In this document: in pieces, positions 1-64,000 of the stretch
Layout: each line of letters begins with the position of its first letter
Position numbering within the stretch: position 1 is the stretch's first letter
The notes under the pieces: model-generated
Told to the model about the DNA's origin: nothing
The model's database searches: none
The model's input: only the letters and a program-made list of their open reading frames with translations
Made by a program: the position numbers and the translations under genes
Virus record (IMG/VR): IMGVR_UViG_3300005098_000017
Coordinates: 1 to 64,000 of that record
Length of the DNA stretch: 64,000 bases
From: a virus
Strand: one strand, 5' to 3'

Positions 1-10
1 TGATACCTGC

Positions 11-601
11 ATGGTAACACCATTTGTATATCATTATATTAGAACAGACACAACAGAGACGCTTATTAATATTTGTACCAATGGTTCTAATGATGTGATT
101 GTCAATGTTTATGGAGACGCTGTTTATTATGAAGCCCGCGCCTATCCATTTTTTAATGTTTTAAGAGATCATGCTCTCTTTCCCATAACATCATCATGGA
201 TTGAGTGGGTTAGTAGGAAGTTGATGCATAAGGATTCAATAAATGTTAGTGATTTTTTAGAGATTTATTTTACATCAGAAGCTATGGGACGTCTTGTTTT
301 GCCAGAAGAATATAAGTATGCGTTAATTTATACTGATAGCATAAATTATGGTTATGGACCGCCACGCTGCCCTGTCGTAGATGAATGTTATATTGATTAT
401 GGTTATCTATTTAGATGGGGTAAAAATAGTTATTTAAGCGGCTGGCTTACATATTTTAATCCTTACAAAATGTCTGGTATAAAGGATACTACAATTAAAG
501 AAGGCGTGTATTGGTTTACGACAAGGAGAAAAACAGATGGCAGAAACTCATTTCACAAGGGTTACATTCATCCTACTATTCCTTGGTCTTTCTATCATTA
601 A
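11..601 (+). CDS. hypothetical protein (may extend 5' beyond the window)
   Basis: 196-aa ORF; frame open to the window edge; overlaps the next + gene. Confidence 0.6.
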   Translation: MVTPFVYHYIRTDTTETLINICTNGSNDVIVNVYGDAVYYEARAYPFFNVLRDHALFPITSSWIEWVSRKLMHKDSINVSDFLEIYFTSEAMGRLVLPEEYKYALIYTDSINYGYGPPRCPVVDECYIDYGYLFRWGKNSYLSGWLTYFNPYKMSGIKDTTIKEGVYWFTTRRKTDGRNSFHKGYIHPTIPWSFYH

Positions 602-1025
602 TGCTCAATGTGTTCAGCAGGTTAATGCTGTTTCCAGAAGCGACGGTTTCCCTGATATATTACTATATATCAATGGTCTTTATGACCGCTCATATGCAAT
701 AAAAGTCGAATATGTCATGTGTGATTCTATTGATACCCTTGTCTACCGTGGTAGCGAGGCTTGTTTATTAATTGGTAGTGAGCACATACTTGTTTTTAAC
801 GATATTAACATCGCACATATAAGAGTCCCTGTTTTGCCTGGACATGACTATGATCTATATATATCTGCATTAGGTATAACAACATCGGGAAGTGATACAA
901 CAATAAGATATCACTTTTATTATAAAATAGAAAATGTGGAGGAATGGATATGCAAAGAATTATTAATAGATACGGTAGTTGTCGATACATTAGATACATT
1001 ACCGTCATTACCATCATCGCATTAG
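537..1025 (+). CDS. exported hypothetical protein
   Basis: Signal-peptide-like N-terminus TRVTFILLFLGLSIINA|Q. Confidence 0.65.
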   Translation: MAETHFTRVTFILLFLGLSIINAQCVQQVNAVSRSDGFPDILLYINGLYDRSYAIKVEYVMCDSIDTLVYRGSEACLLIGSEHILVFNDINIAHIRVPVLPGHDYDLYISALGITTSGSDTTIRYHFYYKIENVEEWICKELLIDTVVVDTLDTLPSLPSSH

Positions 1026-3484
1026 TTGGCCTTTTATCAGCTGATCCCATTATATGTGGGACAGAGTCTAATAGTAAGTATGAAGATGTTGATAGCATGG
1101 ATCTGATCTACATTATTAAGGGGGATACAAATCATGCACAGATAGGACGATGTGAGGATTCATATTTTAAGGCTATTTATTCGAAGGCTTTTTATCTAGT
1201 AACTGATACAGGTTGTGTCCCTGTTCAGAGTGCTGGAGGCTCGCCTCTTGAGTGTGATAGTTGCAAACTTTTCTCTACCTTCTGGAATATGTTCATCCAT
1301 ACCAATGGTGAGACATTATATGCGGAGCAACCGCATTTCAGGGAAAGCGATGATGGAGACACATTTATCTTTTATGATGCCTATTCTCCATTATCGCCGG
1401 GGAATAGAATGCTATGGATAAACGTTGAGGACATCTCACCTGATACGATAAGGATTAGTACTGACCAGAATAATAAAATTCTTAGTATTGGTAAGTTTAA
1501 AGAATTATTATTGTGTGATTCATCTCTTGGAGCAACTAATTTAAGAGTTGATACAATTTTGTCATGTAATGATAATCTGGTAATAAGCCCGCCGGTTCTT
1601 TTTATGGATTCTACAACACTTGTAAATGGTGATATACACTGGAACGAATTGGATTCTATCGTCCAGTATCGTATTGATGAATCTCTTGATAGCATCGGTA
1701 TTAGATATTTATGGATGTCTGGTGGTGAGCAATGCACACTTGATCTGATGATCAAGAACACCCCTATATTGTTCCAGTTCCTAAACAGTTACATCAATGT
1801 TGTTGTAGGTGATAGCGAGATGACCCCTAAAGATTTTGCCGAAGATTTTTGTCCTATCGAATGTACCAGTGCTCATCATTATAATGCTTGCCTTGCAGAT
1901 ACCGATACATTGATAATCTTTAGAATTGACCCGGGGGCTGCTGGCACAACGGCTGTCGATCAGATTATTGTGCACTATGAAGCCGACACCCTCTTCTCGC
2001 ATGATACAACCGATGATACATTAATCCTTAATGATGGTACTACAGAGCATATTTATGTACCTGTACCAACAGCAGGTAATGTTGGTTATGATTTGGTTGT
2101 TGGTGATACATGTGACTGGGGCAATCCTATAGGATTGCATTCAGGTGGTGGCAGCACGGATACATTGATATTTAGAGTAGGGCGCGGGCTTCGTGTCTAT
2201 AACGATAGGTTAGAATTATATTTGGATACAGAGAACCCCGGCTTAGAATTTAATGCTACTGAGGATGCATGTACTCTCTATACATTAAGGGTGGCTAATA
2301 TTGATTCAACACACATAGCAGATAGTTCTATATCATGGGTTGATCTCAGCATCGCTGTAATGGAGAGCATAAGGGCAGGTAGATTGCGTGTATTGTGGGA
2401 CCCAACCAATCAGGCATCTAGTTGTACTGACAATTTGACTGATACGGTCTCTCATGTAAGGACAGTAAGATTGATACCTCCCATACAAGCTCAATCAATA
2501 GGTGATACTGGTATATGTATCTATTTGGATTCAGTTGCTATAGGTCAGGCATGTGGGTGTAATGCTATGGTACCTCTCTATAAGGAAGGAAGAGCTATAG
2601 GATTACATGCAGATACATCACTCTTCACTGTTAGTGGCGGTTATTTAACATTGAAGCATCCTTTCATCTCTAAAGTATTTTTCAATTACAAATCAACATC
2701 CTGTGTTGATACAGGTGATAGCAGTCCCAAGGGATCGAAGAAGTATGATTATTTGGTTATTAATGTTGAGGAACCATTAGTTGCAGTAGGCAGCACCCCT
2801 GTTGATACCCTTGATACAACAAAGATACAACTTTCACTAGCATATGATGAAGATCTATTTACCATTGACACAACGGCACCTGATACATGCCAGCTTACTA
2901 TAAGGGATAGGAGCATAACATGGAGATATATTGACACAAGTGTTGCTGATACCATATGTAATCGTTGTGGAGGCGGCGCTTCACTCTCTGGATGGGATAC
3001 AATACAGATGTTTCCTCAGTATAGCAATTGTATTGTTCTTAACAGTACATCGTCTGATGGTGTGTTAGATGTAATGATTGATCCTGATAACGACATGAAT
3101 ATGCCTGTTTATAGGTGGCGATCTAACTATAATAGCTCCTTCCAGACGATTATTTTACATGTAGTACAACCATTGATTGCAACAGACTCAACATTGGATA
3201 CGATTAAGATATTGTTCAGGTATAGGAGGCCGAGCGCTCATGCAGATATAAAACTTGACTATAGGCTATTGGATAGTACACGCAGTACAATAGCTAGTGG
3301 TTCTAATATTACAATTGTAGGATCTCCATCCCCTACAGGACCACCGGTAACATATACATACAAAATAACATGTGATGATATAAACATAACAAGATACATC
3401 CAACTTGACATAAAGATGAGGAGCAAATATGGTGCGCCGATTTATCTGGGTGACATTAGTATTATTTATAAGCGCCGCTATTAA
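944..3484 (+). CDS. exported fibre/spike-like protein
   Basis: Signal peptide ..ITIIALVGLLSA|D; beta-spiral-like segments (VGRGLRVYNDRLEL, NPGLEF, LFTVSGGYLTLK, LFTID..QLTI); Cys-rich; many D-S/T motifs. Confidence 0.6.
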   Translation: MDMQRIINRYGSCRYIRYITVITIIALVGLLSADPIICGTESNSKYEDVDSMDLIYIIKGDTNHAQIGRCEDSYFKAIYSKAFYLVTDTGCVPVQSAGGSPLECDSCKLFSTFWNMFIHTNGETLYAEQPHFRESDDGDTFIFYDAYSPLSPGNRMLWINVEDISPDTIRISTDQNNKILSIGKFKELLLCDSSLGATNLRVDTILSCNDNLVISPPVLFMDSTTLVNGDIHWNELDSIVQYRIDESLDSIGIRYLWMSGGEQCTLDLMIKNTPILFQFLNSYINVVVGDSEMTPKDFAEDFCPIECTSAHHYNACLADTDTLIIFRIDPGAAGTTAVDQIIVHYEADTLFSHDTTDDTLILNDGTTEHIYVPVPTAGNVGYDLVVGDTCDWGNPIGLHSGGGSTDTLIFRVGRGLRVYNDRLELYLDTENPGLEFNATEDACTLYTLRVANIDSTHIADSSISWVDLSIAVMESIRAGRLRVLWDPTNQASSCTDNLTDTVSHVRTVRLIPPIQAQSIGDTGICIYLDSVAIGQACGCNAMVPLYKEGRAIGLHADTSLFTVSGGYLTLKHPFISKVFFNYKSTSCVDTGDSSPKGSKKYDYLVINVEEPLVAVGSTPVDTLDTTKIQLSLAYDEDLFTIDTTAPDTCQLTIRDRSITWRYIDTSVADTICNRCGGGASLSGWDTIQMFPQYSNCIVLNSTSSDGVLDVMIDPDNDMNMPVYRWRSNYNSSFQTIILHVVQPLIATDSTLDTIKILFRYRRPSAHADIKLDYRLLDSTRSTIASGSNITIVGSPSPTGPPVTYTYKITCDDINITRYIQLDIKMRSKYGAPIYLGDISIIYKRRY

Positions 3485-6400
3485 TGCTTATCCTGTTACA
3501 GCAGTTAATAGTCTTCCTGATAGCTTTACTACATCTTTAAGGATTATTGATATCGAAGGCCGGCCTATTAAGGTTTCCTCTGTTGATACGATTGTTATTG
3601 AGACATTTTATGATACTATTAACACGCATGACACAATTTTATTTCTTACATCATATACGAGCATTTTCCAGTTTGTTGAGTGGATCAAATATTATAGTGG
3701 AAATTATTATGTGAGGTTGAAGCCCGGCTTCGGTAGTAAAGGGACAAGTACTGATTCAATAAGAGGGCCGTGGCCTCCAGTTATGCATGAGATTTATCAG
3801 GGGGATACATTATACTTGTATACCCGTATTTACTTACATATAAGGTGGGCACCATTTGAACATGCGTGGAATGATCAATTAAGTTACATACGACTATTAT
3901 ACATATGGAATTCAACAGCAAGCAAGTATGTCCTCCACAAGATATCTACAGTGCAATTCGATCCAATTACCATTGGAAGGACAAATAGACATGAACTTTA
4001 TAAAGAGGGATTGTTTTGGGGGCTTAACCTACGCAAGATTTACTTTCATTGTGATACATCAACGACTGATACAATATGCTACTTGCATTACCCCATTGAT
4101 CTAGAACTTATCCATAAGCGATTACCAACATATGATCGTTATTTCATCTTAAATAGTCTTAATATGTGTCGCTTTGTTGCTGATAGTGATAGCTCAGCAT
4201 CAAAAGCATCTCCCATAAAACACATAATAAACGCGGGCTTCATTGACGACATAGCATCAATTATCTCGCCAGATACATCATTAGATGGTATAGGTTATAT
4301 TAGCGATATTAGTACACATCAAGATACATATGTAATTGTTATAAATGGTATAACAAAGAGGAAATATCGTTTCTCTGGCATAACAGAAAGTGATTCACTT
4401 GATCCTATTGATTCTGTTGTTGTTTGCAAAGGTTATGGTGTTTCTGATAGCGTATTATATTTCCGTGCTCATAATGATACAGCTGTTGTTGTTCTTAAGG
4501 CGCTGGCTTCTGATTCTTTTTATATTGCACTTTGTGCAATTGTCAAGGTTGACACAACCATTGATAGCTCAAGGCATTTGACTTATATTGATTACTTACC
4601 AGTCGGGATTTTTAAGATCCCACGTCGAACAAGTGGCGGCGGTTTAATAACAAGATTCATATCATGTGATCACTCGGACTTTCATATCATGCAGCCCGGA
4701 TTAATGCCGATCATTTATGATACTCTGTCAGAGATGCCCGATACAATAGGCGCGCCTCTCTTCAGATGGGTTGCTCTTACAAAAGGGATTATAACACATA
4801 ATGATTCAACTAAGCTAGTAGCCATTGCCATAATTAAGGACACAGTGCTTGTGTGGGATGTAACGAATGATACAACCATTATGTTTGGTTTACCTATCAG
4901 TGTGGATACGACATACTATTATACTGAAATAGCATCCCAACCATATGATACATCCCTAATCGTATTCCTCCTTGATAATGATGATGAATTATTGTATATC
5001 CTTACCATCGACTATGATCTTTCATGGGATACTACAAGCATTCATTTACCATACTTAGGTCAAAGGAAATTTGTTTTTGCAACAACCTGTATTGATACAG
5101 GACCTTATTATGAGTATCCTATAGGGTGTAACTGTGATACATCTGATACAGTATGCGATTCACTAAAATGGGATTACGAACTTATAGAACCTATAACAAA
5201 ATATTCCTATCATACCGTTTACCCGCTCGTATATGATAAAAAAGGCAAGTATTATACATTACTTAACTTAAATGATTCAATCGATGTCAGATCTGATTCT
5301 GTGATATATTTCTGGTCCATGACAATAAGGGATCTCATAGAAGATGCCTTTGATAGCCTTCAATGGATCGATGTTAAACCAACATTAGCCGGTAGATCTA
5401 ATTTGCTCCATCAGCCTTTCATTTATTACAAACTTCCTGGTTCATGGCATTGGGATATAAGAGGTGGCACATATGGACCTGCCGTCGGTTGGAATAATAG
5501 TTCTGTTTATCATGAATTAAACTGTCGCTATGCGTACCTCTTATCACCGATACGTAACAACTTATCAGATGGGCGGCTTCGATATTGTTTGAAGGCATAC
5601 CGTAATTATCCTTTGCGTTTGGGATTTGTTTATACAGATCCCAGTGGTATTTCAAATCCATCAGGGGTATATCCATGTGTTTATAGAATAAGTTTAAAGG
5701 GGAAATATTTCTCTAGTACTCGTATGTCAAGTTCATGGTATTGGGCACACAGAACCTATCCGCGTTATTCATATGACTTCCAGATAGAGGTAGACCCCGG
5801 TACAGTGCCTGAAATGATTATAGGTACATGGACATATACATTTACAGAAAATACTACATATGTTGAGACATATACTGACACGATTTTTGTACGAAATCAG
5901 ATTAACCATACAGGTACTAGATATTACATAGAAGGATTTGATTTTGCTAATATTGATAGTCTATTTCTTGTTAATTGGTGGGAGCATGGCTATCCATGGT
6001 ATTCAACACTCCAATTTGACTTTTATTTTATTGATTATACACCGCCGCGAAGTGGTGCTAGCATTACTGTTCTTGGGTATCTTGATAAACACCAAGCCGA
6101 CACATTATTTAAAAATGATAGCATCTGTGGTAGATGCATCGATACACTAAATCCTTACTATATCAATGTAGTGCATAGAACAGCTAGTGGATTAATATCA
6201 TTGACTAACGGGTTTATAGGCTTGATTATGGACAGAGAATTTGATTTCCGCAATGATGGATGGTTACAGGGGATACCTACATATTATTGGGATAAAAATG
6301 CTGAAACATGGCATCCAACTGGCGTTGATAGCCATATTATTGATCTTCACATTTATTATGGAAGGCCGGGCTTCATCGATGCAACACCTAACTGTGTAGT

Positions 6401-6512
6401 TACCTACAATGGTTATCGATACCGCTCTCGCCATATTATTAATCCTAATGAATATGGGACGTGGGGGTTAAGAAGGCGGCGCTTCTGGAATGGTATTAAG
6501 CTCCCGCCGTGA
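3429..6512 (+). CDS. large exported beta-rich protein
   Basis: 1027 aa; signal peptide MVRRFIWVTLVLFISAAINA|Y; Tyr/Asp/Thr-rich. Confidence 0.65.
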   Translation: MVRRFIWVTLVLFISAAINAYPVTAVNSLPDSFTTSLRIIDIEGRPIKVSSVDTIVIETFYDTINTHDTILFLTSYTSIFQFVEWIKYYSGNYYVRLKPGFGSKGTSTDSIRGPWPPVMHEIYQGDTLYLYTRIYLHIRWAPFEHAWNDQLSYIRLLYIWNSTASKYVLHKISTVQFDPITIGRTNRHELYKEGLFWGLNLRKIYFHCDTSTTDTICYLHYPIDLELIHKRLPTYDRYFILNSLNMCRFVADSDSSASKASPIKHIINAGFIDDIASIISPDTSLDGIGYISDISTHQDTYVIVINGITKRKYRFSGITESDSLDPIDSVVVCKGYGVSDSVLYFRAHNDTAVVVLKALASDSFYIALCAIVKVDTTIDSSRHLTYIDYLPVGIFKIPRRTSGGGLITRFISCDHSDFHIMQPGLMPIIYDTLSEMPDTIGAPLFRWVALTKGIITHNDSTKLVAIAIIKDTVLVWDVTNDTTIMFGLPISVDTTYYYTEIASQPYDTSLIVFLLDNDDELLYILTIDYDLSWDTTSIHLPYLGQRKFVFATTCIDTGPYYEYPIGCNCDTSDTVCDSLKWDYELIEPITKYSYHTVYPLVYDKKGKYYTLLNLNDSIDVRSDSVIYFWSMTIRDLIEDAFDSLQWIDVKPTLAGRSNLLHQPFIYYKLPGSWHWDIRGGTYGPAVGWNNSSVYHELNCRYAYLLSPIRNNLSDGRLRYCLKAYRNYPLRLGFVYTDPSGISNPSGVYPCVYRISLKGKYFSSTRMSSSWYWAHRTYPRYSYDFQIEVDPGTVPEMIIGTWTYTFTENTTYVETYTDTIFVRNQINHTGTRYYIEGFDFANIDSLFLVNWWEHGYPWYSTLQFDFYFIDYTPPRSGASITVLGYLDKHQADTLFKNDSICGRCIDTLNPYYINVVHRTASGLISLTNGFIGLIMDREFDFRNDGWLQGIPTYYWDKNAETWHPTGVDSHIIDLHIYYGRPGFIDATPNCVVTYNGYRYRSRHIINPNEYGTWGLRRRRFWNGIKLPP

Positions 6513-7374
6513 TGAACTTGGCAAGCGATTTATTATTAACGATGCTATCGAATGTAGCCTCGCCAGCAATGCGTCTTAATAAAGCATTTATCTTTACTAA
6601 CATCTTACGAGGGGTTTTATCGTAGCCAAGAAGCCGCGCGGCTTCCATGCTTACAAACATATTATCCACCAAATCATAAGCAATCTTTATCCCTTCTGTA
6701 GGTCGATCCTGTGTGTAAACATTGATAATATCAATATGTAATGAAGCCACGCTCGAAACCTTTTCGACCTTATATAGCGATTTAATCATCGTCTTTCTAA
6801 AATCCCCTCCGGGGCTGTCCTTCTTAACCTTCTTCGCCAGTTTCCTGCTCCAAGCGATATTAGAAACAAAGACAAATGGGATGCGACTGCTCAACCACCT
6901 GTAAAGACCCATCATGAATCTAGAGAAGCCCGCCCTATCGAATGCCTGTGGTGGCATATTAAATTCGTTTTCCGATATCAAAGCCGCTGCATTCAGAATA
7001 AAAACACCAACAAGTGCATCATAACCCGCAACAGCATCATAGATTTCCTTTTCGATGCTTTGTTTAAATGAATTCTGAAGAATTGTTATATTCCTCTTAA
7101 TCCTATCGGGTAAGGATTGTAATAACTTACTGTCAGATGTATGTCTTATAGGATCGATTATTAAAACAGGGAAGGATGATGCCAATGTTGTTGCATAATG
7201 GAGTATAAGATCTTCACAATGTGAATTAGGATACATTAGAAATTCATGGATGCCTATGGAAGGAAGAAAGATCCGATCAAGCTCTATTATGCCTGATGCA
7301 ATGAAAGGATTGTCGTTATTATATATCCTTTCCTCTTCTATGAGCTTTCTCACATCAAAATAATCAAGCTTCAT
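6496..7374 (-). CDS. RecA/RadA-fold protein with degenerate Walker A
   Basis: IASGIIELDRIF..IHEF matches the RecA N-terminal pattern; YPNSHCE occupies the GxxxxGKT position; VLIID strand follows. Confidence 0.55.
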   Translation of the reverse strand: MKLDYFDVRKLIEEERIYNNDNPFIASGIIELDRIFLPSIGIHEFLMYPNSHCEDLILHYATTLASSFPVLIIDPIRHTSDSKLLQSLPDRIKRNITILQNSFKQSIEKEIYDAVAGYDALVGVFILNAAALISENEFNMPPQAFDRAGFSRFMMGLYRWLSSRIPFVFVSNIAWSRKLAKKVKKDSPGGDFRKTMIKSLYKVEKVSSVASLHIDIINVYTQDRPTEGIKIAYDLVDNMFVSMEAARLLGYDKTPRKMLVKINALLRRIAGEATFDSIVNNKSLAKFITAGA

Positions 7375-9635
7375 ACTAATGCTCCCTCCTTTATATTGAA
7401 TCCAAACTTCTCCAGTAATTTAGATAATTTATCGGAATAATACTCATATGCAAGATCAATTTTATCCTTCCAATTCGGATCGTACTCTCTATCGACAAGA
7501 TGGTAATGTCTATTTTTATTTACGACATATTCAACCTTCGTGCCGTGTGTTATCTCACTTATCCCATGTCGTTCCATAAGCTGGCGGGCGAGGCGGGCTT
7601 CAACACTATTCTTATTCTTGTACTCATCAGGATGACTCTTTGATATCGATGTAGACATAATAAATTTTTCCACAGGAAACTTTGTAAGATCAAGATACTT
7701 ATGCAATAATGATTGATCCTCACCATAGAATATGACGCGAACAATATCCCATAAACACTCCTTATAGATAGGTGGCTGCTTCGGTGATGCTAAAGCCGAT
7801 CCCTTAAAGATAATGGTATCACCGTCCTTGAGAACATAACTCTTCATAGCTATTGAATACATGGCATCATATTCCTCTTGCTCCATGAATGTTGTGATGT
7901 TTTCTTTATCAATGCCATACTTCTCATGTATATAAGCCGCTACGGCTTCATTTATCTCATTTACATCAACATAATCCGATATATAAACACCATCAGTATC
8001 ATATTCTATGACACTATCTCCAAGCTTATTAATAACGAAACTTATAACATCACGGCAGAAGCCAACTACTGCAATAGCAATGGAAAGATCACCTACCTTG
8101 GAATTTTTGTTTCCATGTATCCCATAGATTGAGTTCATAACAACCTTACGCGCAACCTGAGCTGCTTGTGTCGCTTTATACTCAGGACTATCCTTTTTTA
8201 ACTTTGATAACTTTTTCTTAAGCGTTTTCCTATCGTTGTACATCTCCTTAAGGACAAGACGGTAAATGCTATCAGATGATTGATCTATCTCAACAACAAT
8301 CGTTTTATCAAGATTATCGTCAGGTACCTCTATGATTAAGGATGTATCCTTCCAGTACGCATTAATATTATCTTGGTAATCCTTAACCTCAATAATCTTT
8401 GTTGTATCAGGACCAGCATTTAGTGTTATGAGTGAGTTAGGATAGAAGGAGCTGAAATCGATTTTGTATACAGGTTTGAAGTAACCTTTCTTCTTGACAC
8501 CGATAAGCGCGCCTTGATATTTATTCCATATCTTCTTTGTATTAAATGATGCTATGCGTCCATCCAATCCATATTTCTGTGCATTGGAAAGAAGCCCGAT
8601 AACCTTTTTCTTAAATAAGCCGCGCAGCGTTACGATACGTGGTATAAAGGCAGGATATGAATTCATAATAGCATCAAGAGGTACCTGCATGTATTCAGCT
8701 AGTGCAATAATGTTATCAATGTAACGCATAGCAAGTTGATATGTTAAAATAATGTCATTCTGATGGTATCTTTCTAATTCCTTCGTGCCCACCCATTCAC
8801 TCATGTTCATATGTGGAAGGCGGATGGCTTCATATCCAAAATATTCACCTACCGTCTCCAGCTTTTTATTCTGTAATTTTCCCAGTAGTGATTGATCTTT
8901 GTCAACTGATTCCCATACATCATAATGGAGGAAGCCGCGCGGCTTAATCTCTATTGACGATCCTTCCTGTGTTGCAAGGAATAGACGCTCGAATTCATCT
9001 ATAAGGTCCAATCTTACACATCTTTCATAAATGTAACGCAGATCGAAGTGCTTGGAATAATAACCTGCTAAAACAGTAGGTTTCACCTCTGCAATAGTCC
9101 TAAGAAACCACAGTAATAGTTCCCTTTCCTCCTGTTCTGTGCCTGATGTATATCTTGCTAATAGCCGTTCTCCATCGTAGATACCCAATGCAATAATAGG
9201 GTCTGTATCGTAATTGGCAAATTCGCCTGCATGGCTAAGAACCTCGATATCGAATGATGCTACCCGTACGGTTGATTTACAGTTGAAAAGATGTGGTGCA
9301 AACACATAGAGTGCTTCGTTTGCAGCGAGGTGGAAGTATGGAAGCCGCCCGTTTTTTAAGCGATGCACCTTGCGTCGGAGGTAATTGCGGTCAATTTTGT
9401 TAATGGGAAAACCACATACATCTTCATCAACTCTTCTCGATGCAAAGACACAAATTGAAGCCGGCTCCAATGTTCCAATAACCCTGAAGCGTGTAAGCTC
9501 ATAACGCTGCGAGAATGATGGAACAAAAAGTAGCTCCCCTACCGGTAGTTTAATGTACTTACCATCCTTATAATCTGTGAGAAGGAAGCCTCGCCCTTTT
9601 GCGAAGTATAGCTTAAGTGGTACCGCTATTTGCAT
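7371..9635 (-). CDS. polB: family B DNA polymerase
   Basis: ExoI SFDIE, ExoII YSKHFD, ExoIII YHQND; Pol motifs DFSSFYP, KVVMNSIYG, YDTDG. Confidence 0.97.
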   Translation of the reverse strand: MQIAVPLKLYFAKGRGFLLTDYKDGKYIKLPVGELLFVPSFSQRYELTRFRVIGTLEPASICVFASRRVDEDVCGFPINKIDRNYLRRKVHRLKNGRLPYFHLAANEALYVFAPHLFNCKSTVRVASFDIEVLSHAGEFANYDTDPIIALGIYDGERLLARYTSGTEQEERELLLWFLRTIAEVKPTVLAGYYSKHFDLRYIYERCVRLDLIDEFERLFLATQEGSSIEIKPRGFLHYDVWESVDKDQSLLGKLQNKKLETVGEYFGYEAIRLPHMNMSEWVGTKELERYHQNDIILTYQLAMRYIDNIIALAEYMQVPLDAIMNSYPAFIPRIVTLRGLFKKKVIGLLSNAQKYGLDGRIASFNTKKIWNKYQGALIGVKKKGYFKPVYKIDFSSFYPNSLITLNAGPDTTKIIEVKDYQDNINAYWKDTSLIIEVPDDNLDKTIVVEIDQSSDSIYRLVLKEMYNDRKTLKKKLSKLKKDSPEYKATQAAQVARKVVMNSIYGIHGNKNSKVGDLSIAIAVVGFCRDVISFVINKLGDSVIEYDTDGVYISDYVDVNEINEAVAAYIHEKYGIDKENITTFMEQEEYDAMYSIAMKSYVLKDGDTIIFKGSALASPKQPPIYKECLWDIVRVIFYGEDQSLLHKYLDLTKFPVEKFIMSTSISKSHPDEYKNKNSVEARLARQLMERHGISEITHGTKVEYVVNKNRHYHLVDREYDPNWKDKIDLAYEYYSDKLSKLLEKFGFNIKEGALV

Positions 9636-9709
9636 ATCAACGCCTCCTTTTCAACTCCTTTACCACAGCGGGCAGAGGGGCACCTGTGCGGTGCAAAGAG
9701 GATTACTCA

Positions 9710-10363
9710 TTACATAATACCAAATGATAGTTCTCTTAAATACTCAATCCCCGTTGCTAGATTATCAAATCTTACATCAATCATTTCATCGATGAATGGA
9801 TGCATATGCTTATCATCTGTTATAACAGCCACTATATGCTTTCGTTGATTGTATGCCCATGCAAGCTCACATATGCATCCTATTGATATATCACTTGTGA
9901 AACCATCTTCGATGATAGCGAATAATATATCCGATTGTGAGATCATCCAGAAGTCGCGCCTCATATGATACTTCATTGAAAGAGCTACCTTGTCAGATCT
10001 TAATCTGATATAAGTATGATTATCTTTACCAACGGGTTGACCCGGAATAGCTGCCTCCTTTAACAGAATAGGTAGGAAAACTTTTAAGCCCGCCGATCTT
10101 AATTCATCAGCTATTGACGATAACCTGTGTTTCACTACATCCCAAGGAAGCCCTGTTATTGGATGCGAAATATAAACAGATAGCTGACGAGTTGCAAATG
10201 TTGGACTTGTATTAACAGTTGCGGGCAATGAGTCATTAATGCCATATGTTGAACCCGTGTTATCCATGTGTTTCCAACATTCCTCTTTACATGGCATCTC
10301 GTAAGGGTAATTAGGGATTATCTGAGGCCAACCGTCTTTTTCAGGATGTTTGCACATTCTCAC
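9710..10363 (-). CDS. nucleoside 2-deoxyribosyltransferase-family protein
   Basis: VYISHP, RDFWMISQSDIL, SIGCICELAWAY. Confidence 0.8.
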   Translation of the reverse strand: MRMCKHPEKDGWPQIIPNYPYEMPCKEECWKHMDNTGSTYGINDSLPATVNTSPTFATRQLSVYISHPITGLPWDVVKHRLSSIADELRSAGLKVFLPILLKEAAIPGQPVGKDNHTYIRLRSDKVALSMKYHMRRDFWMISQSDILFAIIEDGFTSDISIGCICELAWAYNQRKHIVAVITDDKHMHPFIDEMIDVRFDNLATGIEYLRELSFGIM

Positions 10364-10730
10364 CTCCTTTTGGTATTTCCAATCTCTCTAATATATAATG
10401 ATGTACATAATACTTGTCAAGGATATTTTTTATATTTATAGATACAGAATTTTTGTTAGATTTATTAAGCGCCCGCTTCAATATAAAAATATACATGTCC
10501 TCGTTAAAAAATATAATCAACAATGGAATTAAGCCCCGCACAACGGCATTATTCCATAGTTTGTCAAGGAGAGACTTCGTTACCCGAAAGCGCGGCTTCC
10601 CCGTACTCTTGACCTCGATAGCATACTCATCACTAATAACATCCACATCACCATGCGTAGAACCACTAGCTTTTGTAAATCTTCCTTTACATAAGGACCT
10701 AACTATTTCCTCGGCTTTTTTCCAGTTCAT
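10341..10730 (-). CDS. Hjc-like PD-(D/E)xK Holliday junction resolvase
   Basis: E..SGS..GDVDV..IEVKST. Confidence 0.8.
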   Translation of the reverse strand: MNWKKAEEIVRSLCKGRFTKASGSTHGDVDVISDEYAIEVKSTGKPRFRVTKSLLDKLWNNAVVRGLIPLLIIFFNEDMYIFILKRALNKSNKNSVSINIKNILDKYYVHHYILERLEIPKGGENVQTS

Positions 10731-10785
10731 GATTATACGATTATGATATACTCACCCCTAATATTATTAAAAAAATAAATTTAAC

Positions 10786-11364
10786 TTAACAACACAAAGA
10801 TTTTATATATCTGAATTCCTTTGCATAAATATATATTAAAGCTCCATCTCTCAGAGCATTTTTCAAATCAATGAAGCACCACTGCTTATCACCTACATTA
10901 ATAAATCCATTACCACATATAAAATTACCACATTTAGGACACTTATTCACCAAGTATTGCACCTCCAATATCTCTTCTGGTGTTGCAGAATACTTTTGGT
11001 ATATAGGAATATAACAAGGCTCTATTTTATAAAAAACAAATGGTGATGCGATAAGATGTGGTGGTACAAAGTCAATATCTTCAATTGAGGCTGGCGCTTC
11101 AGAACCATCAAACGCATTAGTAGTTAATAAATAGATGTTAACTCCACCCATATTAAGAAAGGTGATCATATTATCAAAGAATTTATCATAATCAAAGTTA
11201 ACAGCAGATTCTATTATCCTGTTAACATTAGATGATATAGGCTTCAACTTTAGTTTTCTTGTATCCTTACTTTCAGAAAATATAATGTAGTAATACATAT
11301 TAATGTCTTTCATTCTTTTGAAATATCGAAACAACTCTGAATCGATGATTAGTTGAGCGCACAA
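10786..11364 (-). CDS. hypothetical protein with C-terminal CxxC (paralog of 13976..14677)
   Basis: KCPKCG..GFINVGDKQWCFIDLKNAL..G.LIY resembles ECPKCH..GLFKIGKEVWCIYDLQDAI..GDFIF; true start may be 11298. Confidence 0.6.
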   Translation of the reverse strand: MCAQLIIDSELFRYFKRMKDINMYYYIIFSESKDTRKLKLKPISSNVNRIIESAVNFDYDKFFDNMITFLNMGGVNIYLLTTNAFDGSEAPASIEDIDFVPPHLIASPFVFYKIEPCYIPIYQKYSATPEEILEVQYLVNKCPKCGNFICGNGFINVGDKQWCFIDLKNALRDGALIYIYAKEFRYIKSLCC

Positions 11365-11890
11365 TACCTATCGTACCAACCAATTTGTACATATCTTTCC
11401 TATACATAGGAAGGATCTGATCAAGCCAACATAGGAAGCCACCGGGTTTCAACACAAACCACGCCTCCTTAACAACTTTGTTTCTATTTATCATAGGTGT
11501 GCCATAGTGTTCAGCATCCTCAGCTGTATACGGTGGATCGGCAAGAATCAAATCGAATTTTTCTGGCGGAAAGTACATAGATAATTCATGGGCATCACCC
11601 ACTATGTCTGGAAATAAATCAGGATTGATATCAAATGTTGTTTCGCGTTCATAATTCCATGTACCCTTCTCCACCTTCCCAGAAAACAGATGTAATATTT
11701 CTTTAGCATCGGGGAAAAGAGCATGGATCCTACGTAAGTACGATGGAGGATATTCGCCATAATATTTTGCCTTAGAACTATAATTGTTGCCAATCATCCA
11801 TATGCCATATAGCCAACCATGCGATACAACAACAGGTGGGTATTTCGGAAATTCTTTGGCATAGTTTTTTGCTCTTTCTTCTAGTGTCAT
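11300..11890 (-). CDS. amino (N6-A/N4-C) DNA methyltransferase
   Basis: Motif I LHLFSG, motif IV LADPPY, VLKPGG; RBS before the ATG at 11890. Confidence 0.8.
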   Translation of the reverse strand: MTLEERAKNYAKEFPKYPPVVVSHGWLYGIWMIGNNYSSKAKYYGEYPPSYLRRIHALFPDAKEILHLFSGKVEKGTWNYERETTFDINPDLFPDIVGDAHELSMYFPPEKFDLILADPPYTAEDAEHYGTPMINRNKVVKEAWFVLKPGGFLCWLDQILPMYRKDMYKLVGTIGIVRSTNHRFRVVSIFQKNERH

Positions 11891-13975
11891 ATTTCTCCTT
11901 TCCATTTTAATTGTATCCACTCACATTTCTCTTCATCGAAATATTTCTTATACTTTAATAGCATGATAACCGCCAATAACAATTGTTCATGTGTTTTAAA
12001 CTGCTTCCAGTATGATGGAGATATAGCTGGATCATAGTCCGTGTATTCGACAGTACTACTTTTGATAACATCGTAAATAAGGTATAACTCATCAACAGGC
12101 GCGGCTTCATTATAAGGATAAATTGTCCTGAATATCTCCATAAGTTGTGCCCATGTAGGCAACCAGACAGGATGACGCGATGACCATGAGTGCCCATTTA
12201 TCGGGGAGATACCAACATAAGCCTCGCCCTCATTACCATCGGGGTAGGTAATATGTTGTGGTTTATCGCTAGTAAGGATCCCATAATAACCCTGCGAACA
12301 CACAACATGATCACCGATGCGCGGCTTCCACCTGTTCTGTATTTCCTTCACATTGCACATCTTATAATACTTATCATTCACTCTCTATCTCCTCCTTCTC
12401 TTTTATAATAAAGCCAATATTATTACCGCTGACAACTAAACCAACAATTTCTTTGGTTTCTTCAACCTTCTTTATGAACTCCTCTATACCGTGGCATCTA
12501 TAATATGCCACAGCATCATATGCTTCACCTTCTTTTGAATTAATAAACCAGTAAACCTTTTCCATTGTTACCTCCTTTCTGTCCATGACAACCGGGCATA
12601 AGCCCATTTCCTTTACCTTGTTACTTCCTTTCCACAGAACCTACATCTATACACATATACCTCCTGTTTATCCCAACCGCCTAATGTGAGAACCTTTTTA
12701 TAGCGGCCGGTAAATTCCTTTCTTTCCCAGTAGTGTATGCACTCGTCAATAGAGTCCTCATCTATTATACGAACGGTACCATCATTTAGCATTGTCTTAG
12801 TAATAAACCAAGGGCGGCCCAACTCATAGCCATCGATTTCATCACTATAAACAACACGCGCCTTTACTTCATCTGTATCTTCATCAATCTTAAAATATTC
12901 GATTCTACCTTTTAATACTTTATTCTTATGCTTAACTTCTACAGGTGTAAGTTCATCAAGACCCGTCTCCTCTTTAAATTCCTTTATCATCTGCTGTTTA
13001 AGCTCTGCTATTGTCACACTACACCTCCTTTTCTTCTTTGTTGATATCAAACAATTTCTCCAATGAGTATTTTTTCAAGATATTATTTACCATTTCCAAA
13101 AATCCAATGGTCAATCCTATCATTCCACTAATAGCTCTTGCTATGAACCAACAAGCTAATCCCAAGCCTGATAGTAATAAGATTCCTATCGCAAAATCCA
13201 TCATTTCTCCTTATCGGAAAATGCATGATTTACATCCTCAACCCACGCATGAATAGCTTCCAATGCTTCCTTATATTCCTCATCAGGGATTTCTATATTA
13301 TAACCCAAGCACTCTTTCAGATCATTGATGGTCTTAATATTACACAAAGTATCATAAGTATATAGAACCTGTTGGTCCCTATCATGAACCTTTTTGTGCA
13401 ATATAAATAATAATTGATCATCCTTAGGCAAGCCATCATTCATGCCGTCCCAATAAATGTACCAGTTCGAATAACTCCACCTAAGATATGCCATACTCCT
13501 TTCTCCCTTTAATCTGTATATGGTTCAACAATCTTCACATACCAATGAGAGCACTTGCCGGGCTTCCACTTAGGATGTGCTTGTTTTATCATTTCAGTCG
13601 TTGGTCCTACTGGTTCGCATACCTCCAATCTAGTCTCCCACCAACCTTCAAGTGATTCATTAAAATCCTCTACAAATAACTTAGCTAAAGACTTCACCTC
13701 TTCCTCCGTTAGATCAGGATAGAAAATGGCTCCATCAGTTAACATTCCTTCTGTCCTGCATGTTATATAGGCTTCATAAATCGTATCAGCATAACGCTTA
13801 TTGCTAGTATGAATATCAATTTCTATGATCCTTTTCATTCTTCTTTTCGTCAATGTTCAACAACTTTCTTAATTCCTCTATGGCCTCTTCTGCAAGTCTC
13901 TTCCCAAATAATTCAGGATCCTCTTCGATCTCCAATTCCTCCTCGTCATCAGGAAGGTATTCATTTTTAAACTCT

Positions 13976-14677
13976 TCAATAGACTTGAATACCTTCTCCT
14001 TTTTCTTTCTTCTTTTCGACATCCTCACCTCCTTGTCCAAGGACTGTTGACTCTAAACAAGATGGGCGTTCCGAAATTAAGAAAATGAAGTCGCCATGTT
14101 CTATGGCATCTTGAAGGTCATAAATGCACCAAACCTCTTTACCAATTTTAAAGAGTCCTCTTTCCATGGGTACCAATATATGACATTTTGGACACTCTAT
14201 AACACTCGGCATACCCGGTACATATATAATAAGATCATCTGAGGAATCAAAATCAATGGTCTGTGTGTCAGTTGAATCAGATGTGTATGTACCTGTGTCA
14301 TACCAAACATGGTAGTTAGTACCATCATCATTATAACTATTAAAGGGCACATAATCATCAAAAGGTACAAATGGCACAATAGGATATGCTCTTAGTGGAA
14401 AAGCTAGCATATGAGAGGGTAATTTAATATCTACCTCACCCTCAAAAACATCCCTTGTAAGTAAATATGCAGCAAATCCATTTTTATACCTATCAAGCGC
14501 ATTCCGTAGTGAATGCACAAATACAGACACATGCTCTCTGAAGCGGCATGTGAATTCTCGCATTAAGCCGCGCAGTTCAGGAACATTAGTATCAATAATT
14601 GCTATATGCTCTCTGGAAGGCGAGTTTTTGTTATAACCAATTATCACATAAGGCATAAGCGCGTCATCACTTTGCAT
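13976..14677 (-). CDS. hypothetical protein with CxxC (paralog of 10786..11364)
   Basis: RBS AGGGAGGT; shared C-terminal domain. Confidence 0.65.
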   Translation of the reverse strand: MQSDDALMPYVIIGYNKNSPSREHIAIIDTNVPELRGLMREFTCRFREHVSVFVHSLRNALDRYKNGFAAYLLTRDVFEGEVDIKLPSHMLAFPLRAYPIVPFVPFDDYVPFNSYNDDGTNYHVWYDTGTYTSDSTDTQTIDFDSSDDLIIYVPGMPSVIECPKCHILVPMERGLFKIGKEVWCIYDLQDAIEHGDFIFLISERPSCLESTVLGQGGEDVEKKKEKGEGIQVY

Positions 14678-16489
14678 GTTTACCTCCCTTTGTTAGTAAT
14701 CTCCTATTTCAAGGTAATATGTTTGCCAGCGGTAATTAATGGTGTCATTATAGTCATTAATGAATTTTTTGATGGTGATATTAAGCCCGCCGACTTCACT
14801 TTTATTAACATCTGACACAAATATATACGGTGGATATATAACATTATCCGGTATTGAACCTTGCTTTGAAAAAGCACTAAGCGCGTGCTTAAAATAATTT
14901 CTTGCTACATTCGGTGTAACAATACCACCAGCATCTTCATAAGATGTAGGATGAGCATAATTTATATAGTCATATCCAAAATACATCATCTCCGATTCTA
15001 TCTGTACTCTGTAAGCAAGATCTAATAGAACCATATTTTCATAGAAGATATCCATAAGATAGATAACATCATTCACAAATTTCCCTTTATGATATGTTTC
15101 TATATGATGATCATGTATGTCTGGTGGCAATTCTAGCTCATATCGCCAACCCATAACACCACCAGCTATGATCCTTAATGATGGTAATACAGATTCATCG
15201 ATTAGGTATTCAATTACCTCTTTACCAAAGTTAATATCCTCTATTTTGGGTGGGTAGAAAACAACACATTCTGAGTAGGAAGAAAAAGGACTTTCTTTCA
15301 TTTCAACATCTATGGAATGGGGTTGGATTTCCTCTCCCTCGGATGTAGTAACTGATTCTATAATGAAGTGCCTCTTTTCTTTATTTATAGGAATCATAAT
15401 ATTCATTCACCCTCCTTTGTGTTTTGTTGAAGCATTCTCTTTACATCGCCCAATGTCAAGTTTTCGGAGATCCAGCGCACCTTTTTTCCTTTATTTATTA
15501 AATGAATTATTTCGGTTTTGTCAAGTAGAAGAAGCCGCGGCTTCTTCCCCTTCTCATATAAAATAGCCCAGCGCATACCTTTGCGAAAAAACATTAGCGT
15601 CTCTACCTCCTAAATAGTCTTGCTATTGATAAAGCACGGCTAATCTTTCTTACTGTACTTGGCATATAGTTATAGCGTCCGATATTCGTCAAACCTATAT
15701 TAATAAGCACCGCACCGAAAAATATCAATAAGTAATCGAGAGGTTTTATTTTCATCGAATTATTACTACTTTGCCTGATCTTATAATGAGGCTTATACCT
15801 CCTTAATTCTCCCATTTCTCCTCCTTTTTATAGTTATATCAAGAGTATTAATAAGCCACTCCCTTCAAACTGACATATAACTTCCTATAAATAATTGTAT
15901 ATCATCAGGTAAATTTTCGATCGCATTCCACCGTACATCGGCCGCGCTACCACTTTCGGGCACATAAACAATGTACTTATTATCGACCCATATCTCAGGC
16001 AAGATTTCCTTACCATATGTGAAGTCGGTTGCAAGTCGTTCAACGGCTTCAGGGATTTCACCATTATCAAGATCCTTTGTTAGCTGAGTCTTAACTTCAT
16101 ACATCACAAGGGCAATAAGATCTGAAAAATCGTTCATTGTGCACCTCCTATGATATCAATCTCTTTGATCATATCCTTTTTAATTCTCATATAACCTCTT
16201 GTTGGTTCTCCATTAATACGACCATTTTCAACAATTGCATATGTCAATTTTCGCTCCGGATGTGAATCATATGGCTCAATAACATAATCTTCAAACTCGC
16301 AACATGCGTTTTCCTCAATGGTCTGGACGAGATCATTTGCATCTACTCCACATTCTTTAGTATAATATTCAATGTCTTCGCTACCAGTTTCCACTATAGC
16401 ATATCTAGCTTCCTCTATTATCCATTCAATCTTATCTGTTTCGATTATTGCACCATTATTCAATGTGATTCTAATCATAATTACCTCCT

Positions 16490-16834
16490 TTACCTTTTTA
16501 ATGATTTGAACTCATTAGGATCAGGCTTCTCAAATGTTATTGACCATCCCTTCTGTGGTTTAACATTAGGCCAGCGCTTCCTATCAAGAACATGAATCCT
16601 CTTATGCACGAAATCAATAAATGCTATCCAGTTTCTCCTGTAACCAAGGTCCTCAAATAACCATACGATATCCTTCGACTGAACTGCACCAGCTCGCACA
16701 AGTGAAGCCCATATTGACTTTGTAAAAGGATTCTGCCGTGCAACAATCATTCTTCCATTCCGGACGGAGAGCTTCTTTGTATCGGTCCTAACCTCCTTTA
16801 TAGCTTTTCTTATCCATTCTGTTAACGATAACAT
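16490..16834 (-). CDS. hypothetical protein (paralog of 49856..50221)
   Basis: QNPFTKSIWASLVRAG..DIVWLF vs QNPEKSSQWARLVRSG..DIVWFF. Confidence 0.7.
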   Translation of the reverse strand: MLSLTEWIRKAIKEVRTDTKKLSVRNGRMIVARQNPFTKSIWASLVRAGAVQSKDIVWLFEDLGYRRNWIAFIDFVHKRIHVLDRKRWPNVKPQKGWSITFEKPDPNEFKSLKR

Positions 16835-18239
16835 TTTAAACCTCCTTTTTGCTCCCCATCAACTCATCAACAATGGTTTTTAAACTAATCCAATAAAGCG
16901 ACTCAAGATATACATTAGCCATTTTCTCTGCTATGTATTCGAGATCCGCTTCATCCAGTTTATCGATGAATTCAAGCGCGGCTTCATCACCTGCATATAT
17001 TTCACGTATGTCATCTTTGCATAGCCTTGTAATAACAACACAATCCTCCATTTAGATCCTCCTGTTTACTCTTATTACATACTCTTTTTCATTGTAATTT
17101 AATCTTTTCTACTGTTTCTTCATTATTTATACTATTTATTATCTTAGCCAATTCTGGTTCTTTATTAATCGTTGCTTCAGCTTGTTCAACAAGATCATCA
17201 TCTACACCATAATGATGCGCTGTATATATGACACACAAGAGATCACCTAATTCTCTTCGTTCCATTCCAATACACTTTGCTATTTTCCATGCCACATCAA
17301 AGGCACTATCTCTATCATAATGCATGGCAATATATATACCTAAATACCCTACATATTTCATTTCATCTCCTTTGCTTCTCTCACTATCAAATAATGATGA
17401 TCTCTTAGAAATCATAGAAACATCATCTTTCTAGTTGCAACCTAATCTTTCACTCATTTTTTTTTTAACCTAATAGCAAACCGCAACAATTGCTCAGCTA
17501 TGGTAAACACATCATCGTCCTCTTCAATCTTCACTATTGCATAGCCCTGTTCGGATAATAGATCCGTCATGCATTCACCGCATAAGCCCGCCTCTTCATT
17601 TTGTATAAGCCGGCGGGCTTCCTCCTCCGTATCAGCAATAACACATGCATGTGAAGCTGGCCACCGGCAGTAATTACATTTCCATCCCTCCTCCATCGGA
17701 ATCTTGAAGAGCTTCGAAATGTACATCATCGACCTCCTTTAGATTGGGCTTTCCCTTTGATTCAACTATGATTATATGATCAGGAGGGTCCAGCCTTTTT
17801 AATCGCTCTTTATTTTTTCTATAGACAGATAGAGCCTTCGCCTTGGCTTCACTCCCATTTTTTGCTTCTACAGGAATCTCATAAGCATCCCTTACCTCAA
17901 TTACATATACTATATGTTTTGACATTATTAACCTCACATGTTCCGTAGTGCTCTGCAAACAGATATGACAATACCTCTTTCTACATCGACCTTATCAATA
18001 GGATTGCGTTTTGCTACTCCTATAGCCGATGCATTTCGACCTCGCCTCTTAAGCCGCGCCACAGTAAAGTTACCTTGGATGTTGATCTCGCAGCTGCTAT
18101 AATTACTTAGTTTCTTAAGCAGGCGGCTTTTCTTATGCTGCTTTCTCACTCTCTCCTGGATAAGTCTTTTCACATCATCGACTGAAAGGATTATTCTTGT
18201 TACCTTCATAATCCCTCCTTTCTCTTTTGTTTTTTTTGT

Positions 18240-18252
18240 TCATTAAATTGAC
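18240..18252 (-). promoter_or_regulatory. putative phage promoter GTCAAT-N4-TG(A)
   Basis: Intergenic, followed by an A-run. Confidence 0.55.
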
Positions 18253-19127
18253 GGCTACTATTTTTCTTTTCCGTTAATCACTTTAATCTCGGTTTCATCA
18301 TTATGAAGAACCATCATTAACTCATCCCAATAATCTGGACGTGATTCTGGGTTTTCATATCCTTGTATTAATTCTTTAAAGCTAAAACCGATAAAACCTG
18401 TATTAGTAGCAACAAGAAACACCATGTCATCGGGTTTGATATACATTACTTACCTCCCGTATTATTGTTTAATTCTCACTAATTTCTTACAATCTTTTGG
18501 TAGCATTATGATAAGTGGATATTTGAAGCCCGCACCCGTAACATTACCTCTTAGCACCTTACATTCATAATTTCCATCAGGCATAATTACAGCACATACG
18601 ACTAATTCAGTTCCCTTTTTTAGTTTTATTGAACCAGATGCAGAACCACTAATCTTTAATATAAGCTCATTTTTAAGAAGTAATCTTGTTCCTATATCGA
18701 TAGGCGCCGGCTTCTTCTTACTAGCCTTCTTCACTGTCTCTACTATATGAGCCGTCCTTTTCTTTGCTTTTGCCTTCTTTGGGCGCCTCATGCTTTCCTC
18801 CAACCTAAATATTTAATAATATAATCAACAATATCAGTTAATAGAACATTAAATTCATCTGCCTCCTCATCGGCACTTATTATAGAAATTATATCCTTTA
18901 TTGGAATATAGACATATTCCACCCTCAATACACCACCACCAGTATACTCATCGGGGTCATAGTACATAAACATATAGCTATCATAACTTAAGGGATATGT
19001 GGAAACGTTACTAGATGGTGTGTAATCCATAGCCAAGTTCGCCACAATATGCCGCTCCAGATGCTCATCAGGAAATACATAAATGCCATTTTCTGTCCAC
19101 GCAATTGTTAAGTTTGATGCTTTCATG

Positions 19128-20489
19128 TTACACCTCCTTTATGCCAAGTGCAAATGTTAACGTATCTGTTTTATCATCAACCTTATAAAACCCAGTTCTC
19201 ACATTAAAGTCAATAATCCCATTTACAACCTCACGGAGATACTCCATAATAAGATCTTTATCAATGTCCTGAGATATATCAGCAACAACAAGCTCATCAC
19301 AGTTTTTACAATAACTCTCGCAGGCTTCCCTTATATCATTTCGTGTAATCACCGCTACTATAGGATTAGTTGAGCTATTCAGATATATTTCTGTGACATT
19401 ACCATCTGTATCCATAAGGTGCGCCTTACCATTACCATCTTCGTATATTTTAACTACTCGCCACTTATCACTCATTATGATCCTCCTTCTTTAATTCACT
19501 TCTTAAATAATAACAACCATCATCATATACAATATTTTCATCACCAAATAGTCGTGATTCAACGAAACTACCGAATGAATCATATATATTTCCATCATTC
19601 AAACATTCTGTAAGCAAATATTTCAACAACTTTTCACTACATTCAGGATAAAATCTCTTTAATGCTTTAAGAGTAATTGCGATACCAACAACTTCTTCAT
19701 CGTCAGTATCAAAATTATCCACAACCTTTGCATATGCTACACGGTGTCCTTGTATATCCTCGATAACAATTAAATCATTTACCTCTTTAACCTTCACTAC
19801 TTTCCACTCATCCACTTTTAACCTCCCTCTTCATCCTTTTTTGGCCTCCTCACATGCAATATGGTATGTATAACTTACCATATGCTCCCATAAGTCGTGC
19901 CACATATCACTAAGAAGCCGCGCCGCTATATGCCGAAGGAACATGTCTGTTTCCTTATCTGTTAGCTCTCTATCGAGAAGACTATTGCTATTCAATTCAT
20001 CCTTACCGATAGCAAGAAGATTAACAACATGACCGCCGCGCTTCAATATAGCACATTCATACTTATTACCATTAACATCTTCAAGTTCAAATTTCGTACC
20101 ACTCCTCCATTTTATTTTGACAACATTCCATCCATCCATTTTGATTACCCCGGTAGTTCAATATTATATTTTTCTGCAGCATCTTCAATGCCAGCCCATA
20201 ATACATGCTCTAAATTCTTATATATTGGATTTAATATGTCATCTAATATATCACCAACATATTCTAATACGTAATCCGCAAAATCATCACTAATATCCAT
20301 ATCTACTGTCTCTCTTATATACTCCTTATTAACAAGTGTCAATCCTACAGTCCTGTCATTACGTTTGATTATTTGACACAGACACCTCTCTCCATCGATG
20401 AACTCTATCCTAAATACCGTATCAGAAATCTTCTTTATTTTTGCTATCTTCCACTCATCCATTTTAATCCTCCACCTTCTCAGGTTCAC
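19128..20489 (-). other. four tandem paralogous genes (M-D-x-W-[KRN]-[VI]-[VA]-K-[IV] N-terminus)
   Basis: ORFs 19128..19475, 19468..19815, 19831..20139 and 20145..20462 share the N-terminal motif. Confidence 0.7.
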
Positions 20490-22135
20490 CTATGGCAATA
20501 TGAGCGAAGATCCAATCAGCTGCCTGCTCTATGGCAAGCATTTCGTTGGCGGCTTCAACCTCTAAATATCCCTTTACTTCGATGTCATCTATTGCATTTG
20601 TAGCTATACCCCAAGGGATCTTAAACTTCATGACTCACCTCCTTAAATTTTGATTCAAGCCATTCGAGACATTTCTGAGAATGAAAATAATTCCATACAC
20701 AATTGGGGATTCTATCAAATTGAGTTGTTGGTTCTAAACTTATAATCTTATGCTCAGGGTTGTACCATATAAGAAAGACTTCACGGTCAAGAAGTTTCCA
20801 TATGCATTTATCAATTTTTCTGTTGCTGCTTTCTAACTTATCATAAAATAATTTATTAACAAGGTAATAGTAATTACTCCCATCTTTCACCTTCATCATT
20901 ACACTTCTCCTCCTTTTTATTCAGCTCTTCAACACAAAAAACTGCCGCCGAACCAAGTACGAAGATAAGCATTGCTATATTGTGAAGCTTCTGCATGTCA
21001 ACTTTATTTCTATCCTTTCTATCACGAATATAACTATCTATAGCAACAAACAGTGCTTCTACAGGTTCAACATTGTTGCGGCAAGCTGTTTTAAATAGGT
21101 CAATGGACGGATTATCTAAATAACGCTCCCAATCTCTCCATGACATAATGTCCTCCTTTTAAACCGTTACGAATTGCGAAACTAACTCTTTTAATGATCC
21201 CTCTTCTATTATGTACCCATTATAATTAGCAACTATGACATACCAATTCATGGGGTCACTTCGATCGCGTGATGGATACGCGTGTGGTGGATACACAAAA
21301 TATAAATACTCTACATCTCCATGCAAATAGGGCTCTAGTTTTCCAAGTGGTACATACCTCGAACCATCATTATCAGTAGTTGGTGGATCGGCATCAAAAA
21401 CAACAGCCGTAAATCCATATCCCAATGTTAATTCTGATCCTATTCCTTTTTCTTGCTTACACCAATAAACCCAGTTTGCAGCCATATATTCACCATTAAA
21501 TCGCTTACACCAATACTTATCTTCATCTAACCATTTATTAAATCGAAGAAGCCGCGATACTATTCCATATTCCCCTTCTGGGTACCCATCTGAATGTACA
21601 TATGTTATATATGCATTATCGTACTCTCCTATTCTATCGACAAAAACTACATGACATCTTGTGGACATTATTACCTCCTTTTTTCGATGGGGCAGCCCCG
21701 AAGGACTGCCCCTGCACGAAAGGAGCCATCATGAGGATGGACACTTAAGGACTATGTAATCTAGATAAACTATACAATTTAAGCTTTACACTTGCCTCAT
21801 CAATAATCCATAATGGCTCCTCCATCTCACCATAATCAGGATTAACAATAATCCTAAAATGAAGCTCGCCTATTTTATTGCCTGCTTCATCCTTCAAAAT
21901 AGCAATAAGATTCTTCCTAGCATAATATGCTGGATCCCAATTCCAATTATCAGACCAAGGAAAAACAATGACATCAAGAACAGATTCCAACCTAGGTTCC
22001 ATATCCAGAGCTCTGTTCCATATCTCTTCCTCTATCAACTCATATATATGTCCCATTATCACCTCCTTTGCAAAATCAGCTGAGGTGACCCACGAAGGGC
22101 CACCCCAGCCTGTACGGAGCTGCCATGAGGAGTGC

Positions 22136-22681
22136 TTAGAAGCCTACATCATCATCCATATCCTTCGGAAACGGAGGTTCTTCATCAAATTCCTCTTCGT
22201 CCTCCTCACCCACAGGAAGCTCATCCTTCTCTTCATCCTCGATATCCTCATCTGCGCTCGCGCTTGTACGCCCATTATACGGTCTCTCACGGATAAGATC
22301 CCTTATTGTCTCATCGAGATACAGATAGAGTAAATAGAGCTCATGTGAATCAAGAGGGAAGGCCAGCTTCTTCGCTTTCTTCTTGCCTGTCTTCTTGCTG
22401 ATCGTCAGGAAGAAGGTATCTTTATAGAGACCAAAGGATAGCACGCTACTTCCCTTACCGCCAGCAAGAGATGCATCGTGTATGAAGCGGACCTTCTTAC
22501 CTTTTCGGACGCCAAGAGCCAGCTGGGCGGCTTCTGTTAACCCAAGCTTCATCGTTAATCCGTCATCCATGTTGAAGCCGTCGCCCTCCTCATCAGCAGG
22601 GTACAGAGACAGGTAAATACTGCGGTCCTCCACTCTAGCATTGGCTCTGAGATACACAGACTTTTTGAAAAGACTCAACAT
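22136..22681 (-). CDS. putative ssDNA-binding protein (Whirly-like) with acidic tail
   Basis: KLGLTEAAQL..FIHD and PLDSHELYLL repeats resemble the Whirly fold; C-terminus EEEFDEEPPF..DDDVGF. Confidence 0.5.
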   Translation of the reverse strand: MLSLFKKSVYLRANARVEDRSIYLSLYPADEEGDGFNMDDGLTMKLGLTEAAQLALGVRKGKKVRFIHDASLAGGKGSSVLSFGLYKDTFFLTISKKTGKKKAKKLAFPLDSHELYLLYLYLDETIRDLIRERPYNGRTSASADEDIEDEEKDELPVGEEDEEEFDEEPPFPKDMDDDVGF

Positions 22682-22699
22682 AATAACACCTCCTTTAGG

Positions 22700-25600
22700 T
22701 TAATTATTATTCTTTTGATTCAAAAATGCAAGTGCTTTTTCCTCTGTTTCTGCTATTGTTCTTCCACAATGTGGACATACCCACTTGTTCAATCCGTCTG
22801 TGGAAGTGATATCATATGGCCAATCATCATATGTTCCATCTGGATTAAGTTTCCAGCTTACAAAACACTCTTGGACGTTCTCTAAATATCTTATTTCCTT
22901 ATTGCAATGTGGGCATATTGGATAATTCTCCTCCTTGCAAGCGCGAAGTTCAATACGGCAGTTGTACCCTCGCCTTTTCAATTCTGCTATGATATCTTCA
23001 TATTTCCTCAGCCTTTCTATTACTTCATCTTTATCAACCTCATAAATGTTTGCCAACAATCGATCAACCATATTTATCAACTTGGTATCTGACATATCCT
23101 TAAAATTCATGTTCGATCTCCTTTCAGGAATTCAAGCGCTTCTTTCTCGTTATGCGTTAGTTACCTCCTGTGAATTGACTTTTATAAGAAGCCCGCCGTT
23201 CTCCTGCAACTCCTCTGGATCAAATTCCTCAACCTCCATGGCGTGACCGCAAGCAAATGCCACCTTTCTCACATTCTTAACATAGTCGTCGGGATCTGTC
23301 ATATAGAGAAAAACAGCACCGTCTTCGATAAGCGCGTGCACAATAACCTGATTCTTATCATTGTAACATTTTATTTCATTACTTATTTCTCCGCACTCTG
23401 GACAGAGCCATCCCTTGTACATGGAGCAACCTCCTTTCTTGCGAATGGGTTTATAAATCTTTCAAATTTCTCTCTTATGAGAAGCTCGGCACACCTTTTA
23501 CATAAAGGGTAATTTGCTTTGAGGATTTCTATGAGAGCATATGAAGGCGGGGCTTCTTTTATCTCCTTTCCGCATATCGTGCAACGCATAACGATCTCCT
23601 TTTTTTTATTTGTTTGTGTTCTTTCAGAATCAAGTCAAAACAGGTTACTTAACCACTTCAAAATTTTCCCTTCTTGTCTACCTATCTTTATGCCAAATGT
23701 GTCACTAAGCTCCAATAGTATCTGCGCTCTACCCGCTTCCATTGCCCACCAATCCCGTTCTGGGATGTCTGCTTCATGTATGTAATCATACAGTCTACTG
23801 AGGAAATCGTTTAACCACTCTTTATCCTCAGATAGATCCCTACCATCATCGTCGTATATTGATATGTCAAGCGTCTCTGCGCCCTCATTGATAACGGTTA
23901 TTGCAAGGTCATGTATTTTATTTTCTATAATTTCTACTACTTCACTCATACAGCCTCCTTTCCTTACCATATTAATATTTCACCAAAATTAATTGCAGAC
24001 CAATATTCCTCCATTTCATAAAGCTTTGTTTCCAAGAACTTCCTGCTCTTCTCACTTAGTTTGTCACCATATTCCTCGAGGATCCTACTCAACATGCTCC
24101 TCCATTCCTTTAAATCCTCATAGTCACTTCTATGTATTACCATTTATTTCCTCCTTTTCAAAACACAACTCAAGATGTGACCTATAACCTCTACTCTCCA
24201 GTTCATCCATTATAAGTGAGAATTCATCCCACTCATCATCAGAAATATTGGCATCACGAACCATAATAGCATAATGCAATTCCTTCGCCCTCTTTATGAG
24301 GTCCTCATCTGTTGCTCTTATGATACTTGCAATCTTCATTCTTCTTACCTCCTTTACCTTTAATAATATTTCTTATTTTTGATTAATCAATAATTTTTTG
24401 TCCATTAAATTGACTTTTGTAGTTGTCGTCATCTGACACAGCTAATGGTAAAACGCTTATGTGGCCTTTGTTAGCCTCCTTACATTTATCTAGGAATGAG
24501 AGAAATGAATATTCATCCATTATGAGGTGGAAGCCGGCGGCCTCATCACTTGCCCGTACCGTTCTGAAAAAGACAAATAACTCACCATTGTCAACACTAA
24601 AGTTAATCCCTATCATTGTTACTCTCCTTCTCAAGCAACTTATCAATCAATCTCTTTATATTTTCTATTTCCTTTTGCAGATCATATATCTGCTTCGTTA
24701 CTATGCTTAGGCATATTTCTAGATCTTTCAGCCTGCTCATATTGCTTCCTGGTTTTGATTTTATAGACCATACCAAATTTATAATTCTCCGGATCGATCC
24801 ATTCATGAAAATGTTTTGGTAGAACCCTACGGCCCTTACGTTTGTAGAATGCTACCTTCTTTCTCTGCTCCTTCATTACTGATCCTCCTTCATAAGAGGA
24901 AGAAGTGAGACCCGGTTGCTCGAAAGGGGGTTGTTTCATGGACCGCGCCAGGCATGCTACGCGGAGGAAGGCCGGGCCTCACCATACTTCTTATGTCTCC
25001 CTCAATAATCTTTCCTTCACATAAACCTCGAGAAGCGATCTGAATACTTTACTACTGCAGAAATGCTTATCCATTACGAACACATGATCTCCTTCGGTTC
25101 TTACTCGTTTGTCCCGTGTGTGACCGGCTTCAAGAATACTAAATACATCATCATCAGAGAGGCGGACCTCATTACCATTATCATCAATCCTCAAAACAAA
25201 TGCATCGGGCGAGATTCTTATTAGCATAATTACCTCCTTTTAGATTTATATCTACTAGTAAACGATTTGTCTCCTCAAATTTCTCTCCATATTCTATTCC
25301 CATAATATCCGCATATTCCTGTATCAATATTGGTGCAAAGAAATAAAGATGCTTATAATGTCTATCATTTTTTCTATATCTATGTTCGACAGACAGGTAT
25401 AAAGAAGTAAGTAATTTCGTATGACCCTTTGTTATCAGCAAGTCATATAAGTTGTCATTAATAACAAGATGAGTTTCATCAGAAGAAAATAGTTTTGGGA
25501 AAATGCTGGATTTAGAATGATACACCGATGCATAACGGTAATAATATTTATCACTCATGACAATCCATGGCATATCAACTGGCATCCTCACAAGATTAAC

Positions 25601-27405
25601 ATTATGATACGGCTTATGCTCATGACCAGTATCCAACTTCACTTCTACACCGCTATTAAACAGCGGCTTCATTGTTTGGATAAGGAACAATCCACCTATG
25701 TCTATCACATTCACTTCATCAGATGACAAGGATTTCTTAATAGTATCAGCATCCTTATAGACTGTAGTTAATAATCCATCCGGCACTTTGATCATATAGT
25801 TGATCGAGTCGCCTCGGATAACCAACTCATTATCTGCAACCACTTCTATATCACCTCGGATAACTAACCCATTATCTGTAACTTCTTCCGTAGTATTTGA
25901 GCTAATATATTTCTTCCATCTACCAGTATAATTTCCATAGAGACCGTATGGTTTACTCTGATCAGCTGACCATTTACCATACAACATTACATTGCCTAGT
26001 GATATAGGATCATCCACATCAAAGTGTAATAAAAGAATGGGTATGTCGTATTTAGCTGAAGCTGTATAAATATGCCCTATATGTGCCGTCGTAGTTTTAC
26101 TATGATGAAGATAGTATGACCTTATGAAGCACACGGATCTCTGGTAATCAGATTCACCACTACAGCGATCATACTTGTACTCATGGAAAACATATCCAAT
26201 AGCAGAACTGTATGAATAAATTTTCATTCCAACAACTCTTTTGCAAGAGTTATAATTCCTGCAAAATATCCTATCATAATATTGATGAAACCAGAAAGAG
26301 CCCTTGCCATTGCTACAACCCTCACAATGCGAGAAGTCAAAATGGGGGTTAAGCGCGGCTTCCGCTACATCACTATTCTTCATACGCTTCAGACGGATGT
26401 TTCTTACTGAAGAAGACATCAGCAACCTCCTTTCTCCCTATATATCCTTTTGCTCCCAAGATCTCCTTATGTCAATACAATTATTGATAAAATATTCCTC
26501 AAACTCATCCTCCGTTTCATCAACAAGTGCGAACATGTCATTAATATCCTTCGCTTTTAGCGTGTCCATAAGAATCTTATACCGGTGCTGTGCCTTCTTC
26601 TCATCGCCCTGCTTGATAAGGTTTATAACAAAATTCTTTACCTCTTCCACCAGCTTTTCATTCCTTTTCACGGCTTCATATAGATCCTTGACCTTTATTG
26701 TAAACTCAGTATCATTGTCATCTATCTGTACCACATCGTTAAGCTCGCCTTTATTCAGAAGCTCCATAAATACTATTTCGGCAACCATTTCCTTATATGC
26801 ATTATCGATAATCATCTGCCTCTTTTTCCTGTATAATACATCACCATAGAATCGACCTATGTCACGAGCCGGCATATAAATGATTTTATTCGATACAAGA
26901 AATGGTGCTAAGGCAAGCGCATTGAACTGATGGAGATTCATTACCTCAACGGCTACGAATGGTTCATTGCTGAATAAGCCGCGGCGGTAGCCATTCCAGT
27001 GCAGCCTGATGAACTTATAGTAGATTATCTTTGCATCTCTATTTTCCTTTATATCTCTATCGATATCAATGTCATCCTCCAGTAGGTATTCGTCATTATG
27101 AATTATAAGAATGTACTTCGTCACATCCTTATCTGTCATGCTTTCGACATCTCTTATAAGTTTTTCCTTATCGAATGTAAACATCATGCACCTCCTCCTT
27201 TCAATATTTCCTCTAATTCATCTATGTCTCCATCCCATAATTCAATTGCATTTTTATATACATCTCCGATCTGCCTAATTACTTCATACTCAAAGTATTC
27301 ACCTAATATCTTAGCAACCTTTCTTCTACCATACTTTTTAATCAATTCTTCTAATCTTTTACCAACTATCACCCTTGACGGGATTTTGATTTTTAGCATT
27401 TCCAT
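22700..27405 (-). other. run of hypothetical genes, several with Zn ribbons, including 25184..26425 and 26438..27187
   Basis: ORFs with RBS; CxxC pairs. Confidence 0.65.
24402..24414 (-). promoter_or_regulatory. putative phage promoter GTCAAT-N4-TGG
   Basis: Exact motif at a gene end, followed by an A-run. Confidence 0.65.
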
Positions 27406-27423
27406 TTGATACCTCCTTTTTTC

Positions 27424-28493
27424 TTAGTTACTTCTTAAGTCAAGCAATAATGTAGTTATGTAGTATTTTCCGATATCATTATAATGTAATCTACTGTTCA
27501 CATTATTGACCTTCAGATAGACACATGGATAATTACGCGTATAAATATATGTAGACCTGATATTTGATATGTGAAAACCTTTCAATCTATAGCATATCTT
27601 TGATGTTAAGATAAGCGTTCGCATTTTCTCATTTATAATACATTTAAATACCTCCTTTCTTATTCTATCCATAAAGTCGCTGCGGAAACGAACTGGTACA
27701 TAATCACTCATATGCACATAGACAACTTTCTCCATGTCATTCATATTACACTTATAACTCTCACATAAGAGGTTATATAGTTCTGTTCCATATGTAGTTA
27801 TATTGAAGTTATTAAACCTCTTCTTTATGCTTGAGATTGTTATTAAGCCCGCCTTCATTTTCTTTGTTATAGTTGAGATAGCATAAGCCGGCGCTTCCTC
27901 AATCCTCACCCTTTTCCTAGGGACCAATGCATAAACAATTAATTTCATTATTCCTCCTTAATTAGATCATCAAGTTGTGTTATCAATAATGCTGTTATCC
28001 AATACTTGCCGATATCACTTTCATGAAGTAATTTATTAACATTGTTAACCTTAACATATACACAATTATAAACAACACCATCCCAATAGAGAGTAACGTT
28101 ATAATTATGAGAAATATGAGGATGATACCTTACATACCAATATGACCTCCTTGTTAATGGAATTGGAATGCACCCTCCAGTAAGCCATTTGTATATTTCC
28201 ATCTCCGCCCTATTACAATAGGATACTTCTGATGCACCATACATCACACTTATAAGATTCTTAATGTCTCCACAAACATCAGGCATCACATCCTCATAAA
28301 ATATTGTAAACATCCTGCAAAGCTCATCTTTATCTATTTTTATATTGATCTGCTTGTACTTGCGTTTTACTCTGTGGACAGTTATGAAGCCCGCCTTCAA
28401 CTTCTTCTCTAGCATCTCTTTGGCATATGCTGATACTTTATTGAATTCTACTTTCCCTCTTGGGACAAGTGCATACACCAGAATACCATCCAT
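27424..28493 (-). other. two tandem paralogous hypothetical genes (27424..27948, 27948..28493)
   Basis: Shared VYALVPR..KKxKAG and CVYxKVNNVN..LHxxDIGKY. Confidence 0.75.
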
Positions 28494-28511
28494 GTTAAAC
28501 CACCTTTATAT

Positions 28512-29804
28512 CTAATCAATCAATCCCTTTATCTTGTATACCTTGAATCCATCGAATAATCTTATATTCTCTTCATCCGATAGAGCAAACACCCATGTTC
28601 TATCTCCTTTTATCATCTCCAAGCTATCCTGATCACATGGATATCCATCAGTAGCCATGATTTTAACGTCATACTGCTTCCTAGCCGCCTCCTCGAATAC
28701 CGGACGATAGAGAGTACCTCCCGACTTTATATCCATCGCCTCAGGTACCTTTTCATTACCACTTATCCGCAACCATATGTCATCAGAGAAGAATACGATA
28801 TCCAAGTTGCATCTGTTCTTTAGCGGCTTTAGCATGCTGATGAAATACCTAACTTCCTCGTCCGTTATAGATAGAGATGTATCTACAGCAATGAATACAG
28901 ATAGGATAAGTTTCTTGCTTTTCTTTATGAAGCCACGCCTATCCTCTCTATTTAGCCGTATTTTCCTTGTGAACTTCAAGCTATTCATGCCGATAAGATA
29001 TTTTATCAAGTGAACCAGATCCCATTTTTCATCAAGATCAAATGCACCTCTGTTCAATAGATTTCCCACTAAGCCGGCGCCTCTTGACGCCTGGCTCTTA
29101 ATAATCTCTCTATCAGATTTACCTATGCCCGCTTTAGGACAGGATCTGTAGGTATAAGGATAGAGCACAACCGCAGCCGGCCACTCAAAGACGATGTATC
29201 TATCAGACACAACAGCTATTTTATCTTCTATCACATCTATACCAACACTAAATAACCGCTTACCCGATGAAAGAAGATCTTTAAACTTCTTCTGATCGCT
29301 ATCCTTGTTCAGATCAAGCACATAACGATCCTTTAGACTGTCAATTAATTCCTTTGCAACAGTCTTATATTCAATATTATAATCAGGTATCCCGAATGAA
29401 TCAGCATTCACCCCTATCTGCTTATAGTATAATCCGACATAGTAATTAACAACCACATCGAAGACGATATTCCTGAATGCTTGAGCCTCCACTTTATCCT
29501 TCAATCCTGATATCTCATCAACCTTTGCCGCTATCGTTGAATCGAAATGTCCCAGCAAGATGTGCAGTAATTCGTGCACTAATATTGATGCAATATAATC
29601 AGGATCCTTCGACTCTACCGTAACAGGATTCAATACGATTTTCATCTCATCGGTAGCAAACCCTTCGTACCCTATAATGAGATCCCCTTCTTCGCGACTG
29701 CTTGATACCACAATAGGATACTTAGCAAGAAGCATAAGGAGCGCGGGATCCCGGCTCCCTATGCTCATACGCGCATAAGTTAATTTTTTATTTTTATCTA
29801 TCAT
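28512..29804 (-). CDS. HExxH metallopeptidase-like domain plus VWA domain protein
   Basis: LVHELLHILLGH; MIDAS DTSLS, GGT, ATDG. Confidence 0.85.
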   Translation of the reverse strand: MIDKNKKLTYARMSIGSRDPALLMLLAKYPIVVSSSREEGDLIIGYEGFATDEMKIVLNPVTVESKDPDYIASILVHELLHILLGHFDSTIAAKVDEISGLKDKVEAQAFRNIVFDVVVNYYVGLYYKQIGVNADSFGIPDYNIEYKTVAKELIDSLKDRYVLDLNKDSDQKKFKDLLSSGKRLFSVGIDVIEDKIAVVSDRYIVFEWPAAVVLYPYTYRSCPKAGIGKSDREIIKSQASRGAGLVGNLLNRGAFDLDEKWDLVHLIKYLIGMNSLKFTRKIRLNREDRRGFIKKSKKLILSVFIAVDTSLSITDEEVRYFISMLKPLKNRCNLDIVFFSDDIWLRISGNEKVPEAMDIKSGGTLYRPVFEEAARKQYDVKIMATDGYPCDQDSLEMIKGDRTWVFALSDEENIRLFDGFKVYKIKGLID

Positions 29805-30859
29805 TATGACCTCTTTTGTTTACGAGATGACTTTCTATACTCCTCGACGACCTCTTTTATTACCTCAAAGTTATCCGGATCCTCCTTCTTAAACCGTGAG
29901 AGGAAGTTATGTATATCAACATTATCGTGTATTGCTAGAGTTCCCGTAAAAATGTCCGGATACTTATCAGCAAGAAATGCTGCCATGTGCCCAGCAAGAG
30001 GGTGATATGTCTGATTATCCATACATTCACTTATAATTCTTGATGTATAGAAGTATAGGAGACCATACTGATCCTTGGGCAATTGTTTCACAAGCGTTGG
30101 ATTCTTCTTCAGCTCATCATACTTCGGGATTTTCTTGTAATCCGACTCGACGAAGCCCTTGATGGCCGCCGCTACCTCAGCACCTACATAGACATCTATG
30201 TGGTCGATAGGAAGCCCCGCCTTCATCATCTCAGAGCAATCCTCTATAGCTCTTGGAGGCACACCCGTCGTATCCGTATCAAGCTTCATGTGCTGGTTAT
30301 AGATCGAGAAGAACATGAGGAGCCTTTCATCCCAGCCTTGTTTAACTCCATATTCAAGGACCTCTTCTACTTTCGGTACCAGCTTTACCTTCGCGCTTCT
30401 CTCTATGAATGCGTCATCCATCTCTATAACAATGTAATTATCTTTGCCCTCTTGGATATTAGCCGTCATAACGATAAATGTGCCTTCTGGAAGCGGGCGT
30501 CCATTGAATGTCTTGTACTGTATAACTTCAAATAATGCCTGCTGTATGAACGGATTACACCTATTTACCTCGTCAATAAGAAACACTGTATTTTCTTTCT
30601 CAGGAAACCAATCAGTATATGTGAATTGAGATTTACCATCTTTCACAATGATTTTTCCAAGCAGATCACCAACATCCTCCATATCGCCGGGCTTAAACTT
30701 CTTGAATGGCAGGCCGTGCTCATCAGCAAATTCTTTAACTATGGCAGTCTTGCCGACTCCTGTTGCACCGACAATAAGCACCGGCTTCCCTGCCTTTCTC
30801 GCAGCAGGTAGAATCATATCTTTTACTTCCTTTATGTTCTTTACTGCATATTCTACCAT
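29804..30859 (-). CDS. MoxR-like AAA+ ATPase
   Basis: GATGVGKT, FLIDEVNR, MTAN, DDAFIER; adjacent VWA gene. Confidence 0.9.
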   Translation of the reverse strand: MVEYAVKNIKEVKDMILPAARKAGKPVLIVGATGVGKTAIVKEFADEHGLPFKKFKPGDMEDVGDLLGKIIVKDGKSQFTYTDWFPEKENTVFLIDEVNRCNPFIQQALFEVIQYKTFNGRPLPEGTFIVMTANIQEGKDNYIVIEMDDAFIERSAKVKLVPKVEEVLEYGVKQGWDERLLMFFSIYNQHMKLDTDTTGVPPRAIEDCSEMMKAGLPIDHIDVYVGAEVAAAIKGFVESDYKKIPKYDELKKNPTLVKQLPKDQYGLLYFYTSRIISECMDNQTYHPLAGHMAAFLADKYPDIFTGTLAIHDNVDIHNFLSRFKKEDPDNFEVIKEVVEEYRKSSRKQKRS

Positions 30860-31783
30860 CTTGGCCTCCTTTTTGTTTAATTAATAGTGACAGTCAAAAT
30901 AAACAACCCAATAATTATTGATGTCCCTTTCACTTAATAGTTTGTCATCATATTTGATATATTCACCACCTTCTGGTATATGTTTATGATATATGCAGCC
31001 CGCACTTGCTAAATCTTCATACAAGCTTCGCCTCAAATTCTGGACAACAATATGATTATATACATTCTGCCATTCACCATAATTATTTGTGTGAGGGTAA
31101 AATTGTTCATTTTCATACATCAGCATAAATTTAATGAACTTTTTTATATTCTTATTAAATGCAAGTATAAGCGCTTCGTACCATATCCTCATTGAGTACA
31201 TGTATTCATTGATAGCATCAGATAGCTTTAATATCGTTCTGCTAACATGGAGCATCTGATAAGGATAATGTGGAGAATCATAGATAAGGTCATTGAATGC
31301 TATATTAATGAAACGGCCGCACGGCAAACAATAATCAAACCCTAGTTCTTCAATATCTACATTATACATGAAATCATCAGCCTTACGCAAAGCTTCTGCC
31401 CTTGTTTTTGCTACCTCTTTTGGTACAAGAACATGTAACAGCGTGTGCATGGTATCACCTCCTTTACATGTCACTCTCCTTTTCCATATTTATTATAGCT
31501 TGTTCAACAAAAATTGCAATAATATCCTCCGGAAAGTAGTCATATGGAATTGACTCATCGTATTCTTTAGTAAGCGCGCCGCCTAATGTCAAAGCTTCTA
31601 CGGTAACATTATCAGTATTACCATAAGGATCCTCTACTACTAGTGGAACATCAAGATAAATCTCACCAAATTTACACTGTCCTAAAACTGCCAACAACTG
31701 CAACCTTTGCATTGTCATTCTTAACTCTCCTTATGATTGTTCTACTATTAATTGTAATTCTAATTATCATAAGTTTTTATGTG

Positions 31784-31796
31784 CCAATAAATTGAC
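31784..31796 (-). promoter_or_regulatory. putative phage promoter GTCAAT-N4-TGG
   Basis: Exact motif upstream of the gene starting at 31718. Confidence 0.65.
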
Positions 31797-33745
31797 TTTA
31801 TCATAAGGAAAGGTAAACAGTTACAAGAATAGGCAGAAATAGGGCAAAGCCCGCCGGCCTCTCCATTCCCAAAAAGTGTTGCTAACTCATTGATTTTCAA
31901 AGAGCTAACGAGGCCTGCCGCGGGCTTCCCCATCAACCCTAATAATAGTCCCATCACCACTTGCCTTTCCTCACCATATAGAATGTCAGACCGATCATCA
32001 TTACATATAACAATGTTATTATAATAGCAAAAGGATCCGCATTCATGATCTTTCCTCTTATATTTCTTTCAATTTCTTAAGAATCCATCTCTTCAAACTA
32101 TCTGGTACCTCTTCCCATGCAACTCGCCGCCCTAATGATGATAGATTAACATCAGATTTCTTACCGATATAGTATAGAACACCAAGAGGATGCTCTGGAT
32201 CCTTTGAAGCACCATATACATCTCTATTATTTATTATTACCGTATAACAATCCATAACACCGGGATTATAATAGATTTTCACTTCAGATGGCTTCGGATA
32301 TTGCTTATATGAAAACATTTATCCTCCTATGGTATTTACTTAATCCTCCTCTTTTTTATTCAATGCTCTCATATAAAGATATGAAAGCCGATCCATATTA
32401 AGCTCCGCGCAATGCTCACATATTGGGATGGGATTACAAAGATATCCTAATTCGCTATGTATCACTAGCTTCTCATCATAATATGAGGTGCCTATATACA
32501 TGTCTCTGGTAAGAATCCTACCACAAATACCACATCTTTTTTGTTCTTCAGGCGGTTTTCTCAAAGTATCAATCATATCGGCTAATTCATAGAGGCGGGC
32601 TTCAATTTCTTTGATACTTTTTTCAACTTCTTTCCGCATTTCATTATGATATTCACTATGGTCAATTTTGTAGCTCCTCATGTCGCGAAATAAACCATTG
32701 ATCTTCGTTTCAATACTTTCCTAGATGTTATTAAGATCCTCTTTTAGTCTTCTAATGTCTAATTCTAATGTATGAATCCAATTATGCACCATGGAAATAT
32801 TTTCTATTTCCTTCCTTTTCTTTCTACCAAACATTTTATACCTCCTTATTTTTGTTCATCAAACTGACTATAAATCATTAGATTCAAGAAACTGGTGGAC
32901 CTCTTCCACTATCCGCCTTATTATGTCGTATTTCCTTATCGAATTCAATAATATTACTTCATCCATTGTTAAATACCTTCCATACAATGCTCTTACCTGC
33001 CCATTTTCTAACTTATAGCCGTACAATGATCCGTCTTCAGCAACAAATTCAACTTGCGCTTTCTCAAGGTAAGGCGAGAGGGCTTCAAGCAGAACATCAA
33101 AGTCGTTCCATTTATCAAAGAAATCGCAGTCCTCGATCACCAGAAAATTACTGCCGGTAAGCTCATTACTAATTATGGATATATCACAGTCTTGTAGAAT
33201 CCACGCAGATCTAGATATCGGAGTAGCCTTCTTTATGGCTTCTTTTATGTCGCAAGCTGTAACACCATCCTTTACCTTTATCACATACAAAATGAGTGTA
33301 CTATACTGAGACATCTTATTCCTCCTTTGCAATCATGGAAGCCACCTCCTTTATTAGTCTCCTTGCTATCTTTCCAGACTTGCTTCCAAACAGTGCGCTT
33401 ATTAGTTGCGCGTCATCCACTGGTACGAATATGCCTCTTGTCTCTATAATCTGTCCATCCTCTACCCAATACCCTACGAGGTTATCATCATCACGAAGCA
33501 TTTCAACATTTGCAAGATCAACCTTATCCTTAATAGCATCTAGTATTTCCTTTGCATCTTCTACAGGAAGCCACACATCGGGATCAAATCTCGCAAGGTG
33601 TGCATAATCATCATCATTACTAACAATACAACGCGCGTAGGTTATATAACTAGAAACCTCATTACCAATATCCTCTATAATATTAATGATCTCATCAGCC
33701 TTCCCTTTATCTACAGAGAATTCAAAATTTAGTAGTATAGCCTTA

Positions 33746-34030
33746 TCACCCATTTTTATCACCTTCCTTTCTTGGAGGCGGCGGCTTCACCCCTGCATGC
33801 AATGCTAAAATAAACCATCGTCTCCTAGCTTCATCTAAGCCTGCCAGCGCGGCCTCCCTTGTCTCACCCATACTCATGCATCCCGGTAGATCCTCTATCT
33901 CCGCAACCCACTCATCATTCCACTTCCATACCTTAATCGCATAGCTGCGCTTCATATACTTCTCTATTTCATCCTTGTACTTTATCGCTACGTCCTCAAG
34001 TTCCTTATTACTTATGTATCTACCTTTCAA
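33746..34030 (-). CDS. hicB: HicB-family antitoxin-like protein (orphan)
   Basis: WVAEIEDLPGCMSMGETREAALAGLDEA. Confidence 0.85.
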   Translation of the reverse strand: MKGRYISNKELEDVAIKYKDEIEKYMKRSYAIKVWKWNDEWVAEIEDLPGCMSMGETREAALAGLDEARRRWFILALHAGVKPPPPRKEGDKNG

Positions 34031-35549
34031 GACAATCCTCCTTTACTGACAATCCAATTCAAATATTTCAAACCAGTCGTGGGCTTCATTATAGATTATA
34101 ATATATGTCCCGGGTACATCATTCAATAAAGCTTCCATCATCTCTTCATCCGTCGTATCTTTGTAAGACTCACGATCATCCCATTTCTCAATAGACATAC
34201 CTGTCAGCTTGTGAAACTCCTTCTCAAGTGAGAATGTACGAACAAACTCACACAAATCAGAAACCACCCAATAGCCCTTGACATTTGCTAACACAATATC
34301 ACCTCCTTCATCAAATATAAATAATGTAACGATTAGTTAGATCCATCATAAATCATATAATACTCATAGAATCCTGATTCACCTAGATAAAACTCATCAC
34401 CAGATTCCAGTTCATCCAGATCACATCCTATTATATCTTCTATTTCATCCCGTGTTAAACCGACAAGTTCTGACACCTCATCAAGCGTAAGCCCATGGTG
34501 CTCTGTGCTTTTATTTGTCTGGATATTAAACACCTCAAGTGTGAAGAATCTCTTCTTTTTAGCCATAATAAACCTCCTAATGTGTAATAAAGGTATTACA
34601 ATATTACTGTTTCTTCATATGAGGTTTGGCAGCTTTAACTAATGTACTCATCATCTTCTTGCAGAACTTCTCCCATTTACAACCTTTGCAGGTCGGGCGC
34701 TTCACATTACAAGACCTGTATATATGTTCTACAAGGACATCACCATCCTTGCCTCTGAGAGGCCTGCACTTTATGCTAAATTCTACTTCTAACATTTATC
34801 ACCTCCATGTAATTCTTTCAAATCCTTCTCCATTTCATCAAGACATTTTTCACATCCATCATATCCTCGCGGAAACCATCTTTTGTGTCTCTCACACCAT
34901 TCAAGGCCCGGTTCCCACAAGGGACATTGGTGGTCTTCATCTGTTCCTACTTCTCCATTAATACCGAGTCTTTCAAGCTCTTCCTCTTTCATACAACCAG
35001 CATCTAACATGCTGCCACTAGACAATGCTACACCTGATGGAGACGGATCGAACCATTCCTCATAATAATGCTTACATGTTTTACATACCCCCACTTTTAT
35101 ATCCATTTGAATTCTCCTTTTTGCAAAGTCTACTTTCTATAACATAATTCCTTACTACAAGCATTGCTGACACTATTACTACAAAAATGCCTGTGGTTAG
35201 GGTGAACATTCTGTCAGAACCAACACATGTATTCCATGGTAGCAAAAAGAGACCAGAAAGCAAGTACAAGATGTTAAGTATTAATAGTTTTGCCTCCTTA
35301 TATGGGCTTTTCTTTATATTTGGAAGAAAAAGGTATAAACTCATTATTCCTTGTAAGATTACATAGAGTCCAAGAAAAGTTCGCATTTGATTGATATGCC
35401 ATGTAGCTAATAACATAAAGATATAAGCAACAACACCTGCCTCATGAATGCAAAAATATGACCTACTTTCTTTTGTAAAGGCCTCATGTAACGCATAACA
35501 CATTAATGTAATCGTTGCTATTCCTAATAAACATAGAGTTAACATATAT

Positions 35550-36647
35550 CTACCTCCTTTTAATCTCTTCTATCATTCTGACTCTCCTAGCTCTGATCCG
35601 TCCTTTCATGCATGTTAAAATATCTTTAACATCAACCTCAACTGCTATAAGAGCATCACCCTCAATCTCGTTCTCATCAAACGGCATGTAGCAATAGATG
35701 CCCTCCACACCATCTTCCGGAAATTCATCTGGTCCTTCATGAAAACACGTATTCGGTCTGGGGGCTTCTGTTACTCTTCCGGGCTCATAGAACAGGTTTC
35801 CATCAGTATAAGTGGTACTGCGATATGCTTCATCCGGTGTATCTAGTTGATATATTCTGCGTATCAAGTGTTCCATATCCAGATCACTCGTTCTCTCCAT
35901 TTTATCAACCCGCTTGTACAAAATATACTTACCACCTACGGGATATATATTCAGACTGCAAGCAATGTACTGTATGATATCATCCTTTATATCCTTAGTT
36001 AAATCACCATGTCGTATCACAGCAGTACTATAAGCCTCTGCATTTCCATGCAACCTTGCTGTCCCCATTATAGCTGCATGACCATATACCCTAGCATTAT
36101 CACAAACCTCGGCACACTCTTGGATACGTGCATTACCGTATATTTCAGCATTCCCATATACTCGAGCATAATTCCATACGGATGCATAATCATGCACTCG
36201 TGCATTTCCACCTATTACGGCTTGGTTCATTATCTTCGCATAACCATACACACGAGCATTACCATATAATCTAACATTACCACATATGCGAGCATTATCG
36301 TACACTTTCACATTATCGTACATCGTAATGCATTGACCCTCCACAATAGCATTACCAGCTATTTCAACATTGTCAGTTATCATAACAACGCCATATATAC
36401 AAGCATTGTCCCTCACTTTGGCATTCCCGATTATTCTGACATCACCATAAACCATTGCATCATCATAAACCCAACAATCCCCTTCATGCGAGAGGTTACT
36501 TTCCTTTTCGATAAAACCACCAACATCCCCGGCTTTTACATCACTGAAATCTCTTAATGCTTTTATCCGGTAAAGCCTTACTCCATTGAATGTTATTGTG
36601 TCGTTATGCATCAGCTTGTATTTCCTCTTATTATTTATGTCCGACAT
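35550..36647 (-). CDS. hexapeptide-repeat (left-handed beta-helix) phage protein
   Basis: LYRIKALRDF.DVKAGDVGGFIE N-terminus; many [GD]NA[RE][VI]Y repeats. Confidence 0.85.
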   Translation of the reverse strand: MSDINNKRKYKLMHNDTITFNGVRLYRIKALRDFSDVKAGDVGGFIEKESNLSHEGDCWVYDDAMVYGDVRIIGNAKVRDNACIYGVVMITDNVEIAGNAIVEGQCITMYDNVKVYDNARICGNVRLYGNARVYGYAKIMNQAVIGGNARVHDYASVWNYARVYGNAEIYGNARIQECAEVCDNARVYGHAAIMGTARLHGNAEAYSTAVIRHGDLTKDIKDDIIQYIACSLNIYPVGGKYILYKRVDKMERTSDLDMEHLIRRIYQLDTPDEAYRSTTYTDGNLFYEPGRVTEAPRPNTCFHEGPDEFPEDGVEGIYCYMPFDENEIEGDALIAVEVDVKDILTCMKGRIRARRVRMIEEIKRR

Positions 36648-36730
36648 ATTACCTCCTTTTTGTGATTTGCATATTTTAACACCTTCTTATCAATAATAAT
36701 AAAAACCATAATGACAATGAAGCCGCGGCT

Positions 36731-37150
36731 TCACACATAGTGCTTCCTATAATAATATACACCTAACCTATAAGCATCCTTAATACAGTCAGGCATATCA
36801 GGAAATTTTTCATCCATTTTCTCAACCTTATCGGTCCATGATGCATCAATCAAACTTAGAATCCGAATTTTATCTCCATAAAAATTCTGTGCGATGGCTG
36901 TATAAAGACAATGATGTATCCGATCTTTATCCTCGCTATAAGCATCGCCTATTGCAACAGCATCAAAATCTTTAAACTTTTTTATTACATGGTCAACAAC
37001 CTTCTTTATATAATTGACACAATCATGTGGTTCCACTCCCGCGAAAGACATTGATCCAAGCTCGCGGGCTTCCCCTGTCTTTTCATCCATAACAGCATAA
37101 CCTATCACAGGATATCCATGATATATGTCTACAACAAATGAAAGTAACAC
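36731..37150 (-). CDS. divergent RuvC/RNase H-fold protein
   Basis: FVVD..IGYAVMD N-terminus and IKDAYRLG C-terminus resemble RuvC motifs; GTG start with RBS. Confidence 0.4.
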   Translation of the reverse strand: MLLSFVVDIYHGYPVIGYAVMDEKTGEARELGSMSFAGVEPHDCVNYIKKVVDHVIKKFKDFDAVAIGDAYSEDKDRIHHCLYTAIAQNFYGDKIRILSLIDASWTDKVEKMDEKFPDMPDCIKDAYRLGVYYYRKHYV

Positions 37151-37177
37151 TTCTGATCCTCCTTACCTTATTTGAGA

Positions 37178-37286
37178 AGGCGGCGGTTTTTACGGGTCTG
37201 CACCTAGACCCTATTAAACTACCGACCTGACAGCCCGGTGCGAGGCCTTCAACAGTCGGGTGGGATTGATACCCACATCGCCGCCT
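37178..37286 (-). ncRNA. four-way-junction structured RNA with a possible kissing loop
   Basis: Closing stem AGGCGGCG/CGCCGCCT; three hairpins; loops GCACC/GGTGC are complementary. Confidence 0.5.
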
Positions 37287-37319
37287 GCTTATAATATCAC
37301 TCATCCTTTTGTTTTGTTG

Positions 37320-37332
37320 CCTTATAATTGAC
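37320..37332 (-). promoter_or_regulatory. putative phage promoter GTCAAT-N4-AGG
   Basis: One mismatch; upstream of the structured RNA. Confidence 0.5.
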
Positions 37333-37588
37333 AATAACTTATTCGTCAATCAAAGAAGTGCGTCTTCCTTCTTCAAGAAAGCGCGGCTCTTTCCTAAAAA
37401 CACTACCCTTACAAGATCCATAAATGCATCTACATAGACTCTACCTCTTACCTTCCATGGTAGCGAGCTCCACCTCTCATCATATTCCAATCTGCCTATC
37501 AATGACATTGCACAACATAAGAATATGATCTTGTACAAAAGACCATCAATAAAATTATTAAACTTCTGCTCCATTCTTCGCATTAATC

Positions 37589-38423
37589 TCATTGTGGTTC
37601 CTCCATCATCTTACTACAGGGCGCGGGCTTCACCCTCTTTACCCACATATAAATCTTCGCCAATAACTCAGCGAGGCCGCCGGCTTCATACATCACCACA
37701 TAACTATTACTATCCCATCCGTGGTCGACATAGCCACCACACAACTTACTACCATCTAATCCTTCTATACCAAGACATACTCTTATCCTACCACCTACTT
37801 CTATTTCGTCATCTACCATAACACAATGAGGACACTCAGAGATTATTTCATCAGCGACAGGCGCCTTAATAGCCACACCTTGCATAATAAGCCGCCGCAG
37901 TTCTGCATTATTAAAGTGGTACTCGAGCTCCCACTTATCACCCTTATGCTTCCGCCAGTAAAAGCCGCCGCCTCCCTGAGGGAAGCCGGCTTCCTTCAAC
38001 TTCCTACATAACTCCAAACTAGGAACAAGCTTTTCAATGTTACTCATCATCTGCCTCCTTTTTCTTTATTTCTATTAACTGCTCCGCCACCTTATTTGTA
38101 AGCAACCCTATTACCTCTCTTACAAAATCACTCCTTTCCATTAGTACATACAACAGGCGACATATGAGCACATCAAGGGTCGGGGCTTCATACATACACA
38201 CAACCCTATCATGTTCAATAAAATTCCTATGAACTAGGTAAAATGCATCCCTTATATCCGTTGTATAATCACGACGGATGCTATGGTCCTTACCACTATC
38301 ATCCTCATATAGCACCCAATAATATTCGGTATCCTTATGATGAATTCCCAGCTTCTCAAGTTGCATACATAGGTCAACACTTGGTACAAGACACTCGAAT
38401 GTTGGTGATAAACGCTCAAACAC
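37589..38423 (-). other. two paralogous hypothetical genes (37589..38050, 38040..38423)
   Basis: LVPS[LV][ED]LC..L...G and [KE]AP[VT] motifs. Confidence 0.7.
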
Positions 38424-39115
38424 TATTTATCCTCCTTATTACTTCTATTACTTTTTATCTTTTGAGGACGGAGCGCTTCCATTTTCCTACTAAGACACAA
38501 CGGACACAGAACCTTGCCATTGTACAGACCCCATTTCGCCCGCTTAACCACATCCCTTAGCTCATCTAGGTCGGCGGCTTCAACCTCCCTACTACATTCA
38601 TCACACTCCAACACCCATACCTCAATACCCGCCGGCTCCCTATCCACACTAAACGAACCCTGACGCTCCCAATGAAAAGCGCGGGCTTCAACCTCCTCTA
38701 CCAATCCACTAACATAACCAACAGCCAAAACATCAGCATTGTCATACACATTACCCACAACTTCTATATTATGTAACTCATCAATAAAATAACAATTACC
38801 ATCCAATGTAACAACAACCCAGCAGTCATCCACAGACCTAACAATACCTCTTATTCTTTTATCACTCCCTTCACAATGTAAATCAGCCTCAACTATATCA
38901 TCTTCATAAATTTTCCTATCTCTCACATCCACAACATCTATATACCGACCTACAGTCTCAGGATAAACCATTCTTAATGATCCGTCCTCCCTATCACGAA
39001 TGAATACACCACCAATACCTTCCTCTATCTCACCATATATCCACGCGCCACCTCTTCTGCTACCATCCGCAAAGTACCCATTATGACACATACCACGATA
39101 CTCACTACATCCCAT
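38423..39115 (-). CDS. YopX-family protein with C-terminal Zn ribbon
   Basis: VYPETVGRYI..D..DRKIYEDDIV, IEVVGNVYDN. Confidence 0.85.
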   Translation of the reverse strand: MGCSEYRGMCHNGYFADGSRRGGAWIYGEIEEGIGGVFIRDREDGSLRMVYPETVGRYIDVVDVRDRKIYEDDIVEADLHCEGSDKRIRGIVRSVDDCWVVVTLDGNCYFIDELHNIEVVGNVYDNADVLAVGYVSGLVEEVEARAFHWERQGSFSVDREPAGIEVWVLECDECSREVEAADLDELRDVVKRAKWGLYNGKVLCPLCLSRKMEALRPQKIKSNRSNKEDK

Positions 39116-40646
39116 GATGGGCCTCCTATCATTTTACACATAAATTGATACCTGCTCAACATCAATAATCTTAACTAATCCACTTCTCTCAAGTTCCTCC
39201 ATAACAGCATCATAACTCCACTCAATATCTTCGGGCCTCAAACGGGCAATGATATTACCTATGATTCTTCTTAAATCCTCCCAATCCAACGAGGTCTTTA
39301 CAAGATAAACATCCTGCCGCTCTCCATTGTATGAATCCTGTATTTTGATTATCTTCAAATCTTCCTTCATGTTATACCTCTCTCCCAAGGGCGCGGGCTT
39401 CACAACAAATACTCCCGCTTAATCCTCTCTATTTTTGCATCAATCTCCTCTACACGCCTCCTTACATCCTTCAACCGATCCCAGTCCTCACCCGATACCA
39501 AAAAATCATCCAAAATAACCACCTCACTCCAAGGAGTAGACGTAGCCTCACGCGGTAACACACGAACCTCCACAGGCTCATTAGATAAACGCCGCCTCTC
39601 CTCAGCTAACTCCCTCACCTTCTCACGCATCCGCTCCCTCACATGCAAAAATCCCTTTGCAATACTTACAATATACTTCACCCTAAAGAAATCAACCTCA
39701 CCTCGTACCTCCAACGGCATCTCCTCAATGAGAGACTCTTCTACCTTCTTGCCATGAATACAACGAACCCTGTCAAGCAAACACATTATAACATCCGGTG
39801 TCGTAGTAACATACGATAACGACTCAAAATCACGCTCAATGTCACGCGATATCGAAGCTATACGCCTCGCATTGATCAACGACTTAAACATCGCCATGAC
39901 AACACCTCCTTATATTAACATCTATAATATCATTCAATCCCCATCACCCACAACCGGACAATAATACTTGTGATAACAATCAGGACATATAAATAAATCA
40001 TCCTTATAACTGTACCTCCATCCCTCACGAAGAGCCCTATCAGCTAACTTGCGTGGTGTGTCATCAGACATTATAACACCACACTCAAAACACTTAATAT
40101 AATACGGCGACCTATAATACACATCTAAATAACTGAATTTTGTGAATCTACTCATTACTTAACCTCCTTTCCTATTCATAATATCCATGGCATACTGCGC
40201 GGCTTCCTCTATATCACCAAACTCCTTATACCTAACATTCCACTTCGACGGCTTCCTCCCACGCCCAACCTCCCTCCCCGTCCTCGCATCTACCACAATA
40301 ATCTCACCAGGAATAAAAACATCCCTCATAATACGATGAATATGCCACCTCCTTCCCTCATGCTCAATATCAAACTCATGAAGCTGCGAAAACAACACCT
40401 TCTCACCAGCACAAGAATCAACAAACATATACCCATCATCCGTCAACGATATACACATATCCGCACAACAACGCTCACCATGCTCAGATGTAGGATCCGA
40501 AATTACACCCTCAATAACAATAAACTTCAAATCCATGTTATTACCTCCTGTTAATGTTGTTAATACCCCATTACATCCAATGCATAACCTCTATGTCAAT
40601 CCATTACCCAACCATAACCAAGCCAAACCATGCAGGCCAGCACTGA

Positions 40647-40797
40647 GTCTACGAAGTCCACCAAGGTCCACCAACCCTCCACAAACCCTCTACAAACTAC
40701 TCTACTTCTACAAATGGTTCTACAAAGTCTACAAGCGGTCCTACAAACGGTCCTATACATGGCCCTACACATGGTCCTACAACGGTCCTACAAACTG
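40647..40797. repeat. iteron-like tandem repeats (~12 bp, CTACAAACGGTC consensus); candidate origin
   Basis: About 8 well-formed units at 40708-40797 plus degenerate units upstream; non-coding; at a strand-skew switch. Confidence 0.7.
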
Positions 40798-40957
40798 AAG
40801 AGGCCTATGGCGCCTGCTGGCTTCGTCGGGCTTCGCTCGACCTCTGATGGGTTTCGTTAGGTATCCTGACCTCGCTGGCTGGTTTTCGGCGGAAATTTGG
40901 CATTGTTGCAGCATGTTTGGCTCCTTGCTTGGTTATGTTTGGTTGTTGTTTTTTGTG

Positions 40958-40970
40958 CCAGTAGATTGAC
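40958..40970 (-). promoter_or_regulatory. putative phage promoter GTCAAT-N4-TGG
   Basis: Exact motif pointing into the repeat/ori region. Confidence 0.65.
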
Positions 40971-41616
40971 TATTATGTAGGTACATGTGCACCTCTTATG
41001 AATTCTTTTAATCTTATGGGTTCATCGTGTAATATGAGGATGCTTGCGTTGTTGCGTGCTATGATATCGCGCCAGAATTCATCCGGTGTGACATATGTAT
41101 TACTTATTATGATGATGCCTTTGATTTGAGCTACTTTCATCCATAGAGGGATGTGCTGCTGAACATATAGGCATGGTATATCTTGTGGTGCTATTATGCT
41201 ATAGATACGGCGGAAGGAGAAGGGGAAGCCGCCACCTCTGCTGGCAGCCATGGTGGTTCATCGGGTTCGTTGTTAGTTGGAGGTTGATCTACTCGTGGTA
41301 GTGGATGTATCTCCTTGCGTGAGAAGATGAAGGAAGCCCCGCCTTCTTTATATATATCATATAAATTACTAATAACATCACTTTTATTAAATATATAATT
41401 CCACACGAGTAGGTTATCTTGGTTCGTAAATGCTGGTTCTAAATACAACTTAGGAGGGATACCTATTTTAGTTGGACTGAGTATGACATAGTAGTAATCG
41501 TCTGTCATGAAGCCCGCGCCTCCTTTTTTTATCACCTCTCTTTCTCTTCGCCGCCCCTCCCTTGCCCCACCGCCCCGCTTCATCGCCCTGCCTATGGTTA
41601 TGATATATTTTACCAC

Positions 41617-41644
41617 ATTATAATGAAAATTTTATTATCTTCAA
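41617..41644 (-). promoter_or_regulatory. sigma70-type promoter TTGAAG-N16-TATAAT
   Basis: Upstream of gene 41194..41508. Confidence 0.55.
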
Positions 41645-41697
41645 GATTTTCTTTTCTTTCTTTCCTCATTGCGATGCCGACAGTTATGGTTTAGTTA

Positions 41698-41710
41698 CCG
41701 CAAAATTGAC
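41698..41710 (-). promoter_or_regulatory. putative phage promoter GTCAAT-N4-CGG
   Basis: One mismatch; downstream TAACTAAAAC shared with the 45001 copy. Confidence 0.6.
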
Positions 41711-41726
41711 CAAAAAAATTTACGGT

Positions 41727-43703
41727 CTACTTATTAGGCCGCCAGCCTGACGCTGTCTTGAATGCGTAGAACAAGCTCTTCGCCTCCTCTTTACTTATAC
41801 CGTTCTTTATCGCGATCTGCTCGATGACCAGATCCTCGTTAGCAGGAAGAGGAACGATATCAATCTCGGATGGATCCTTATCGTCTCTGAATCTGATGAA
41901 GCGCGGCGCCCTTAGTGCTTCCTTGCCAAGATCCATCGCGCGGACTTCGATGACTCTTCCTTTATATTTCTCAGGATGGAGCCACATGTCATCCCTTATT
42001 TCATCTGTGAAGCCGGAGCCGACCATCGCGACTACTTTACCCGTAGCATCAGCTGCTGCTACCTTCCCTGCGGAGTTAGATAATCTTCCTGTACCGGGCA
42101 GAATATCAACGATCTTCAGATCATAGGTATCGAATCTTTTTATCTTGTACCACTTATCCTCTCTTGGCAATCCGTTAGGATCCTTTATAACGATGCCTTC
42201 ACCCAGTGGCAGATCGTCATCGATCATATCGCGGAAGAAGTCGGCGGCCTTATCAGGATCACTGGACTTGAAGTGTATCATCTTTGGCACCGTGAACATC
42301 CTCTTGGTCGCGGCTTCAGGTATTTGGTATTTACCATAATAACTCTCATTAAGAAGCCCGACGATATCCTCGTATATGGTTCTTCTTTCCATGTATGAAG
42401 CCGGCGCTGGTATCAGTACTCCGTCCTCTGTAGCCCATCCGATCCAGTCGAATACCATTAGTCGGATTAAGCCGCGCTCCTTCTGTGCAAGGACGGCATT
42501 CTCGGGACTCGCGTTGAGCATCCCGCTGAGGACATTAGCTCCATCAGGATGCCACAGCTCACCCCGCAGGACCATCCCCACCGCTCGCTCCGGTAGCCAT
42601 AAGCCCGCGCTCATGTGAGGAACATTACCCTCTCTGTGGATCGGATATCCCTCAACGGAATACCTTCTACTTACTACAGTAAGAGTAACAGGCACTCCAT
42701 CAGGCAGATAACCCTCATATTTGAGGAAGGCGCGCTTCAGTGCGTTAATCGCGGCTCTATCTAAGACTGGTTTGACTATAGCTGGCTGGCTTACTTTGAA
42801 CGACGGACCGGGATCCTGACCTCTCTTGGCAGCGGTGAAGACCTTGAGGACCCCGCCGATGGTCCCCACCGCCCGCCCCGCTTCTTCCCGCGGGCTTACT
42901 ATGATTTGATCCTCCGCCTTAAGAACCTCATACTCTCCTGTCTCGAAGAACGGTGCGTTTATTCTTATTATGAAGTTGGCACCATCGACCTTCCGCTCTG
43001 CGATAAGCTCCTTACCTTCCTCGACTCTCTTGGTGACATCCTCCGCTGTTTCGAGGGCTTCATACACTCGCCTCGGGAACCATAATTCCGTAAATCCAGA
43101 ATGACGGATCGCGATATAATTTTTATCTGACACCTTGATGAACTCCCACCAGCCGGACCACGGCTGGTCTGTTCTATATGGTGTGAATACCTCAACAGAT
43201 TTCAGGTTGGATCTTACTACGCCCGGACTTTGGTATTCGATGGTCATTAAGCCGGCGCCGTATTGCCCTTCGGGGATTTCACCTTCGAAGTCCTCTGCTA
43301 GGATTTTATGATCCTGGGATCTTATCACATTTGTTTTCCATCCGCTTGGTTTCTTAGGATTATCGTCAGCATGAAGCGGCGGCTTCTTCTTGAACACGAA
43401 CGATATCAGTCTTTCGCTAGCACTTTTGAGGAGGCGCTGGCTCCGTGTCACAGGATATCTGAACCGGAAGTCCCAGTGAAGCCCCGCCGCCCGCGCCTCA
43501 TGCCTATGCACCGTTACCCTAGTAGGATATGGTTTCAGAGGTCGCAGCTCCATGTTCTTCTTATAGAGCGCCCGCTTAGTGGACCCTTTAATAACACGCT
43601 TTGCGGCTATCTGCGTATACGCTTTAATGAGACCGTTAGTAACAGCCTTATGCAGGAGAGCACCGGTTATCTTCGTACCAAGGGTTGCTGCTATGTGCCA
43701 CAT
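41727..43703 (-). CDS. ATP-dependent DNA ligase with N-terminal LigD-type 3'-phosphoesterase domain
   Basis: HRHEARAAGLHWDFRF, DH, FEGEIPEGQYGAG; ERKVDG, EGIVIK, WYKIK; OB domain VGSGF..PRFIRFRDDK. Confidence 0.92.
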   Translation of the reverse strand: MWHIAATLGTKITGALLHKAVTNGLIKAYTQIAAKRVIKGSTKRALYKKNMELRPLKPYPTRVTVHRHEARAAGLHWDFRFRYPVTRSQRLLKSASERLISFVFKKKPPLHADDNPKKPSGWKTNVIRSQDHKILAEDFEGEIPEGQYGAGLMTIEYQSPGVVRSNLKSVEVFTPYRTDQPWSGWWEFIKVSDKNYIAIRHSGFTELWFPRRVYEALETAEDVTKRVEEGKELIAERKVDGANFIIRINAPFFETGEYEVLKAEDQIIVSPREEAGRAVGTIGGVLKVFTAAKRGQDPGPSFKVSQPAIVKPVLDRAAINALKRAFLKYEGYLPDGVPVTLTVVSRRYSVEGYPIHREGNVPHMSAGLWLPERAVGMVLRGELWHPDGANVLSGMLNASPENAVLAQKERGLIRLMVFDWIGWATEDGVLIPAPASYMERRTIYEDIVGLLNESYYGKYQIPEAATKRMFTVPKMIHFKSSDPDKAADFFRDMIDDDLPLGEGIVIKDPNGLPREDKWYKIKRFDTYDLKIVDILPGTGRLSNSAGKVAAADATGKVVAMVGSGFTDEIRDDMWLHPEKYKGRVIEVRAMDLGKEALRAPRFIRFRDDKDPSEIDIVPLPANEDLVIEQIAIKNGISKEEAKSLFYAFKTASGWRPNK

Positions 43704-43704
43704 A

Positions 43705-46700
43705 TTATGACCTCCTTGCTAGATCTTCTATATCATCACGGATCATCGCGAGGAACCTATACAGGTCGTCTGCAGATGCTTCGCCTCTTTCGTACTTATC
43801 CAGAAGTGTGACGATTGACTTTCTTAGTTCTATCAGGAAATCGGCGGCTTCATTATCAAACGAGACGGATGTGGCAGCTAGCTCTAACGCCCTATTTATA
43901 TCTATTTTACTCACTTCGTTCTCCCCGTGAGTTTATCAGCCATCTTCGCGGCACATTTTATACAGTACGGCCCGAAGGTTTTTTCGGTCTGAAACGCTCG
44001 ATAGTCATCCTCATCATCGCTGGTTTTTCTTATGTTACCAGCAACGATGAGGAATGCGAGGTCCTTCGGACCATAATTTTTACCACATATTTTACATTTC
44101 CATTTTTTGTTTTTCTTGAATAGCATACTCATCCTCCTTTTCAGGTGAGGCCCCGCTCCTGCCCCACCCCGCCGCCCCCATCAGCTTATTAAGCTTCTTG
44201 GGCGGCCTTCTTCATCGCATAAAATTCCTTGAGCTCTTTTGCGCTCAAGCCCAGCTTAACAGCACCAGTCATAATAACAGGCACCGATACCACAGGTGGC
44301 GCCATCGTTGCGATGATAGCACCAGTTATAGCTCTTCCTACATTCAGCATGGATTTCAGCGTGTAATGTTTTATGTCTTTACATTCCTCAGGTCTTATAT
44401 CCTTGGTTAACGCCGTACTTCCGAGGACGACCTTGGCAACGGGCCCAACGATCGGCAGCAATGTCAGGCCAGCGCCGATAGCCATGGTTGGCTTATCGGC
44501 CTCTATGATCGCGTTTCTTGCCGTTTGATATTTTTCCTTTATGAAGCCGCGGCTTCTTTCTGCTATATCCTTTATCTTTTCGCGCGGCTTCACCTTCTTT
44601 ACTTTCATAGCGAGTTTCTTTACCACATTACACCTCCTTGCTTCTGATTTTTATTAGCTCCTCCTCTATTTTTATATCAGGATCCATCACAAAGAAGATG
44701 AGGCGCGCGTACCTGTTAACAGGATAATCAGGATAACCACCGATTGTTTCCCATGTGTGCAGACATATTATATATGTATCGCTTTTATACACGACCTCAA
44801 GCTCATCATATGTGCAACAGTCTCTTAGCATGTTACCAGAATTAGCTATCCATCTCTGTCCTACTTCTGCTTTTTCTAGGTCACTCCATGTAATCGTAAT
44901 CTCATCGCCCTCTCCATTATAGTCGAGGGCCGCGAGTCTGAATGCAATGTTCTGCTGCACTGTTTCTACCATCCTAATACCTCCTTGTTTGTTTTAGTTA
45001 CCACTAAATTGACACCCGCCGGGCTTCACTCCTCCTCATATTCCTCCTTGTAGTATTTTTCCTGATCCGGTAACAATTCTACCAATGTCCCGCAGTATAC
45101 GCATTCATATGGAGGGTTGTCGATCCTGGCATTTTTTCCCGTCCACATTCCACACACAGGACATATCACATTGCCTGTAACGCTTACATCACCTATAACG
45201 GCGATTTTTTCACACATTTTTACCTCCTTCCTGCCTTTTTCCTTACTGTTAAACATTATCCTGCGGGGCTTCCGCCCCCACCGCCCGCCCCTTAAAGGCG
45301 GCGGCTTCTTATGTCCTCTGACCCTATGATACACAATATAAACGATGCTGCTAATAATGGTAACACAGCGAGTAACATCTTGATCCTCCTTTTGTGTCAG
45401 ATCGATTCCTTTTTCTTCCCAAGCAGTGCACTCAGTTGGATGTATATGCTTATAAGAACGCTCGCGATTAACCCTATTATCATGCCGGTTACCCCGACGA
45501 ACAGGGTAACCCCAACAGCTACCAGAATGCAGCTGATAGCGAAGTCTCTTAAGTAGCGATTATCCTTGAGTCCCTTTATCAGCCCTCGTTTCTTTATCTG
45601 TTTCAGTCCTTTCGTCAGACTTATATACATCCATACTAAGCCCGCGGCTGCTATCAAATATAACAGCATGATCACACCTCCTTGCTTTTTTATTCGCCAT
45701 TTGATTGACCGAGCGGTTATGATATCATGGCCGCCAATGCTTCGGTGGCTTCCGGCGGCCCTTCTTTTTCTTTCTCTTGTCCTCAAACACCCTGCCCGGC
45801 TTAATGGGACCGATTACCTCCCTTGATAGGTATTTAATCATTTTCAGCACTTCGCTGCCGGGCTTCTTTCCTTTGCGGCGCTTCCTCTTGCTCATTACCC
45901 ACCGCCTTTGCGAAAAGGGGGGAGGGGGCCCCAAACATCAGGACCTCCTCCCATCTGCTCTGGCTACCCTCAGCTATTCTTAAAACGGCGCTTCCTCGTT
46001 ATCTTCCTCCTCAACTGGCTCAGGTGTGGATGCAGGCCTGCTCCGATGCCAGCTCGGACGCATGAACTCACCGATCGCTACTTTACATATCATTTGGAAC
46101 ACTGGAAGGGTGCAGATCTTGGTCTTGCCAAGCTTCACAACCTTACCATCGGATGTGAGGGTCTTGATGGTACCATCGTTTCTTTCATGCATAATTTTCC
46201 ACTCAGGTTTCGCTGCGCACATGGCAACCTCGGTACCATTTAGGCTGATAGAATTTCTGATAGCGTTATTGCTTGTTGAGCGGAGCATGATGAACAACCT
46301 GTTAGGACGTCTTTGAACACTAATACCACAATACGTCTTGTCAGTAATACGGAAGGTAAACACGCTACACCTCCTTTCTTTTTGGTTTTCCAGTTGATTG
46401 ACTATGCTTAATTTTGGTTTCCATCTCCCTCGTGTGGACAGTAATATATTTTTACATAGTCGTAGATTCTGCCAAGGCTGTCGCCATAGTCTTTTCTGAA
46501 GATCAGCATTCCGCCTCTGCCGAGCTTGAACCTGACTGTCCTCTTCTTACATTGCGCAAGCCCCGAACTCCAGGAGCGTTCGTGTTTCTCTACGATTTTA
46601 TAGTTTCCTGCTAGGATTCTGGAGTCGGCGCTGAAATTAGCGCCCATTCCGTCCAATTCCTCGACCTCGTGCTCCTCTTCTTTTCCGCATATTTCAATTA

Positions 46701-48123
46701 TTATCTCTACGTTCCCCTTTTCCCAGGATTCCCAAGGAAGATCTGGGTACCTTGTCTTGGCTTTTTCTATTACCTTTTTCCTTTCCATTTTACCTCCTTT
46801 CTTTGTTTTTTAATACCATTAAATTGACTTTTTGAGGTAGAATGGTAGCGCTATTAGTCCAGCAATGAGGCCGCCGCATTGGGCAGCTGTTACATTGCCA
46901 GTTAAGATCGCAATGAGAAGTGATGTTGGGAATGCAACCGCGAAGCCGACGGCTGCTCCCCTTAATGAGGCTCTTAATACTCTCTTCATTTCCCCTCCTT
47001 GTTGATAAACGAGCGCACTGTGGTTATCAATCTCTCCTTAGCCTCCTCGGCGCGCTCCTTAATCTCTTTCTGTCCTATCCTTTTCAATCTCAGGAATCGG
47101 AAGAATCCTATGACTCCAACCGCTGCTAACACGGCACCCACTGTGCCGCCTAACAACAACGCCAATATAGCGGTAACCCAGCATGCAAAGTCGGGCTCAT
47201 CGCTGATTATGTATGGTGCGAAGTAAGCAGGGATGGCCAATATGATCCTATGCATTTTTACCTCCTTCTGATGAGAACATCATAGCTATTATCGTGCCTA
47301 GACAAAAGCCTAGCAAAAAGCTAATATATCCTATATATTCCGGGATCATAGTTCTCTTACCTCCGCTTTTATGTTTTCGAGTCCCTCCTTCTCAATCTTT
47401 TTTACCATGTTTCTGAGGCGGGTTATCATTACCCACCTCCGTATTTCATTGATGATTATGCCGATTCCGATGGCTATGAGGAACAACCCAGCAACTACCA
47501 TTGTGCTTTTTGCAGCTATATCCATTAGAACTACCATTTATACCTCCTTTGACTCCAATAATGCTTTCTGAAGCGCGTCTATGATGAATTGCGCTTCGTG
47601 ATTCCATAACTTCTGGACGAAGATAGCACCGTCCCGATAGTTGATAAACGAGATCATGATCTTCCGAGGGTCATACTTGTCATTAACCGTTTGCACCGAT
47701 ATCTCGAGATCTTCTGATTTATACTCCATTATTATTACCTCCTTTTTTTTATTCCATCAGATTGACCCTCCTCCCCTCCTTGGTATGGCGGGGCTTATGG
47801 TGGGACAAGGGGAGAGAGCTTGGTGAGGGAGACCTTTTAAGGGATCAAGGTGGGAGAGGGGAGGAGAGCCGTGTTAATCCCTCTTACTTATAATGTATTT
47901 TGATTAGAGCCTGCTTTCCATACTTCCATCTAAGCCTCCGCTTCAGTTCACTAACGTCCGCAGCAAAAACCTCGTGGAGGCCGTCAGTTCTGGTAAACTT
48001 CCAGCATTTTATGTTACCAACCTGTGTCGGTTTCCCGTGTGGAACATAAGCATGTACTGTCTCCTTCGTCCTCACGGAGATTATATCTATGTTTTTTACT
48101 AACGGATAAAATTTCAACGACAT
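43705..48123 (-). other. run of small hypothetical and membrane genes
   Basis: ORFs with RBS; several are preceded by the GTCAAT-N4-TGG motif. Confidence 0.65.
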
Positions 48124-48148
48124 AGAATACCTCCTTTTTTTTAATGTG

Positions 48149-48201
48149 AAGCCCGCCATTAAATCGAAGCGCGCAACCCGGCGGGCTTAGGTCGCGCGCT
48201 T
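48149..48201 (-). ncRNA. leader H-type pseudoknot
   Basis: Hairpin loop AAGCCCGCC pairs with downstream GGCGGGCTT before the RBS. Confidence 0.65.
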
Positions 48202-48226
48202 ATTTTTTATTCCACCATTTTATTGA

Positions 48227-48886
48227 CTATAGCCAGTCGACTTTAGCATATGGCTTGCCGTTTACATACCACCTCTTCTCGGACGTTATGAGCACGGTTT
48301 CATAGCGCTCAAGTGGGTAATCGTTACGCTCCCTCACCACGACAGCTTTAGGCTCAGGGATGATGGCATCGGTACCATGTGGAGGTGTGGGAGGGAAAAT
48401 TGAAACGAGCTGACGTGGAAGGATGACAAGAGAAAGGTGTTTGCCTTTCTGTTTGATGCGACTCCTGATGGTCTTCTCGAGACCCTTCTCGACGATTACG
48501 TAGCCATACGAATCCGCAGCCTCCTGGGCGAGTGTGTTCGCCATTTTATTCCCTGTTCTGGCTGTGTGTTTTACAATAACCTCCTTATGCTGGTTATCAG
48601 CGTAGTACCTAGCCAGCTCATATAATTCCATAAGCTCAGGCTTCTTAATATCATATTCTTGGTTAAACTGCTTCACCACTAACTGTGAGTCGCTGTGTAT
48701 TGTGGTATCACCCTGGATGTACTGGCTAATGTATGTCGCAAGAACTAGTGCTGCCCATTCAGCCTCGTTGTTTGTTGCCTCCCCAATGGGTATTGATAGT
48801 GATATACCAACCTCCGGAATATATATCCCAATCCCAGCGGGACCGGGATTGCCTTTTGATGAGCCATCAATGTAAATGTTAGTCAT
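48227..48886 (-). CDS. rnhA: ribonuclease HI
   Basis: [35 protein letters not shown]. Confidence 0.93.
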
Positions 48887-48900
48887 AATACCTCCTTTAT

Positions 48901-49323
48901 TTATGGTTTAACTTTTCGTAAGCCGAGGCAACCTATCGGTCGTATGCTTCCACTGCTGGTCTTTTCATATACAGGATGAGCAATCGTGTATAACTTGTCT
49001 ACGTTAGGTAGGTTGAGAGCAACTGCTGCAGAAGCATATTGATTACTAACAATTATTATATCAGCATCATCAGGGATGGGATCAATATCCTGCACCCTCT
49101 GTGTTATAACTGGGATCATAACCTCATCGTTCACTGGACATTCGTAAAAGATGCTCGGAAGTAATTCAGTTTCATGATGGACGTTCAGAAGGGTTCCAGA
49201 GGGTGGAATTATGATAACTAGCTTGGTTTTTCCAGGTTCTATGAAGTATTTCCTGTGTTCACTTATGTAAACAGCATCCTCAAAAATACATATCTCGTGA
49301 GGAGTGCAGTTTAAGATTTTCAT
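48901..49323 (-). CDS. hypothetical phage protein
   Basis: [11 protein letters not shown] start; RBS. Confidence 0.7.
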
Positions 49324-49345
49324 TACATACCTCCTTTTATTAGGC

Positions 49346-49404
49346 GGGCCTCATTACACCCCATGCAGAGCAGCAGGGCGAGGCCCTTAACCCTGAAGCT
49401 CTGC
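49346..49404 (-). ncRNA. leader H-type pseudoknot
   Basis: Loop GGGCCTC pairs with GAGGCCC before the RBS. Confidence 0.6.
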
Positions 49405-49419
49405 GAAGAAAGAGAGCTA

Positions 49420-49752
49420 TTAGGACAAGCGTTCTGCTTCCTGTCTAATCCGAACGGCATCCCTTACTACCTCTAACAGCGAAGGCGGTATAACCCTATT
49501 GTTCGAGGTTTTCCCAGTGCGCAAATCAACTGCGACAGCACAATCATGCTCGTAAAAGTATACTATATCCCCATCCGGGAAGAATGTTCCATTAGCAGTA
49601 GCAACATTATAAATCAGATCGTTGGTGTATTCGCCGGGATCGCGATATGGTGTATAATGATCCTGAGCGTCCGGTGTTTCACAACCGGTAGTGCTTCTCA
49701 CACATACATCACACCTGCCACTTCTACACAGACGGCACTTATCAAATAACAT
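49420..49752 (-). CDS. hypothetical Cys-rich protein
   Basis: RBS AAGGAGGT; CxxC pairs. Confidence 0.65.
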   Translation of the reverse strand: MLFDKCRLCRSGRCDVCVRSTTGCETPDAQDHYTPYRDPGEYTNDLIYNVATANGTFFPDGDIVYFYEHDCAVAVDLRTGKTSNNRVIPPSLLEVVRDAVRIRQEAERLS

Positions 49753-49778
49753 AATACCTCCTTATTTTAATGTTTTAT

Positions 49779-49833
49779 GCCCGCCATTAGAACCAAGCCA
49801 GGTGAGGCCGGCGGGCTTAGCCCTACCCGGCTT
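49779..49833 (-). ncRNA. leader H-type pseudoknot
   Basis: Loop GCCCGCC pairs with GGCGGGC. Confidence 0.65.
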
Positions 49834-49855
49834 TTTTAATTTCCAGCTGATTGAC

Positions 49856-50221
49856 CTATACAAGAGATGGTCCAACTGCATCCTGAACCTGAGGCTTTCC
49901 ATACTCAAGCTTCCACCCATTCTTCGGTCGTAAATTTCTCTTGAACCATTCGAACCATGCACGATCCATGACAACGATCTTCTTACTTCTTCTGAATGCA
50001 ACTGCAATCCACTTGCGGTTACCAGTCCTGTTAATCCTGAAGAACCATACGATATCATTAGCATGTAGTTTACCACTGCGTACTAGCCTGGCCCACTGGC
50101 TGCTCTTCTCAGGATTCTGAGCAGCCAATACAAATGTGTAACTATTTTTCCACCTCGCTATAGAGGTGGTGCCTCCCAGAATCTTGGGGAGGTTGATTTT
50201 TAGAAACTGAGTCAATGACAT
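49856..50221 (-). CDS. hypothetical protein (paralog of 16490..16834)
   Basis: Start moved to the ATG at 50221 after GAGGAGGT. Confidence 0.7.
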   Translation of the reverse strand: MSLTQFLKINLPKILGGTTSIARWKNSYTFVLAAQNPEKSSQWARLVRSGKLHANDIVWFFRINRTGNRKWIAVAFRRSKKIVVMDRAWFEWFKRNLRPKNGWKLEYGKPQVQDAVGPSLV

Positions 50222-50245
50222 AATACACCTCCTCTTTTGGAGGTT

Positions 50246-50303
50246 GCCTGCCACTTTTACCCACAGATAAGGCGAGGCCGGCAGGCTTTACCCCGCCTTA
50301 TCT
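50246..50303 (-). ncRNA. leader H-type pseudoknot
   Basis: Loop GCCTGCC pairs with GGCAGGC. Confidence 0.65.
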
Positions 50304-50412
50304 TATCACTCCAGCTCATTGACTCCATCACGAGCCAACAAGCCGGCCAAACCCTCCGGCACTCTTGCGGCACCGCTCCTCGCAGGCCGCACACAGGGGA
50401 GGAGAGGCTTGG

Positions 50413-50479
50413 GGAGGCCTCTTAGACCCTCTATGAGGGAGCTCCAGCGCCACGTCAAGGCGGGCCTCCAGTGCTGGAG
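50413..50479 (-). ncRNA. HDV/CPEB3-like ribozyme fold, copy 1
   Basis: P1 CTCCAGC/GCTGGAG; P2 GGAGGCC; P3 GCC/GGC; L3 TTGACGT; P4; J4/2 TCTAA. Confidence 0.75.
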
Positions 50480-50577
50480 TAGCCCCCCGGTGCGGGGGCT
50501 TCATTTTTTTCACCTCCTTTCTAGCGGGATGAACTAGCCCGGCCATCTAGCCCATCCCGCGGTTTAAGGTTTAACCT

Positions 50578-52983
50578 TTAATCAAGTTTCCAGAAGTTGA
50601 GCCAGAATTCGCGATCGGCAGTAGCAAGAGGATGAAGACCAACAGGGGTTTTGATTCCAAGAATCCGCGCGAGCTGCCAGTTGCGCTTCTTACCAGTATG
50701 CAGTTCTACAAGAAAGCGTACATGTGCTTCAAGATCAGATTCAGTACCGGCAACAATAGCCAAGAAATCGCTCTCAGCGACAGTAAGAGATTTCCAAGTG
50801 GTAAGAATCGCCTGAGGTTCAAATCTAGCAAGAAGCCTGCGGAAACGCCTGTTTAGCCTCCGGAAGTTCCTAGTAAGAAGTACACGAAGTTCAGATACTT
50901 TACTCGCAAGGAAGCGCCGACGCCTGTCGAGCTCTCTGCGCCGCCTGCCAAGGGTAGCCAGAGCATCAGAAAGGTGATCAAGCCTAGGTAGCAGCCACTT
51001 TTCCATTTTTCGCCTCAGAACTTCGTTTCTGATCCCAGATGCTAGGAACCTGACTTTAGTTTCAGGTCTCGCATTAGCGAAGAGTCTACGGCTCCGATTA
51101 ACTACCGTATCAATCGCCGTTACTTTCTCTGCAAGAGCATTCACTTCATTCTCTATCTTCCGTATTCGAGAGAGCGTCCGTCCGAACATGCGCCTCCTTA
51201 TGCGATCCCACTTGAGGAACAATGCCTTAACTTCTGGATCAATGGTGCCATCAGGAATAAGATCCTTAAGAGACCTAACCTCTGGCTCAGCAAACTCAAC
51301 TTCAGGAATAAATTCAGCAAGAGGACCTGTTGGAGTTATTGCTACTGGATCCGCCTTCGCAGTCCTATTAGCGATCATTTGAGTAACAGTATCAAGCCTG
51401 GCAGTCGTACTCGCGAGTAGATGCAGTCCCGCTTCTACCTCATGACGAAGCTCCGGTTCTTTACCATTAGCAAGATTCACTGCAGCTTGGAGTAGCGCTC
51501 CAGTTCTCGCAACAAGATCCATATTAAGTTCAGTATCAGAAAGAAGCATTCGGGTAAAACCAGCATCAGCTCTCGCAATCATTTCCTTACCCAGCTCAAT
51601 ATTTTCCACTTCGGTACTAGGATCCATTCTCCACTCTCCGAAAGATATCTCCTTTATCCGGCTTCGTACGCTATCGAAGAATTCCTTAGCAACGAGAGGT
51701 TCCTTGAAGACCTTGGATGCCGCGGCGAGAGCCACTTTGTCGCCATCGGCATCCCATCCGCTAGGCATATCTGCAGGGTGTACCAGAATCGCATGCGCAC
51801 GATGGTCAACAATAATAGGAAGGATAAGAGTATCACCAGGCAAGATGGGCGACTTCTGTATGAGTAGGAGTTCTCCATCTTTCAGACCAAGCATCCGTGC
51901 AATCACAGGAGGAATAACAGCAGTGCCGGGATGTGCATTCTGAAATCCCAGATAGAAGCCCGGGCCTAGTCTCAACTTCCGAAGTGCAATCTTTAAGTGG
52001 TCCAGAAGCACTCTCCGCAGGAAGCCTGCCTCCTTTATGAGGCCGAATTTCCGCAGAATATCAGCAGTCAGAGTCAGCACTGCACTAGGTTCATTGATCG
52101 GATCAGCGTTTTTAACAAGGATATCAGCCGCTACCTCAGGATCAGAAAAACCATTAATAGCTTCAGCAATCTGCTCCTGAATCCGTTCAACAAACTCAGG
52201 CGCTGGATTAACATTCCATCCGAGTTTCCTTGGTAGAAGGAACCAGCGCGGCAGAGCTTGGCTGAGACTGATGCCGCCCGCGAATACGGCACCAACCTCA
52301 TGCAGCATGATGGTTCGCCCGAGTTCGAGTACGAAGCGCCGCCTCTTGATGAGTTTTGCGGTGTCAGCATCAGCAACGATATCAGTCCCTGTTTCCAGCT
52401 CCGTGAGGACCTCATCTGCAAGAGCTTCATTTCCAAGATACAACATCAGCCTCTGGAACCCAACTCTGCCGGGAAGAACTGGTACCGCTATCCCTTTCAG
52501 ACCAATAGCAGTCACTTTAAATCCATTCTTCACAAGAGCACGGGTAACCTTAGAAACCTCAGCCTCTGTAGGAGCATATGCTGCTGCCACAAGTTTTGTA
52601 AACCGTTCGCTAACGAAGAAGATCCCATCCACATTCATTTTCATATTGAGCTTGAGACCACGGATGCGAAGATCCATACCAGCCACACGTTCCGGCTTGA
52701 AATCCCAGCCTTTATTCGGAATTTCCGGCGTTGTCATCATCTGGATGCGCTTTCCAGGAAGAGATCTCAGATCAAATTCAGGATCACCGAGAATATTCGC
52801 AATCACTCTATTAACAGTCTCTATAGCAGAAGTAGGAACCACCTTGAAGATCCTACAATCTGGAATCATAGTAGGCTTCATTGGAAGATCAGAGTTCAGA
52901 TCAGGATCAAATGCGAAGAAGACACTAGCACCAGCTTCAGTAAATAACGCTTGCAGAGGAGACCTCGGTATTCTTTCCATCAT
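50578..52983 (-). CDS. single-subunit two-barrel RNA polymerase (YonO/cellular-RdRP-like)
   Basis: VDGIFFVS, GLKGIAV, QKSPIL and catalytic DADGD in the expected order; RBS AAGGAGGTGAT before the ATG at 52983. Confidence 0.75.
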   Translation of the reverse strand: MMERIPRSPLQALFTEAGASVFFAFDPDLNSDLPMKPTMIPDCRIFKVVPTSAIETVNRVIANILGDPEFDLRSLPGKRIQMMTTPEIPNKGWDFKPERVAGMDLRIRGLKLNMKMNVDGIFFVSERFTKLVAAAYAPTEAEVSKVTRALVKNGFKVTAIGLKGIAVPVLPGRVGFQRLMLYLGNEALADEVLTELETGTDIVADADTAKLIKRRRFVLELGRTIMLHEVGAVFAGGISLSQALPRWFLLPRKLGWNVNPAPEFVERIQEQIAEAINGFSDPEVAADILVKNADPINEPSAVLTLTADILRKFGLIKEAGFLRRVLLDHLKIALRKLRLGPGFYLGFQNAHPGTAVIPPVIARMLGLKDGELLLIQKSPILPGDTLILPIIVDHRAHAILVHPADMPSGWDADGDKVALAAASKVFKEPLVAKEFFDSVRSRIKEISFGEWRMDPSTEVENIELGKEMIARADAGFTRMLLSDTELNMDLVARTGALLQAAVNLANGKEPELRHEVEAGLHLLASTTARLDTVTQMIANRTAKADPVAITPTGPLAEFIPEVEFAEPEVRSLKDLIPDGTIDPEVKALFLKWDRIRRRMFGRTLSRIRKIENEVNALAEKVTAIDTVVNRSRRLFANARPETKVRFLASGIRNEVLRRKMEKWLLPRLDHLSDALATLGRRRRELDRRRRFLASKVSELRVLLTRNFRRLNRRFRRLLARFEPQAILTTWKSLTVAESDFLAIVAGTESDLEAHVRFLVELHTGKKRNWQLARILGIKTPVGLHPLATADREFWLNFWKLD

Positions 52984-52996
52984 ATCACCTCCTTTC

Positions 52997-53103
52997 CGCC
53001 GCGGATTTCGTTGCCCTCGGTGCGGCACTCCGAGGGTCGCCGGGCTTCGAGCGTCATTGGTGCCAAGGCTGGCCATAGAATGAAGCCCGGAAATTCTATG
53101 GCC
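52997..53103 (-). ncRNA. two tandem leader pseudoknots of the RNAP gene (53040-53103, 52997-53036)
   Basis: Loop CCGGGCTTC/GAAGCCCGG; loop TGCCGC/GCGGCG abutting the RBS. Confidence 0.6.
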
Positions 53104-53155
53104 ATGGCCGGGCGCCTTGACACCTCTGCTCTTTCGCGCATTTTATTTAACCTTA

Positions 53156-53596
53156 TTATCGATTAAATTCTCCATCCAATACAGCAAGCAGTAATCTTTG
53201 GAGTCTTCTTGGATCGGGTAAACCATATGCAATTCCATAGATTGGGGACCATGAATCCACATTCACCCTAACTGTTGTTCCCAAAATTTTGAATTCGAAA
53301 GCATAATCATCGATAGTATAGCTACCCTCCATTACCGATTGGAAAATGAGTGCGTCTACTAGATCCTCACAAGCCCACTCCGGATGTTGCTCAAGAATAA
53401 CTCTCTGGATCTCTAAAGTATCACACCAACCCACAATAACTCTACGTTCATCATCCATAACGTACCCCGACCGCAGATGCAAATTGTACCATTTCTCACC
53501 CACCTTGGCAGTTACCCAAGGCGGTGAGAAGTAGTAGTCGCCGACTTTAACTTTGTCGGCGATCCAGTCACCGATTACGTCCCACAACCATGACAT
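53156..53596 (-). CDS. hypothetical protein
   Basis: RBS AAGGAGGT. Confidence 0.7.
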   Translation of the reverse strand: MSWLWDVIGDWIADKVKVGDYYFSPPWVTAKVGEKWYNLHLRSGYVMDDERRVIVGWCDTLEIQRVILEQHPEWACEDLVDALIFQSVMEGSYTIDDYAFEFKILGTTVRVNVDSWSPIYGIAYGLPDPRRLQRLLLAVLDGEFNR

Positions 53597-53627
53597 TTTA
53601 CACCTCCTTTAGTTTGACTTTCTTCTC

Positions 53628-53699
53628 GAGGGACTCTTAGATCCCGCATAAGCGGGAAGCCCCGGCGCCACGACAAGGCGGTCCCTCAAAAAGCCGGGG
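53628..53699 (-). ncRNA. HDV/CPEB3-like ribozyme fold, copy 2
   Basis: P1 CCCCGGC/GCCGGGG; P2 GAGGGAC; P3 GCC/GGC; L3 TTGTCGT; J4/2 TCTAA. Confidence 0.75.
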
Positions 53700-54170
53700 T
53701 TAACTCAATTTGACATCATTATTATCCTTCTCTTTCTTTATCCACTCTATCAATTCATCCACTAGGCGCTCCACATTATAATCATCAATAATAAGAAGCG
53801 CCCTCCTGACCTTGTAGCCGAGCACCTCATGCGCTTTTAGCACATGCCTCGGCATCCAAGGCCAGGTCTCATTGTATCCCCCATTATATTTGATTTGGAG
53901 AAGGATTACCTCCTTCTTATGGGGGATACCAATGCTGACGTCGATTTTAAATACGACGTCAGCTTTACTCCCGACAGGATAGTCTATTAATTTCCATCCC
54001 GCCGGAAGCTTGGAGGATAGTTCTTCAATGAATCTATCCTCCGCTTCGAAGCCAGCTCTATGCGCCTCATGTGCGATAGAGCTAACCTCGAAATCCGGGC
54101 GGATTATTTCATGACATTCCGCCCAGAATTTTCGCGCTATAGTGCGGGCCTTCTCCATTTCATTTCTCAT
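53700..54170 (-). CDS. PD-(D/E)xK-family nuclease-like protein
   Basis: G..AE, ADVVF, LLQIK. Confidence 0.6.
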   Translation of the reverse strand: MRNEMEKARTIARKFWAECHEIIRPDFEVSSIAHEAHRAGFEAEDRFIEELSSKLPAGWKLIDYPVGSKADVVFKIDVSIGIPHKKEVILLQIKYNGGYNETWPWMPRHVLKAHEVLGYKVRRALLIIDDYNVERLVDELIEWIKKEKDNNDVKLS

Positions 54171-54233
54171 TTATTACTCCTCCATATGCATTCCGCCAAG
54201 GAAGTGACAAGTCCCCAAGGTCTTCTACCGTTG

Positions 54234-55070
54234 TCATAATATCACCTCCCTTACTTTGATAACAGGGTTAACCCAATCAACAAAATGATAGATTTTGTTT
54301 ATACGAGGGGGACAACCTTGGTCTCCCTTTATTTCGATATCATTATGATCAGCTATCCATACCTCATGAAACTGATTAAACAGTTTCTTAAATATAGGCG
54401 CCGCCTCCATCTCATATCCCGGCTTAACCTCTATATTATTCGCCAGAAGAACATTATCGTTACCGGTCACCGCTACCATAAGCGCACGAATCTTATTGTT
54501 TTCCACATCTTCCATCACATATGTGATGGCATCACCAAACGTCATGGTGTGCCATCCGTCATGGAAGATGTGTGCGCAGCAATGTACATGGAACCCTAAG
54601 AACGGAAATCTTGGATCTTTACGCGATAGTGGACGAAGTAACCAGCGTTCCGTTCTAATTACAGGTAAATCTGTTATGTCCACAGCCGGTAATGAGATCC
54701 ATTCCCGAAATAATTTCTGAATTTTACCACTATGAAGGTCTATTTTTGTATACCTTGGATGCCACCGCCAAAATTCTTTCCAAAATTCGCGGTGGCCATA
54801 TCGTCTAGCCCAAGATGTCACCAAGTTTTCCCTCGGTGACATCCTCTCATCGAGGCCTGTTTCATTAGCGGCCTCAATGAGATGGGGGCTTAGTGGCCCC
54901 CTAAACTTAAAGATATACCCTGCAAATTCTGGCCGCAAAAGTGGCGTTAGAAGCCACAAGGCATCGCGGCCGATTTTATTTAAATTATCACGGCCGTATG
55001 CCCTTATGGCTATCTCGATAAGAGGTTGCAATGTCTTATTCTTCATCAAGCCTTCCAAATATGCATTCAT
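54234..55070 (-). CDS. hypothetical protein
   Basis: 278-aa ORF with RBS. Confidence 0.75.
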   Translation of the reverse strand: MNAYLEGLMKNKTLQPLIEIAIRAYGRDNLNKIGRDALWLLTPLLRPEFAGYIFKFRGPLSPHLIEAANETGLDERMSPRENLVTSWARRYGHREFWKEFWRWHPRYTKIDLHSGKIQKLFREWISLPAVDITDLPVIRTERWLLRPLSRKDPRFPFLGFHVHCCAHIFHDGWHTMTFGDAITYVMEDVENNKIRALMVAVTGNDNVLLANNIEVKPGYEMEAAPIFKKLFNQFHEVWIADHNDIEIKGDQGCPPRINKIYHFVDWVNPVIKVREVIL

Positions 55071-55107
55071 TTTTACCTCCTTTATTTTTATACATATTCT
55101 CCATTTT

Positions 55108-55166
55108 TGCCCGCATTAGTTTACCAAGGGCACCATCTGACCTGCGGGCATTGATCAGATGGCGCC
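55108..55166 (-). ncRNA. leader H-type pseudoknot
   Basis: Loop TGCCCGCA pairs with TGCGGGCA. Confidence 0.65.
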
Positions 55167-55233
55167 TATATACAAAATGGGCACCGTATAGTCATGGTAA
55201 CAATACGGTGCCCTCACAACATCCCCTTTTATT

Positions 55234-55310
55234 AGGGTGCTCTTAGACCCTTAGGGATTGGACCTAAGGGAGCCCCTCCACCACGTCAAGGTGGCACCCT
55301 ATCGGAGGGG
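55234..55310 (-). ncRNA. HDV/CPEB3-like ribozyme fold, copy 3
   Basis: P1 CCCCTCC/GGAGGGG; P2 AGGGTGC; P3 ACC/GGT; L3 TTGACGT; J4/2 TCTAA. Confidence 0.75.
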
Positions 55311-55363
55311 TAGCGGGGTCTTGGACCCCGCTCTTGACTCTTGAGGCCGGCCGGTTTATTTTT

Positions 55364-55636
55364 TTAATATTTCCTGTAATCATGATACAAATGGATTATA
55401 CTTTCATACCTGCCAAATATTTTGACAGGCATAGCATGCAAATCTGTTACTTTCATGCCTTCATAGAAGAATTGACCTTCTCCAAAATACTTATGGAGAA
55501 GGTCTGTTTCCTTTATAGGATGATCTAGCAAGAACAAAACTCCTTCTTTTATAAACCCAATCACCGGCATGATAAACCTCCTCGCCGCACCTTGGTTCAA
55601 CTCCCAGTATGCATACGGTGCGGCACTTATATGCAT
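55364..55636 (-). CDS. hypothetical protein
   Basis: ORF between two ribozyme-like elements; weak RBS. Confidence 0.5.
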   Translation of the reverse strand: MHISAAPYAYWELNQGAARRFIMPVIGFIKEGVLFLLDHPIKETDLLHKYFGEGQFFYEGMKVTDLHAMPVKIFGRYESIIHLYHDYRKY

Positions 55637-55659
55637 ACTGGGATACCGGCCGGCCTTAT

Positions 55660-55734
55660 GGACACTCTTAGACCCTTAGGGATTGGACCTAAGGGAGCCC
55701 TCCAGCCACGTCAAGGCGGTGTCCTTCTGGAGGG
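55660..55734 (-). ncRNA. HDV/CPEB3-like ribozyme fold, copy 4
   Basis: P1 CCCTCCA/TGGAGGG; P2 GGACAC; P3 GCC/GGC; L3 TTGACGT; J4/2 TCTAA. Confidence 0.75.
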
Positions 55735-55786
55735 TAGCAAGGCCATCATGTGAGACCTTGCTTTGGCTTGGGCGGCAAATCCTTCC

Positions 55787-55993
55787 TTAAAATTCGTAAT
55801 ACCAGACTTTTTTTCCAATTCTTTCAATATATTTGGCAAGTTTCCTTACTTTTCTAGTAGGTCTACCACCTGTGTAAGCCATACCTGATACCAAAGGCCT
55901 AAGAAGACTGACTCTGCCATCTGGAAATAATTCCCCAACAAACCTGATCAAATCCTTGCCTATCCAGAGATCAACTATAACTGTCCTTGTCAT
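55787..55993 (-). CDS. hypothetical protein
   Basis: RBS AAGGAGG. Confidence 0.65.
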   Translation of the reverse strand: MTRTVIVDLWIGKDLIRFVGELFPDGRVSLLRPLVSGMAYTGGRPTRKVRKLAKYIERIGKKVWYYEF

Positions 55994-56006
55994 TTTTTCC
56001 TCCTTT

Positions 56007-56066
56007 CGCCGCGGTCAGTTTTAACCACCAGTGGGCCCACACCGCGGCATTTATGGTACCCACTGG
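56007..56066 (-). ncRNA. leader H-type pseudoknot
   Basis: Loop AAATGCCGCGGT pairs with ACCGCGGCG abutting the RBS. Confidence 0.7.
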
Positions 56067-56083
56067 CTTGCCGCCCAAGCCAT

Positions 56084-56154
56084 CGGACGCTCTTAGACCT
56101 AGCCACAAGGCTAGGAGCCCCTCCACCACGTCAAGGTGGCGTCCGTCGGAGGGG
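56084..56154 (-). ncRNA. HDV/CPEB3-like ribozyme fold, copy 5
   Basis: P1 CCCCTCC/GGAGGGG; P2 CGGACGC; P3 ACC/GGT; L3 TTGACGT; J4/2 TCTAA. Confidence 0.75.
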
Positions 56155-56207
56155 TAGCAAGACCCCAAGGGGCCTTGCCTCGTCTACGGGGGCGCCAATA
56201 GACCGTA

Positions 56208-56492
56208 TCAATAAACATCAACTAAGCACTTGATATACGGCCTGATTAAATACACATAATCTCCAATCCTCTTTATATTGTGGCTCGAAACAAGTTGCGA
56301 TTTAACACATACTTTCGCATGACTCGGAACTCTTATAACGTACCCAAAGTATAATCTTTGGCCAAGGAGGATCAAATCCTCCTTGTCCAAAACGATGACC
56401 CTGTGTGTGTAACCTTCATAGCGATCATCAGGGTATATTACTGCTGCAAATTCTTGCTCATGTATTCTCACATCTTCAATCCACACTATCAT
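56208..56492 (-). CDS. hypothetical protein
   Basis: RBS AAGGAGG. Confidence 0.65.
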   Translation of the reverse strand: MIVWIEDVRIHEQEFAAVIYPDDRYEGYTHRVIVLDKEDLILLGQRLYFGYVIRVPSHAKVCVKSQLVSSHNIKRIGDYVYLIRPYIKCLVDVY

Positions 56493-56507
56493 TTTATCCT
56501 CCTTTTT

Positions 56508-56568
56508 CGCCGCGCCTTGGTTCTACGCCCAGCATGTACGCGGCGCGGCATTTACGCACATGCTGGGC
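56508..56568 (-). ncRNA. leader H-type pseudoknot
   Basis: Loop AAATGCCGCGCC pairs with GGCGCGGCG abutting the RBS. Confidence 0.7.
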
Positions 56569-56743
56569 TGGCGCCCCCGCAATCCCCTATTAGCCGAGGA
56601 AGCAAATCAAAAATCAAGGGGGCAGGGGGGTCGAAATACAATCCGACCCCCTCAAAATCCACAATAGAGACCTCCTGAATTTTTTGCCGGTTTTTTGACC
56701 CTTATAGGCCTACGATTGACTCCATCAAATGGGGAATTACCTC

Positions 56744-56771
56744 TTGACATGTGCATTCAAATATTTAATAT
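56744..56771 (+). promoter_or_regulatory. sigma70-type promoter TTGACA-N16-TAATAT
   Basis: Upstream of the small + gene at 56811. Confidence 0.55.
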
Positions 56772-56810
56772 TTAGTATGTAGGTATTAAATTATAACAAG
56801 GAGGTTGGAT

Positions 56811-56969
56811 ATGTTGGTATTTAGGAGGTATACGCATCCTAGGGAGGTTCGCTGGTTGGGCTGGATAGAGACTCATGATGGTTGTTGTGTTGGGTTTATT
56901 AGGCTTGATGGTAGGGTTGTATTTGATTGGGATTCTGGGTTCTCTGGTAGTAATAGTAGTGTTAATTGA
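56811..56969 (+). CDS. small hypothetical protein (52 aa; not in the ORF track)
   Basis: AAGGAGGT RBS, promoter and terminator; MLVFRRYTHPREVRWLGWIETHDGCCVGFIRLDGRVVFDW.. Confidence 0.7.
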   Translation: MLVFRRYTHPREVRWLGWIETHDGCCVGFIRLDGRVVFDWDSGFSGSNSSVN

Positions 56970-56994
56970 AGCATAGGGTATATGTTGGTATGTT

Positions 56995-57024
56995 AAGCCG
57001 GCCGCTTTTGAGGCCGGTTTTTTT
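56995..57024 (+). terminator. intrinsic terminator
   Basis: AAGCCGGCC/GGCCGGTTT hairpin plus T-run. Confidence 0.75.
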
Positions 57025-57245
57025 ATTTTCTCTTATAAGTACTATCTAAGTAACTATGTGATCAGTCTACTGACACATGGCAGACTTGGGGTTAGTGAAA
57101 AATGGACCTCTTGTAGCTTGTTTGTGACTATGTGGGTTGGTGGAACATTCTCATCCGTATGCACCATGGTTAGCGAAAGTGTTAAGGTTGGTGCATGTGA
57201 TTGAGAGTGTTGTTGGTAGGTATTAGTCCGTTGATATATAATATA

Positions 57246-57340
57246 ATGGGTAGCCCATGGGAAATATATCTTAACTGTGGGCTGCCTTTATGACAATTTG
57301 GACACCAGTGGGCTGCCCTTTTTTAAGTGTGTGGGCTAAC
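57246..57340 (-). CRISPR. CRISPR-like micro-array: repeat GGCAGCCCAC (2 exact copies + 2 variants), spacers 13/21/21 nt
   Basis: Repeat copies at 57331-40, 57308-17, 57277-86 and 57246-55; the first is the 3' end of the omegaRNA-like scaffold. Confidence 0.5.
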
Positions 57341-57465
57341 CGTAAGGCTTCCTGTTTCAGCGAGGGGTGGCTAGGCTTGTGTGAAGCCCCGCCAGAGCCC
57401 TCTCCGCAGGCGTAAGTTCGGGCCGCCCCGGCCCTACCACCCGTGAGGTGGGTGAGCCCGTTTTA
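57331..57465 (-). ncRNA. TnpB omegaRNA-like scaffold, detached from tnpB
   Basis: GTAGGGCCGGGGCGGCCCGAACTTACGCCTGCGGAGA..CGCTGAAACAGGAAGCC..TAG..CAC is the pattern of IS605-group tnpB 3' ends; one frame reads VGPGRPELTPAE, like TnpB C-terminal tails. Confidence 0.75.
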
Positions 57466-57569
57466 TCTGTTTTAATACTCATATTCCTTAACATGGCAAG
57501 CAAGATCTTTGACTTATTTAGTGACTTGATCGATTTACTTGTCTGTCCCTTATTATCCACATTAACTTA

Positions 57570-57722
57570 TTAATCCTCTCTCAGAGATAAGAGGATAGAT
57601 CCCAACAACACTCCTGCGATACCACATAGGGCAACAAACCAGTTATTTACCTGGCAAGCGGTTATCGAGCTTATAATCCCAGAAGCATACATCATATAAC
57701 CAATGAATCTACCTTTGTTCAT
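57570..57722 (-). CDS. small membrane protein (50 aa)
   Basis: GGAGGT RBS; two hydrophobic segments. Confidence 0.6.
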   Translation of the reverse strand: MNKGRFIGYMMYASGIISSITACQVNNWFVALCGIAGVLLGSILLSLRED

Positions 57723-57905
57723 AGGTTACCTCCCCATATTAATTCTTTAAAGCTTTAATCTTTTCACTTTATACATTCTTTAAAGCCTTTTGAATGGGTT
57801 TTGACCAACGCCCTACCCAATTTCAAAGAGCATAGTATTATCAATAGCCTGATAAAATACTGGTATTGAAAGATGCCCTATACCCGTACTTCCAAATCTA
57901 CATGA

Positions 57906-58136
57906 TTATGTGTCGTTGCTATAGGCATCATTATTATTGTGATTAATAGGTTTGATGCCTAGTGTCCACTGGGCACCGCATTCACATATTAGTGTCATCC
58001 TTTTATACCCTTGCGTATCGGATGCTGTGAATACGATGGACACCGATTGGCCGTCTTTTAGGTTCCATCCTTCTATTATGTTTGTTTTACCGCATACGGG
58101 GCATGTGAAGAAGCCCGCCCATTTTTGTTCCTTCAT
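57906..58136 (-). CDS. Zn-ribbon protein
   Basis: CPVCG..CECG. Confidence 0.65.
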   Translation of the reverse strand: MKEQKWAGFFTCPVCGKTNIIEGWNLKDGQSVSIVFTASDTQGYKRMTLICECGAQWTLGIKPINHNNNDAYSNDT

Positions 58137-58528
58137 TTTATCTCCTTATTATTTTTATCGTTGAAATATGTTTTTCTAAATTCCTCTAGGATAGGTTCAT
58201 CACCTGTACCATAGAGGACGGCGTGCATCCATTCAGTTACCTGATCTGCTGTATGGTGTGGAAATACATCCTTCATGCATCCGAAGTATTTTTGCCAGTT
58301 GGTTGGTTTAGGTTTTTTATGTTCTTTTATAGTCCATTTTTTGGTAGCTGTGGCGGATCCGTAGGTTGTGAGGATGAGGCCTATAATTATTATTATTATG
58401 GTGTATGTAGTGGGATTATTGGTGTAGTGGTGGAGGAGGAAGCCGGCCGCAGTGGTAAGTAGGCCCCAGAATCGTTTGCTCCTCCAGAAGGGTTTGGTGT
58501 TATTATTGTTATTATCGTGTGTGTTCAT
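58133..58528 (-). CDS. membrane protein, possibly holin-like
   Basis: KPFWRSKRFWG followed by two TM segments. Confidence 0.55.
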   Translation of the reverse strand: MNTHDNNNNNTKPFWRSKRFWGLLTTAAGFLLHHYTNNPTTYTIIIIIIGLILTTYGSATATKKWTIKEHKKPKPTNWQKYFGCMKDVFPHHTADQVTEWMHAVLYGTGDEPILEEFRKTYFNDKNNKEIK

Positions 58529-59756
58529 TTTGGGTCTCCTTTATGTTATGAAGCCCGCGCTTCAGTATATTAATACTTGCATTATAATCTCTATCGAGGG
58601 TTGCACCACAGAACGGGCATTTATGTATACGATCGTGGAGTGCCTTAGGTACCTTATGTCCACATGAGGAGCATGTCTGCGTAGTATATGCTGGGTTAAC
58701 CTTGATGACTTGTGAGCCGTGAAGCCGCGCCTTGTAGGATGTTAGATTGATAAGTGTGTTCCATCCTGCGTCGTAGATGTATTTAGAGAGGTGAAGCCGG
58801 CGGCGCTTGCTTACAAGATCATGTATTTTTATATCCTCGAATATAATAACATCATAGTTAGTAGCGAGCTGATGTGAGATATGATGGAGGAAGCCGCGCC
58901 GCATGTTAGCTAATCGTTCATGAAGTCTGGCTAGTTTACGCCTCTGTTTCATATAATTAGCACTCCCTCGCTGCTTGCGCGAGAGCTGTTTTTGTACACG
59001 CTTTATACGTTTTTCGAGTTTGGAGATGAAGCGCGGGTTAGATACAATATTACCATCACTTGATACGATGAGATTCGTAAGCCCGAGATCTATACCGATG
59101 ACGCGCTGCTTACTATTAATATCGGTAACGATAGTAGTGTCATTATTATTGGGTACTTCAACTGTTACATATGCATACCATCTACCACTGGGATGTCTCT
59201 TTATAGTAACATTTTTGGCTTTAGTCCATTCGATAGGTCGGTGAAGGCGGATTTTTAAGCCGCCGAGTTTGGGTAAATGAATATATGCGAACTTATCATT
59301 CAGTTTCTCAAATTTAATGACAGGATACCCATCCGGATAGTTTTTATGAGTCATCCAAACTTGTGGATATGTAAGTGATAAGTATTGATCAGGGTTTTTG
59401 GGTTTAGGCGGACTTATATGTCCTTCTTTATTCCTGATGGCTACAAAGAAACGCTTATATGCCCAGTCAATCTTATCAATTATAGCCTTTAAGACACCTG
59501 AATAAACGAGCCTTAAGGCAGGTTCCTCTCTTTTAAATGCGGTTAGGTTACGTTGCCTCTCAAATTTTGTAGGGGTTCTATGTTCTTCATCCCATATACG
59601 TCTGTATTCATTTATTTCGTAATTATAGAACCAGCAGAGGATGGACAGCCAGTTTTCTAGTTTATATTCCTGTAGTGTTGTTGGATAGGCTCTGAATTTG
59701 TAGGTGAGGTAGGAAGCCGCCGCCTTATCAGTATTTTTTGATCCTTGTTTATTCAT
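58512..59756 (-). CDS. tnpB: TnpB (IS200/IS605-family RNA-guided nuclease), solo
   Basis: YKFRAYPT N-terminus; RuvC IGIDLG / FED / DRDYNA; Zn finger CSSC..CPFC; no tnpA in the window. Confidence 0.95.
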   Translation of the reverse strand: MNKQGSKNTDKAAASYLTYKFRAYPTTLQEYKLENWLSILCWFYNYEINEYRRIWDEEHRTPTKFERQRNLTAFKREEPALRLVYSGVLKAIIDKIDWAYKRFFVAIRNKEGHISPPKPKNPDQYLSLTYPQVWMTHKNYPDGYPVIKFEKLNDKFAYIHLPKLGGLKIRLHRPIEWTKAKNVTIKRHPSGRWYAYVTVEVPNNNDTTIVTDINSKQRVIGIDLGLTNLIVSSDGNIVSNPRFISKLEKRIKRVQKQLSRKQRGSANYMKQRRKLARLHERLANMRRGFLHHISHQLATNYDVIIFEDIKIHDLVSKRRRLHLSKYIYDAGWNTLINLTSYKARLHGSQVIKVNPAYTTQTCSSCGHKVPKALHDRIHKCPFCGATLDRDYNASINILKRGLHNIKETQNEHTR

Positions 59757-60095
59757 TTCATTATGTTACCATATAATGGAACATTTTATATTGGATATGT
59801 TACACTATGGTATAACATCTCTCTCCTCTGTCTCTATGGACATATTGATCATATCTATTATGTCCTCAGGTAGGGAGTGAAGAATCTCTCTGAACTCGTC
59901 CTCACCATCGAATACATAAACAGATAAGCGCCCGCATTTTTCATAGTCACCACACGGATGAATGCGTCTTATATCCCATGCGACCTTATCTTTTGATGTT
60001 ATCACCTTTATGTTGAACTCAGCATTGACTATCGTTGACTCTCCCTTCCATATGTTAACGCAAGGATTAACGCAATAGTTAACGCATAGGTACAT

Positions 60096-60548
60096 TCATG
60101 CATCTCCAAACCGTTGCATCAACCGTTCCATGCTTTTTCTAAAGAGCTTCACCGATGCGTACAATAGATTGGCAGCAATAGCAAGATAAAGCACACCTAT
60201 AGGAGGCTTTGAGAGGAACGGTACGACACTTGATACAATAAATGCAATACTCATGTTAGCAGCAAACTGATGATAACGAAAATAATGATTCAGTATTCCT
60301 TCGTAGACACTAACATCATCACTTGATAGATTTTCAAATGTTATGTGAGTTTTTGATGAAATACCACATATGAAATTATAACGAATCGTATCAATAATAA
60401 GCCCCAGCATGAAGGATGATACAGCAAATGCACATGCCCATAAGCCCCACGGTATAGTTGGACCAAAAAGTCCTATCTTATATATATGGAGAAGAAGGAA
60501 GAAGCCCGGCAGAAAATGAGCAATAAAAACACCATATAAGAAACTCAT
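60096..60548 (-). CDS. multi-pass membrane protein
   Basis: About four hydrophobic segments; RBS. Confidence 0.7.
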   Translation of the reverse strand: MSFLYGVFIAHFLPGFFLLLHIYKIGLFGPTIPWGLWACAFAVSSFMLGLIIDTIRYNFICGISSKTHITFENLSSDDVSVYEGILNHYFRYHQFAANMSIAFIVSSVVPFLSKPPIGVLYLAIAANLLYASVKLFRKSMERLMQRFGDA

Positions 60549-60574
60549 TAAGGTCCCTCCTTATTTTGATAACC

Positions 60575-61117
60575 TTAGAATAAACTGAATCCTACATAAA
60601 GATCCCAACCACGATCAAATGATTCATTAGAATTAACGAACTGGCTATTATCGTAGGAAGCCCCGACATAGAAGGTGGGTGATAATATAATAATGCCCTG
60701 ACAGAATGATTCAGAAAGAAGAAACGGATTCATAAGCGCCACAATGATTGATAGATCTATACCTACAGACCCAGAAAGACGCATGTTGGTGTAGTCGAAG
60801 CCGCCGCCCCTTCCGTAGCCAAGCCGGCCGCCTAAACGTATGAAGGATAACTCCTTAATAAGTGGTATATCAACATCCATTGATGCAAAAAGACCATTAC
60901 CAGATCCCTTGGGGGTTCTTATGTGTTCATACCCGAGGCCGGCGTAAAGAAGTGGATATGATTCCTCATCATGGTTGAGTAGATATTTGAAGCCCCCGCT
61001 CCAGTCCTTGTTGTAAACATTTTTGTCAATTTCAATATTGATCGGGAGAATATGAGGCAGGGCATTTGATATAGCAAGAGCAGAGAGGATTAATAAAACA
61101 GTGAATATTTTACGCAT
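60575..61117 (-). CDS. putative outer-membrane beta-barrel protein
   Basis: Signal peptide ..LAISNA|L; alternating Gly/aromatic strands; C-terminal LYVGFSLF. Confidence 0.65.
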   Translation of the reverse strand: MRKIFTVLLILSALAISNALPHILPINIEIDKNVYNKDWSGGFKYLLNHDEESYPLLYAGLGYEHIRTPKGSGNGLFASMDVDIPLIKELSFIRLGGRLGYGRGGGFDYTNMRLSGSVGIDLSIIVALMNPFLLSESFCQGIIILSPTFYVGASYDNSQFVNSNESFDRGWDLYVGFSLF

Positions 61118-61148
61118 GTTATCACCTCCTTTAATAGTATGTTACAGT

Positions 61149-61176
61149 ATTATATGTATGGTCATATTATAGTCAA
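61149..61176 (-). promoter_or_regulatory. sigma70-type promoter TTGACT-N16-TATAAT
   Basis: Upstream of the OMP gene. Confidence 0.7.
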
Positions 61177-61272
61177 GCAGAAATTTTTGGGGTAAATCGT
61201 TCTGTATATAGAACAGTTTTTGGGTAATTTTGTTCTGTAGACATTACAAAAAGACCCTAATTTTTGATGTGG

Positions 61273-61452
61273 TTATTCAGTAAGAATATCTTCTCTTTTT
61301 TCTAATACCCATTCTAATGCTTCGATTTTACCAAGGTGACTAAAATATGCAGGTAGAGAATTAAATCCTTTATCTCCAGTTATTTCCCACAGCTCACTTG
61401 CCTGCGTATTCAACTCTTCTAAAGCTATCTTAATTTCCTTTTTACTTCTCAT
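61273..61452 (-). CDS. small hypothetical protein (59 aa)
   Basis: GGGAGGT RBS; MRSKKEIK..IEALEWVL. Confidence 0.7.
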   Translation of the reverse strand: MRSKKEIKIALEELNTQASELWEITGDKGFNSLPAYFSHLGKIEALEWVLEKREDILTE

Positions 61453-61483
61453 GTTAACCTCCCTTTTTTAATAATATGCAACT

Positions 61484-61511
61484 ATTATATTGATAGATAC
61501 TGCTATGTCAA
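61484..61511 (-). promoter_or_regulatory. sigma70-type promoter TTGACA-N16-TATAAT
   Basis: Consensus hexamers. Confidence 0.75.
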
Positions 61512-61536
61512 GTCCAAAATGAAGCCGGCAGGACTC

Positions 61537-61647
61537 AAATAAAACCCGCCGTGCCAATCCTAGATCCTTATAGGCCTAGGGGGACGGCGGGGAGTTTAAT
61601 TTATACGGTGCGAAGCGGCGCGCCTTACGGACCCATACCTCGCACCA
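61537..61647 (-). ncRNA. putative ~110-nt sRNA
   Basis: Own promoter; two GC hairpins, the second followed by TTTTATTT; no ORF. Confidence 0.6.
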
Positions 61648-61652
61648 TCTAT

Positions 61653-61680
61653 AATATACCACGATAATAAATCATGTCAA
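61653..61680 (-). promoter_or_regulatory. sigma70-type promoter TTGACA-N16-TATATT (TGn extended -10)
   Basis: Directly upstream of the sRNA. Confidence 0.7.
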
Positions 61681-61846
61681 GAAATTAATCATACAGTAGG
61701 GATAATCAGTCAACCATACTGATCAAATAGTAGGGATAATTCATCAAGTTGACGGATATGTTGACGATAAAGTTGACGGAACCAACTATTCTGGAAGGTG
61801 CTGATGGTATGATAAGAGAAGCAAACCCAACCAATGGAGACCCCAG

Positions 61847-62779
61847 ATGAGCAAAAAACACAAGAATGGCCGTTCATTCTATTCCATCACAATCCCAACA
61901 TCTCTTAAGGTCAACTGGGACATTATGTCTAGGTTCATTGAAGATGAGTTCAACATAGTACTTAAGATTGAGGATGATACACTATACTTATCGGGACGTA
62001 ACAAGAAACTTATGAAGGAGGTTGGTAATGTCATTATAGAACTATCCTTATCAGGAGTTACGTATAAGAGCGTCGAGGAACTGGCGGCTATATGGGGAGA
62101 TTATCTAAGCGCGCGCCATATAATAACATATGATAAAGCCGGCCGGCCTATAACGCCTCTATCAGAGAACCAGAAGCACTTTATCAAAGCTGTACAGGAA
62201 AATGATATTACGTTTGTAATAGGCCCCGCCGGAACTGGTAAGACATATCTTGCTGTTGCACAGGCTGTGGGGATGTTAAGAAGCCGCCAGATAAACAAGA
62301 TTGTAATAACGAGGCCTCTCGTTGAGGTTAATGAGAAGTTGGGGTTCCTGCCAGGGGATATAAAGAACAAGGTAATGCCATTCCTTATACCAATATATGA
62401 TGTACTTGGGGAACTCTTCACCAAAAGTGAGCTTGAAAATTTAGAGAAGAATGGTGTTATCGAAATTATTCCTATTGCATTCATGCGTGGGAGGACTATA
62501 AAAAACAGCATCGTTATTGCTGATGAGGCACAAAACCTTACGATTTCACAGATGAAAATGTTGCTTACTAGGATTGGGTTAGGTACTAAATATATCATTA
62601 TAGGAGATGTAACACAGAGTGACATACATAATGGTAAAAAGAATGGGCTTCTTTATGTTGTTGAGCGCATAAAGAGGGCGGGAAGCCGTGGCTTCGGCAT
62701 CGTTAAAATGACAGATGCCGACATAAGACGGCACCCTATTATAACAGAGGTGCTCAAATTGTTTGATAATTTGACTTGA
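61847..62779 (+). CDS. phoH: PhoH-family ATPase
   Basis: GPAGTGKT, ITRP, LGFLPGD, FMRGRT, DEAQN, GDVTQSD. Confidence 0.96.
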   Translation: MSKKHKNGRSFYSITIPTSLKVNWDIMSRFIEDEFNIVLKIEDDTLYLSGRNKKLMKEVGNVIIELSLSGVTYKSVEELAAIWGDYLSARHIITYDKAGRPITPLSENQKHFIKAVQENDITFVIGPAGTGKTYLAVAQAVGMLRSRQINKIVITRPLVEVNEKLGFLPGDIKNKVMPFLIPIYDVLGELFTKSELENLEKNGVIEIIPIAFMRGRTIKNSIVIADEAQNLTISQMKMLLTRIGLGTKYIIIGDVTQSDIHNGKKNGLLYVVERIKRAGSRGFGIVKMTDADIRRHPIITEVLKLFDNLT

Positions 62780-62803
62780 CATATATCAATATATCTATAT
62801 ACT
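62776..62803 (+). promoter_or_regulatory. sigma70-type promoter TTGACA-N16-TATACT
   Basis: Ends 9 nt before the HNH ATG, implying a near-leaderless mRNA. Confidence 0.65.
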
Positions 62804-62812
62804 AACAGTCAT

Positions 62813-63316
62813 ATGTGGATAGAAAATAAATATCCATATAAAGATTATAGGGTTTATGGTATCTACGAAACTCATGAAGGGCGTCAGTTTGTTATAGTTA
62901 TATCACCACAAGGTAAGAGAACAACAGTATCATATGCGAAATATCTTATAGAAATTAAATATGGTAGAAAGCTTGCCCCTGATGAAACAGTCCATCATAT
63001 TGATGGAAATCCAAAGAATAATGATTATAGCAATCTACAAGTTATAACAAGGTCAGAGCATGCAAAACGGGATGTACATCGTTTAAAGCCAAAAACTTTC
63101 AGATGCCCTATGTGTGGAAAAACATTTAGTTTATCTGGCAAGAAATTACATGATGCAATACTGAACCGAAAATACGGTCGGGCGGGACCATTCTGTTCTA
63201 AGAAATGTGCTGGTAGATATAGCCGTTTAGTACAACTTAAACGCATATTACCATTACCTGTTAAACGTATTAAAGCTGAATATTACAAACTATCTGAACA
63301 TCCACCATCCAAATAA
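62813..63316 (+). CDS. HNH endonuclease with Zn finger
   Basis: VHHIDGNPKNNDYSNL; CPMC..FCSKKC. Confidence 0.9.
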   Translation: MWIENKYPYKDYRVYGIYETHEGRQFVIVISPQGKRTTVSYAKYLIEIKYGRKLAPDETVHHIDGNPKNNDYSNLQVITRSEHAKRDVHRLKPKTFRCPMCGKTFSLSGKKLHDAILNRKYGRAGPFCSKKCAGRYSRLVQLKRILPLPVKRIKAEYYKLSEHPPSK

Positions 63317-63997
63317 GAGAAAGACTCCAAGAATAACCAATATGAAAATCAATAATCCACCACAAATACAAAATATAATATCTGATACGCCATTAAACGG
63401 TAAAAACCACTGCACATATGGAGGTATAAATAAAAGACAGAGGAAACCAATAAGGCCCGCTAACAAAAGAATGAAGATTAATTTAATAATAGACATTTTG
63501 CATTAACCTTTGTGTCAACTTTTGCGTCAACTACTCACTAGCACGTAATTCACTTGGATATTCCTCCTCCACACGGAATATATCCATGATTGGATACTTA
63601 AGTACTTTCTCTTTCCTCAATAGACAGTAAAACCCTGCTTTCACATATGTCTGTGAGACATTTTCATAAACGATCGGATATGATGTACCTTTTAACCACA
63701 GTACAACCTTCATAAATACCTCCTTCACAATATAAATTGTTTCATAATTACATTCTTTGGTACATGTATAATATAAAGTCCGATACGAGGCTGCCCTATA
63801 GCTATAACTTTCCACCGAGGGAAGCGGGGCTTCTTCTTATATATCTCAACACTACCATGATATGTACTATCCTCCATTATAATAGCTTTATCAGCAGGGA
63901 TCTGAACCAATTGGAAATGATCATTATTTTTCCTATAAGCTATGTAAACCAAATTCCCATTAGTATTACCGGTACCCAAAAGAAACTTACCTTTCAT
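63290..63997 (-). other. three small hypothetical genes (63290..63496 membrane; 63531..63713; 63725..>63997)
   Basis: ORFs with RBS; the last may be truncated by the window edge. Confidence 0.55.
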
Positions 63998-64000
63998 GCC

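Follow-up and report, generated by a model that had tools for sequence, protein, structure and literature searches.

We found that the genome of this uncultured phage is threaded with a short GC-block word, AAGC followed by a run of G or C, which recurs roughly every 400 bases and is a DNA-level signal specific to the phage lineage. The word is strong enough to bias codon choice and to replace amino acids, and it is kept by purifying selection while turning over between deeper relatives.

Census and anatomy of the GC-block word

To define the word, we used the pattern AAGC followed by at least four G/C, counted on both strands, and found 365 copies across the entire 147,433-bp record. The window (the entire 64,000-nucleotide stretch analysed, positions 1 to 64,000 of IMG/VR record IMGVR_UViG_3300005098_000017) holds 166 AAGCSSSS half-sites at 131 separate places (~2.6 per kb, spanning 131..63833), as against 14.0 ± 3.7 (maximum 23) in 100 dinucleotide-preserving shuffles. 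The 8-mer GCGGCTTC is found 45 times vs. 0.97 expected under a first-order Markov model. Called genes contain 340 copies, 117 of them sense and 223 antisense, whereas synonymous-codon shuffles that keep every protein intact yield 25 ± 4 and 29 ± 5, respectively (a total of ~54), and codon-order shuffles yield 18 and 16. The enrichment claimed by the original prediction therefore survives both dinucleotide-preserving and protein-preserving nulls; its tally of about 40 copies in the first 22 kb agrees with our 41, and the positions it quoted all hold (3720, 6631, 15532, 36720, 44544, 37983, 43374, 58551 and 63822), but the GC content it had assumed for the window, 35%, is in fact 40.6%.

The unit is ~10 nt long and reads (G/T)AAGC, then C (75% of copies), then a degenerate G/C run, most commonly 5–6 long. 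Past position +4, G and C are used without preference and the run extends over 4–9 bases; its length after AAGC is bimodal, dipping at 3–4 and peaking at 5–6, and among 11 prefixes tested this shape is specific to AAGC. Position –1 is G or T in 92% of copies even though it lies outside the search pattern, and the conserved footprint in the between-strain comparison spans –1 to +8 (O/E 0.29 at position –1). The commonest full form is GAAGCCGCGGCT, with 13 copies genome-wide, and a typical single half-site is GAAGCCCGCGCCC (2180..2192, minus strand), which is kept in strains L001 and L003 while flanking silent sites vary. We counted 42 runs flanked by AAGC at one end and GCTT at the other, vs. 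47 expected if the two ends were independent, so what had been described as an inverted pair does occur, but as two half-sites sharing a run by chance and not as a separate feature. Examples are GAAGCCGCGCGGCTTC (6630..6645), in which two half-sites share one G/C run and which is conserved in four strains, and GAAGCCGCGGCTTC (15531..15544), present again at 36719–36732 and 44543–44556.

Copies occupy all six frame/orientation classes, in keeping with the earlier claim of both orientations and different reading frames. Inside genes, where 93% of them lie (the intergenic share equals the intergenic fraction), they are spread uniformly with no excess at gene ends, and the spacing between copies is random (CV about 1) rather than regular. 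Orientation is biased ~2:1, the coding strand carrying the run followed by GCTT (223 vs. 117), and this bias mostly tracks gene strand, flipping together with it at about 79 kb. The 6.5–50 kb stretch shows almost no orientation bias; among minus-strand genes the ratio is 19:24 at 35–50 kb vs. 42:16 at 50–80 kb (p = 0.007), and plus-strand genes within the minus-strand arm give 10:15, in line with their own strand, whereas a pure replication rule predicts about 15:10. Orientation gives no clear support to a lagging-strand rule.

Imprint on proteins and conservation between strains

The original prediction held that a horizontally acquired tnpB gene (58512..59756, minus strand, Pfam match) had been imprinted with about seven copies, and this was borne out: we found seven, all with AAGC on the plus strand (starts at 58551, 58722, 58794, 58891, 59029, 59257 and 59714), located at amino-acid replacements relative to Aquificota TnpBs of about 50% identity (K to R, K to G, D to G, VM to RL and EETK to AAAS). 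One of the seven is a three-residue insertion and the other six are codon replacements, and it is the GC of the core itself, not just that of the run, that is newly created. A relative, L009 (83% nucleotide identity in tnpB), keeps six of these seven sites. By contrast, 0 of 8 sites are common with L009 in a large gene of a family without a Pfam match (50578..53076, minus strand; 74% nucleotide identity), where most site differences are silent (e.g. GGC CCG GGC TTC vs. GGT CCT GGT TTC). The highest density, 6.6 per kb, is reached by the 13 copies in a fusion of a ligase with a LigD-type 3'-phosphoesterase (41727..43703, minus strand), and the family B DNA polymerase gene (7371..9635, minus strand), which served as our query for sister strains, carries seven by gene tally. 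Across the proteome, two residues from [APGR] followed by L or F occur 474 times vs. 329 ± 17 expected, or about 145 extra peptides.

Across four strain pairs, four-fold degenerate G/C third positions differ at 17 of 242 places inside the word vs. 450 of 1784 outside, and overall silent G/C sites within the word show 2–9 times fewer changes between strains than those outside it, while other G/C runs, lacking the core, change at the background rate in close pairs. When sites were defined in a third strain, the three tests gave reductions of 1.7-fold (by itself not significant), 2.4-fold and 4.5-fold. Relatives gain and lose sites through point changes, and the 38 site clusters compared among five strains showed no insertion or deletion; at 4635..4650 (plus strand), for example, a site has been lost here by C-to-T (GGCGGCGGTTT here, GGCGGCGGCTT in three other strains), and similarly decayed sites lie near 6050 and 11089. 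The reduced silent-site change, together with the peaked length distribution, favours selection for function over a neutral drive.

A link to the DPPY methyltransferase at 11300 had been suggested and was not upheld. The gene (11300..11920, minus strand, phrog_3816) is accessory and itself contains 0 copies of the word; strains L003 and L004 lack 582 bp of it (11316 to 11897) but keep the word at 2.7–2.8 per kb. Very-short-patch repair finds no support as a candidate drive on the phage side, as neither a C5-methyltransferase nor Vsr was found in a search of the phage records G000 and G001. We also asked whether the word might be a host trait, a possibility that the original prediction had raised. 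The relatives of TnpB come nearly all from Aquificota, and from these alone the host is probably a heat-loving member of that group; five Aquificota genomes, taken as candidate hosts, carry the word at 0.02–0.29 per kb vs. 2.0 per kb in the phage (7–100 times less dense), and two chromosomal loci showed no enrichment.

Possible priming sites and alternative readings

Ranked first among the mechanisms, as a tentative proposal, is that the phage's own DnaG-type primase-helicase starts its primers at the copies. On the template strand the word reads 5'-[G/C run]-GGCTT-(C/A)-3', with TT(C/A) as the putative recognition trinucleotide (central pyrimidine, uncopied 3' base); the primer would begin pppAAGC and extend through the G/C run to form a 9–10 nt primer–template hybrid. 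Such a G/C hybrid could hold at the heat of the likely Aquificota host, where a random primer from a 40% GC genome would not, and the degenerate run of variable length would then act as a stability element rather than as one of base-specific recognition. Copies on both strands would fit recombination-driven forks moving in both directions, as the phage encodes a RecA-like recombinase. It is possible, if doubtful, that a phage of a high-temperature host has in this way built dedicated priming sites, each a start signal plus a G/C block, throughout its genome. Priming sites were not considered in the original prediction.

Primases recognise trinucleotides whose central base is a pyrimidine and whose third base is cryptic (PMC2532735), and TT(C/A) with a purine primer start, pppAA, is compatible with this rule, though compatibility is all that the match conveys. 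The conservation of position –1, outside the search pattern, is as expected of a required but uncopied base. Known sites include 5'-(G/T)(G/T)GTC-3' for T7, CTG for E. coli, CTA for Firmicutes and CCC/GCC/CGC for Aquifex aeolicus (PMC2532735, PMC2978363, PMC6136900, PMC12839067); the A. aeolicus DnaG starts only on G/C trinucleotides, which its authors read as an adaptation to heat (PMC2532735), and flanking sequence alters both binding and primer length of the T7 primase (PMC6136900). The phage word resembles DnaG and T7 gp4 sites in having a short core, its central base a pyrimidine and its 3' base uncopied, followed by primer bases, with flanks that matter; it differs in being genome-wide, ~10 nt long and imposed on proteins, and its use by a primase is putative. 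In the literature, we found no report of a primase site that is over-represented genome-wide, ~10 nt long or imposed on proteins. The record is 84% complete, and the 35 kb that it lacks can be read in a sister strain, G001, which joins the record's ends and there encodes an enzyme of the right type, a T7 gp4-like primase-helicase of 781 aa with a DnaG catalytic core (DNAG_N) followed by Toprim and DnaB_C domains; the enzyme's N-terminus has a Cys/His zinc-finger pattern by eye, and the Pfam DnaG zinc-ribbon model gave no match. RecA-like, RNase H and ligase functions are also found among the phage genes. The nearest outside primase-helicases are in 61% GC genomes and offer no comparison. Counting against priming are the random spacing of the copies and an orientation bias that mostly tracks gene strand; GC-biased repair beside a nick site, too, can produce a specific core with an adjacent G/C run.

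Other readings were weighed against the same evidence. An unlikely one, if the next below priming, is that a phage or host protein coats or organises double-stranded DNA (for compaction, packaging, protection from host defence or global regulation) by reading the KAAGCC core plus the shape of the run; high and even density, both orientations and a selected footprint of about 10 bp, or one helical turn, would suit such a protein, as would the precedent of HIP1, the closest described analogue, a selected word with no known gene-level function for which a role in nucleoid structure has been proposed (PMC5861425). Yet base-specific proteins rarely tolerate any G/C at 4–8 consecutive positions or a run of variable length, the 2:1 orientation bias would need a separate cause, and no candidate protein was identified. 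Lower still in our estimation, and decidedly unlikely, is that the word is the by-product of a drive, in which an enzyme nicks or starts recombination at a short core (GCTT or TTC) and adjacent bases are repaired or converted towards G/C, leaving a functionless run held against AT-biased mutation. The one-sided, variable run without base preference beside a fixed core fits this, as do the replacements needing two or three base changes per codon (K to R, D to G), the recombination genes of the phage and the repair model proposed for HIP1 (PMC4390886), and losses by C-to-T imply that a restoring force is needed. On the other hand, a run length that dips and then peaks is no monotonic decay, the core's own GC is new in tnpB, position –1 is as conserved as the core, core-less G/C runs are not conserved in close pairs, Vsr and C5-methyltransferase were not found in G000 and G001, and the sole methyltransferase is dispensable.

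We consider it improbable that the word is a Chi-like signal that stops or redirects a host AddAB/RecBCD-type helicase-nuclease, or limits Argonaute guides, on linear phage DNA. Chi words are typically dense and biased in orientation, as this one is, the core is similar to the AddAB-type words AGCGG of Bacillus subtilis and GAAGCGG of Staphylococcus aureus (PMC8022716), and one Hydrogenothermaceae genome has a 1022-aa ORF matching AddA/RecB over its full length; but two Aquificaceae genomes gave only UvrD-sized matches, Chi words are fixed while the phage run is degenerate and variable with C, not G, prevailing at +4, Chi is abundant in its host genome while the candidate hosts are sparse in this word, and the preferred strand is opposite to GAAGC on the leading strand, if replication runs with transcription. 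Action at the RNA or protein level (hairpins, terminators, long-range pairing, pause sites or a peptide motif) is largely refuted, and we give it very little credence: the G-rich version is more often on the transcript, but the word uses every frame and both orientations, its copies are spread evenly along genes without a gene-end excess, complementary partners within 100–1000 nt and double-ended sites occur at chance rates, and a start codon with a ribosome-binding site precedes only 17 of the 365 copies. Intrinsic terminators and REP-like hairpins were rejected on the same intragenic, uniform placement and lack of partner excess. The remotest reading, in our view, takes the copies for small mobile GC clusters inserted into genes, like those of yeast mitochondria or the Rickettsia palindromic elements. 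GC islands in AT-rich DNA, some inside genes, and the one tnpB site coinciding with a three-residue insertion recall such elements, but the copies show neither target duplications nor a constant element sequence, and at the timescales sampled the idea is refuted by the absence of indels at the 38 site clusters and by sites that arise through point changes and, at six of seven in tnpB, codon replacement.

Comparison with known words and significance

Over-represented words such as Chi, uptake sequences, KOPS and HIP1 are rare handles on DNA read as a physical molecule. The phage word is of unusual build, a specific pentamer joined to a composition-only block of variable length, and it is borne by a virus rather than by the candidate hosts tested, leaving a measurable imprint on proteins. 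HIP1 (GCGATCGC) of cyanobacteria is over-represented 15- to 300-fold in coding DNA and in all frames, and selection on it was concluded from its conservation between genomes (PMC5861425). Both are short GC-rich words in coding DNA conserved beyond neutral expectation; however, HIP1, which belongs to a cellular genome, is a fixed palindromic octamer linked to cognate methyltransferases (PMC4390886), whereas the phage word is asymmetric, with a degenerate variable run and double-ended forms at chance rate, and the only methyltransferase found in the phage is dispensable. Chi (E. coli GCTGGTGG; B. subtilis AGCGG; S. aureus GAAGCGG) is likewise a dense, orientation-biased DNA word (PMC8022716), but a fixed trait of host genomes. 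DNA uptake sequences and KOPS are also distributed, selected and frame-independent; these are fixed 8–12-mers in cellular chromosomes and are strongly polar, either towards dif or for uptake, unlike the phage word with its mere 2:1 bias following gene strand.

Should the priming reading be true, this would be the first case of lagging-strand priming needs visibly shaping a proteome, with selection rewriting codons and amino acids in every gene, newly acquired ones included. It would also reveal a way for an AT-rich genome to be replicated in the heat, and would supply a testable recognition site for an uncharacterised thermophilic primase-helicase, possibly a useful enzyme. A repair drive, if that were the cause, would clearly exemplify how GC-biased conversion can override the conservation of viral proteins. 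The word is, in addition, a signature able to flag fragments of this phage lineage in metagenomes from hot environments.

Abundance and form of the word

Searched for as its half-site, AAGC with four or more G/C after it, the word occurs 166 times in the window vs. 14.0 ± 3.7 times in dinucleotide-preserving shuffles, and 365 times in the whole record. Called genes hold 340 copies, as opposed to ~54 when synonymous codons are shuffled within each gene and ~34 when codon order is shuffled. The genome-wide excess claimed in the original prediction thus persists under both dinucleotide- and protein-preserving codon nulls, and its coordinates were all right, as was its tally of ~40 copies in the first 22 kb. 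The excess shows in single 8-mers too: GCGGCTTC, for instance, is found 45 times where ~1 copy is expected.

The base before AAGC (position -1) is G in 58% and T in 34% of copies. In 75% of copies, whichever way they face relative to genes, the base after AAGC is C; G or C then follows without preference. The length of the G/C run behind AAGC has a bimodal distribution, with a geometric tail at 0–3 and a separate peak at 5–6 that reaches up to 9; this length peak is absent for ten other four-base prefixes, AGGC, which mostly marks the opposite end of these runs, having a milder excess. Of the G/C runs of at least 6, about half bear the AAGC flank. Inverted pairs (AAGC-[GC]n-GCTT), a frequent form in the original prediction, turn out to be chance products: 42 runs are flanked on both sides vs. 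47 expected with independent ends, so that the palindrome does not count as a unit.

Both orientations and different reading frames had been noticed by eye, and copies lie in all three frames in either orientation. They are uniform along genes, near-Poisson across genes and equally dense in genes and between them, and the exponential distances between them (CV 0.92–1.16) reveal no regular spacing. On the coding strand, run+GCTT is twice as frequent as AAGC+run (223 vs. 117). This bias mostly tracks gene strand, embedded opposite-strand genes following their own strand (10:15), and is nearly nil in the 6.5–50 kb stretch; minus-strand genes show some regional heterogeneity of orientation (p=0.007, in a test chosen after inspection of the data). 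GC skew on the plus strand is very strong, -0.25 to -0.5, at window 12000–40000, where the coding strand is G-rich, and weakens past 40 kb, where GC rises to 45–50%. As a cause of the orientation bias the skew is a misfit, since at 10–40 kb, where it is strongest, the bias is absent.

Conservation, turnover and cost to proteins

Between strains, four-fold degenerate G/C third positions differ in 17 of 242 cases inside the word vs. 450 of 1784 outside it, and in close strain pairs G/C runs that lack the AAGC flank change no more slowly than the background. When sites were defined in a third strain, as a guard against ascertainment bias, silent change was reduced 1.7-fold, 2.4-fold and 4.5-fold in three tests, the 1.7-fold reduction not being significant alone. 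The conserved footprint extends from -1 to +8, and position -1, which lies outside the search pattern, is conserved as strongly as the core.

Sites turn over at greater strain distance. All six comparable tnpB sites are common to the deeper relative L009, and none of eight in the large gene at 50578–53076 is shared with it, the differences there being mostly silent and in pre-adapted peptides. Site losses in the record strain are C-to-T changes. The seven tnpB sites correspond to the replacements K to R, K to G, D to G, VM to RL and EETK to AAAS plus one RRR insertion, and some of them hit alignment columns that hardly vary among 38 homologues. Across the proteome, two residues from APGR followed by L or F occur 474 times vs. 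329 ± 17 expected; APGR runs as such show no proteome enrichment.

One sister strain, L006, is without ~250 bp at window 6362–6610; this deletion ends directly beside the copy at 6364 on one side and, on the other, 20 nt away from the one at 6631. From this single case, copies may sit at recombination breakpoints.

Candidate functions of the word

Readings at the level of RNA or of mobile elements are essentially excluded. Complementary partners are no commoner than by chance within 100, 300 or 1000 nt, and the same is true of double-ended runs, which speaks against hairpins and long-range RNA stems between copies; 38 site clusters compared among five strains contain no indels, which speaks against a mobile insert. 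Only 17 of 365 copies are associated with a start codon or ribosome site, and the word is not a start-codon or terminator signal. Restriction-site avoidance was also rejected as a cause, palindromes (AAGCTT, GAATTC and others) not being strongly avoided. Nor was the suggested tie to a DPPY methyltransferase borne out: the DNA methyltransferase cassette (window 11316–11897, 582 bp) is strain-variable, being present in the record strain and in the sister strain G001 and cleanly missing from L003 and L004, in both of which the word is still at full density. Neither a C5-methyltransferase nor Vsr was found in the phage records.

A double-strand DNA-binding protein that reads the word seems to us a doubtful explanation. 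GC-biased short-patch repair beside a recognised core would account for the one-sided run, but it fits less well with the length peak, with newly created cores and with the conserved -1 base, and we regard it as unlikely. A Chi-like signal is very unlikely: the word does resemble GAAGCGG (PMC8022716), but it is degenerate and is rare in the candidate hosts. AAGCSSSSS has a density of 0.02–0.29 per kb in five Aquificota genomes vs. 2.0 per kb in the phage, two chromosomal loci show no enrichment, and the word is not a trait of these candidate hosts. A distant polymerase relative (L002, 29% GC) has 0 copies.

The word consists of a run defined by composition only and of preferred length, beside a fixed core with a conserved -1 base. 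This points less to a base-reading protein than to an action in which the strength of base pairing matters, close to a short and specific signal. The reading that we rank first, tentatively and from sequence, is that the words are priming sites. The phage lineage encodes a T7 gp4-like primase-helicase (781 aa, in G001) with a zinc finger, its Cys/His pattern recognised by eye; this protein, P0129, has a 93% relative, P0130. Microbial primases start at trinucleotides in which the middle base is a pyrimidine and the 3' base is cryptic, and Aquifex aeolicus DnaG starts on G/C trinucleotides only, which its authors read as heat adaptation (PMC2532735); for the T7 primase, flanks change binding and primer length (PMC6136900). 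On the template strand the word reads 5'-run-GGCTT(C/A)-3', and the resulting primer would be pppAAGC+run, 9–10 nt long. The orientation data lend the priming reading no help, and the nearest outside primase-helicases, in 61% GC contigs, are uninformative.

Among described phenomena, cyanobacterial HIP1 comes closest: like the word it is selected, frame-independent and without a known function (PMC5861425, PMC4390886). It differs in being a fixed palindrome, in belonging to a cell and in its tie to methyltransferases.

The virus, its genes and its relatives

The record, whose first 64 kb make up the window, is a single contig of 147,433 bp (40.4% GC, completeness estimate 84%) and is broken rather than complete: G001 connects its two ends through ~35 kb missing from the record (8276–43641 of L021–L023, between genome end 147433 and window 1). 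This stretch carries further plus-strand genes, apparently structural, together with a ClpB-like AAA protein, a ResIII/DEAD helicase, a PD-(D/E)XK nuclease and the primase-helicase, and its absence is why no primase or helicase family is found in the record itself. Encoded in the record are a family B DNA polymerase, TnpB, PhoH, a RecA-like protein, ribonucleotide reductase, a portal protein, a terminase large subunit with a Hint/intein domain (genome 85842–88388; L016:7842–10388) and a ligase/LigD-type phosphoesterase fusion. Deposited phages include no relative at the DNA level, the best polymerase match being only 22% identical. Sister strains from other assemblies (L001, L003–L008) share 90–98% nucleotide identity, and the deeper relative (L009–L012) 74–83%; L007 is part of a 176-kb contig. 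Nearly all TnpB relatives at ~50% identity are Aquificota proteins, which makes a thermophilic member of Aquificota the likely host.

The fusion gene (41727–43703, minus strand) contains 13 copies of the word and lies in the window's most GC-rich part (50.6% GC). Its 658-aa product combines a LigD-type 3'-phosphoesterase domain with an ATP-dependent ligase OB domain; LigD phosphoesterase removes 3' ribonucleotides, so that by analogy the product may take part in processing primers or nicks. Adjoining the polymerase gene is a nucleoside 2-deoxyribosyltransferase-like gene (window 9710–10363, minus strand), a possible hint of base exchange or DNA modification. For the 846-aa and 1027-aa proteins beside the polymerase gene, searches gave no family; by position they seem to extend the structural gene block and are unlikely to be replication proteins.

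At window 19128–20489 (minus strand), four neighbouring ORFs of 102–115 aa share the N-terminal motif M-D-E/G-W-K/N-V-V-K-I-K and make up a small paralogous family of unknown function; the series of 100–115-aa ORFs at 16–20.5 kb is too divergent for paralogue comparison. In L005:1–2553 the match to the window is confined to 10720 and below; upstream of the deoxyribosyltransferase-like gene, this strain has swapped the block of small ORFs for other genes of higher GC (NamZ_C and a 576-aa Peptidase_M50/AIRS_C protein), which reflects either mosaicism or an assembly chimera. Finally, a 3-kb contig binned as Thermococci (L049, run SRR6823439) carries a 68% identical TnpB fragment and, with a run number close to that which yielded the phage contig L008, is probably a wrongly binned relative of the phage.

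Follow-up and report, generated by a model that had tools for sequence, protein, structure and literature searches.

In the T7-type strategy of phage transcription, an early polymerase gene is transcribed by the host, and its product then serves an array of polymerase-specific promoters. In the jumbo phages AR9 and phiKZ, non-virion polymerases serve the late genes, and the AR9 enzyme requires both a separate specificity subunit and uracil-containing DNA. Both polymerases are multisubunit enzymes with very compact promoters (PMC7598289, PMC5312081). Thermus phage P23-45 has two single-chain two-barrel RNA polymerases, gp96 in the virion and the non-virion gp64, with two promoter classes; these promoters were mapped experimentally, and short conserved motifs 5' of the start sites define each regulon (PMC10770324). 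YonO of the Bacillus prophage SPbeta initiates at a single site, from which it transcribes a long late operon, and has no defined promoter (PMC5467207).

The window analysed here is a stretch of 64,000 nucleotides (positions 1 to 64,000 of virus record IMGVR_UViG_3300005098_000017) from the 147,433-bp genome of an uncultured phage. A first-pass annotation had proposed that the word GTCAAT-N4-TGG, repeated along the window, is the recognition sequence of a YonO-like RNA polymerase encoded by the phage itself. The following protein-coding features are referred to throughout.

50578-52983, minus strand: putative single-chain two-barrel RNA polymerase of 801 aa (catalytic WDADGDK, residues 410-416)
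48227-48886, minus strand: RNase H gene within the motif array (PF00075, 1.8e-11)
115714-122775 in genome numbering: ORF of 2,353 aa in the tail module, candidate polymerase (MPFHPG...GDWDTD)

The 801-aa protein is predicted to possess a polymerase-type catalytic barrel with DxDGD. Residues 338-440 were modelled as a double-psi beta-barrel (pLDDT about 80-88) with the DxDGD loop inside, and WDADGDK was invariant across six homologues. The best structural matches of the barrel were the largest subunits of RNA polymerases at Z 10.3-11.8 (Pol I, Z 11.8; archaeal RpoA', Z 11.4), but barrels of other proteins, for instance the Cdc48 N-domain, score nearly as high (Z 10-10.8). The beta'-like subunits of AR9 and phiKZ were also among the matches, and comparison with P23-45 gp96 and P74-26 gp62 gave Z 9.3 (22% identity) and Z 7.4, respectively. 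One barrel was modelled; the upstream (beta-type) region had a pLDDT below 50, and within it the motifs DG..F.S and GLKG were invariant and collinear with TDGCG and IKG of YonO. The protein resembles YonO in being a phage-encoded single chain of about 800-840 aa, in carrying four collinear signature motifs at similar spacing [DG, KG, (K/R)SPxL and DxDGDK] and in being encoded directly upstream of the genes thought to be its targets; these targets look like middle or replication genes here, in contrast to the late genes of YonO. In the nearest ESM Atlas clusters PF05183 was present in 24 of 30 matches (score 0.95). A Pfam search with the protein at E values up to 10 gave no match to PF05183, and hhalign comparisons with YonO itself and with an 18-member YonO alignment gave probabilities of 0.2-0.3%, the alignment giving 0.2%. 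Neither sequence nor profile searches matched the protein significantly to YonO, PF05183 or any solved structure, and no sequence similarity to the P23-45 polymerases was detectable. The label 'YonO-like' thus fits the fold and the signature motifs only, and the protein is not detectably part of the YonO/PF05183 family. The gene is very rare: about six sequence clusters were all that turned up among billions of proteins, and RNase H adjoins or is fused to the polymerase in every lineage.

Eleven exact copies of the word had been reported, and the same 11 coordinates were recovered with GTCAATNNNNTGG, all on the minus strand, which is the gene strand (0.46 expected by chance; 0 of 100 shuffles reached 11). 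The whole genome contains one further exact match, at 115592 on the plus strand, which has no A-run and corresponds to the chance number. A PWM was made from the 11 exact copies and used to scan both genome strands with a cut-off score of at least 12; matches occurred on the minus strand only, from 18240 to 56687. GTCAAT was the top non-RBS hexamer enriched 5' of genes in the motif block (15 versus 1.9 expected), and the remainder of the motif accompanied 15 of the 20 sense-strand GTCAAT hexamers in the 18-50.6 kb block. Among the near-matches listed in the first-pass annotation, 18240 (TGA) and 37320 (AGG) were retained, whereas 23167 and 56708 scored below the threshold, lacked an A-run and were discarded. 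The variant at 41698 (CGG), just past the DNA ligase gene, is kept in two sister phages but scores below 12 and lacks an A-run, and its membership of the array is doubtful; weak PWM matches at 53606 (overlapping an RBS) and 56687 are likewise doubtful as motif copies. With variants included, the genome contains about 14 copies. Orthologues in the sister phages L009, L019 and L022 are given where they bear on a copy.

50311-50323, minus strand: exact copy, the first past the polymerase gene; PWM 21.8; orthologues L009:12663 and L022:6822
49843-49855, minus strand: exact copy; PWM 31.0; orthologues L009:13134, L019:10215 and L022:7298
48215-48227, minus strand: exact copy; PWM 28.1; orthologues in L009, L019 and L022
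47754-47766, minus strand: exact copy; PWM 34.3; G1 lies 37 nt before the start codon and 117 nt past the upstream gene
46816-46828, minus strand: exact copy; PWM 30.9; G1 40 nt from the start codon; edge of a swapped gene cassette
46390-46402, minus strand: exact copy; PWM 31.8; G1 39 nt from the start codon
45697-45709, minus strand: exact copy; PWM 31.1; G1 40 nt from the start codon
45001-45013, minus strand: exact copy; PWM 25.5; G1 41 nt from the start codon
41698-41710, minus strand: variant GTCAAT-N4-CGG without A-run; PWM 10.1; kept at L019:17822 and L022:14499
40958-40970, minus strand: exact copy; PWM 33.7; 223 nt past the upstream gene and 56 nt from the next start codon
37320-37332, minus strand: AGG variant with A-run; PWM 14.9
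31784-31796, minus strand: exact copy; PWM 29.2
24402-24414, minus strand: exact copy; PWM 26.5
18240-18252, minus strand: TGA variant with a long A-run, the last copy of the array; PWM 19.0; G1 43 nt from the start codon

The array occupies the 18-50.3 kb block, beginning right past the 801-aa polymerase gene, and its copies all stand at gene boundaries. Co-orientation with the genes and location at gene boundaries were both borne out: 15 of 15 full-motif hexamers are intergenic or lie in the last codons of the upstream ORF, in a block (18-50.6 kb) with a non-coding share of 11.7% as estimated from rough gene calls. The densest cluster does lie just 3' of the polymerase gene, with eight of the 11 exact copies within 45.0-50.3 kb. 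The motif extends beyond the word as first noted, since the A-run belongs to it: A is present at both +19 and +20 from G1 in all 11 exact copies, and this register stays fixed even where the RBS is 50-100 nt away. G1 lies 37-43 nt ahead of the start codon at six copies and 102-104 nt ahead of it at the three with leaders; at long spacers (40958 and 47754) the motif keeps near the downstream gene. Leader stems had been described as beginning 7-13 nt after TGG, which applies roughly and at three copies only (50311, 49843 and 48215), where their distance from TGG is about 8, 11 and 15 nt, respectively; six other copies run directly into the RBS. The three leaders are as follows.

50222-50310, minus strand: leader A, a hairpin with a loop that pairs with a downstream segment (pseudoknot or switch)
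49753-49842, minus strand: leader B, paralogue of leader A
48124-48214, minus strand: leader C, paralogue of leader A

The long-range helix of leader A is 8 bp long, with one compensatory change (C-G to U-A).

The genome is split between sigma-A promoters, upstream of the polymerase gene, and motif copies, downstream of it. Intergenic, co-oriented sigma-A promoters matching at 11-12/12 positions were found at 61176, 61511, 61680 and 66626, all upstream of the polymerase gene, and those in the window are the following.

61653-61680, minus strand: sigma-A-type promoter, 11/12, TTGACA-16-TATATT, intergenic
61484-61511, minus strand: perfect sigma-A-type promoter, TTGACA-16-TATAAT, intergenic, at the head of the operon that precedes the polymerase gene
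61149-61176, minus strand: sigma-A-type promoter, 11/12, TTGACT-16-TATAAT, intergenic

No promoter of this quality (11-12/12) was found within 18-50.6 kb, a consensus scan of 40-58 kb gave no enrichment (38 versus 30.7), and no match of at least 10/12 coincided with any motif copy. At sigma-70 spacing, 17 bp past GTCAAT, lies the A-run and no TATAAT-like hexamer. No copies of the motif occur in the structural genes or in the final 11 kb of this gene block, and other promoters must therefore exist; a search of these regions for them found none.

The three sister phages have polymerases 80-93% identical to the 801-aa protein and use the same word, each having 8-10 copies that without exception lie on the gene strand and past the polymerase gene. 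In the sister comparison the flanks differ at 41-53% of positions, compared with 0% for GTCAAT, 10% for TGG and 0% for +20, figures that are partly circular because the sites were selected by the motif. In these alignments the motif appears as an island of conservation amid diverged spacers; the copy at 45697 has four orthologues differing in spacers and flanks. More distant relatives carry other words: in L014 (polymerase 40% identical) a similar short word, TCAAAGTA[AG]TGGA plus an A-run, lies directly past the polymerase gene, and in L015/L016 (38%) a different word, GGAAAATAGGGA[AG]AA, occurs ten times in the 7 kb after the gene (0.11 in shuffles) and is absent from the 10 kb before it. 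This comparison of word with polymerase lineage covers three lineages only, on short contigs, with a short word in L014.

What the DNA itself shows is a conserved motif with a regular placement, in a genome where sigma-A promoters and motif copies occupy separate parts. We consider it marginally better than an even chance that GTCAAT-N4-TGG plus its A-run forms a compact, asymmetric middle-class promoter of about 25 bp that is read by the putative 801-aa polymerase. The promoter function proposed by the first-pass annotation gains from the placement by strand and boundary, the fixed distance to start codon or leader, the sigma-A-free block and the conservation, and also from the finding that lineage-specific words begin right past the polymerase gene in three polymerase lineages; the reader could, however, be the tail-module candidate. 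Host RNA polymerase would start at the sigma-A promoters at 61.2-61.7 kb and transcribe the early operon, with the polymerase gene last. The new phage enzyme would then initiate at about 14 motif copies from 50.3 to 18.2 kb, giving short transcripts of the small unknown genes, RNase H, DNA ligase and the MoxR/VWA pair. GTCAAT would act as the upstream specificity element, and TGG plus the A-rich stretch, with its A-run about six bases beyond TGG, as the melting and start region. Initiation at TGG or within the A-run would leave about 20-30 nt of 5' UTR, or would put a structured leader right at the start of the transcript.

Such an arrangement would resemble T7 in several respects: the polymerase gene ends a host-promoter-driven early region with the first phage-specific motif directly next to it, co-oriented compact promoters (about 20-25 bp) precede DNA-metabolism and small genes, and related phages use different words, as do T7, T3 and SP6. 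Unlike T7, the enzyme is not of the Pol A type (a search of the genome with PF00940 gave no match) but has a predicted cell-type double-psi beta-barrel with DxDGD, and the structural genes here are without the motif, whereas T7 late genes have T7 promoters. A sigma-independent two-barrel enzyme with a short motif immediately 5' of the start site, as proposed here, is also found in the jumbo phages AR9 and phiKZ, although their enzymes consist of several subunits and this one of a single chain. SPbeta, scanned for GTCAAT-N4-TGG, gave no exact match and seven with one mismatch (ten expected), that is, no enrichment. More tentatively, and at somewhat less than even chances, the 801-aa protein may found a lineage not seen before, in which minimal two-barrel RNA polymerases of a single chain, always with RNase H as partner or fusion, recognize a promoter of about 25 bp without a sigma-like factor and use promoter words that differ among three sub-lineages. 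If so, these would be natural orthogonal polymerase-promoter pairs in the style of T7/T3/SP6, built on the cellular polymerase fold.

It is unlikely, but deserves the most weight among the alternatives, that the motif is a promoter with another reader, either the 2,353-aa candidate two-barrel polymerase, injected with the DNA, or host RNA polymerase diverted by a phage factor not recognised as such. MPFHPG...GDWDTD in the 2,353-aa ORF resembles the catalytic barrel of the largest RNA polymerase subunit. Like P23-45, the phage apparently has two putative two-barrel polymerases, a small non-virion one and another within a giant tail-module protein. The strongly conserved motif of P23-45 is that of the virion enzyme, the non-virion enzyme using a looser one (PMC10770324); with the tail-module protein as reader, the GTCAAT genes would be the earliest class, like those conserved promoters, and a dense array before many tiny unknown genes does resemble a host-takeover module. 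This strongly conserved motif is AT-rich. The regulon of the P23-45 virion enzyme includes the gene of the second polymerase, which it transcribes. Here the 801-aa gene lies outside the array of computed motif copies and behind sigma-A promoters, the operon upstream being already headed by consensus promoters of this type; the gene has no motif in L009 and L019, and in the window and L022 it has just weak candidates several kb upstream. The arrays begin directly past the 801-aa gene in three lineages, the fold of the tail-module protein is itself putative, the motif has no -10-like hexamer at sigma spacing, and a search of the genome for a sigma domain (Sigma70_r2) gave no match.

It is decidedly improbable that the motif acts at the RNA level, where an RNA-binding protein or nuclease of phage or host origin would recognise it in a long polycistronic transcript as a site of processing or cleavage, an element for stability or an enhancer of translation. 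The motif is confined to the sense strand and to intercistronic positions near ribosome-binding sites, and further repeated RNA-like folds punctuate the neighbouring operon. Neither an inverted repeat at the motif nor consistent hairpins in the 60 nt upstream were found, and terminator-like sites are not enriched and none separates transcription units, so that read-through transcripts are likely. The motif nevertheless has no secondary structure of its own, and five copies stand 56-182 nt from the start codon, before structured leaders, a distance too great for an enhancer of translation. The block is otherwise without recognisable promoters, and an RNA signal would not be expected to switch its word along with the polymerase lineage.

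A slightly smaller chance still is given to the alternative named in the first-pass annotation, an activator or repressor site overlapping promoters of another, unrecognised kind. Its position before many genes would suit a regulon operator, but the word is asymmetric and contains neither a dyad nor a direct repeat, and 11 of its 12 copies in the genome lie on one strand; no sigma-A-like elements accompany it, and 37-43 nt between motif and start codon leave no space for a separate promoter. A recombination junction, providing short common homology for exchange of gene cassettes between related phages, is the most remote of the explanations considered: one slot flanked by the same two motif versions does hold different genes in the window and in L022 and no insert in L009 and L019, but any repeated regulatory word is known to bring about shuffling at common promoters as a by-product, 13 bases with a free 4-nt spacer offer very little homology, and the strand bias, fixed A-run and fixed RBS distance would be left unexplained.

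Some individual copies show further detail. The copy at 50311 is followed by the pseudoknot-type leader A, that at 49843 adjoins the stop codon of the upstream gene and precedes leader B, and that at 48215 overlaps the final base of the RNase H gene and precedes leader C. At the 37320 variant, a multi-branched RNA fold of about 115 nt (-53.1 kcal/mol, z -3.5) lies between the motif and the next gene.

Exact copies of GTCAAT-N4-TGG, searched as GTCAATNNNNTGG, were found 11 times in the window against 0.46 expected by chance, all on the minus strand and at each position given by the first-pass annotation (24402, 31784, 40958, 45001, 45697, 46390, 46816, 47754, 48215, 49843 and 50311). The rest of the genome holds one more copy, at 115592 (+), which lacks the downstream A-run and is close to the chance expectation. 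The A-run, previously described as the usual sequel to the motif, was borne out: it starts six bases past TGG and its register does not shift, A being present at +19 and +20 in all 11 copies, and because this register holds even where the RBS is 50–100 nt away the run is part of the motif and not RBS context. The motif is longer than first reported. Alignment of the 11 copies also gave a purine-rich base preceding the initial G (G1) and a weak preference for Y-W-R-N in the spacer. A weight matrix built from these copies was run over both strands of the whole genome, and scores of at least 12 came from the minus strand only, all within 18.2–56.7 kb. Among the near-matches that had been proposed, 18240 (TGA) and 37320 (AGG) were good variants by the matrix, 41698 (CGG, without an A-run) is weak yet conserved, and 23167 and 56708 were left unsupported. 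A sigma-A-like promoter (TTGAAG-16-TATAAT, 10/12) was noted at window 41617–41644 (−), about 60 nt past variant 41698, the one without an A-run, and before gene 41194–41616; this unit may use the host polymerase.

The proposed placement at gene boundaries held, as judged against our own rough gene calls: the remaining motif follows 15 of the 20 sense-strand GTCAAT words in the 18–50.6 kb block, all 15 at boundaries, in a block of which only 11.7% is non-coding. By unbiased k-mer counting GTCAAT was the top non-RBS word upstream of the block's genes (15 versus 1.9 expected). Six copies have G1 37–43 nt from the start codon, and three, with paralogous structured leaders behind them, have it at 102–104 nt; at 40958 and 47754 the long spacer is on the upstream side and the motif remains near the downstream gene. 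Terminator–promoter pairing was ruled out in this phage, since no consistent hairpins precede the motif and terminator-like sites are not enriched. The reverse complement (ATTGAC) was rejected as an antisense sigma-A promoter as no fitting −10 element was present. A transcription-factor site, the alternative raised in the first-pass annotation, is a less likely reading of the motif, in which no inverted repeat was found.

The genome is a single 147,433-bp IMG/VR contig from an uncultured phage (CheckV completeness 84%; the window is its first 64 kb), for which no close relative was found among sequenced phages, by DNA search or by tblastn with the polymerase, or in IMG/VR. Genes lie on the minus strand between 6.5 kb and about 76 kb, and beyond that point structural genes follow on the plus strand. 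Sigma-A-type promoters were located upstream of the 801-aa polymerase gene (window 50578–52983, −) as follows.

Sigma-A-type promoters upstream of the polymerase gene
61511, intergenic, co-oriented, perfect TTGACA-16-TATAAT
61176, intergenic, co-oriented, 11/12
61680, intergenic, co-oriented, 11/12
66626, intergenic, co-oriented, 11/12

No intergenic, co-oriented sigma-A promoter of 11–12/12 quality was found within 18–50.6 kb, and a consensus scan showed no enrichment of sigma-A matches across 40–58 kb. The first motif copy follows the polymerase stop codon by 255 nt. The positions of the two kinds of site thus give a layout of host-type promoters, an early operon with the polymerase gene as its last member, and then the motif array. 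A further conserved word, in the late genes or in 6.5–18 kb, did not emerge from k-mer enrichment or from inspection by eye. Neither Sigma70_r2 nor the T7-type polymerase family was matched in the genome.

The 801-aa protein gave no sequence match in Pfam, PHROG or the PDB. When 1.84 billion representatives were searched exhaustively with phmmer, three relatives came back (85, 40 and 38% identity), and a profile search added two further close ones. Invariant motifs occur in the order DGIFFVS (residue 119), GLKG (163), QKSPILPGD (376) and WDADGDK (410), an order shared, with similar spacing, by TDGCG (249), IKG (271), RSPHL (492) and DNDGDK (535) of YonO. PF05183 (score 0.95) was present on 24 of the 30 nearest ESM Atlas cluster matches. 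The whole-protein structure model was unusable (pLDDT 45); in a core-fragment model only the second barrel was confident, with residues 338–440 forming a double-psi beta-barrel (pLDDT ∼80–88). Foldseek against the PDB gave generic barrel matches only, and structural comparison of the barrel with 48,161 chains gave as best matches the catalytic barrels listed here.

Catalytic barrels matching residues 338–440
Pol I A190 (best match), Z 11.8
Archaeal RpoA', Z 11.4
Pol II Rpb1, Z 10.9
Vaccinia enzyme, Z 10.6
P23-45 gp96, Z 9.3, 22% identity

The barrel fold alone is not decisive because Cdc48-type barrels also score Z 10–10.8; the DxDGD loop within the modelled barrel points to a polymerase. The earlier description of the enzyme as YonO-like was upheld in part: the four collinear motifs and the DxDGD barrel agree with it, whereas membership of the YonO family was ruled out at the sequence level, as profile comparison with YonO and its family found nothing and the PF05183 profile did not match the protein at E up to 10. 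The protein is therefore kept outside that family and is probably a two-barrel RNA polymerase of a new lineage working like YonO, with its template and activity presumed.

Comparative contigs were all fragments, except for this genome itself. In three sister-phage contigs with polymerases 85, 80 and 93% identical to ours (L009, L019 and L022) the matrix found 8, 9 and 10 matches, respectively, all on the gene strand and all after the polymerase gene, bar one weak match in L022. Ungapped differences at orthologous boundaries were 41–53% in the flanks, 26% in the spacer, 10% in TGG and 0% in both GTCAAT and position +20, a comparison with some circularity, the motif having served to locate the sites. 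One slot, flanked by the same pair of motif versions, holds different genes from phage to phage, so gene cassettes have been exchanged at the motif; that the motif is itself a recombination junction is a less likely explanation.

Two diverged lineages were also compared. In L014 the polymerase is 40% identical to ours and fused to RNase H, and three copies of TCAAAGTA[AG]TGGA or TCATAGAAATGGA followed by an A-run lie within 1.3 kb past its gene. Upstream of the L014 polymerase operon, a 2-kb non-coding region (L014:1234–3240) has a ∼20-nt AACGCCAGTATAGTGAG-like word in eight or more copies, which could be another promoter class or iterons. In L015/L016 (38% identity) the GTCAAT word is absent, and GGAAAATAGGGA[AG]AA is found ten times within 7 kb past the polymerase gene (0.11 in shuffles) and not at all in the 10 kb preceding it, always on the gene strand and a short way upstream of an RBS or leader hairpin; it is absent from this phage's genome. 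Unlike this phage, L015 does have hairpins ahead of its word. The lineage closer by score (340 versus 179 bits) has the word more similar to ours, a pattern among three lineages only that fits enzyme and signal having diverged together. In its 3' half, which is ATAGGGAGA in two copies, the word of L015 (L015:10947–17943) may resemble the start region of the T7 promoter, a lead for a start site at GGG or TGG.

The most economical reading of the array is a T7-like scheme on a different fold. The host polymerase would make the phage polymerase, and the latter would then initiate at numerous compact promoters in the neighbouring block, whose genes include RNase H, DNA ligase, YopX, a MoxR/VWA pair and a large number of small ones without assigned function. 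Candidate start sites are TGG (cf. GGGA in the word of L015) and the A-run. As the main rival, the GTCAAT array could be read by a second, injected polymerase instead of the 801-aa enzyme. The candidate is a 2,353-aa tail-module ORF (genome 115714–122775, +, outside the window; L023:4715–11776) with MPFHPG...GDWDTD at residue 1802, possibly a virion-carried polymerase, and the plus-strand motif copy at 115592 lies ∼120 nt upstream of it, as chance would allow. By analogy, in Thermus phage P23-45 the strongly conserved promoter belongs to the tape-measure-fused virion polymerase and a looser one to a second, non-virion enzyme (PMC10770324). However, the 801-aa gene lies outside the array in an operon already headed by sigma-A promoters, the arrays begin directly after this gene in all three lineages, and the polymerase fold of the tail-module protein, which has no PDB sequence match, is putative.

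A signal acting at the RNA level is less likely. Three paralogous 5' leaders follow motif copies.

Structured leaders behind motif copies
50222–50310, minus, leader behind copy 50311
49753–49842, minus, leader behind copy 49843
48124–48214, minus, leader behind copy 48215

Each has a variable hairpin with a conserved loop, GCCYGCCG, that base-pairs with UGGCRGGC further downstream. Comparison of 11 sequences from four phages gave a single compensatory change, C-G to U-A, in this helix. Nested folding alternates between the two helices, so that the leader would be a pseudoknot or switch. A multi-branched fold of ∼115 nt (−53.1 kcal mol−1, z −3.5) lies between copy 37320 and the next gene (window 37151–37319, −). 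Rfam gave no match in the window, nor at E up to 1 over 36.9–57.5 kb, which includes the leaders and this fold; no tRNA genes were found and the fold is not a tRNA.

RNase H accompanies the polymerase in every lineage examined.

RNase H genes
Window 48227–48886, this phage and sister phages, a few genes downstream of the polymerase
L015:6943–7716, L015 lineage, directly upstream of the polymerase
L014:6497–9826, L014 lineage, fused to the polymerase C-terminus

It may clear RNA–DNA hybrids left by a minimal polymerase, or hint at a priming role; the constant link suggests a possible way for stripped-down polymerases to handle such hybrids.

A phage polymerase with its promoter regulon is a kind of system already known, here on a very rare lineage consistently linked to RNase H. 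The case bears on how minimal two-barrel enzymes locate their promoters with neither sigma nor general factors to help. The promoter of YonO is undefined, with one late operon and a single start site (PMC5467207), and for P23-45 the promoter motifs are known and no account of their recognition was found in the literature. In SPbeta, the phage of YonO, GTCAAT-N4-TGG is not enriched, unlike in this genome; its yonN–yonK spacer has one GTCAAT ∼85 nt upstream of the published forward primer, and TGG is missing at the required distance. The consensus here is sharp, and it comes with some 14 natural variants in each genome, four sister genomes and two diverged lineages in which the word is altered; the enzyme next to it is small and should be expressible, so promoter recognition and its co-evolution with the enzyme are directly testable. 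Should the 801-aa enzyme be self-sufficient, it would provide new orthogonal transcription parts.

Several further features of the sequence were recorded. Window 61453–61846 is a divergent control region between a PhoH-like gene (+) and the early operon (−), with tandem consensus sigma-A promoters and operator-like repeats (three of CCGTCAAC or a close variant, two of ATTATCCCTACT). GC-rich elements with CACCTTGACGTGG and CTAAGAG recur in the intergenic spacers at window 53597–56207 (−) of the operon ending with the polymerase gene. The GC content is 44–50% in window 40000–58000 versus 36–39% in the flanks of the same gene block; this segment, which contains both the polymerase gene and the densest motif stretch, could be an acquired module. 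Genome-wide, GC-rich short words (for example at window 15531, 36719 and 44543) are far above chance despite the AT-rich genome, with 48 copies of GAAGCCGCG (0.54 expected), 33 of GGCGGGCTT (0.57) and 12 of TAAGCCCGCCG (0.03). Many form mini-palindromes (AAGCC-SSSS-GGCTT) within coding regions, and AAGCCCGCCG is mainly antisense and changes strand where the gene orientation changes.

Follow-up and report, generated by a model that had tools for sequence, protein, structure and literature searches.

Nine early-gene leaders in the genome of an uncultured hydrothermal-vent phage (147,433 bp) raise the question of why each carries one compact pseudoknot before its ribosome-binding site. They are located at 48149-56568 on the minus (gene) strand of the window, the 64,000-nucleotide stretch of DNA analysed here. 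All nine pseudoknots are intergenic, in a stretch that spans 8.4 kb. An earlier note described them as H-type pseudoknots in gene leaders; all nine are present on the minus strand, and the helix sequences it quoted are correct. They almost certainly fold as classical H-type pseudoknots. The family consists of 5'-leader RNA elements that are gene-independent, and Rfam gave zero matches for them, even at E<5. Our best guess, offered tentatively, is that they may act in cis as a module for presenting or insulating the Shine-Dalgarno (SD) sequence, and maybe also as a roadblock.

The first helix, S1, is a GC-rich hairpin with a core of 12-15 bp, or 13-19 bp when extended by the greedy scanner. Its A-led loop pairs with a segment 9-21 nt downstream to form S2, which contains 7-9 Watson-Crick base pairs and usually opens with GCC and closes with GGC. 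L1 is mostly 2-4 nt long (0-5 in the scanner register) and 70% A. L2 is 0-1 nt in the nine elements of the window, and two sister copies have up to 2 nt. L3 measures 9-21 nt and contains A, with an A-rich 3' part. From 5' to 3', the order is the S1/S2 pseudoknot, an A-rich spacer, the SD and the start codon. There are four sequence subtypes (I-IV), and loop sequences differ considerably among them. Stabilities are -17 to -33 kcal/mol for the S1 hairpin and -10 to -17.5 kcal/mol for the S2 duplex, and S1 is predicted to stack on S2. Nested folding predicts S1 in eight of the nine leaders and leaves both S2 arms free. The secondary structure of the elements contains no three-way junction and no 5'-end pairing. 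Pleij's loop rules are the basis for judging which loop lengths suit H-type pseudoknots. On the sense strand, the short L1 bridges the deep groove of S2 (7-9 bp), and L3, at 9-21 nt, follows the 12-15 bp of S1. The loop lengths appear to be compatible with an RNA pseudoknot on this strand only. The individual elements are:

56568-56509 (-), PK9, type I, heading a 94-aa ORF: S1 56568-56554 / 56541-56527, 15 bp; loop AAAU plus S2a (56549-56542); S2b 56516-56509, 8 bp; L3 10 nt; GGAGG 6 nt downstream.
56067-56008 (-), PK8, type I, heading a 68-aa ORF: S1 14 bp, one bulge, separated by 1 nt from a 15-nt 5' arm upstream; S2 GCCGCGGU/ACCGCGGC, 8 bp; L3 11 nt; SD 4 nt downstream.
55648-55584 (-), PK7, type I, heading a 68-aa ORF: core S1 15 bp (55643-55629 / 55616-55602); S2 GCCGCACC/GGUGCGGC, 8 bp; L3 10 nt; SD 2 nt downstream.
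55166-55108 (-), PK6, type II, heading a 278-aa ORF: S1 14 bp; L1 AA; S2 UGCCCGCA/UGCGGGCA, 8 bp; L3 13 nt; real SD about 30 nt downstream here, 1-3 nt downstream in sister phages.
53109-53040 (-), PK5, the distal unit in the leader of the polymerase gene: S1 12-15 bp; L1 UU; S2 CCGGGCUUC/GAAGCCCGG, 9 bp; L3 18-21 nt; SD about 45 nt downstream, with a second small unit (5b) between.
52997..53036 (-), unit 5b of the polymerase leader, directly before the SD of the 801-aa polymerase gene: S1 CCCUCGG/CCGAGGG, 7 bp; S2 UGCCGC/GCGGCG, 6 bp including one U-G; L3 11 nt.
50303-50246 (-), PK4, type III, heading a conserved 121-aa ORF: S1 14 bp; S2 GCCUGCC/GGCAGGC, 7 bp; L3 12 nt; then a small conserved hairpin that sequesters the SD.
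49833-49779 (-), PK3, type III, heading a 110-aa ORF: S1 14 bp, one mismatch; S2 GCCCGCC/GGCGGGC, 7 bp; L3 9 nt; SD 17 nt downstream.
49404-49346 (-), PK2, type IV, heading a 140-aa ORF: S1 7+5 bp on either side of a 2x2 internal loop; S2 GGGCCUC/GAGGCCC, 7 bp; L3 12 nt; SD 11 nt downstream.
48205-48149 (-), PK1, type III, heading a 79-aa ORF: core S1 13 bp (48201-48189 / 48179-48167); S2 up to 9 bp, AAGCCCGCC/GGCGGGCUU; L3 9 nt; SD 14 nt downstream.

Unit 5b, which is matched by model R2 in all four phages (E 0.06-0.13), is probably a weaker tenth pseudoknot.

A tolerant scanner applied to the whole 147,433-bp genome found nine matches, all on the minus strand and all within the 8.4-kb stretch; zero were found on the plus strand of the whole genome. 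The dinucleotide-shuffled genome gave 0-4 matches on both strands together. When the region was shuffled in 150-nt blocks, which preserves composition, the mean was 0.3 matches and the maximum 2 (60 trials). S2 was also assessed conditionally, by shuffling the 35 nt downstream of an unchanged S1. The probability of attaining the observed S2 length was 0 to 0.01 per element (Fisher's combined P ~1e-18).

The same architecture, built from different helices, is found in three sister phages and in a distant lineage whose polymerase is 38% identical. Among 29 distinct copies, S1 contains 74 G-U pairs and 2 A-C mismatches, which fixes the RNA strand. Covariation in S1 is strong. In the type I copies, 98.7% of cells are paired and 15 of 23 pairs are changed on both sides. 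Type I S2 is 100% paired in an alignment fitted to S1 only, and pairing falls to 27-46% when the 3' partners are slid as a control. Sixteen distinct S2 5' arms are found, several of them nested length variants, each with a perfect complement; overall there are about eight different helix cores. Within each of types II-IV S2 is invariant, so its covariation rests on type I and on the differences between types. Compensatory changes and perfect S2 complements across copies bear out the earlier claim that both helices are kept despite differing sequences. The elements had also been called covarying, which is strongly true of S1 and also true of S2 within type I, but not of S2 within types II-IV.

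Location upstream of a gene's SD is the only feature common to all nine elements. S2 ends 2-17 nt from GGAGG in seven of them, the exceptions being PK6 (about 30 nt) and PK5 (about 45 nt). In sister phages the same leader type precedes unrelated genes, indicating that it is a generic cassette head. The leaders are 82-100% identical in this comparison, and the next 200 nt are about 50% identical, the level of unrelated sequence. A translation-enhancing element, which the earlier note gave as an alternative, would fit the sole shared feature.

We propose that the element is a cis-acting ‘gene head’ of the mRNA, rigid and stable to heat. It would lock whatever RNA varies upstream (promoter-proximal bases, ribozyme or closing arm) into a closed domain, leaving the A-rich spacer and the SD unpaired regardless of the gene or upstream context joined to it. 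In this respect its action would be similar to that of the synthetic insulator RiboJ, a ribozyme plus a hairpin. At the entrance of the cistron, the element would probably also hinder 5'-to-3' travellers, for example Rho or an exonuclease of the RNase J type. As DNA, the conserved heads of 55-70 bp may double as joints for the exchange of ORFan genes between related phages. The distance to the SD varies widely, from 2 to about 45 nt, which counts against an SD-presenting mechanism. Nine promoter-led genes farther downstream share the A-run and SD but lack a pseudoknot, hence the element is dispensable for translation in general. In the gene-4 leader an additional conserved hairpin sequesters the SD itself, suggestive of regulation more than of simple SD presentation.

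Promoter-like motifs and ribozyme-like elements are found near several of the pseudoknots (limits of the latter are approximate):

50311..50323 (-), promoter-like motif GTCAAT-N4-YGG, 7 nt upstream of PK4.
49843..49855 (-), promoter-like motif about 9 nt upstream of PK3, with the TAG stop of the upstream gene inside it.
48215..48227 (-), promoter-like motif about 13 nt upstream of PK1, with the TAG stop of the RNase H gene inside it.
56085..56190 (-), ribozyme-like element upstream of PK8.
55660..55770 (-), ribozyme-like element upstream of PK7.
55235..55340 (-), ribozyme-like element upstream of PK6.
50390..50497 (-), ribozyme-like element in the PK4 gap, with the promoter-like motif between it and PK4.

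The leader pseudoknots are part of an RNA-level expression layout with these motifs and elements, as had been suggested. The four ribozyme-like elements consist of a hairpin and a fold with HDV-like nested double-pseudoknot topology. Three pseudoknots had been placed right after a promoter, and PK1, PK3 and PK4 indeed begin 7-13 nt past the motif. Two had been placed behind a ribozyme in the same gap; there are three (PK6, PK7 and PK8), and PK4 is an additional case, preceded by a promoter-like motif as well as a ribozyme-like element. PK6, PK7 and PK8 are located 18-25 nt downstream of the ribozyme-like fold, and most of this gap is taken up by an arm pairing with the cassette's 3' end. The ribozyme-like fold, not PK6-8, would form the RNA 5' end. 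The proposed proximity to predicted 5' ends applies to some copies, including PK1, PK3 and PK4 near the motif, but not to PK2, PK5 and PK9, which have no predicted 5' end nearby. Armouring of mRNA 5' ends has partial support; as originally worded, it does not agree with PK6-8 lying behind the ribozyme-made end, nor with nine of the 12 promoter-like motifs, which lead directly into an A-run and SD without any pseudoknot.

A possible but rather doubtful alternative is that each pseudoknot stops an RNase J-like 5'-to-3' exonuclease or Rho at its own cistron, shielding early messages individually. H-type pseudoknots resist unwinding from the 5' side, as in frameshift stimulators, which favors this explanation, as do the very stable S1 and S2 helices and the placement at the start of each cistron. 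On the other hand, three copies are far from any predicted end, and a scan of 24 kb of downstream same-strand genes found the element absent. Ribozyme-made 5'-OH ends are poor substrates for 5'-monophosphate-dependent RNases; these ends would already be resistant, and they carry the ribozyme fold rather than the pseudoknot. The xrRNAs of flaviviruses and plant viruses are compact folds that depend on a pseudoknot, a property shared by the elements here, and block any 5'-to-3' exonuclease (PMC8374639, PMC5760640), including bacterial RNase J1 (PMC8374639), in support of a roadblock. In plant-virus xrRNAs the conserved pseudoknot is needed for ring closure around the 5' end (PMC8374639), and the loop-to-downstream pairing here has at most a loose topological resemblance to it. 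However, flaviviral xrRNAs are defined by a 15-16 nt ring made from a three-way junction and 5'-end pairing (PMC8374639). The leader elements have neither, nor an evident ring, and their secondary structure does not bear out the xrRNA-like character suggested earlier. They also have a far longer S1, are located in 5' leaders rather than the 3' UTR, and have no sequence or Rfam similarity to xrRNAs.

It is unlikely that the elements are a shared operator for a trans-acting RNA-binding protein of phage or host, which would turn translation of the entire early gene set on or off as a RegA-like or coat-protein-like regulon. Their shape is kept while helix sequences vary, the single-stranded parts are semi-conserved (A-rich L1, the GCC start and GGC end of S2, A-rich 3' L3), and they are restricted to one temporal module, which in one sister phage includes a KH-domain protein. 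Adjacency to the SD would suit repression by occlusion. However, the candidate binders conserved in every lineage are limited to the polymerase, RNase H and a pair of small ORFans in which no domain is detectable, and the loops differ considerably among the four subtypes. Autoregulation is impossible because the downstream genes are unrelated. The leaders of T4 gene 32, rpsO (S15) and the alpha operon (S4) similarly contain H-type pseudoknots in a phage or bacterial 5' leader, which influence translation initiation. These are single gene-specific operators bound by the protein controlled, and in rpsO and the alpha operon the pseudoknot includes the SD or start codon. In contrast, the element here heads unrelated genes and its SD is outside the fold.

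A signal in the nascent RNA (pause, anti-termination or anti-Rho), resembling put or another polymerase-binding RNA and acting on the phage two-barrel polymerase or the host enzyme, is quite improbable. The elements cluster around the polymerase gene, whose 801-aa product contains the DADGD motif typical of two-barrel polymerases, and three of them closely follow a promoter-like motif. However, one copy per gene exceeds the need for anti-termination, nine other promoter-like motifs lack the element, no downstream terminator-like sites needing override were found, and the elements are tied closely to the SD rather than to promoters. Least probable are selfish or purely recombinational DNA cassettes with S2 pairing as a by-product and no RNA function of their own: the leaders do mark gene-replacement borders, as PeSLs do (PMC2839356), but the strand-specific G-U bias, the compensatory changes in both helices, loop lengths that suit a sense-strand RNA pseudoknot only, and the architecture kept in the distant lineage, where the wholly different sequence precludes recombination between copies as the explanation, all argue against them.

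With the cis-acting SD module as the preferred reading, the closest analogy appears to be the PeSL cassettes of T4-type phages, which consist of a sigma-70 promoter and a terminator stem-loop (PMC2839356, PMC4122927). Both are short conserved intergenic cassettes present in many copies in a hyperplastic, ORFan-rich early region (PMC2839356, PMC4122927), and both bound gene replacements between related phages. Unlike PeSLs, the structured part here is a pseudoknot without a U-tract upstream of the SD, a promoter-like motif is found at only three of nine copies and is not of the sigma-70 type, and several copies are joined to ribozyme-like elements. The preQ1-I/II, SAM-II, fluoride and guanidine-III riboswitches share the H-type topology and an A-rich L3 near the SD. 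The elements here differ from them in having stems of 12-15 bp, no conserved pocket nucleotides, an S2 that excludes the SD, nine copies on unrelated genes and no Rfam match at E<5.

RiboJ-type synthetic insulators place a self-cleaving ribozyme and a hairpin before the SD, and the ermC, aprE and SP82 leaders are examples of 5' stabilisers in Gram-positive bacteria. In these systems structure near the message start gives independence of upstream context or slower decay. Unlike them, the elements here are natural, form a pseudoknot rather than a hairpin, and are also present without a ribozyme. In PK6-8 the order is nevertheless similar to RiboJ, with a ribozyme-like element followed by a structured element and the SD.

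The source record, of which the window is the first 64 kb, is 147,433 bp long and is estimated to be 84% complete (IMG/VR). A run of minus-strand genes extends from about 56.7 kb down to 24 kb, nearly all with a strong AAGGAGG Shine-Dalgarno (SD) sequence. The genes between 48.1 and 56.6 kb encode several small ORFans, an RNase H and an 801-aa protein (50578-52983, minus strand). The 801-aa protein has no match in Pfam or PHROG. A DADGD motif at residues 411-415 appears, from its sequence, to be of the kind found in two-barrel RNA polymerases, and we refer to the protein as the polymerase.

Nine leaders in this region (48149-56568) contain an H-type pseudoknot, here PK1 to PK9. An earlier note had described them by eye, and the observation is borne out by a scanner, by shuffles and by pair counts. 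In all nine the bases of a hairpin loop pair with a segment outside the hairpin. Read on the minus strand, every site has the same order: the hairpin stem S1, loop L1, the loop arm of the second helix (S2a), loops L2 and L3, and the downstream arm (S2b). S1 is GC-rich and 12-15 bp long. S2 has 7-9 Watson-Crick pairs in all nine copies, S2a being exactly complementary to S2b. L1 is mostly 2-4 nt and mostly A (0-5 nt in the register of the scanner), L2 is 0-1 nt in the window (2 nt in two copies from sister phages) and L3 is 9-21 nt. The elements are 55-70 nt long and have a GC content of 61%, versus 40% for the genome, a composition that favors stability. By rough estimate the S1 hairpin has an energy of -17 to -33 kcal/mol and the S2 duplex one of -10 to -17.5 kcal/mol. 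When only nested pairs are allowed, folding recovers S1 in eight of the nine leaders, and both S2 arms stay unpaired. In H-type pseudoknots a short L1 spans the S2 deep groove, and L3, which is long, runs beside S1. By this rule of thumb, the loop lengths sterically fit coaxial stacking, with L1 over the S2 deep groove, L3 along S1 and L2 near zero, and the asymmetry of L1 and L3 suits such a fold on the gene strand only. Some of the outer S2 pairs of PK1 may fail to form. The polymerase leader contains a tenth, weaker unit, 5b:

53036-52997, minus strand: unit 5b, with an S1 of 7 bp and an S2 of 6 bp, located 3' of PK5 and 5' of the polymerase SD

The scanner, which we wrote for this analysis, required at least 6 Watson-Crick pairs in S2, at least 8 pairs with limited irregularities in S1, an L1 of at most 7 nt and an L2 of at most 2 nt. 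On the whole genome it returned exactly nine matches, all on the minus strand within 48149-56568, and none on the plus strand. Dinucleotide shuffles of the genome gave 0-4 matches, both strands summed. In high-GC soil contigs, 447 matches were found in 629 kb. The scanner is therefore specific only in low-GC DNA, and a shuffle that preserves local composition was used as the control. When the 8.7-kb region was shuffled in 150-nt blocks, which keeps its local GC-rich composition, the mean was 0.3 matches and the maximum 2 (60 trials). When S1 was kept and only the next 35 nt were shuffled, an S2 of at least the observed length arose with P from <5e-5 to 0.01 per element, and Fisher's combined P for the nine elements is about 1e-18. 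The more than 119 matches of a metagenome pattern scan were rejected as chance GC-rich hairpins in high-GC soil contigs.

The pairing is that of an RNA read from the gene strand. In 29 distinct copies taken together, S1 contains 361 Watson-Crick pairs, 74 G-U pairs and 7 mismatches, two of them A-C. If the opposite strand is read, all 74 G-U pairs become A-C mismatches. This bias and the loop asymmetry led us to reject an antisense RNA.

By sequence the leaders fall into type I (PK7-PK9), type II (PK6), type III (PK1, PK3 and PK4) and type IV (PK2). Covariance models R1 and R2 recover types I and II, unit 5b and a distant copy (D1); for types III and IV their scores stay at noise level, so that neither serves as a single model for all subtypes. 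From a MAFFT alignment that joined the subtypes, RNAalifold predicted no structure, as the stems do not share a register. Covariation was therefore counted per subtype. The earlier note had also claimed that sequences differ while both helices are kept, and compensatory changes are indeed present in S1 and S2. For type I, seven distinct sequences were aligned by S1 alone. Paired cells make up 98.7%, versus 79.8% in shuffles, and 15 of the 23 pairs are changed on both sides (12 of 15 in S1, 3 of 8 in S2), with S2 100% paired. Sliding the partners by 1-3 columns reduces pairing to 27-46%. In type II, S1 is 100% paired and 4 of its 14 pairs are changed on both sides; in type III, this holds for 6 of the 8 inner S1 pairs. 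S2 is invariant within types II and III. Between types there are about eight S2 helix cores (16 distinct 5'-arm strings, several of them nested length variants). The support for S2 thus consists of the type I changes, the between-type cores and the conditional shuffle. In ortholog alignments made from sequence only, 198 S1 cells are unchanged, 27 are changed on one side and still paired, 15 are compensatory and 12 are broken, the last mostly register shifts in two copies with intact stems of their own.

Relatives of this system are few. Among 5.8 billion proteins the polymerase has only three close homologues (93%, 85% and 80% identity), and an exhaustive search added two distant ones (40% and 38%). 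Searches of the annotated phage collection and of IMG/VR found no relatives of the protein. An IMG/VR search with the type III pattern found nothing, and scans of the genome collection gave no relatives with a TnpB query and chance matches only with the 17-nt type I motif. The clade with the element is small, with five lineages found, all metagenomic. In the three sister phages there are 9, 3 and 9 pseudoknot leaders, each of them on the gene strand and upstream of an SD. The 38% lineage (L132) has two leaders of the same anatomy with wholly different helices, for example an S2 of GCCGCCCA/UGGGCGGC followed by AAAAAAGGAGG. RNase H directly adjoins the polymerase in this lineage and is also encoded nearby in the clade of the window. 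The 40% relative is a 1109-aa protein with an RNase H domain of its own (related loci at L130 6497-9826 and L131 6943-10102).

Comparison of the sister phages revealed that the leaders are conserved and the genes behind them are exchanged. Orthologous leaders are 82-100% identical, versus about 50% for the first 200 nt of the next gene in many pairs, which is no better than unrelated sequence. Protein comparison confirmed the replacements. In the window the PK9 head leads a 94-aa protein; in one sister phage an unrelated protein of 74 aa takes its place, and in another one of 98 aa that is 38% identical. The PK8 head is followed by a 68-aa protein in the window and by unrelated 96-98-aa proteins elsewhere. 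PK6-type heads precede proteins of 278, 156, 111 and 220 aa, and in other phages RNase H is found behind heads of the PK2 and PK3 types. The conserved heads reveal how this phage lineage swaps ORFan genes. The 220-aa protein (L008 5455-6117) has a KH_1 domain and is the only recognisable RNA-binding protein of the module.

All copies are intergenic, at least 16 nt past the upstream stop codon, and have an SD and a start codon of their own behind them. The end of S2 lies 2-17 nt from GGAGG in seven of the nine. PK6 has lost the usual spacing in the window (1-3 nt in sister phages), and unit 5b comes between PK5 and its SD. PK4 is followed at once by a small hairpin (50227-50244, minus strand) in which an anti-SD-like ACCUCC is paired to GGAGGU, the SD of a conserved 121-aa gene, for whose protein the ESM Atlas gave nothing informative. 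In two sister phages (L004 ~12746-12770; L008 ~9825-9850) this hairpin reads AACCUUCU / AGGAGGUU, the helix being kept by a compensatory change. Judged from these sequences, this SD looks regulated.

The upstream flanks are more variable. The motif GTCAAT-N4-YGG with an A-run occurs at 12 minus-strand sites (24414-50323) versus one on the plus strand. Every occurrence immediately precedes a gene, which makes the motif a plausible phage promoter, probably that of the phage polymerase. Two copies, at 48227 and 49855, contain the TAG stop of the gene before them. PK1, PK3 and PK4 begin 7-13 nt past a copy, and the remaining nine copies lead directly into an SD without a pseudoknot. Five minus-strand repeats have an HDV-like nested double-pseudoknot topology:

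~50390-50497, minus strand: ribozyme-like repeat
~53620-53690, minus strand: ribozyme-like repeat
~55235-55340, minus strand: ribozyme-like repeat
~55660-55770, minus strand: ribozyme-like repeat
~56085-56190, minus strand: ribozyme-like repeat

Their helices P1 and P2 covary (P1 is, for example, CCCCUC/GAGGGG or CUCCAGC/GCUGGAG), and they share a conserved GGUCUAAGAG joiner. No Rfam model matches them at the gathering score over the whole window or at E<5 over 46-58 kb. We consider the five repeats putative self-cleaving elements. PK6, PK7 and PK8 sit 18-25 nt 3' of three of them, and most of this gap is an arm of 11-15 nt that ends 1-2 nt 5' of S1 and can pair with a segment close behind the ORF. 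For PK7, PK8 and PK9, the arm has a perfect complement just past the stop codon of the same cassette:

56570-56580 with ~56185-56198: arm and partner of PK9
56069-56083 with ~55765-55780: arm and partner of PK8
55645-55656 with ~55345-55356: arm and partner of PK7

Such closing arms are also found in the sister phage L008. Their pairing would close each small message into a panhandle. PK2, PK5 and PK9 adjoin neither the promoter-like motif nor a ribozyme-like element. Given these mixed associations, the common denominator is the gene start and not the RNA 5' end. The location in gene leaders that the earlier note had reported is confirmed. The distribution of the elements argues against a main role in the protection of mRNA 5' ends, which the note had put forward as a possibility.

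Several known element types were considered and rejected. The leaders are not intrinsic terminators, since the gene strand has no U-tract; the A-run that precedes PK1 and PK3 is part of the promoter-like motif. Pseudoknots that stimulate frameshifting or read-through lie 5-9 nt past a slippery site or stop codon within a continuing frame, and the intergenic position of the copies excludes this role. A riboswitch was rejected for want of a conserved core, and an extension of the ribozyme because four copies do not adjoin a ribozyme-like element. Rfam gave no match at the gathering score over the whole window, and its sole match at E<5 within 46-58 kb was one chance IS009. The leaders resemble the PeSL cassettes of T4-type phages, which delimit gene shuffling in the hyperplastic early regions of those genomes (PMC2839356, PMC4122927), in that a repeated intergenic cassette bounds gene replacements between related phages. 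PeSLs, however, consist of a sigma-70 promoter and a terminator hairpin (PMC2839356, PMC4122927), and the pseudoknot leaders have neither a sigma-70-like site nor, on the gene strand, a U-tract terminator. A full-text literature search found no multi-copy, gene-independent family of leader pseudoknots in a phage. Leader pseudoknots of phages and bacteria are known as single gene-specific operators or riboswitches. In contrast, the present family is a multi-copy, gene-independent head kept across a phage clade, where it occurs together with ribozyme-like processing sites and a promoter-like motif specific to the phage. Among structured 5'-leader elements, a kind already known, it forms a new class of RNA motif.

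We favor the reading that the pseudoknot works in cis as a 'gene head'. Variable upstream RNA would be folded into a closed domain of very high stability, the A-rich spacer and the SD would stay open, and translation of the cargo would become independent of context. This reading fits the linkage of all copies to an SD, their independence of the gene and the order in which ribozyme, structure and SD follow one another. The same order recalls RiboJ, a synthetic insulator. The nine promoter-led genes without a pseudoknot and the additional SD-sequestering hairpin after PK4 argue against it. The main other candidate is a shared operator for a putative RNA-binding protein. Gene-specific autoregulation of the T4 gene 32 type is excluded, since unrelated genes stand behind the same leader type; the gene 32 leader is peculiar to one gene, that of the protein which binds it, and the leaders here are gene-independent.

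A roadblock to 5'-to-3' nucleases or to Rho is compatible with the gene head, and the two may coexist. The xrRNAs require a pseudoknot and also halt bacterial RNase J1 (PMC8374639). Their defining feature, a ring of 15-16 nt made round the 5' strand by a three-way junction or a 5'-end pseudoknot (PMC8374639), is not evident in the secondary structure of the leaders, which consists of two helices in a simple pseudoknot, has no junction and leaves the 5' flank unpaired with the fold. A signal for the polymerase is less likely.

It is possible, although on balance doubtful, that the pseudoknot belongs to a self-contained RNA cassette of HDV-like self-cleaving element, 5' arm pairing with the 3' end, pseudoknot, SD and swappable ORF, in which, as a bacterial-virus counterpart of xrRNAs and insulators, it stops 5'-to-3' nucleases or Rho and gives the ribosome an open SD. 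If so, the phage could plug in foreign genes with predictable expression. If the heads insulate or protect, they would be a natural version of synthetic parts such as RiboJ-type insulators and 5' stabilisers, and could be the first roadblock RNA of a bacterial virus.

Two further regions deserve mention. In L132, about 1.1 kb without called genes (480-1620) precedes the first pseudoknot leader and contains several copies of a unit like CCCCGUAUAGGGUUCAAUU; near 640-670 the sequence resembles a T-arm, where ARAGORN predicts no tRNA. In the window, an extended hairpin (50503-50570, minus strand) directly follows the polymerase stop codon, and an SD and ATG come after it. The frame from this ATG, a 72-aa ORF, enters the ribozyme-like element. 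The ORF is probably not real, and its translation could disturb the folding of that element.

Follow-up and report, generated by a model that had tools for sequence, protein, structure and literature searches.

What are the five similar RNA elements that lie between the genes of an uncultured phage, and what would they do to the transcript that carries them? The window analysed here comprises 64,000 nucleotides, positions 1 to 64,000 of the 147,433-bp IMG/VR record IMGVR_UViG_3300005098_000017, and holds the elements in five intergenic gaps on the minus strand, among ORFs of one strand. An initial annotation had read them as HDV/CPEB3-like ribozymes with a flipped core that process a polycistronic transcript by self-cleavage. 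Here we show that the five elements share one fold, covarying helices, conserved core residues and an intergenic placement, and we weigh what these features suggest about cleavage and its purpose.

Anatomy and surroundings of the five elements

Along the leftward transcript the elements are rz1 (56084..56155), rz2 (55660..55735), rz3 (55233..55311), rz4 (53628..53700) and rz5 (50413..50480), all on the minus strand, with predicted cuts at A56155/C56154, 55735/55734, 55311/55310, 53700/53699 and 50480/50479, respectively. Every copy follows the order P1-P2-P3-L3-P3'-P1'-CU-P4-CUAAGA-P2'. A 7-bp P1 leads through J1/2 to a P2 of 6-8 bp plus an invariant C and then to a P3 that reads ACC or GCC; L3 is TTGACGT in four copies and TTGTCGT in rz4. 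P3', P1' and CT come next, then P4 as a hairpin of 13-23 nt, TCTAAGA and P2'. The +1 base is always C (56154, 55734, 55310, 53699 and 50479), the -1 base is A in 5/5 copies, and the C presumed to be catalytic is at 56096, 55671, 55246, 53640 and 50425 (rz1 to rz5). A script scan and a covariance-model search of the whole 147,433-bp record, the latter a check that the initial annotation had proposed, both return exactly these five elements on one strand. The number, strand, order and cut positions first described for them hold. E values in the covariance-model search range from 6e-8 to 2e-15, with scores of 74 bits for rz1 (model R1, E 8e-15), 74.5 bits for rz2, 71.3 for rz3, 42.3 for rz4 and 50.8 for rz5.

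As had also been noted, four of the five copies are preceded by a hairpin, which in the MFE fold terminates one base 5' of the cut (rz1, 56156..56179; rz2, 55736..55762; rz3, 55312..55332; rz5, 50481..50500; all minus strand); these hairpins covary. The rz1 stem covaries in orthologs and between copies, with its base AGC/GCU kept and its interior different, and the rz2 hairpin is altered in loops and stem in the orthologs of L005, L010, L114 and L115. No 5' hairpin is present at rz4, whose cut falls directly 3' of the TAA stop codon of ORF 54170-53700, just as originally described; this abutment recurs in L005 and L006 (3/4 lineages). The rz5 hairpin overlaps a conserved SD-ATG mini-ORF with its start at 50546, and a conserved SD-ATG stands 24-25 nt before the rz5 cut. 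Ordinary SD sequences are found 40-160 nt downstream of the elements. Upstream of rz5 is an 801-aa RdRP-like ORF; the label "RNAP region" given to this locus has as its sole basis a language-model lead whose nearest clusters are PF05183 RdRP (score 0.95).

A repeat search revealed that some of the gene cassettes between elements have complementary ends. In cassette 1, a 5' arm directly 3' of rz1 (56068..56081, minus strand) is the perfect complement of 55778-55765, and the latter forms the 3' arm (55765..55778, minus strand) directly 5' of the rz2 hairpin; RNAduplex assigns this terminal duplex -40.7 kcal/mol. In L005/L014 the terminal duplex shows a compensatory change and surrounds another inner gene. 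Similarly, the 5' arm of cassette 2, directly 3' of rz2 (55645..55656, minus strand), is a 12-nt perfect complement of 55355-55344, the 3' arm (55344..55355, minus strand) lying upstream of the rz3 hairpin. Such paired ends occur in 2/4 cassettes, both of them single-gene.

Covariation in orthologs and in a wider family

Phages with 80-93% protein identity carry the elements at matching sites, with compensatory changes. For example, P3 switches from GCC/GGC to ACC/GGT, the latter being found in the rz5 ortholog of L010; P2 changes via G-U intermediates and in one case by a paired deletion; and P4 is replaced wholesale. MFE folding of the elements yields either P1 plus P4 or P2 plus P3 plus P4, and pair counts in pseudoknot brackets show P1 and P2 to be mutually non-nested, the nested double-pseudoknot order. 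In rz5 the 5' strand of P1 has a second possible partner in the start of P2. For P3 an alternative nested register exists, and the covariation of 19 with 31 speaks for the HDV register.

A pattern scan of metagenomes and genomes gave 105 unique matches, 40 of them with a perfect partner for the 7-bp P1, for about 40 unrelated metagenomic members. Within these P1-complete matches, an unfiltered test found a Watson-Crick closing pair of P3 in 38/40 and an unbroken run of 5 or more P2 pairs immediately following CUAAGA in 34/40. On prokaryote genome contigs 0/18 pattern matches pass, and the comparison of matches in metagenomes and genomes excludes a chance origin of the elements. Roughly 60 P4-less forms with the same core are present in IMG/VR phages, and among 58 minimal forms the P3 closing pair, on which no filter was set, is Watson-Crick in all 58.

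Alignments bear out the helix covariation claimed in the initial annotation. Among 13 diverse sequences, all 240 cells are paired (100%), where a slid control gives 37-47%, and both sides have changed in 13/19 pairs. When 59 distinct sequences were aligned by a model without P2, pairing reached 96.8% in P1, 99.4% in P3 and 76% in the five central pairs of P2, with double changes in every P1, P3 and central P2 pair and 39-51% pairing in slid controls; P2 is thus supported here though absent from the alignment model. Across the metagenomic members P1, P2 and P3 covary, and L3, J1/4 and the J4/2 cytosine are fixed.

Core residues and relatives among known ribozymes

In the HDV class a U and a G of L3 form a reverse wobble at the active site (U20 and G25, HDV numbering). 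Every member of the present family has U as the first and G as the sixth base of L3, at positions partly fixed by the search pattern. In addition, the 7-bp P1 starts at the predicted cleavage site, the 3-bp P3 closes a 7-nt L3, and CUAAGA is conserved in 5/5 copies, with the presumed catalytic C opening J4/2 and adenosines following. Copies that were found by the model and missed by the pattern keep this C with a variable next base (UCCAAGA in L059, and ACCAAGA). When a control pattern with A, G or T at the C position was used, the P1-compatible matches had no P2' after the motif (0-2 pairs); by eye, most of them have CUAA further upstream, followed by the P2 complement. The invariant U and G of L3, the J4/2 C and the AA after it coincide with the HDV-family core. 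As judged from sequence, an HDV/CPEB3-like double-pseudoknot fold is supported for all five elements.

Two features give this core its variant character. The G at L3 position 3 and the C at J1/4 position 1 can pair as P1.1; both are invariant (59/59), and P1.1 is therefore without covariation support inside the family. Across families the P1.1 pair is C-G, U-A, A-U or G-C. The +1 pair is C-G in 5/5 copies, 37/40 metagenomic members and 54/58 minimal forms, and none of the five copies has a G1-U37 wobble at the cleavage site. Because active L1Tc ribozymes also lack this wobble, it is class-typical rather than defining. CPEB3 resembles the elements in overall size, in its 3-bp P3, in a 7-nt L3 that is one base apart and in a 2-nt J1/4 with a final U; it differs by its G1-U wobble and C-G P1.1, both of which are reversed in the phage elements. 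The Rfam CPEB3 model does not match them. No Rfam model matches the copies tested at gathering threshold, and the HDV-family models give no hit up to E 10 in the 6.6-kb region. The sole HDV-family model to align, RF02682 (Faecalibacterium prausnitzii HDV ribozyme), does so over its full length from the predicted +1 of a 101-nt rz1 slice, with P3/L3 in register and GCUAAGA against UCUAAGA; it reaches 11.1 bits (E 4.9), well under the gathering score of 44, and its P1 starts with G, unlike the C seen here.

A close resemblance is offered by the L1Tc/ingi HDV-like ribozymes, which have a +1 C paired with G (PMC3185411, PMC4035085), L3 UCAACGU, J1/4 UC and J4/2 CUAAG (PMC4035085). They share with the phage elements a P1 whose +1 C-G pair is opposite in orientation to that of HDV, a P3 of ACC/GGT, an L3 ending in ACGU and a J4/2 of CUAAG. 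In our own parse of the published sequences, the P1.1 purine of L1Tc/ingi also appears to lie in L3. Therefore, the +1 C-G pair and the inverted P1.1, both presented as novel in the initial annotation, were overstated in that respect. The core letters still differ at three positions (UCA/UC versus UUG/CU): L1Tc has a single A-U P1.1, whereas UUGACGU and CU in the phage elements give G-C plus U-U. The settings differ as well, the L1Tc ribozyme lying in the Pr77 hallmark, with which a trypanosomatid non-LTR retrotransposon starts on its 5' side, and the elements being intergenic in a phage. In vitro, the L1Tc ribozyme cleaves itself at +1, depends on Mg for this and leaves a 5'-OH (PMC3185411).

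Theta, or minimal HDV-like, ribozymes are likewise phage-borne (Caudoviricetes) and have a 7-bp P1 (Kienbeck et al. 2024, PMC10879173). To the extent covered by the parts of that source drawn on here, they share with the elements a P3 of ACC/GCC with GGT/GGC, an L3 of U-NN-NCGU and a J4/2 CUAA followed by P2', and they are described there with a +1 G, L3 U-CC/TC/GC, J1/4 GG/GA/GC, mostly no P4 and a position next to tRNAs (PMC10879173). The elements instead have a +1 C, L3 UUG, J1/4 CU and a full P4, and the 64-kb window contains no tRNA genes, in agreement with the lack of tRNA linkage first reported for them. Identity with theta ribozymes was rejected on the +1 C, the full P4 and the missing tRNA, and the string TTGACGT has 0 occurrences in 1.4 million characters of the PMC10879173 supplements. 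Since the subfamily is present in dozens of contigs, viral and metagenomic, while the copies tested score under every Rfam threshold and the TTGACGT core is missing from the theta tables, present counts of viral HDV-like ribozymes are probably too low.

Predicted cleavage of the transcript and competing readings

We consider it likely that the five elements are active HDV-like ribozymes which split a polycistronic transcript, and the comparative evidence thereby lends support to the self-processing first proposed for this locus. They are best explained as a subfamily that has C-G in place of G-U at the cleavage site and carries the P1.1 purine in L3 (G-C plus U-U). As the leftward transcript is made, the nested double pseudoknot would form in each element and the J4/2 cytosine would promote cutting of the RNA between A at -1 and C at +1. 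The upstream fragment would then end in a stable hairpin plus an A with a 2',3'-cyclic phosphate, or, upstream of rz4, exactly at the UAA stop; the downstream fragment would have its 5'-OH tucked into the compact ribozyme fold, and a structured leader, an SD sequence and an ORF would come next. The long message would in this way become single-gene or two-gene mRNAs, and the ends of two cassettes would also be joined by a 12-14 bp duplex. We infer both the cleavage and its effect: discrete mRNAs with built-in, structurally protected ends would uncouple stability and translation with no need for a host RNase. The influence of a 5'-OH on an mRNA, stabilising or destabilising, depends on host RNases. 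By analogy, L1Tc-type in vitro cleavage with a +1 C counts in favour of activity here. On the other side, the G1-U37 wobble, absent here, binds Mg2+ in HDV and CPEB3, and a G1A change strongly lowers CPEB3 activity (PMC8233481); among leader bases of genomic HDV, A at -1 is a slower one (PMC1874588). The sub-threshold Rfam scores, the invariant P1.1 and the alternative register of P3 weigh on the same side.

Clustered hammerheads in prophages flank single genes or short blocks of variable identity (Perreault et al. 2011, PMC3088659) and cut polycistronic RNAs of ~2 kb in vitro (PMC3088659); they are a published precedent for cutting such RNAs between genes. They belong to another ribozyme class, and PMC3088659 describes neither a hairpin module upstream of them nor cassettes with paired ends. 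The phage elements are a known ribozyme class with a variant core, in a gene-flanking arrangement already published for hammerheads; if the present reading is true, an HDV-like ribozyme would be doing a job documented earlier for the hammerhead clusters. They would also be natural test cases for how far HDV catalysis depends on a G-U wobble next to the cut and on P1.1 orientation, both of which are debated.

Could the elements fold without cutting? They would then be nuclease-resistant double-pseudoknot caps or protein-binding sites whose reversed +1 pair had abolished catalysis; in favour are the missing catalytic-metal-binding wobble of HDV/CPEB3 and the failure of every Rfam ribozyme model to reach threshold. 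However, the C of J4/2 with its AA and the U and G of L3 stay invariant in very divergent members in which the helices vary freely, a pattern that is hard to explain without catalysis, and the L1Tc ribozyme is active with the same +1 base; we regard a purely structural role as unlikely. We likewise think it improbable that the elements are mainly regulated or translational devices rather than constitutive cutters, acting at the mRNA 5' end either as a platform of IRES-like or standby type, as proposed for R2 and L1Tc, or through folding gated by ribosomes on the upstream ORF. The stop codon abutting rz4 in 3/4 lineages, the conserved mini-ORF before the rz5 cut, the alternative pairing of the rz5 P1 strand and the IRES-like roles of HDV-like ribozymes discussed in PMC6765202 would suit such devices. 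Against them, rz1 to rz3 are without coupling because the hairpin insulates them from the upstream ORF, and the downstream SD sequences are of the ordinary bacterial kind.

The covarying terminal duplexes of cassettes 1 and 2 and the neighbouring protein resembling RdRP-family clusters raise the thought that the cuts serve RNA circles or replicating RNAs: the duplex would bring a 5'-OH and a 2',3'-cyclic phosphate together for an RtcB-type host ligase to join, and that RdRP-like polymerase might then copy the product. Circular products were considered for clustered phage ribozymes too, and none was detected (PMC3088659). Ligation would, however, rebuild an intact cleavage site that would be cut again, half of the cassettes lack paired ends, the covariance-model search of the whole record finds no antisense ribozymes, and the phage record encodes neither RtcB nor a PNK-like kinase. 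This purpose for the cuts is very improbable, and equally so is a DNA phage that circularises or amplifies chosen gene RNAs in an HDV-like cycle, by RtcB-type ligation and/or copying by the two-barrel RdRP-like polymerase. A reading in which the repeats act mainly in DNA, as recombination sites that shuffle gene cassettes with the RNA fold secondary, is barely credible to us, even though the genes between ribozymes vary among close relatives and one ribozyme (L005:2781-2857) is a chimera with a 5' half of rz3 type and a 3' half of rz2 type. The compensatory changes in three helices and the conservation of the core in unrelated contigs whose DNA is otherwise dissimilar show selection on RNA, and recombination is better seen as a by-product of the repeats than as their function.

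The hairpin-ribozyme unit predicted to shape the ends of these mRNAs is compact and modular and could be an insulator part in synthetic operons. A second viral contig (L059/L150) carries a 169-aa ORF between two such hairpin-plus-ribozyme units.

Anatomy and placement of five HDV-like elements

Five elements of 67-78 nt lie on the minus strand within positions 50413-56155 of a 147,433-bp IMG/VR virus contig (40% G+C, completeness estimate 84%). In each, a leading A precedes a 7-bp P1 that starts with C; the element then runs through a short J1/2, a P2 of 6-8 bp, a single invariant C, and a 3-bp P3 (ACC or GCC) capped by a 7-nt L3, which reads TTGACGT in all but the fourth element (TTGTCGT in rz4). 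The 3′ part comprises P3′, P1′, CT, a P4 hairpin, TCTAAGA, and P2′, and the strand order matches the nested double pseudoknot of HDV. Cuts are predicted for rz1 through rz5 at 56155/54, 55735/34, 55311/10, 53700/699, and 50480/79, as the initial annotation had placed them. Both a loose script scan and a covariance-model search with the flipped-core family (C at +1, L3 UUGACGU, J1/4 CU, and a predicted P1.1 with its purine in L3), the latter a check proposed in that annotation, counted exactly five copies in the whole record. At the gathering threshold Rfam returned zero families, and below it only chance-level matches at E up to 10; a BLASTN search of the 6-kb ribozyme region against a phage collection gave no match.

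Between about 61 and 6.5 kb every gene is oriented leftward, and the ribozyme candidates are intergenic. A 94-aa ORF is positioned upstream of rz1, one 68-aa ORF lies between rz1 and rz2 and another between rz2 and rz3, ORFs of 278 and 156 aa separate rz3 from rz4, and ORFs of 146 and 801 aa separate rz4 from rz5, all on the minus strand. Pfam, PHROG, and PDB sequence searches gave no match for the 801-aa ORF (50578-52983), and its nearest ESM-Atlas clusters include PF05183 (RdRP) in 11-31% of members (score 0.95). Between 48.5 and 58.6 kb no promoter-like or terminator-like sites rose above background. No tRNA gene was found in the window, in keeping with the earlier view that the elements are not tRNA-linked.

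In four of the five copies a hairpin stops one base short of the predicted cut. The exception, rz4, has no hairpin and begins immediately 3′ of the TAA stop codon of ORF 54170-53700, the predicted cut falling right behind the last base of that codon (53700-53702, minus strand). The same placement is found at 3894-3896 of contig L005 and 9734-9736 of the related contig L006, and stop-codon abutment of this type is kept in three of four lineages. If rz4 cuts as predicted, the 3′ end of the upstream mRNA would be its own stop codon. For rz5, a strong Shine-Dalgarno site and an ATG 25 nt ahead of the cut open a 72-aa frame across the ribozyme (50546-50328, minus strand). This Shine-Dalgarno-ATG combination is conserved in L010, another relative, with a spacing of 24 nt that leads into a different frame through the ribozyme; this change of frame makes it unlikely that the long ORF is coding. 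The conserved start may mark a mini-ORF that terminates at the cut.

Covariation and the conserved core

Homologues of the 801-aa ORF form three clusters of 80-93% identity, and their contigs carry ribozyme elements at matching sites; in IMG/VR, no related loci were confirmed by means of the 801-aa protein. Among the orthologs, GCC/GGC in P3 gives way to ACC/GGT, changes in P2 pass through G-U intermediates, a paired deletion in one P2 shortens both strands, and P4 is replaced wholesale. A pattern scan that used invariant letters only returned 110 metagenome-contig loci and 18 genome-contig loci. A perfect 7-bp partner for P1′ was present in 40 of 105 unique hits, and in these 40 the P3 closing pair was Watson-Crick 38 times (23 A-U, 15 G-C), at least five contiguous P2 pairs followed immediately past CUAAGA in 34, and the first base was C in 37. 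None of the 18 matches on prokaryote genome contigs was compatible with the fold. A shuffled-P1′ control (12.8 expected versus 40 observed) was uninformative, as G-rich P1′ strands still pair with the C-rich P1.

Across 13 diverse members, standard pairs filled 240 of 240 cells of P1, P2, P3, and P1.1, with both sides changed in 13 of 19 pairs, as compared to 37-47% paired in slid controls. Because these members had been selected for pairing, the count was repeated on 59 distinct sequences with an alignment model that lacked P2. Pairing then reached 96.8% for P1, 99.4% for P3, and 76% for the five central P2 pairs (where rows with a long J1/2 were misaligned), and double changes were seen at every scored pair of P1, P3, and central P2, with slid controls at 39-51%. 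RNAalifold proposed a shifted P3 register, but the closing pair covaries between A-U and G-C, which only the HDV register explains. Judged by these sequence comparisons, rz1-rz5 are real, well-supported HDV-like ribozyme candidates.

The unchanging letters are U and G in L3, the J4/2 C together with the next two A's, and a C-G pair that forms the base of P2, all of which fall at the positions of the HDV-family active site. Copies found by the model, independently of the pattern, retain the J4/2 C with variation at its neighbor, for example UCCAAGA (L059:7303-7373) and ACCAAGA (L088). Given that L3 G and J1/4 C are both invariant, P1.1 (L3 G with J1/4 C, plus U-U) is a pairing that we can only infer. 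In a control scan that placed A, G, or T at the J4/2 C, P2′ followed the substituted motif in no hit. That control was confounded, as true P4-less ribozymes were caught via a fortuitous downstream TAAGA; indeed, most of its hits were of this kind, with CUAA a few bases past J1/4 and then the P2 complement.

A dedicated scan of IMG/VR revealed 69 unique minimal forms with the flipped core, of which 58 have a perfect P1; among these 58, C is the start in 54 and the P3 closing pair is Watson-Crick in all. In about 60 P4-less folds with the C+1/UUGACGU/CU core (L155-L305, IMG/VR; e.g., L189:3269-3298 and L234:1562-1591) a UUNAA linker replaces P4, and many of them reside in 75-175 kb phage contigs that belong to a single sample series. 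Together with the full-length members, these minimal forms make the flipped core a sizeable virus-borne subfamily that comes in both full-length and minimal versions.

A separate subgroup of metagenome contigs (L013, L030, L035, L056, L087, and L091) displays the P1/P3/L3/CU core, after which come a conserved stretch without pairing and CCUAAGAG, with no adjacent P2′. Its P2 partner may be located further downstream, and these contigs, which contain few long ORFs, may be eukaryotic. The host-associated metagenome members L020, L052, L056, and L087 showed no Pfam matches and no long ORFs, and a retrotransposon origin is suspected for them.

Relation to known ribozymes

The rz elements have P3, the L3 frame, and the J4/2 CUAA in common with the theta and minimal HDV-like ribozymes of Caudoviricetes (PMC10879173). 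In the sequences compared, theta ribozymes differ from rz1-rz5 in starting with G, in their L3 (U-CC/TC/GC) and J1/4 (GG/GA/GC), and in being tRNA-adjacent; the string TTGACGT has zero occurrences in the supplementary tables of that work. A 101-nt slice carrying rz1 aligned with the F. prausnitzii HDV ribozyme (RF02682) end-to-end from the predicted +1, with a score of only 11.1 bits (E 4.9).

The initial annotation had considered the C-G pair at +1 and the inverted P1.1 to be novel, a view that goes too far. The trypanosomatid L1Tc/ingi ribozymes already start with a C paired to G, and according to the published text the G-C pairs of their P1 are oriented differently than those of R2 and HDV (PMC3185411, PMC4035085). 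With UCAACGU as L3 and UC as J1/4, their one P1.1 pair on our parse likewise places the purine in L3, as compared to UUGACGU and CU in the rz elements. Cleavage of L1Tc/ingi at +1 is Mg-dependent and leaves a 5′-OH product (PMC3185411, PMC4035085). In addition, active HDV ribozymes have been solved with a P1.1 of U:A plus U:U or U:A plus C:U (PMC13635239). In a literature survey that covered the key papers incompletely, we found no description of the C+1/UUG/CU subfamily in phages. The ribozyme-flanked gene arrangement has a hammerhead precedent in prophages, where several such ribozymes bracket individual genes whose identity varies, and cut polycistronic RNAs of about 2 kb in vitro (PMC3088659). 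Thus, rz1-rz5 are a variant of the HDV-like class in an arrangement already known from another ribozyme class.

Predicted transcript processing and gene cassettes

The elements most likely act by co-transcriptional cleavage, which would divide the transcript into five or six mRNAs. Upstream products would each terminate in a hairpin plus an A with a cyclic phosphate, and each downstream product would start with a 5′-OH inside a compact ribozyme, such that both ends would be poor exonuclease substrates. The hairpin probably also shields the ribozyme fold from upstream sequence. The absent G-U wobble and the A at -1 could render the candidates slow or conditional. The hairpin-plus-ribozyme module is not confined to this phage, since a second viral contig (L059, identical to L150), whose composition is very different (elements of 77-80% G+C), has a 169-aa ORF between two such units.

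Cassettes 1 and 2, which hold one gene each and are flanked by rz1/rz2 and rz2/rz3, respectively, have ends that pair perfectly, 56081-56068 with 55778-55765 (14 nt) in cassette 1 and 55656-55645 with 55355-55344 (12 nt) in cassette 2, all on the minus strand and with an arm spacing of 289 nt in both. Such ends invite the idea that they serve RtcB-type circularisation, or copying by the neighboring RdRP-like protein, which we consider improbable. Ligation into a circle would restore the cleavage site, paired ends are confined to two cassettes, the covariance-model search of the record revealed no antisense ribozymes, and the phage record encodes neither RtcB nor a PNK-like (AAA_33) kinase.

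In L005 and L014 both strands of the distal half of the end duplex are altered, and the inner gene is a different one; the end pairing is therefore under selection and the cassettes are exchangeable. Inter-ribozyme gene content varies among close relatives, and L005:2781-2857 is a chimeric ribozyme in which P1 and the 5′ P2 strand are of rz3 type and the 3′ P2 strand and downstream arm of rz2 type, P2 being retained through three G-U pairs. The chimera and the variable gene content fit recombination at conserved cores.

Downstream of ribozymes, four minus-strand 5′ leaders (56066-56008, 55642-55584, 55166-55109, and 53103-53042) contain interleaved complements, S1-S2-S1′-S2′, with the same topology in differing sequences and no Rfam match. 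They could form H-type pseudoknots; the stems, 6-13 bp long, pair perfectly except that the third leader includes one G-U. Three of the leaders are directly upstream of a Shine-Dalgarno site, and in the third leader (55166-55109) the last arm ends about 25 nt before it.

Two other minus-strand genes deserve mention. A TnpB/Cas12f-like protein (58512-59756; OrfB_IS605 and TNB domains, E about 1e-24), with no obvious tnpA, is conserved in the relatives L006 and L010. A 658-aa ATP-dependent ligase (41727-43703) has a weak N-terminal match to the LigD 3′-phosphoesterase, an end-healing domain worth noting since the predicted ribozymes would leave cyclic-phosphate ends.

What the first reader, a model, noticed from the sequence alone, without database searches (positions are those of the whole stretch)
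57246..59756. Domesticated phage TnpB with a detached omegaRNA and a repeat-spacer micro-array (proto-CRISPR-like)
Seen: tnpB keeps all three RuvC acidic residues, has no tnpA, and its 3' end overlaps the next gene, so the usual overlapping omegaRNA/right end is missing. An omegaRNA-like scaffold sits about 1.05 kb downstream beyond three unrelated genes (57331-57465), with a possible promoter of its own. It still encodes the vestigial TnpB tail VGPGRPELTPAE, and its terminal hairpin is shrunk to AGCC-TTAC-GGTT. Its 3' end GTTAGCCCAC is then reiterated: 13 nt - GGCAGCCCAC - 21 nt - GGCAGCCCAC - 21 nt - GGCTACCCAT (31-nt period), with fainter look-alikes down to about 57090. The repeat's GGC can pair with scaffold GCC, and its AGCCC with the 5' GGGCT. 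Established: Cas12 systems arose repeatedly from TnpB, with the omegaRNA splitting into tracrRNA and repeat. Inference: an immobile, multi-guide TnpB with very short repeats and no Cas1/2, used against competing elements or the host.
Basis: partly seen in the sequence, partly recalled or inferred. Interest (0 to 1): 0.92.

Follow-up and report, generated by a model that had tools for sequence, protein, structure and literature searches.

The report
Phage TnpB with detached, swappable guide RNA
A hydrothermal-vent phage keeps a transposon-derived RNA-guided DNA cutter (TnpB) whose guide-RNA gene now sits 1 kb away behind inserted genes, and the guide differs between sister phages in small units bounded by copies of the guide RNA's last 13 letters: raw material for a CRISPR-like array, not shown to work as one.

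Summary
tnpB (58512-59756, minus strand) is intact and single-copy. It has no TnpA or left end in the 147-kb virus record and is under purifying selection (dN/dS about 0.09).

The GC-rich segment 57308-57459 is a true omegaRNA scaffold. A covariance model built only from host (Aquificota) elements hits it at E 7e-25.

The tnpB/omegaRNA split lies exactly after ...NILKRGL. Relatives carry different cargo genes in the gap.

GCCCAC occurs three times within 55 nt, the only such cluster in the genome. The first two copies belong to the scaffold: a terminal stem-loop plus the guide-adjacent terminus AGCCCAC. The guide starts at 57307.

Thirteen related contigs give seven alleles. All keep AGCCCAC, and what follows differs. 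Five different first guides occur, three of them among phages whose TnpB differs by 3% or less. One allele carries two guide units in tandem, separated by the same 13-nt terminus copy found in the window.

No target, TAM or RNA evidence was found, so multi-guide use is unproven (about 20%).

This scan has noted similar phage TnpB mini-arrays on other genomes. The closest published kind is TranC, but this locus does not meet TranC's features.

The parts
58512..59756 (-). tnpB, 414 aa. It ends right after the RuvC-III/zinc-finger region (...NILKRGLHNIKETQNEHTR) and lacks the ~40-aa tail of canonical relatives.
   Evidence: Pfam domains. Alignment A3 with invariant D223, E307 and D388/D390. Match to ISDra2 TnpB structures, E 4e-41. 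dN/dS 0.09-0.2.
58133..58528 (-). Cargo ORF 1, 131 aa, overlapping the tnpB stop by 17 nt. No family match. Also present in alleles E and F.
57906..58136 (-). Cargo ORF 2, 76 aa, a CxxC...CxC zinc-ribbon-like protein. Present as a 78-aa gene in alleles E and F.
57570..57722 (-). Cargo ORF 3, 50 aa, hydrophobic. It is specific to the window; every other allele has a dUTPase gene here.
57343..57459 (-). Conserved omegaRNA scaffold core, 117 nt, from GGGCUC to GGAAGCCUUA. It is 91.5-100% identical among the seven alleles.
   Evidence: Model R1 hit. Core identities. nhmmer to canonical tnpB 3' ends. Frame-0 translation matches the canonical tail.
57308..57342 (-). Variable 3' part of the scaffold: a linker, the first GCCCAC (57336-57331), an A-rich loop, GGGC, and the terminus AGCCCAC (57314-57308). 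The GCCC...GGGC stem covaries with ACCC...GGGU in alleles C, E and F.
57290..57307 (-). Guide 1 (g1), 18 nt, starting UGGUGUCC. It is shared with allele B and replaced by unrelated sequence in alleles C, D, E, F and G.
57277..57289 (-). R, a 13-nt copy of the scaffold terminus (AAAGGCAGCCCAC). It is identical in alleles A, B and E, and equals the last 12 nt of allele G's terminus.
57256..57276 (-). Second guide-sized segment, 21 nt, starting AGUUAAGA. It is homologous but fast-evolving in alleles B, C and D. It is either a fossil of an older guide or a second guide.
57246..57258 (-). Degenerate terminus copy (GGCUACCCAU) inside a weak terminator-like hairpin, followed by an A/U-rich run.
57120..57141 (-). 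A 22-nt stretch identical to the guide of allele F (L008). In allele F the scaffold terminus is fused directly to it, through a ~170-nt indel.

Best explanation
This is a domesticated, immobile IS200/IS605-type TnpB of a phage lineage from hydrothermal vents. The host is probably an Aquificota bacterium.

The gene pair has been pulled apart. tnpB keeps its whole catalytic core, and the guide-RNA (omegaRNA) gene that normally overlaps its 3' end now lies 1,052 nt downstream. Variable cargo genes fill the gap: a dUTPase in all relatives, three small ORFs here. Both parts keep a copy of the junction word GGGCT.

The 152-nt scaffold (57459-57308) has lost the transposase-binding right-end hairpin and one long stem. 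It keeps the conserved helices and ends in AGCCCAC, which parallels the canonical terminus GGUUCAC.

Inferred mechanism: TnpB binds this RNA and uses the ~16-20 nt after AGCCCAC (from 57307) as its guide to cut matching DNA. The likely purpose is competition with co-infecting phages or other mobile elements, or homing of the locus.

Shown: the guide is exchanged between sister phages as small units bounded by copies of the scaffold's last 12-13 nt. These copies let recombination swap, stack or delete units.

Inferred: only the scaffold-proximal guide is used, and the downstream units are displaced older guides.
For: Scaffold identity:
- Model R1, built only from 15 host omegaRNAs, hits the window at E 7e-25 and all relatives at 95-104 bits.
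- The translated tail matches the canonical tail, E 2e-17.

Selection:
- tnpB has dS 0.73 and dN 0.068 between the window and L005.
- The scaffold core is 91.5% identical over the same distance.

Immobility:
- No Y1 TnpA and no left end.
- tnpB and the scaffold are each single-copy.
- The right-end hairpin is deleted in the model alignment.

Canonical ends:
- Host elements end ...GGUUCAC, after which their flanks diverge.
- Their left-end flanks give the TAM TTTAA.

Guide turnover:
- Seven alleles from 13 or more contigs in JGI, ENA and Logan assemblies all keep AGCCCAC and then diverge.
- Proximal unit type and guide type occur in all four combinations, which indicates recombination between them.
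- Alleles C and E have 100% identical scaffold cores, yet E has an extra guide plus R inserted before C's guide.

Literature:
- The ISDra2 C-terminal domain is dispensable.
- In ISDra2, omegaRNA nucleotides -5 to -3 form a pseudoknot with the scaffold's 5' part. Here AGCCC-AC shows the same geometry against the 5' GGGCU (PMC10097598).
Against: - There is no RNA evidence. No RNA run holds the locus, so transcription, processing and 3' ends are unknown.
- No target or TAM was found for any of the five guides.
- The TAM of the phage enzyme is only extrapolated from relatives that are 50% identical.
- The pairing partner of AGCCC is unresolved. The canonical RNAs use an internal GAACU, which the phage RNAs also keep but cannot pair with AGCCC. 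Thermodynamic pairing probabilities were inconsistent between alleles.
- The 13-nt copy R is letter-perfect in three alleles. That fits constraint better than a decaying fossil and so favours the multi-guide rival.
Confidence: 0.6

Rival explanations
1. This is a true multi-guide micro-array, a proto-CRISPR. Each 13-nt terminus copy can take the place of the scaffold's own terminus, by alternative pairing with the 5' GGGCU in cis or after processing. One scaffold would then present several guides: g1 and the 57276-57256 segment here, and two guides in allele E.
For: - R is identical in alleles A, B and E while the flanking spacers are unrelated.
- Units are guide-sized: 16-18 nt plus 13 nt, with a period of 29-31 nt.
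- Allele E stacks two units, with the new one next to the scaffold.
- Every AGCCC is complementary to the 5' GGGCU, and minimum-energy folds close the scaffold with whichever copy comes last.
- The literature proposes that type V arrays arose by serial duplication of omegaRNA segments (PMC10691335).
Against: - There are only one or two extra units per allele.
- Several copies are degenerate: CUACCCAU in the window, and CCCCGC or CCUCAC in alleles C and D.
- In alleles C and D the second terminus copy varies by homopolymer indels.
- A 5-bp pairing across a 31-nt or longer insertion is weak for a thermophile.
- Pairing probabilities are inconsistent between alleles.
- No targets were found.
Confidence: 0.2
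2. The AGCCCAC-type words and the variable segments are DNA-level features unrelated to guiding. They could be a recombination hot spot or regulatory sites in a fast-evolving intergenic region, including a possible antisense promoter. On this reading TnpB uses a fixed guide or none.
For: - The whole locus is mosaic. Cargo genes are swapped with a breakpoint exactly at the scaffold's 5' end.
- Large indels occur further downstream.
- A conserved sigma-70-like site at 57213-57242(+) points into the array.
Against: - The variable zone starts exactly at the position where canonical elements switch from scaffold to guide.
- R copies the scaffold terminus itself.
- The number of promoter-like sites is no higher than in shuffled sequence.
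Confidence: 0.08
3. TnpB acts as an RNA-guided regulator in the manner of TldR, binding a promoter of the phage or the host instead of cutting a competitor.
For: Domesticated TnpBs with adjacent guide RNAs are known as repressors (bioRxiv 10.1101/2023.11.30.569447). The locus is immobile and conserved.
Against: - The RuvC D-E-D residues are intact and conserved, whereas TldRs are nuclease-dead.
- The guide differs between near-identical phages, which is not expected for a fixed regulatory target.
- Except for allele F's guide, no guide matches the 147-kb phage record.
Confidence: 0.07
4. This is a decaying insertion-sequence remnant. tnpB and the scaffold are relics with no present function, and the repeats are scars.
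For: The locus has no transposase, no left end and no right-end hairpin, and the omegaRNA is detached from the gene.
Against: - dN/dS is 0.09 over dS 0.73.
- The ORF is intact in all eight TnpB sequence variants found.
- The scaffold evolves about eight times more slowly than synonymous sites.
Confidence: 0.05

Closest known systems
IS200/IS605 TnpB-omegaRNA (OMEGA) systems, e.g. ISDra2 (PDB 8H1J, 8EXA; PMC10097598), and the canonical Aquificota elements fetched here (L010-L029)
   Same: - The protein family and catalytic residues are the same.
- The scaffold is homologous at the sequence and structure level.
- The guide directly follows a short terminus ending in CAC.
- The terminus leaves two unpaired bases before the guide, as in the ISDra2 pseudoknot.
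   Different: - The omegaRNA gene does not overlap tnpB. It lies 1,052 nt away behind cargo genes.
- There is no TnpA, no left end and no right-end hairpin, and the locus is single-copy and fixed in a phage lineage.
- The guide is polymorphic at one genomic site, instead of reflecting different insertion sites.
- Copies of the last 13 nt follow the guide.
TranC, transposon-CRISPR intermediates (Jin et al., Cell 2025, doi 10.1016/j.cell.2025.09.004, not read here; described in bioRxiv 10.64898/2026.03.27.714800 and PMC13565253)
   Same: - The nuclease is TnpB-sized, without Cas1/2.
- It is often phage-borne (CauTranC9).
- Several guides sit behind a scaffold-derived repeat.
- It represents a step between the omegaRNA and a CRISPR array.
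   Different: - TranC has CRISPR repeats of 32-38 bp, 3-20 repeats, and a separate tracrRNA.
- Here the omegaRNA is unsplit, the 'repeat' is 12-13 nt, and each allele has one or two units.
- No anti-repeat or tracrRNA division is seen.
Irregular omegaRNA-like arrays and the 'serial duplication of omegaRNA segments' model (Altae-Tran et al. 2023, PMC10691335)
   Same: A piece of the omegaRNA ending at the sharp scaffold/guide boundary is duplicated, with guide-sized sequence behind each copy.
   Different: The described arrays have repeats longer than 60 bp or repeat whole omegaRNAs. Here only the last 12-13 nt are copied.
Free-standing homing endonucleases of phages (intronless homing and marker exclusion, e.g. 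T4 SegF; reviewed in PMC13565253)
   Same: A nuclease gene fixed in a phage genome sits in a mosaic 'island' with swapped neighbouring genes. Its presumed use is against co-infecting relatives. Allele F's guide matches a site 170 nt downstream in the other alleles.
   Different: Specificity would be carried by an exchangeable RNA guide instead of the protein. Activity and targets are not shown.
TldR, TnpB-like nuclease-dead repressors (bioRxiv 10.1101/2023.11.30.569447)
   Same: A domesticated, immobile TnpB with its own guide-RNA gene, found in phage and prophage contexts.
   Different: TldRs have lost the RuvC residues and keep a conserved guide against a promoter. Here RuvC is intact and the guide varies.

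Membership tests
IS200/IS605 TnpB (OMEGA effector protein) | OrfB_IS605 / RuvC fold with the D-E-D triad and a zinc-finger TNB domain | tested here: met
   Pfam hits at 1.8e-24 and 2.8e-23. D223, E307 and D388/D390 are conserved. ISDra2 TnpB structures match at E 4e-41.
IS200/IS605 TnpB-omegaRNA element | An omegaRNA scaffold homologous to that of related elements, with the guide directly 3' of it | tested here: met
   The host-only covariance model R1 gives 91 bits, E 7e-25, at 57308-57459(-). Sequence diverges between alleles right after the terminus.
IS200/IS605 TnpB-omegaRNA element | The omegaRNA overlaps the 3' end of tnpB | tested here: not met
   1,052 nt and three ORFs lie between the tnpB stop (58512) and the scaffold start (57459). 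Relatives have 0.4-1 kb of other cargo.
IS200/IS605 mobile element | Left and right ends with TnpA-binding hairpins, TnpA in cis or trans, and multiple copies | tested here: not met
   No PF01797. No left-end homolog, against 16 control hits in host loci. The right-end hairpin is absent from the model alignment. One copy in the genome. The record is 84% complete.
TranC / type V CRISPR-Cas | A CRISPR array of full-length repeats (about 32-38 bp, three or more repeats) plus a separate tracrRNA with an anti-repeat | tested here: not met
   Repeats are 12-13 nt, with one or two units after the scaffold. The scaffold is one continuous homolog of the omegaRNA. TranC features are taken from bioRxiv 10.64898/2026.03.27.714800.
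TranC / type V CRISPR-Cas | Spacers that differ between strains while the repeats stay conserved | tested here: met
   Seven alleles share a fixed AGCCCAC and an identical R in A, B and E, with unrelated sequence between.
TranC / type V CRISPR-Cas | Use of more than one guide by the effector | not testable with these tools
   No RNA run holds the locus. This needs RIP-seq or cleavage assays.
TldR (nuclease-dead TnpB repressors) | Loss of the RuvC catalytic residues | tested here: not met
   The catalytic D, E and D are all present and conserved.
omegaRNA arrays with long repeats (PMC10691335) | Repeats longer than 60 bp, or whole-omegaRNA duplications | tested here: not met
   There is only one scaffold copy in the genome. 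Repeats are 12-13 nt.

The most novel reading that the evidence does not exclude
This would be a natural, Cas1/2-free minimal guide array. 12-13-nt copies of the omegaRNA's guide-adjacent (pseudoknot) strand would let a single unsplit scaffold present alternative guides. New units would enter at the scaffold-proximal end by recombination between co-infecting phages. That would be the earliest observed stage of the omegaRNA-to-CRISPR transition, used in phage-against-phage warfare.
Probability: 0.18. Interest if true: 0.9.

Novelty: new variant of a known kind. Interest (0 to 1): 0.7.

Why it matters
Type V CRISPR arrays are thought to have arisen by duplication of omegaRNA segments, and the published intermediates (TranC) already have full-size repeats and a split RNA.

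This locus shows an earlier state in living populations:
- The omegaRNA is unsplit.
- The gene and the RNA are physically uncoupled.
- The RNA's last 12-13 letters are copied behind the guide.
- Guide units are swapped, stacked or deleted between phages that are otherwise nearly identical.

It makes two questions directly testable: whether such short terminus copies can present alternative guides, and whether phages use TnpB as a retargetable weapon or homing nuclease. The thermophilic, 414-aa enzyme with a naturally shortened scaffold may also interest people who engineer compact nucleases.

Tried and rejected
- **Rfam.** No family reaches its gathering score in the window. The relaxed search gave only two chance-level hits.
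- **Expression.** No RNA holder was listed. Four DNA runs (vent, marine or unlabelled metagenomes) were laid. They held host copies of the scaffold core and the downstream block, and none bridged the array. This gives no verdict on expression.
- **Guide targets.**
  - Exact 16-18-mer scans of IMG/VR for g1, g2, g3 and the L005 guide gave 21, 14, 5 and 3 hits. None extended beyond 19 nt and there was no common flank, so these are at chance level.
  - In 178 Aquificota genomes with up to 2 mismatches, hits were 1 against 2 control hits, and 0 against 1.
  - Guides of the other alleles do not match the 147-kb record, except allele F's guide at 57141.
- **Earlier-note self-match.** g1 against 14197(-) is 17/21, with mismatches at guide positions 1-2, no TTTAA flank, and in CPxCH codons. 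I treat it as chance.
- **More relatives by DNA pattern.** The first metagenome pattern found nothing. The second found two contigs.
- **Alternative pairing.** Base-pair probabilities for the 5' GGGCU pairing with each terminus copy, at 37 and 70 C, were inconsistent between alleles.
- **Second scaffold.** Model R1 gives only one hit in 56900-57700, so there is no degenerate second scaffold downstream.
- **Own promoter.** The consensus scan found none in front of the scaffold.
- **Records not held.** The records behind L008, L090, L005 and L091 are not held and could not be searched for the homolog of gene 13976-14677.
Full report
**Setting.** The window is the first 64 kb of a 147,433-bp IMG/VR virus record that is linear and 84% complete. 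GC content is 40.5%. The nearest cellular relatives of its TnpB are Aquificota MAGs from vents and hot springs, at 48-53% identity. Runs sharing words with the region are mostly hydrothermal-vent metagenomes. A phage of Aquificota is therefore the likely setting; this is an inference.

**The protein.**
- ORF 58512-59756(-) is a 414-aa TnpB with the three expected Pfam domains.
- Against 17 homologs, the RuvC residues D223 and E307 are invariant, and D388 and D390 (in the conserved DRD motif) are conserved in at least 90% of sequences.
- It aligns with ISDra2 TnpB structures over residues 20-412 (E 4e-41).
- Canonical relatives are about 40 aa longer. After the shared ...NILKKGL they continue THLTGGRVGATRTYACGEGSGG...PSLKQES, while the phage protein ends 12 codons after NILKRGL.
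- In ISDra2 this C-terminal domain is disordered and dispensable for cleavage (PMC10097598).
- The gene is single-copy.
- The record has no Y1 transposase and no homolog of the canonical left end. A left-end profile finds 16 control copies in host loci.
- Between the window and the most distant phage relative (L005, 86% aa identity), dS is 0.73 and dN is 0.068. Closer pairs give dN/dS of 0.11-0.20. The gene is maintained by selection.

**The detached guide-RNA gene.**
- nhmmer with it finds the 3' ends of canonical tnpB genes at E 1e-21 to 1e-8.
- I built a covariance model from 15 host omegaRNAs only: 58 pairs, 14 of them with compensatory changes. It hits window 57308-57459(-) at 91 bits, E 7e-25, and hits every phage relative at 95-104 bits.
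- One reading frame of the scaffold reads GLTHLTGGRAGAARTYACGEGSGGAS..PSLKQEA, 29/40 identical to the tail of homolog P0005 (E 2e-17).
The idea of a vestigial tail is right.
- The split is exact. tnpB keeps ...KRGL, encoded with GGGCTT at about 58550. The scaffold starts with GGGCTC at 57459. A 5-nt junction word is therefore present on both sides of the insertion.
- Relative to the canonical RNA, the phage scaffold lacks a 32-nt long stem and the 8-bp hairpin that precedes the canonical end. That hairpin is the usual TnpA-binding right-end hairpin. The locus looks immobile.

**What lies in the gap.** The window has three ORFs of 131, 76 and 50 aa with no family match. Relatives have other combinations, and all of them carry a dUTPase immediately upstream of the scaffold. 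The window's record has no dUTPase at all. Homology between the window and L003 breaks inside the 76-aa gene and resumes exactly at the scaffold's 5' end.

**Where the scaffold ends.**
- Canonical elements end ...hairpin-A-GGUUC-AC, after which their flanks are unrelated.
- Their left flanks give the TAM TTTAA.
- In the window, the model aligns this terminus to CAGCCCAC at 57315-57308.
- All seven phage alleles have [C/U]AGCCCAC at this point and diverge after it.
- The segment between the conserved ...GGAAGCCUUA and this terminus varies from 10 to 39 nt. In six alleles it contains a first [G/A]CCCA[C/U] and a later GGG[C/U] (or GG in allele B) that can pair; GCCC...GGGC in the window becomes ACCC...GGGU in C, E and F. 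Allele D lacks this stem-loop.
- The same unit is recognisable in L005, across dS 0.73.
- AGCCC is complementary to the scaffold's 5' GGGCU and leaves AC unpaired before the guide. ISDra2 has the same geometry: nucleotides -5 to -3 are paired in the pseudoknot and -2/-1 are not Watson-Crick paired.
- I could not decide between this pairing and the canonical partner GAACU, which the phage RNAs also keep. L005 has 5' GGUCU and a matching AGACU further upstream.

**The repeats.** GCCCAC occurs 25 times in 295 kb of both strands. Three copies lie at 57336, 57313 and 57282(-), and no other 100-nt window has three (about 3e-4 genome-wide). After the 18-nt guide g1 (57307-57290) comes R (57289-57277), a 13-nt copy of the terminus. 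Then follows a 21-nt segment (57276-57256), and then a degenerate copy inside a weak terminator-like hairpin (57258-57246).

**Comparison of homologous loci.** TnpB cluster members, neighbouring dUTPase genes and a DNA pattern gave more than 13 contigs from JGI, ENA and Logan assemblies. They fall into seven alleles.

| Allele | Loci | What follows the terminus |
|---|---|---|
| A | window | g1, R, common segment |
| B | L091, L129, L144 | a different pre-terminal unit, then g1, R, common segment |
| C | L003 | g2 (starts UUUGACCG), a degenerate copy, a short piece, a third copy, common segment |
| D | L090, L135, L136, L138, L141-143 | as C, but without the terminal stem-loop |
| E | L133, L147, L148; two samples | g3 (starts UAUGUCUA), R, then g2, a degenerate copy |
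| F | L008, L009 | terminus fused to a sequence that lies 170 nt downstream in A-D (window 57141-57120, 22/22) |
| G | L005, L006 | another guide |

- The two types of pre-terminal unit and the two guides g1 and g2 occur in all four combinations, so units recombine.
- C and E have 100% identical scaffold cores. Even so, E has an extra unit on the scaffold side, and its g2 differs from C's at 4 of 31 positions.
- R is identical in A, B and E, and equals the last 12 nt of G's terminus.
It was obtained from independent assemblies.

**What it does not show.**
- Each allele has only one or two units after the scaffold.
- Several copies are degenerate.
- No RNA data exist.
- No guide has a convincing target in IMG/VR, in 178 Aquificota genomes or in the phage record.
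It is 17/21, with mismatches in the first two guide positions, and lies in CPxCH codons. I treat it as chance.
- The only internal match is allele F's guide against the other alleles' downstream block. It would fit a homing or marker-exclusion scheme, but the flank there (…GTTCC) is unlike the canonical TAM.

**Reading.**
- The best-supported account is a domesticated TnpB with a detached but functional omegaRNA. Its guide is exchanged between co-circulating phages, by recombination at copies of the RNA's last 12-13 nt.
- Whether the downstream units are displaced fossils (my preference, about 0.6 for the whole account) or are used as further guides (about 0.2) cannot be decided here.
- The locus is not TranC. 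TranC has 32-38-bp repeats, 3-20 repeats and a tracrRNA. It is also not TldR, because RuvC is intact.
- It fits the proposed origin of arrays by duplication of omegaRNA segments (PMC10691335), at an earlier stage than those described.
- This scan has noted comparable phage TnpB loci on other genomes. One of them (e1-5661866) also has copies of the omegaRNA end.

Noticed in passing
whole 147-kb record; in the window e.g. 57390, 58117, 58446, 58557, 58728, 58800, 58897, 59720, 60508-60996 (- strand): The dispersed word SSGGCTTC (GCGGCTTC, CCGGCTTC, CGGGCTTC) occurs 179 times. 72% of all GGCTTC hexamers are preceded by two S bases. In the 57-61 kb stretch all copies lie on the coding (-) strand. 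Six lie inside tnpB and one in a scaffold hairpin that host scaffolds lack. It could be a Chi-like, packaging or modification word.
   Followed up: partly
window 57213-57242 (+) and 57443-57466 (+): The best sigma-70-like site of the region (TTGGTA-18-TATAAT, 10/12) points antisense into the guide units and scaffold, and is conserved in alleles C and D. A terminator-like hairpin plus T-run lies on the + strand at the scaffold's 5' end. Together they could give an antisense RNA of about 220 nt. The T-run may simply descend from ancestral Lys codons.
   Followed up: no
window 57144-57166 / 57189-57211: A 23-nt inverted repeat (78% complementary) lies in the non-coding block downstream of the guide units and is conserved in alleles B-D. 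It ends just before ...GAGAAUGUUCCAC, which resembles the canonical right-end terminus GAGAGGUUCAC. It may be the fossil of an older end.
   Followed up: partly
window 57465-57934 versus L003:6823-7327: The window is the only allele without a dUTPase upstream of the scaffold, and its record has no dUTPase anywhere (PF00692). A 50-aa hydrophobic ORF and non-coding DNA take its place.
   Followed up: partly
L012:3354-3424 (host MAG, Aquificales): A canonical host element is followed, 47 nt after its right end, by a second partial omegaRNA scaffold without tnpB. Tandem right-end pieces therefore also occur in the cellular relatives.
   Followed up: no
L016 and L017 (two Aquificaceae MAGs): The same right flank follows the canonical end in both, so the insertion site is shared between two MAGs. 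Left flanks of six canonical copies give the TAM TTTAA.
   Followed up: partly
window 56995-57020 (+): A strong intrinsic terminator (9-bp GC-rich stem, T7 run) on the + strand closes the non-coding block downstream of the guide units. It is conserved in L003.
   Followed up: no
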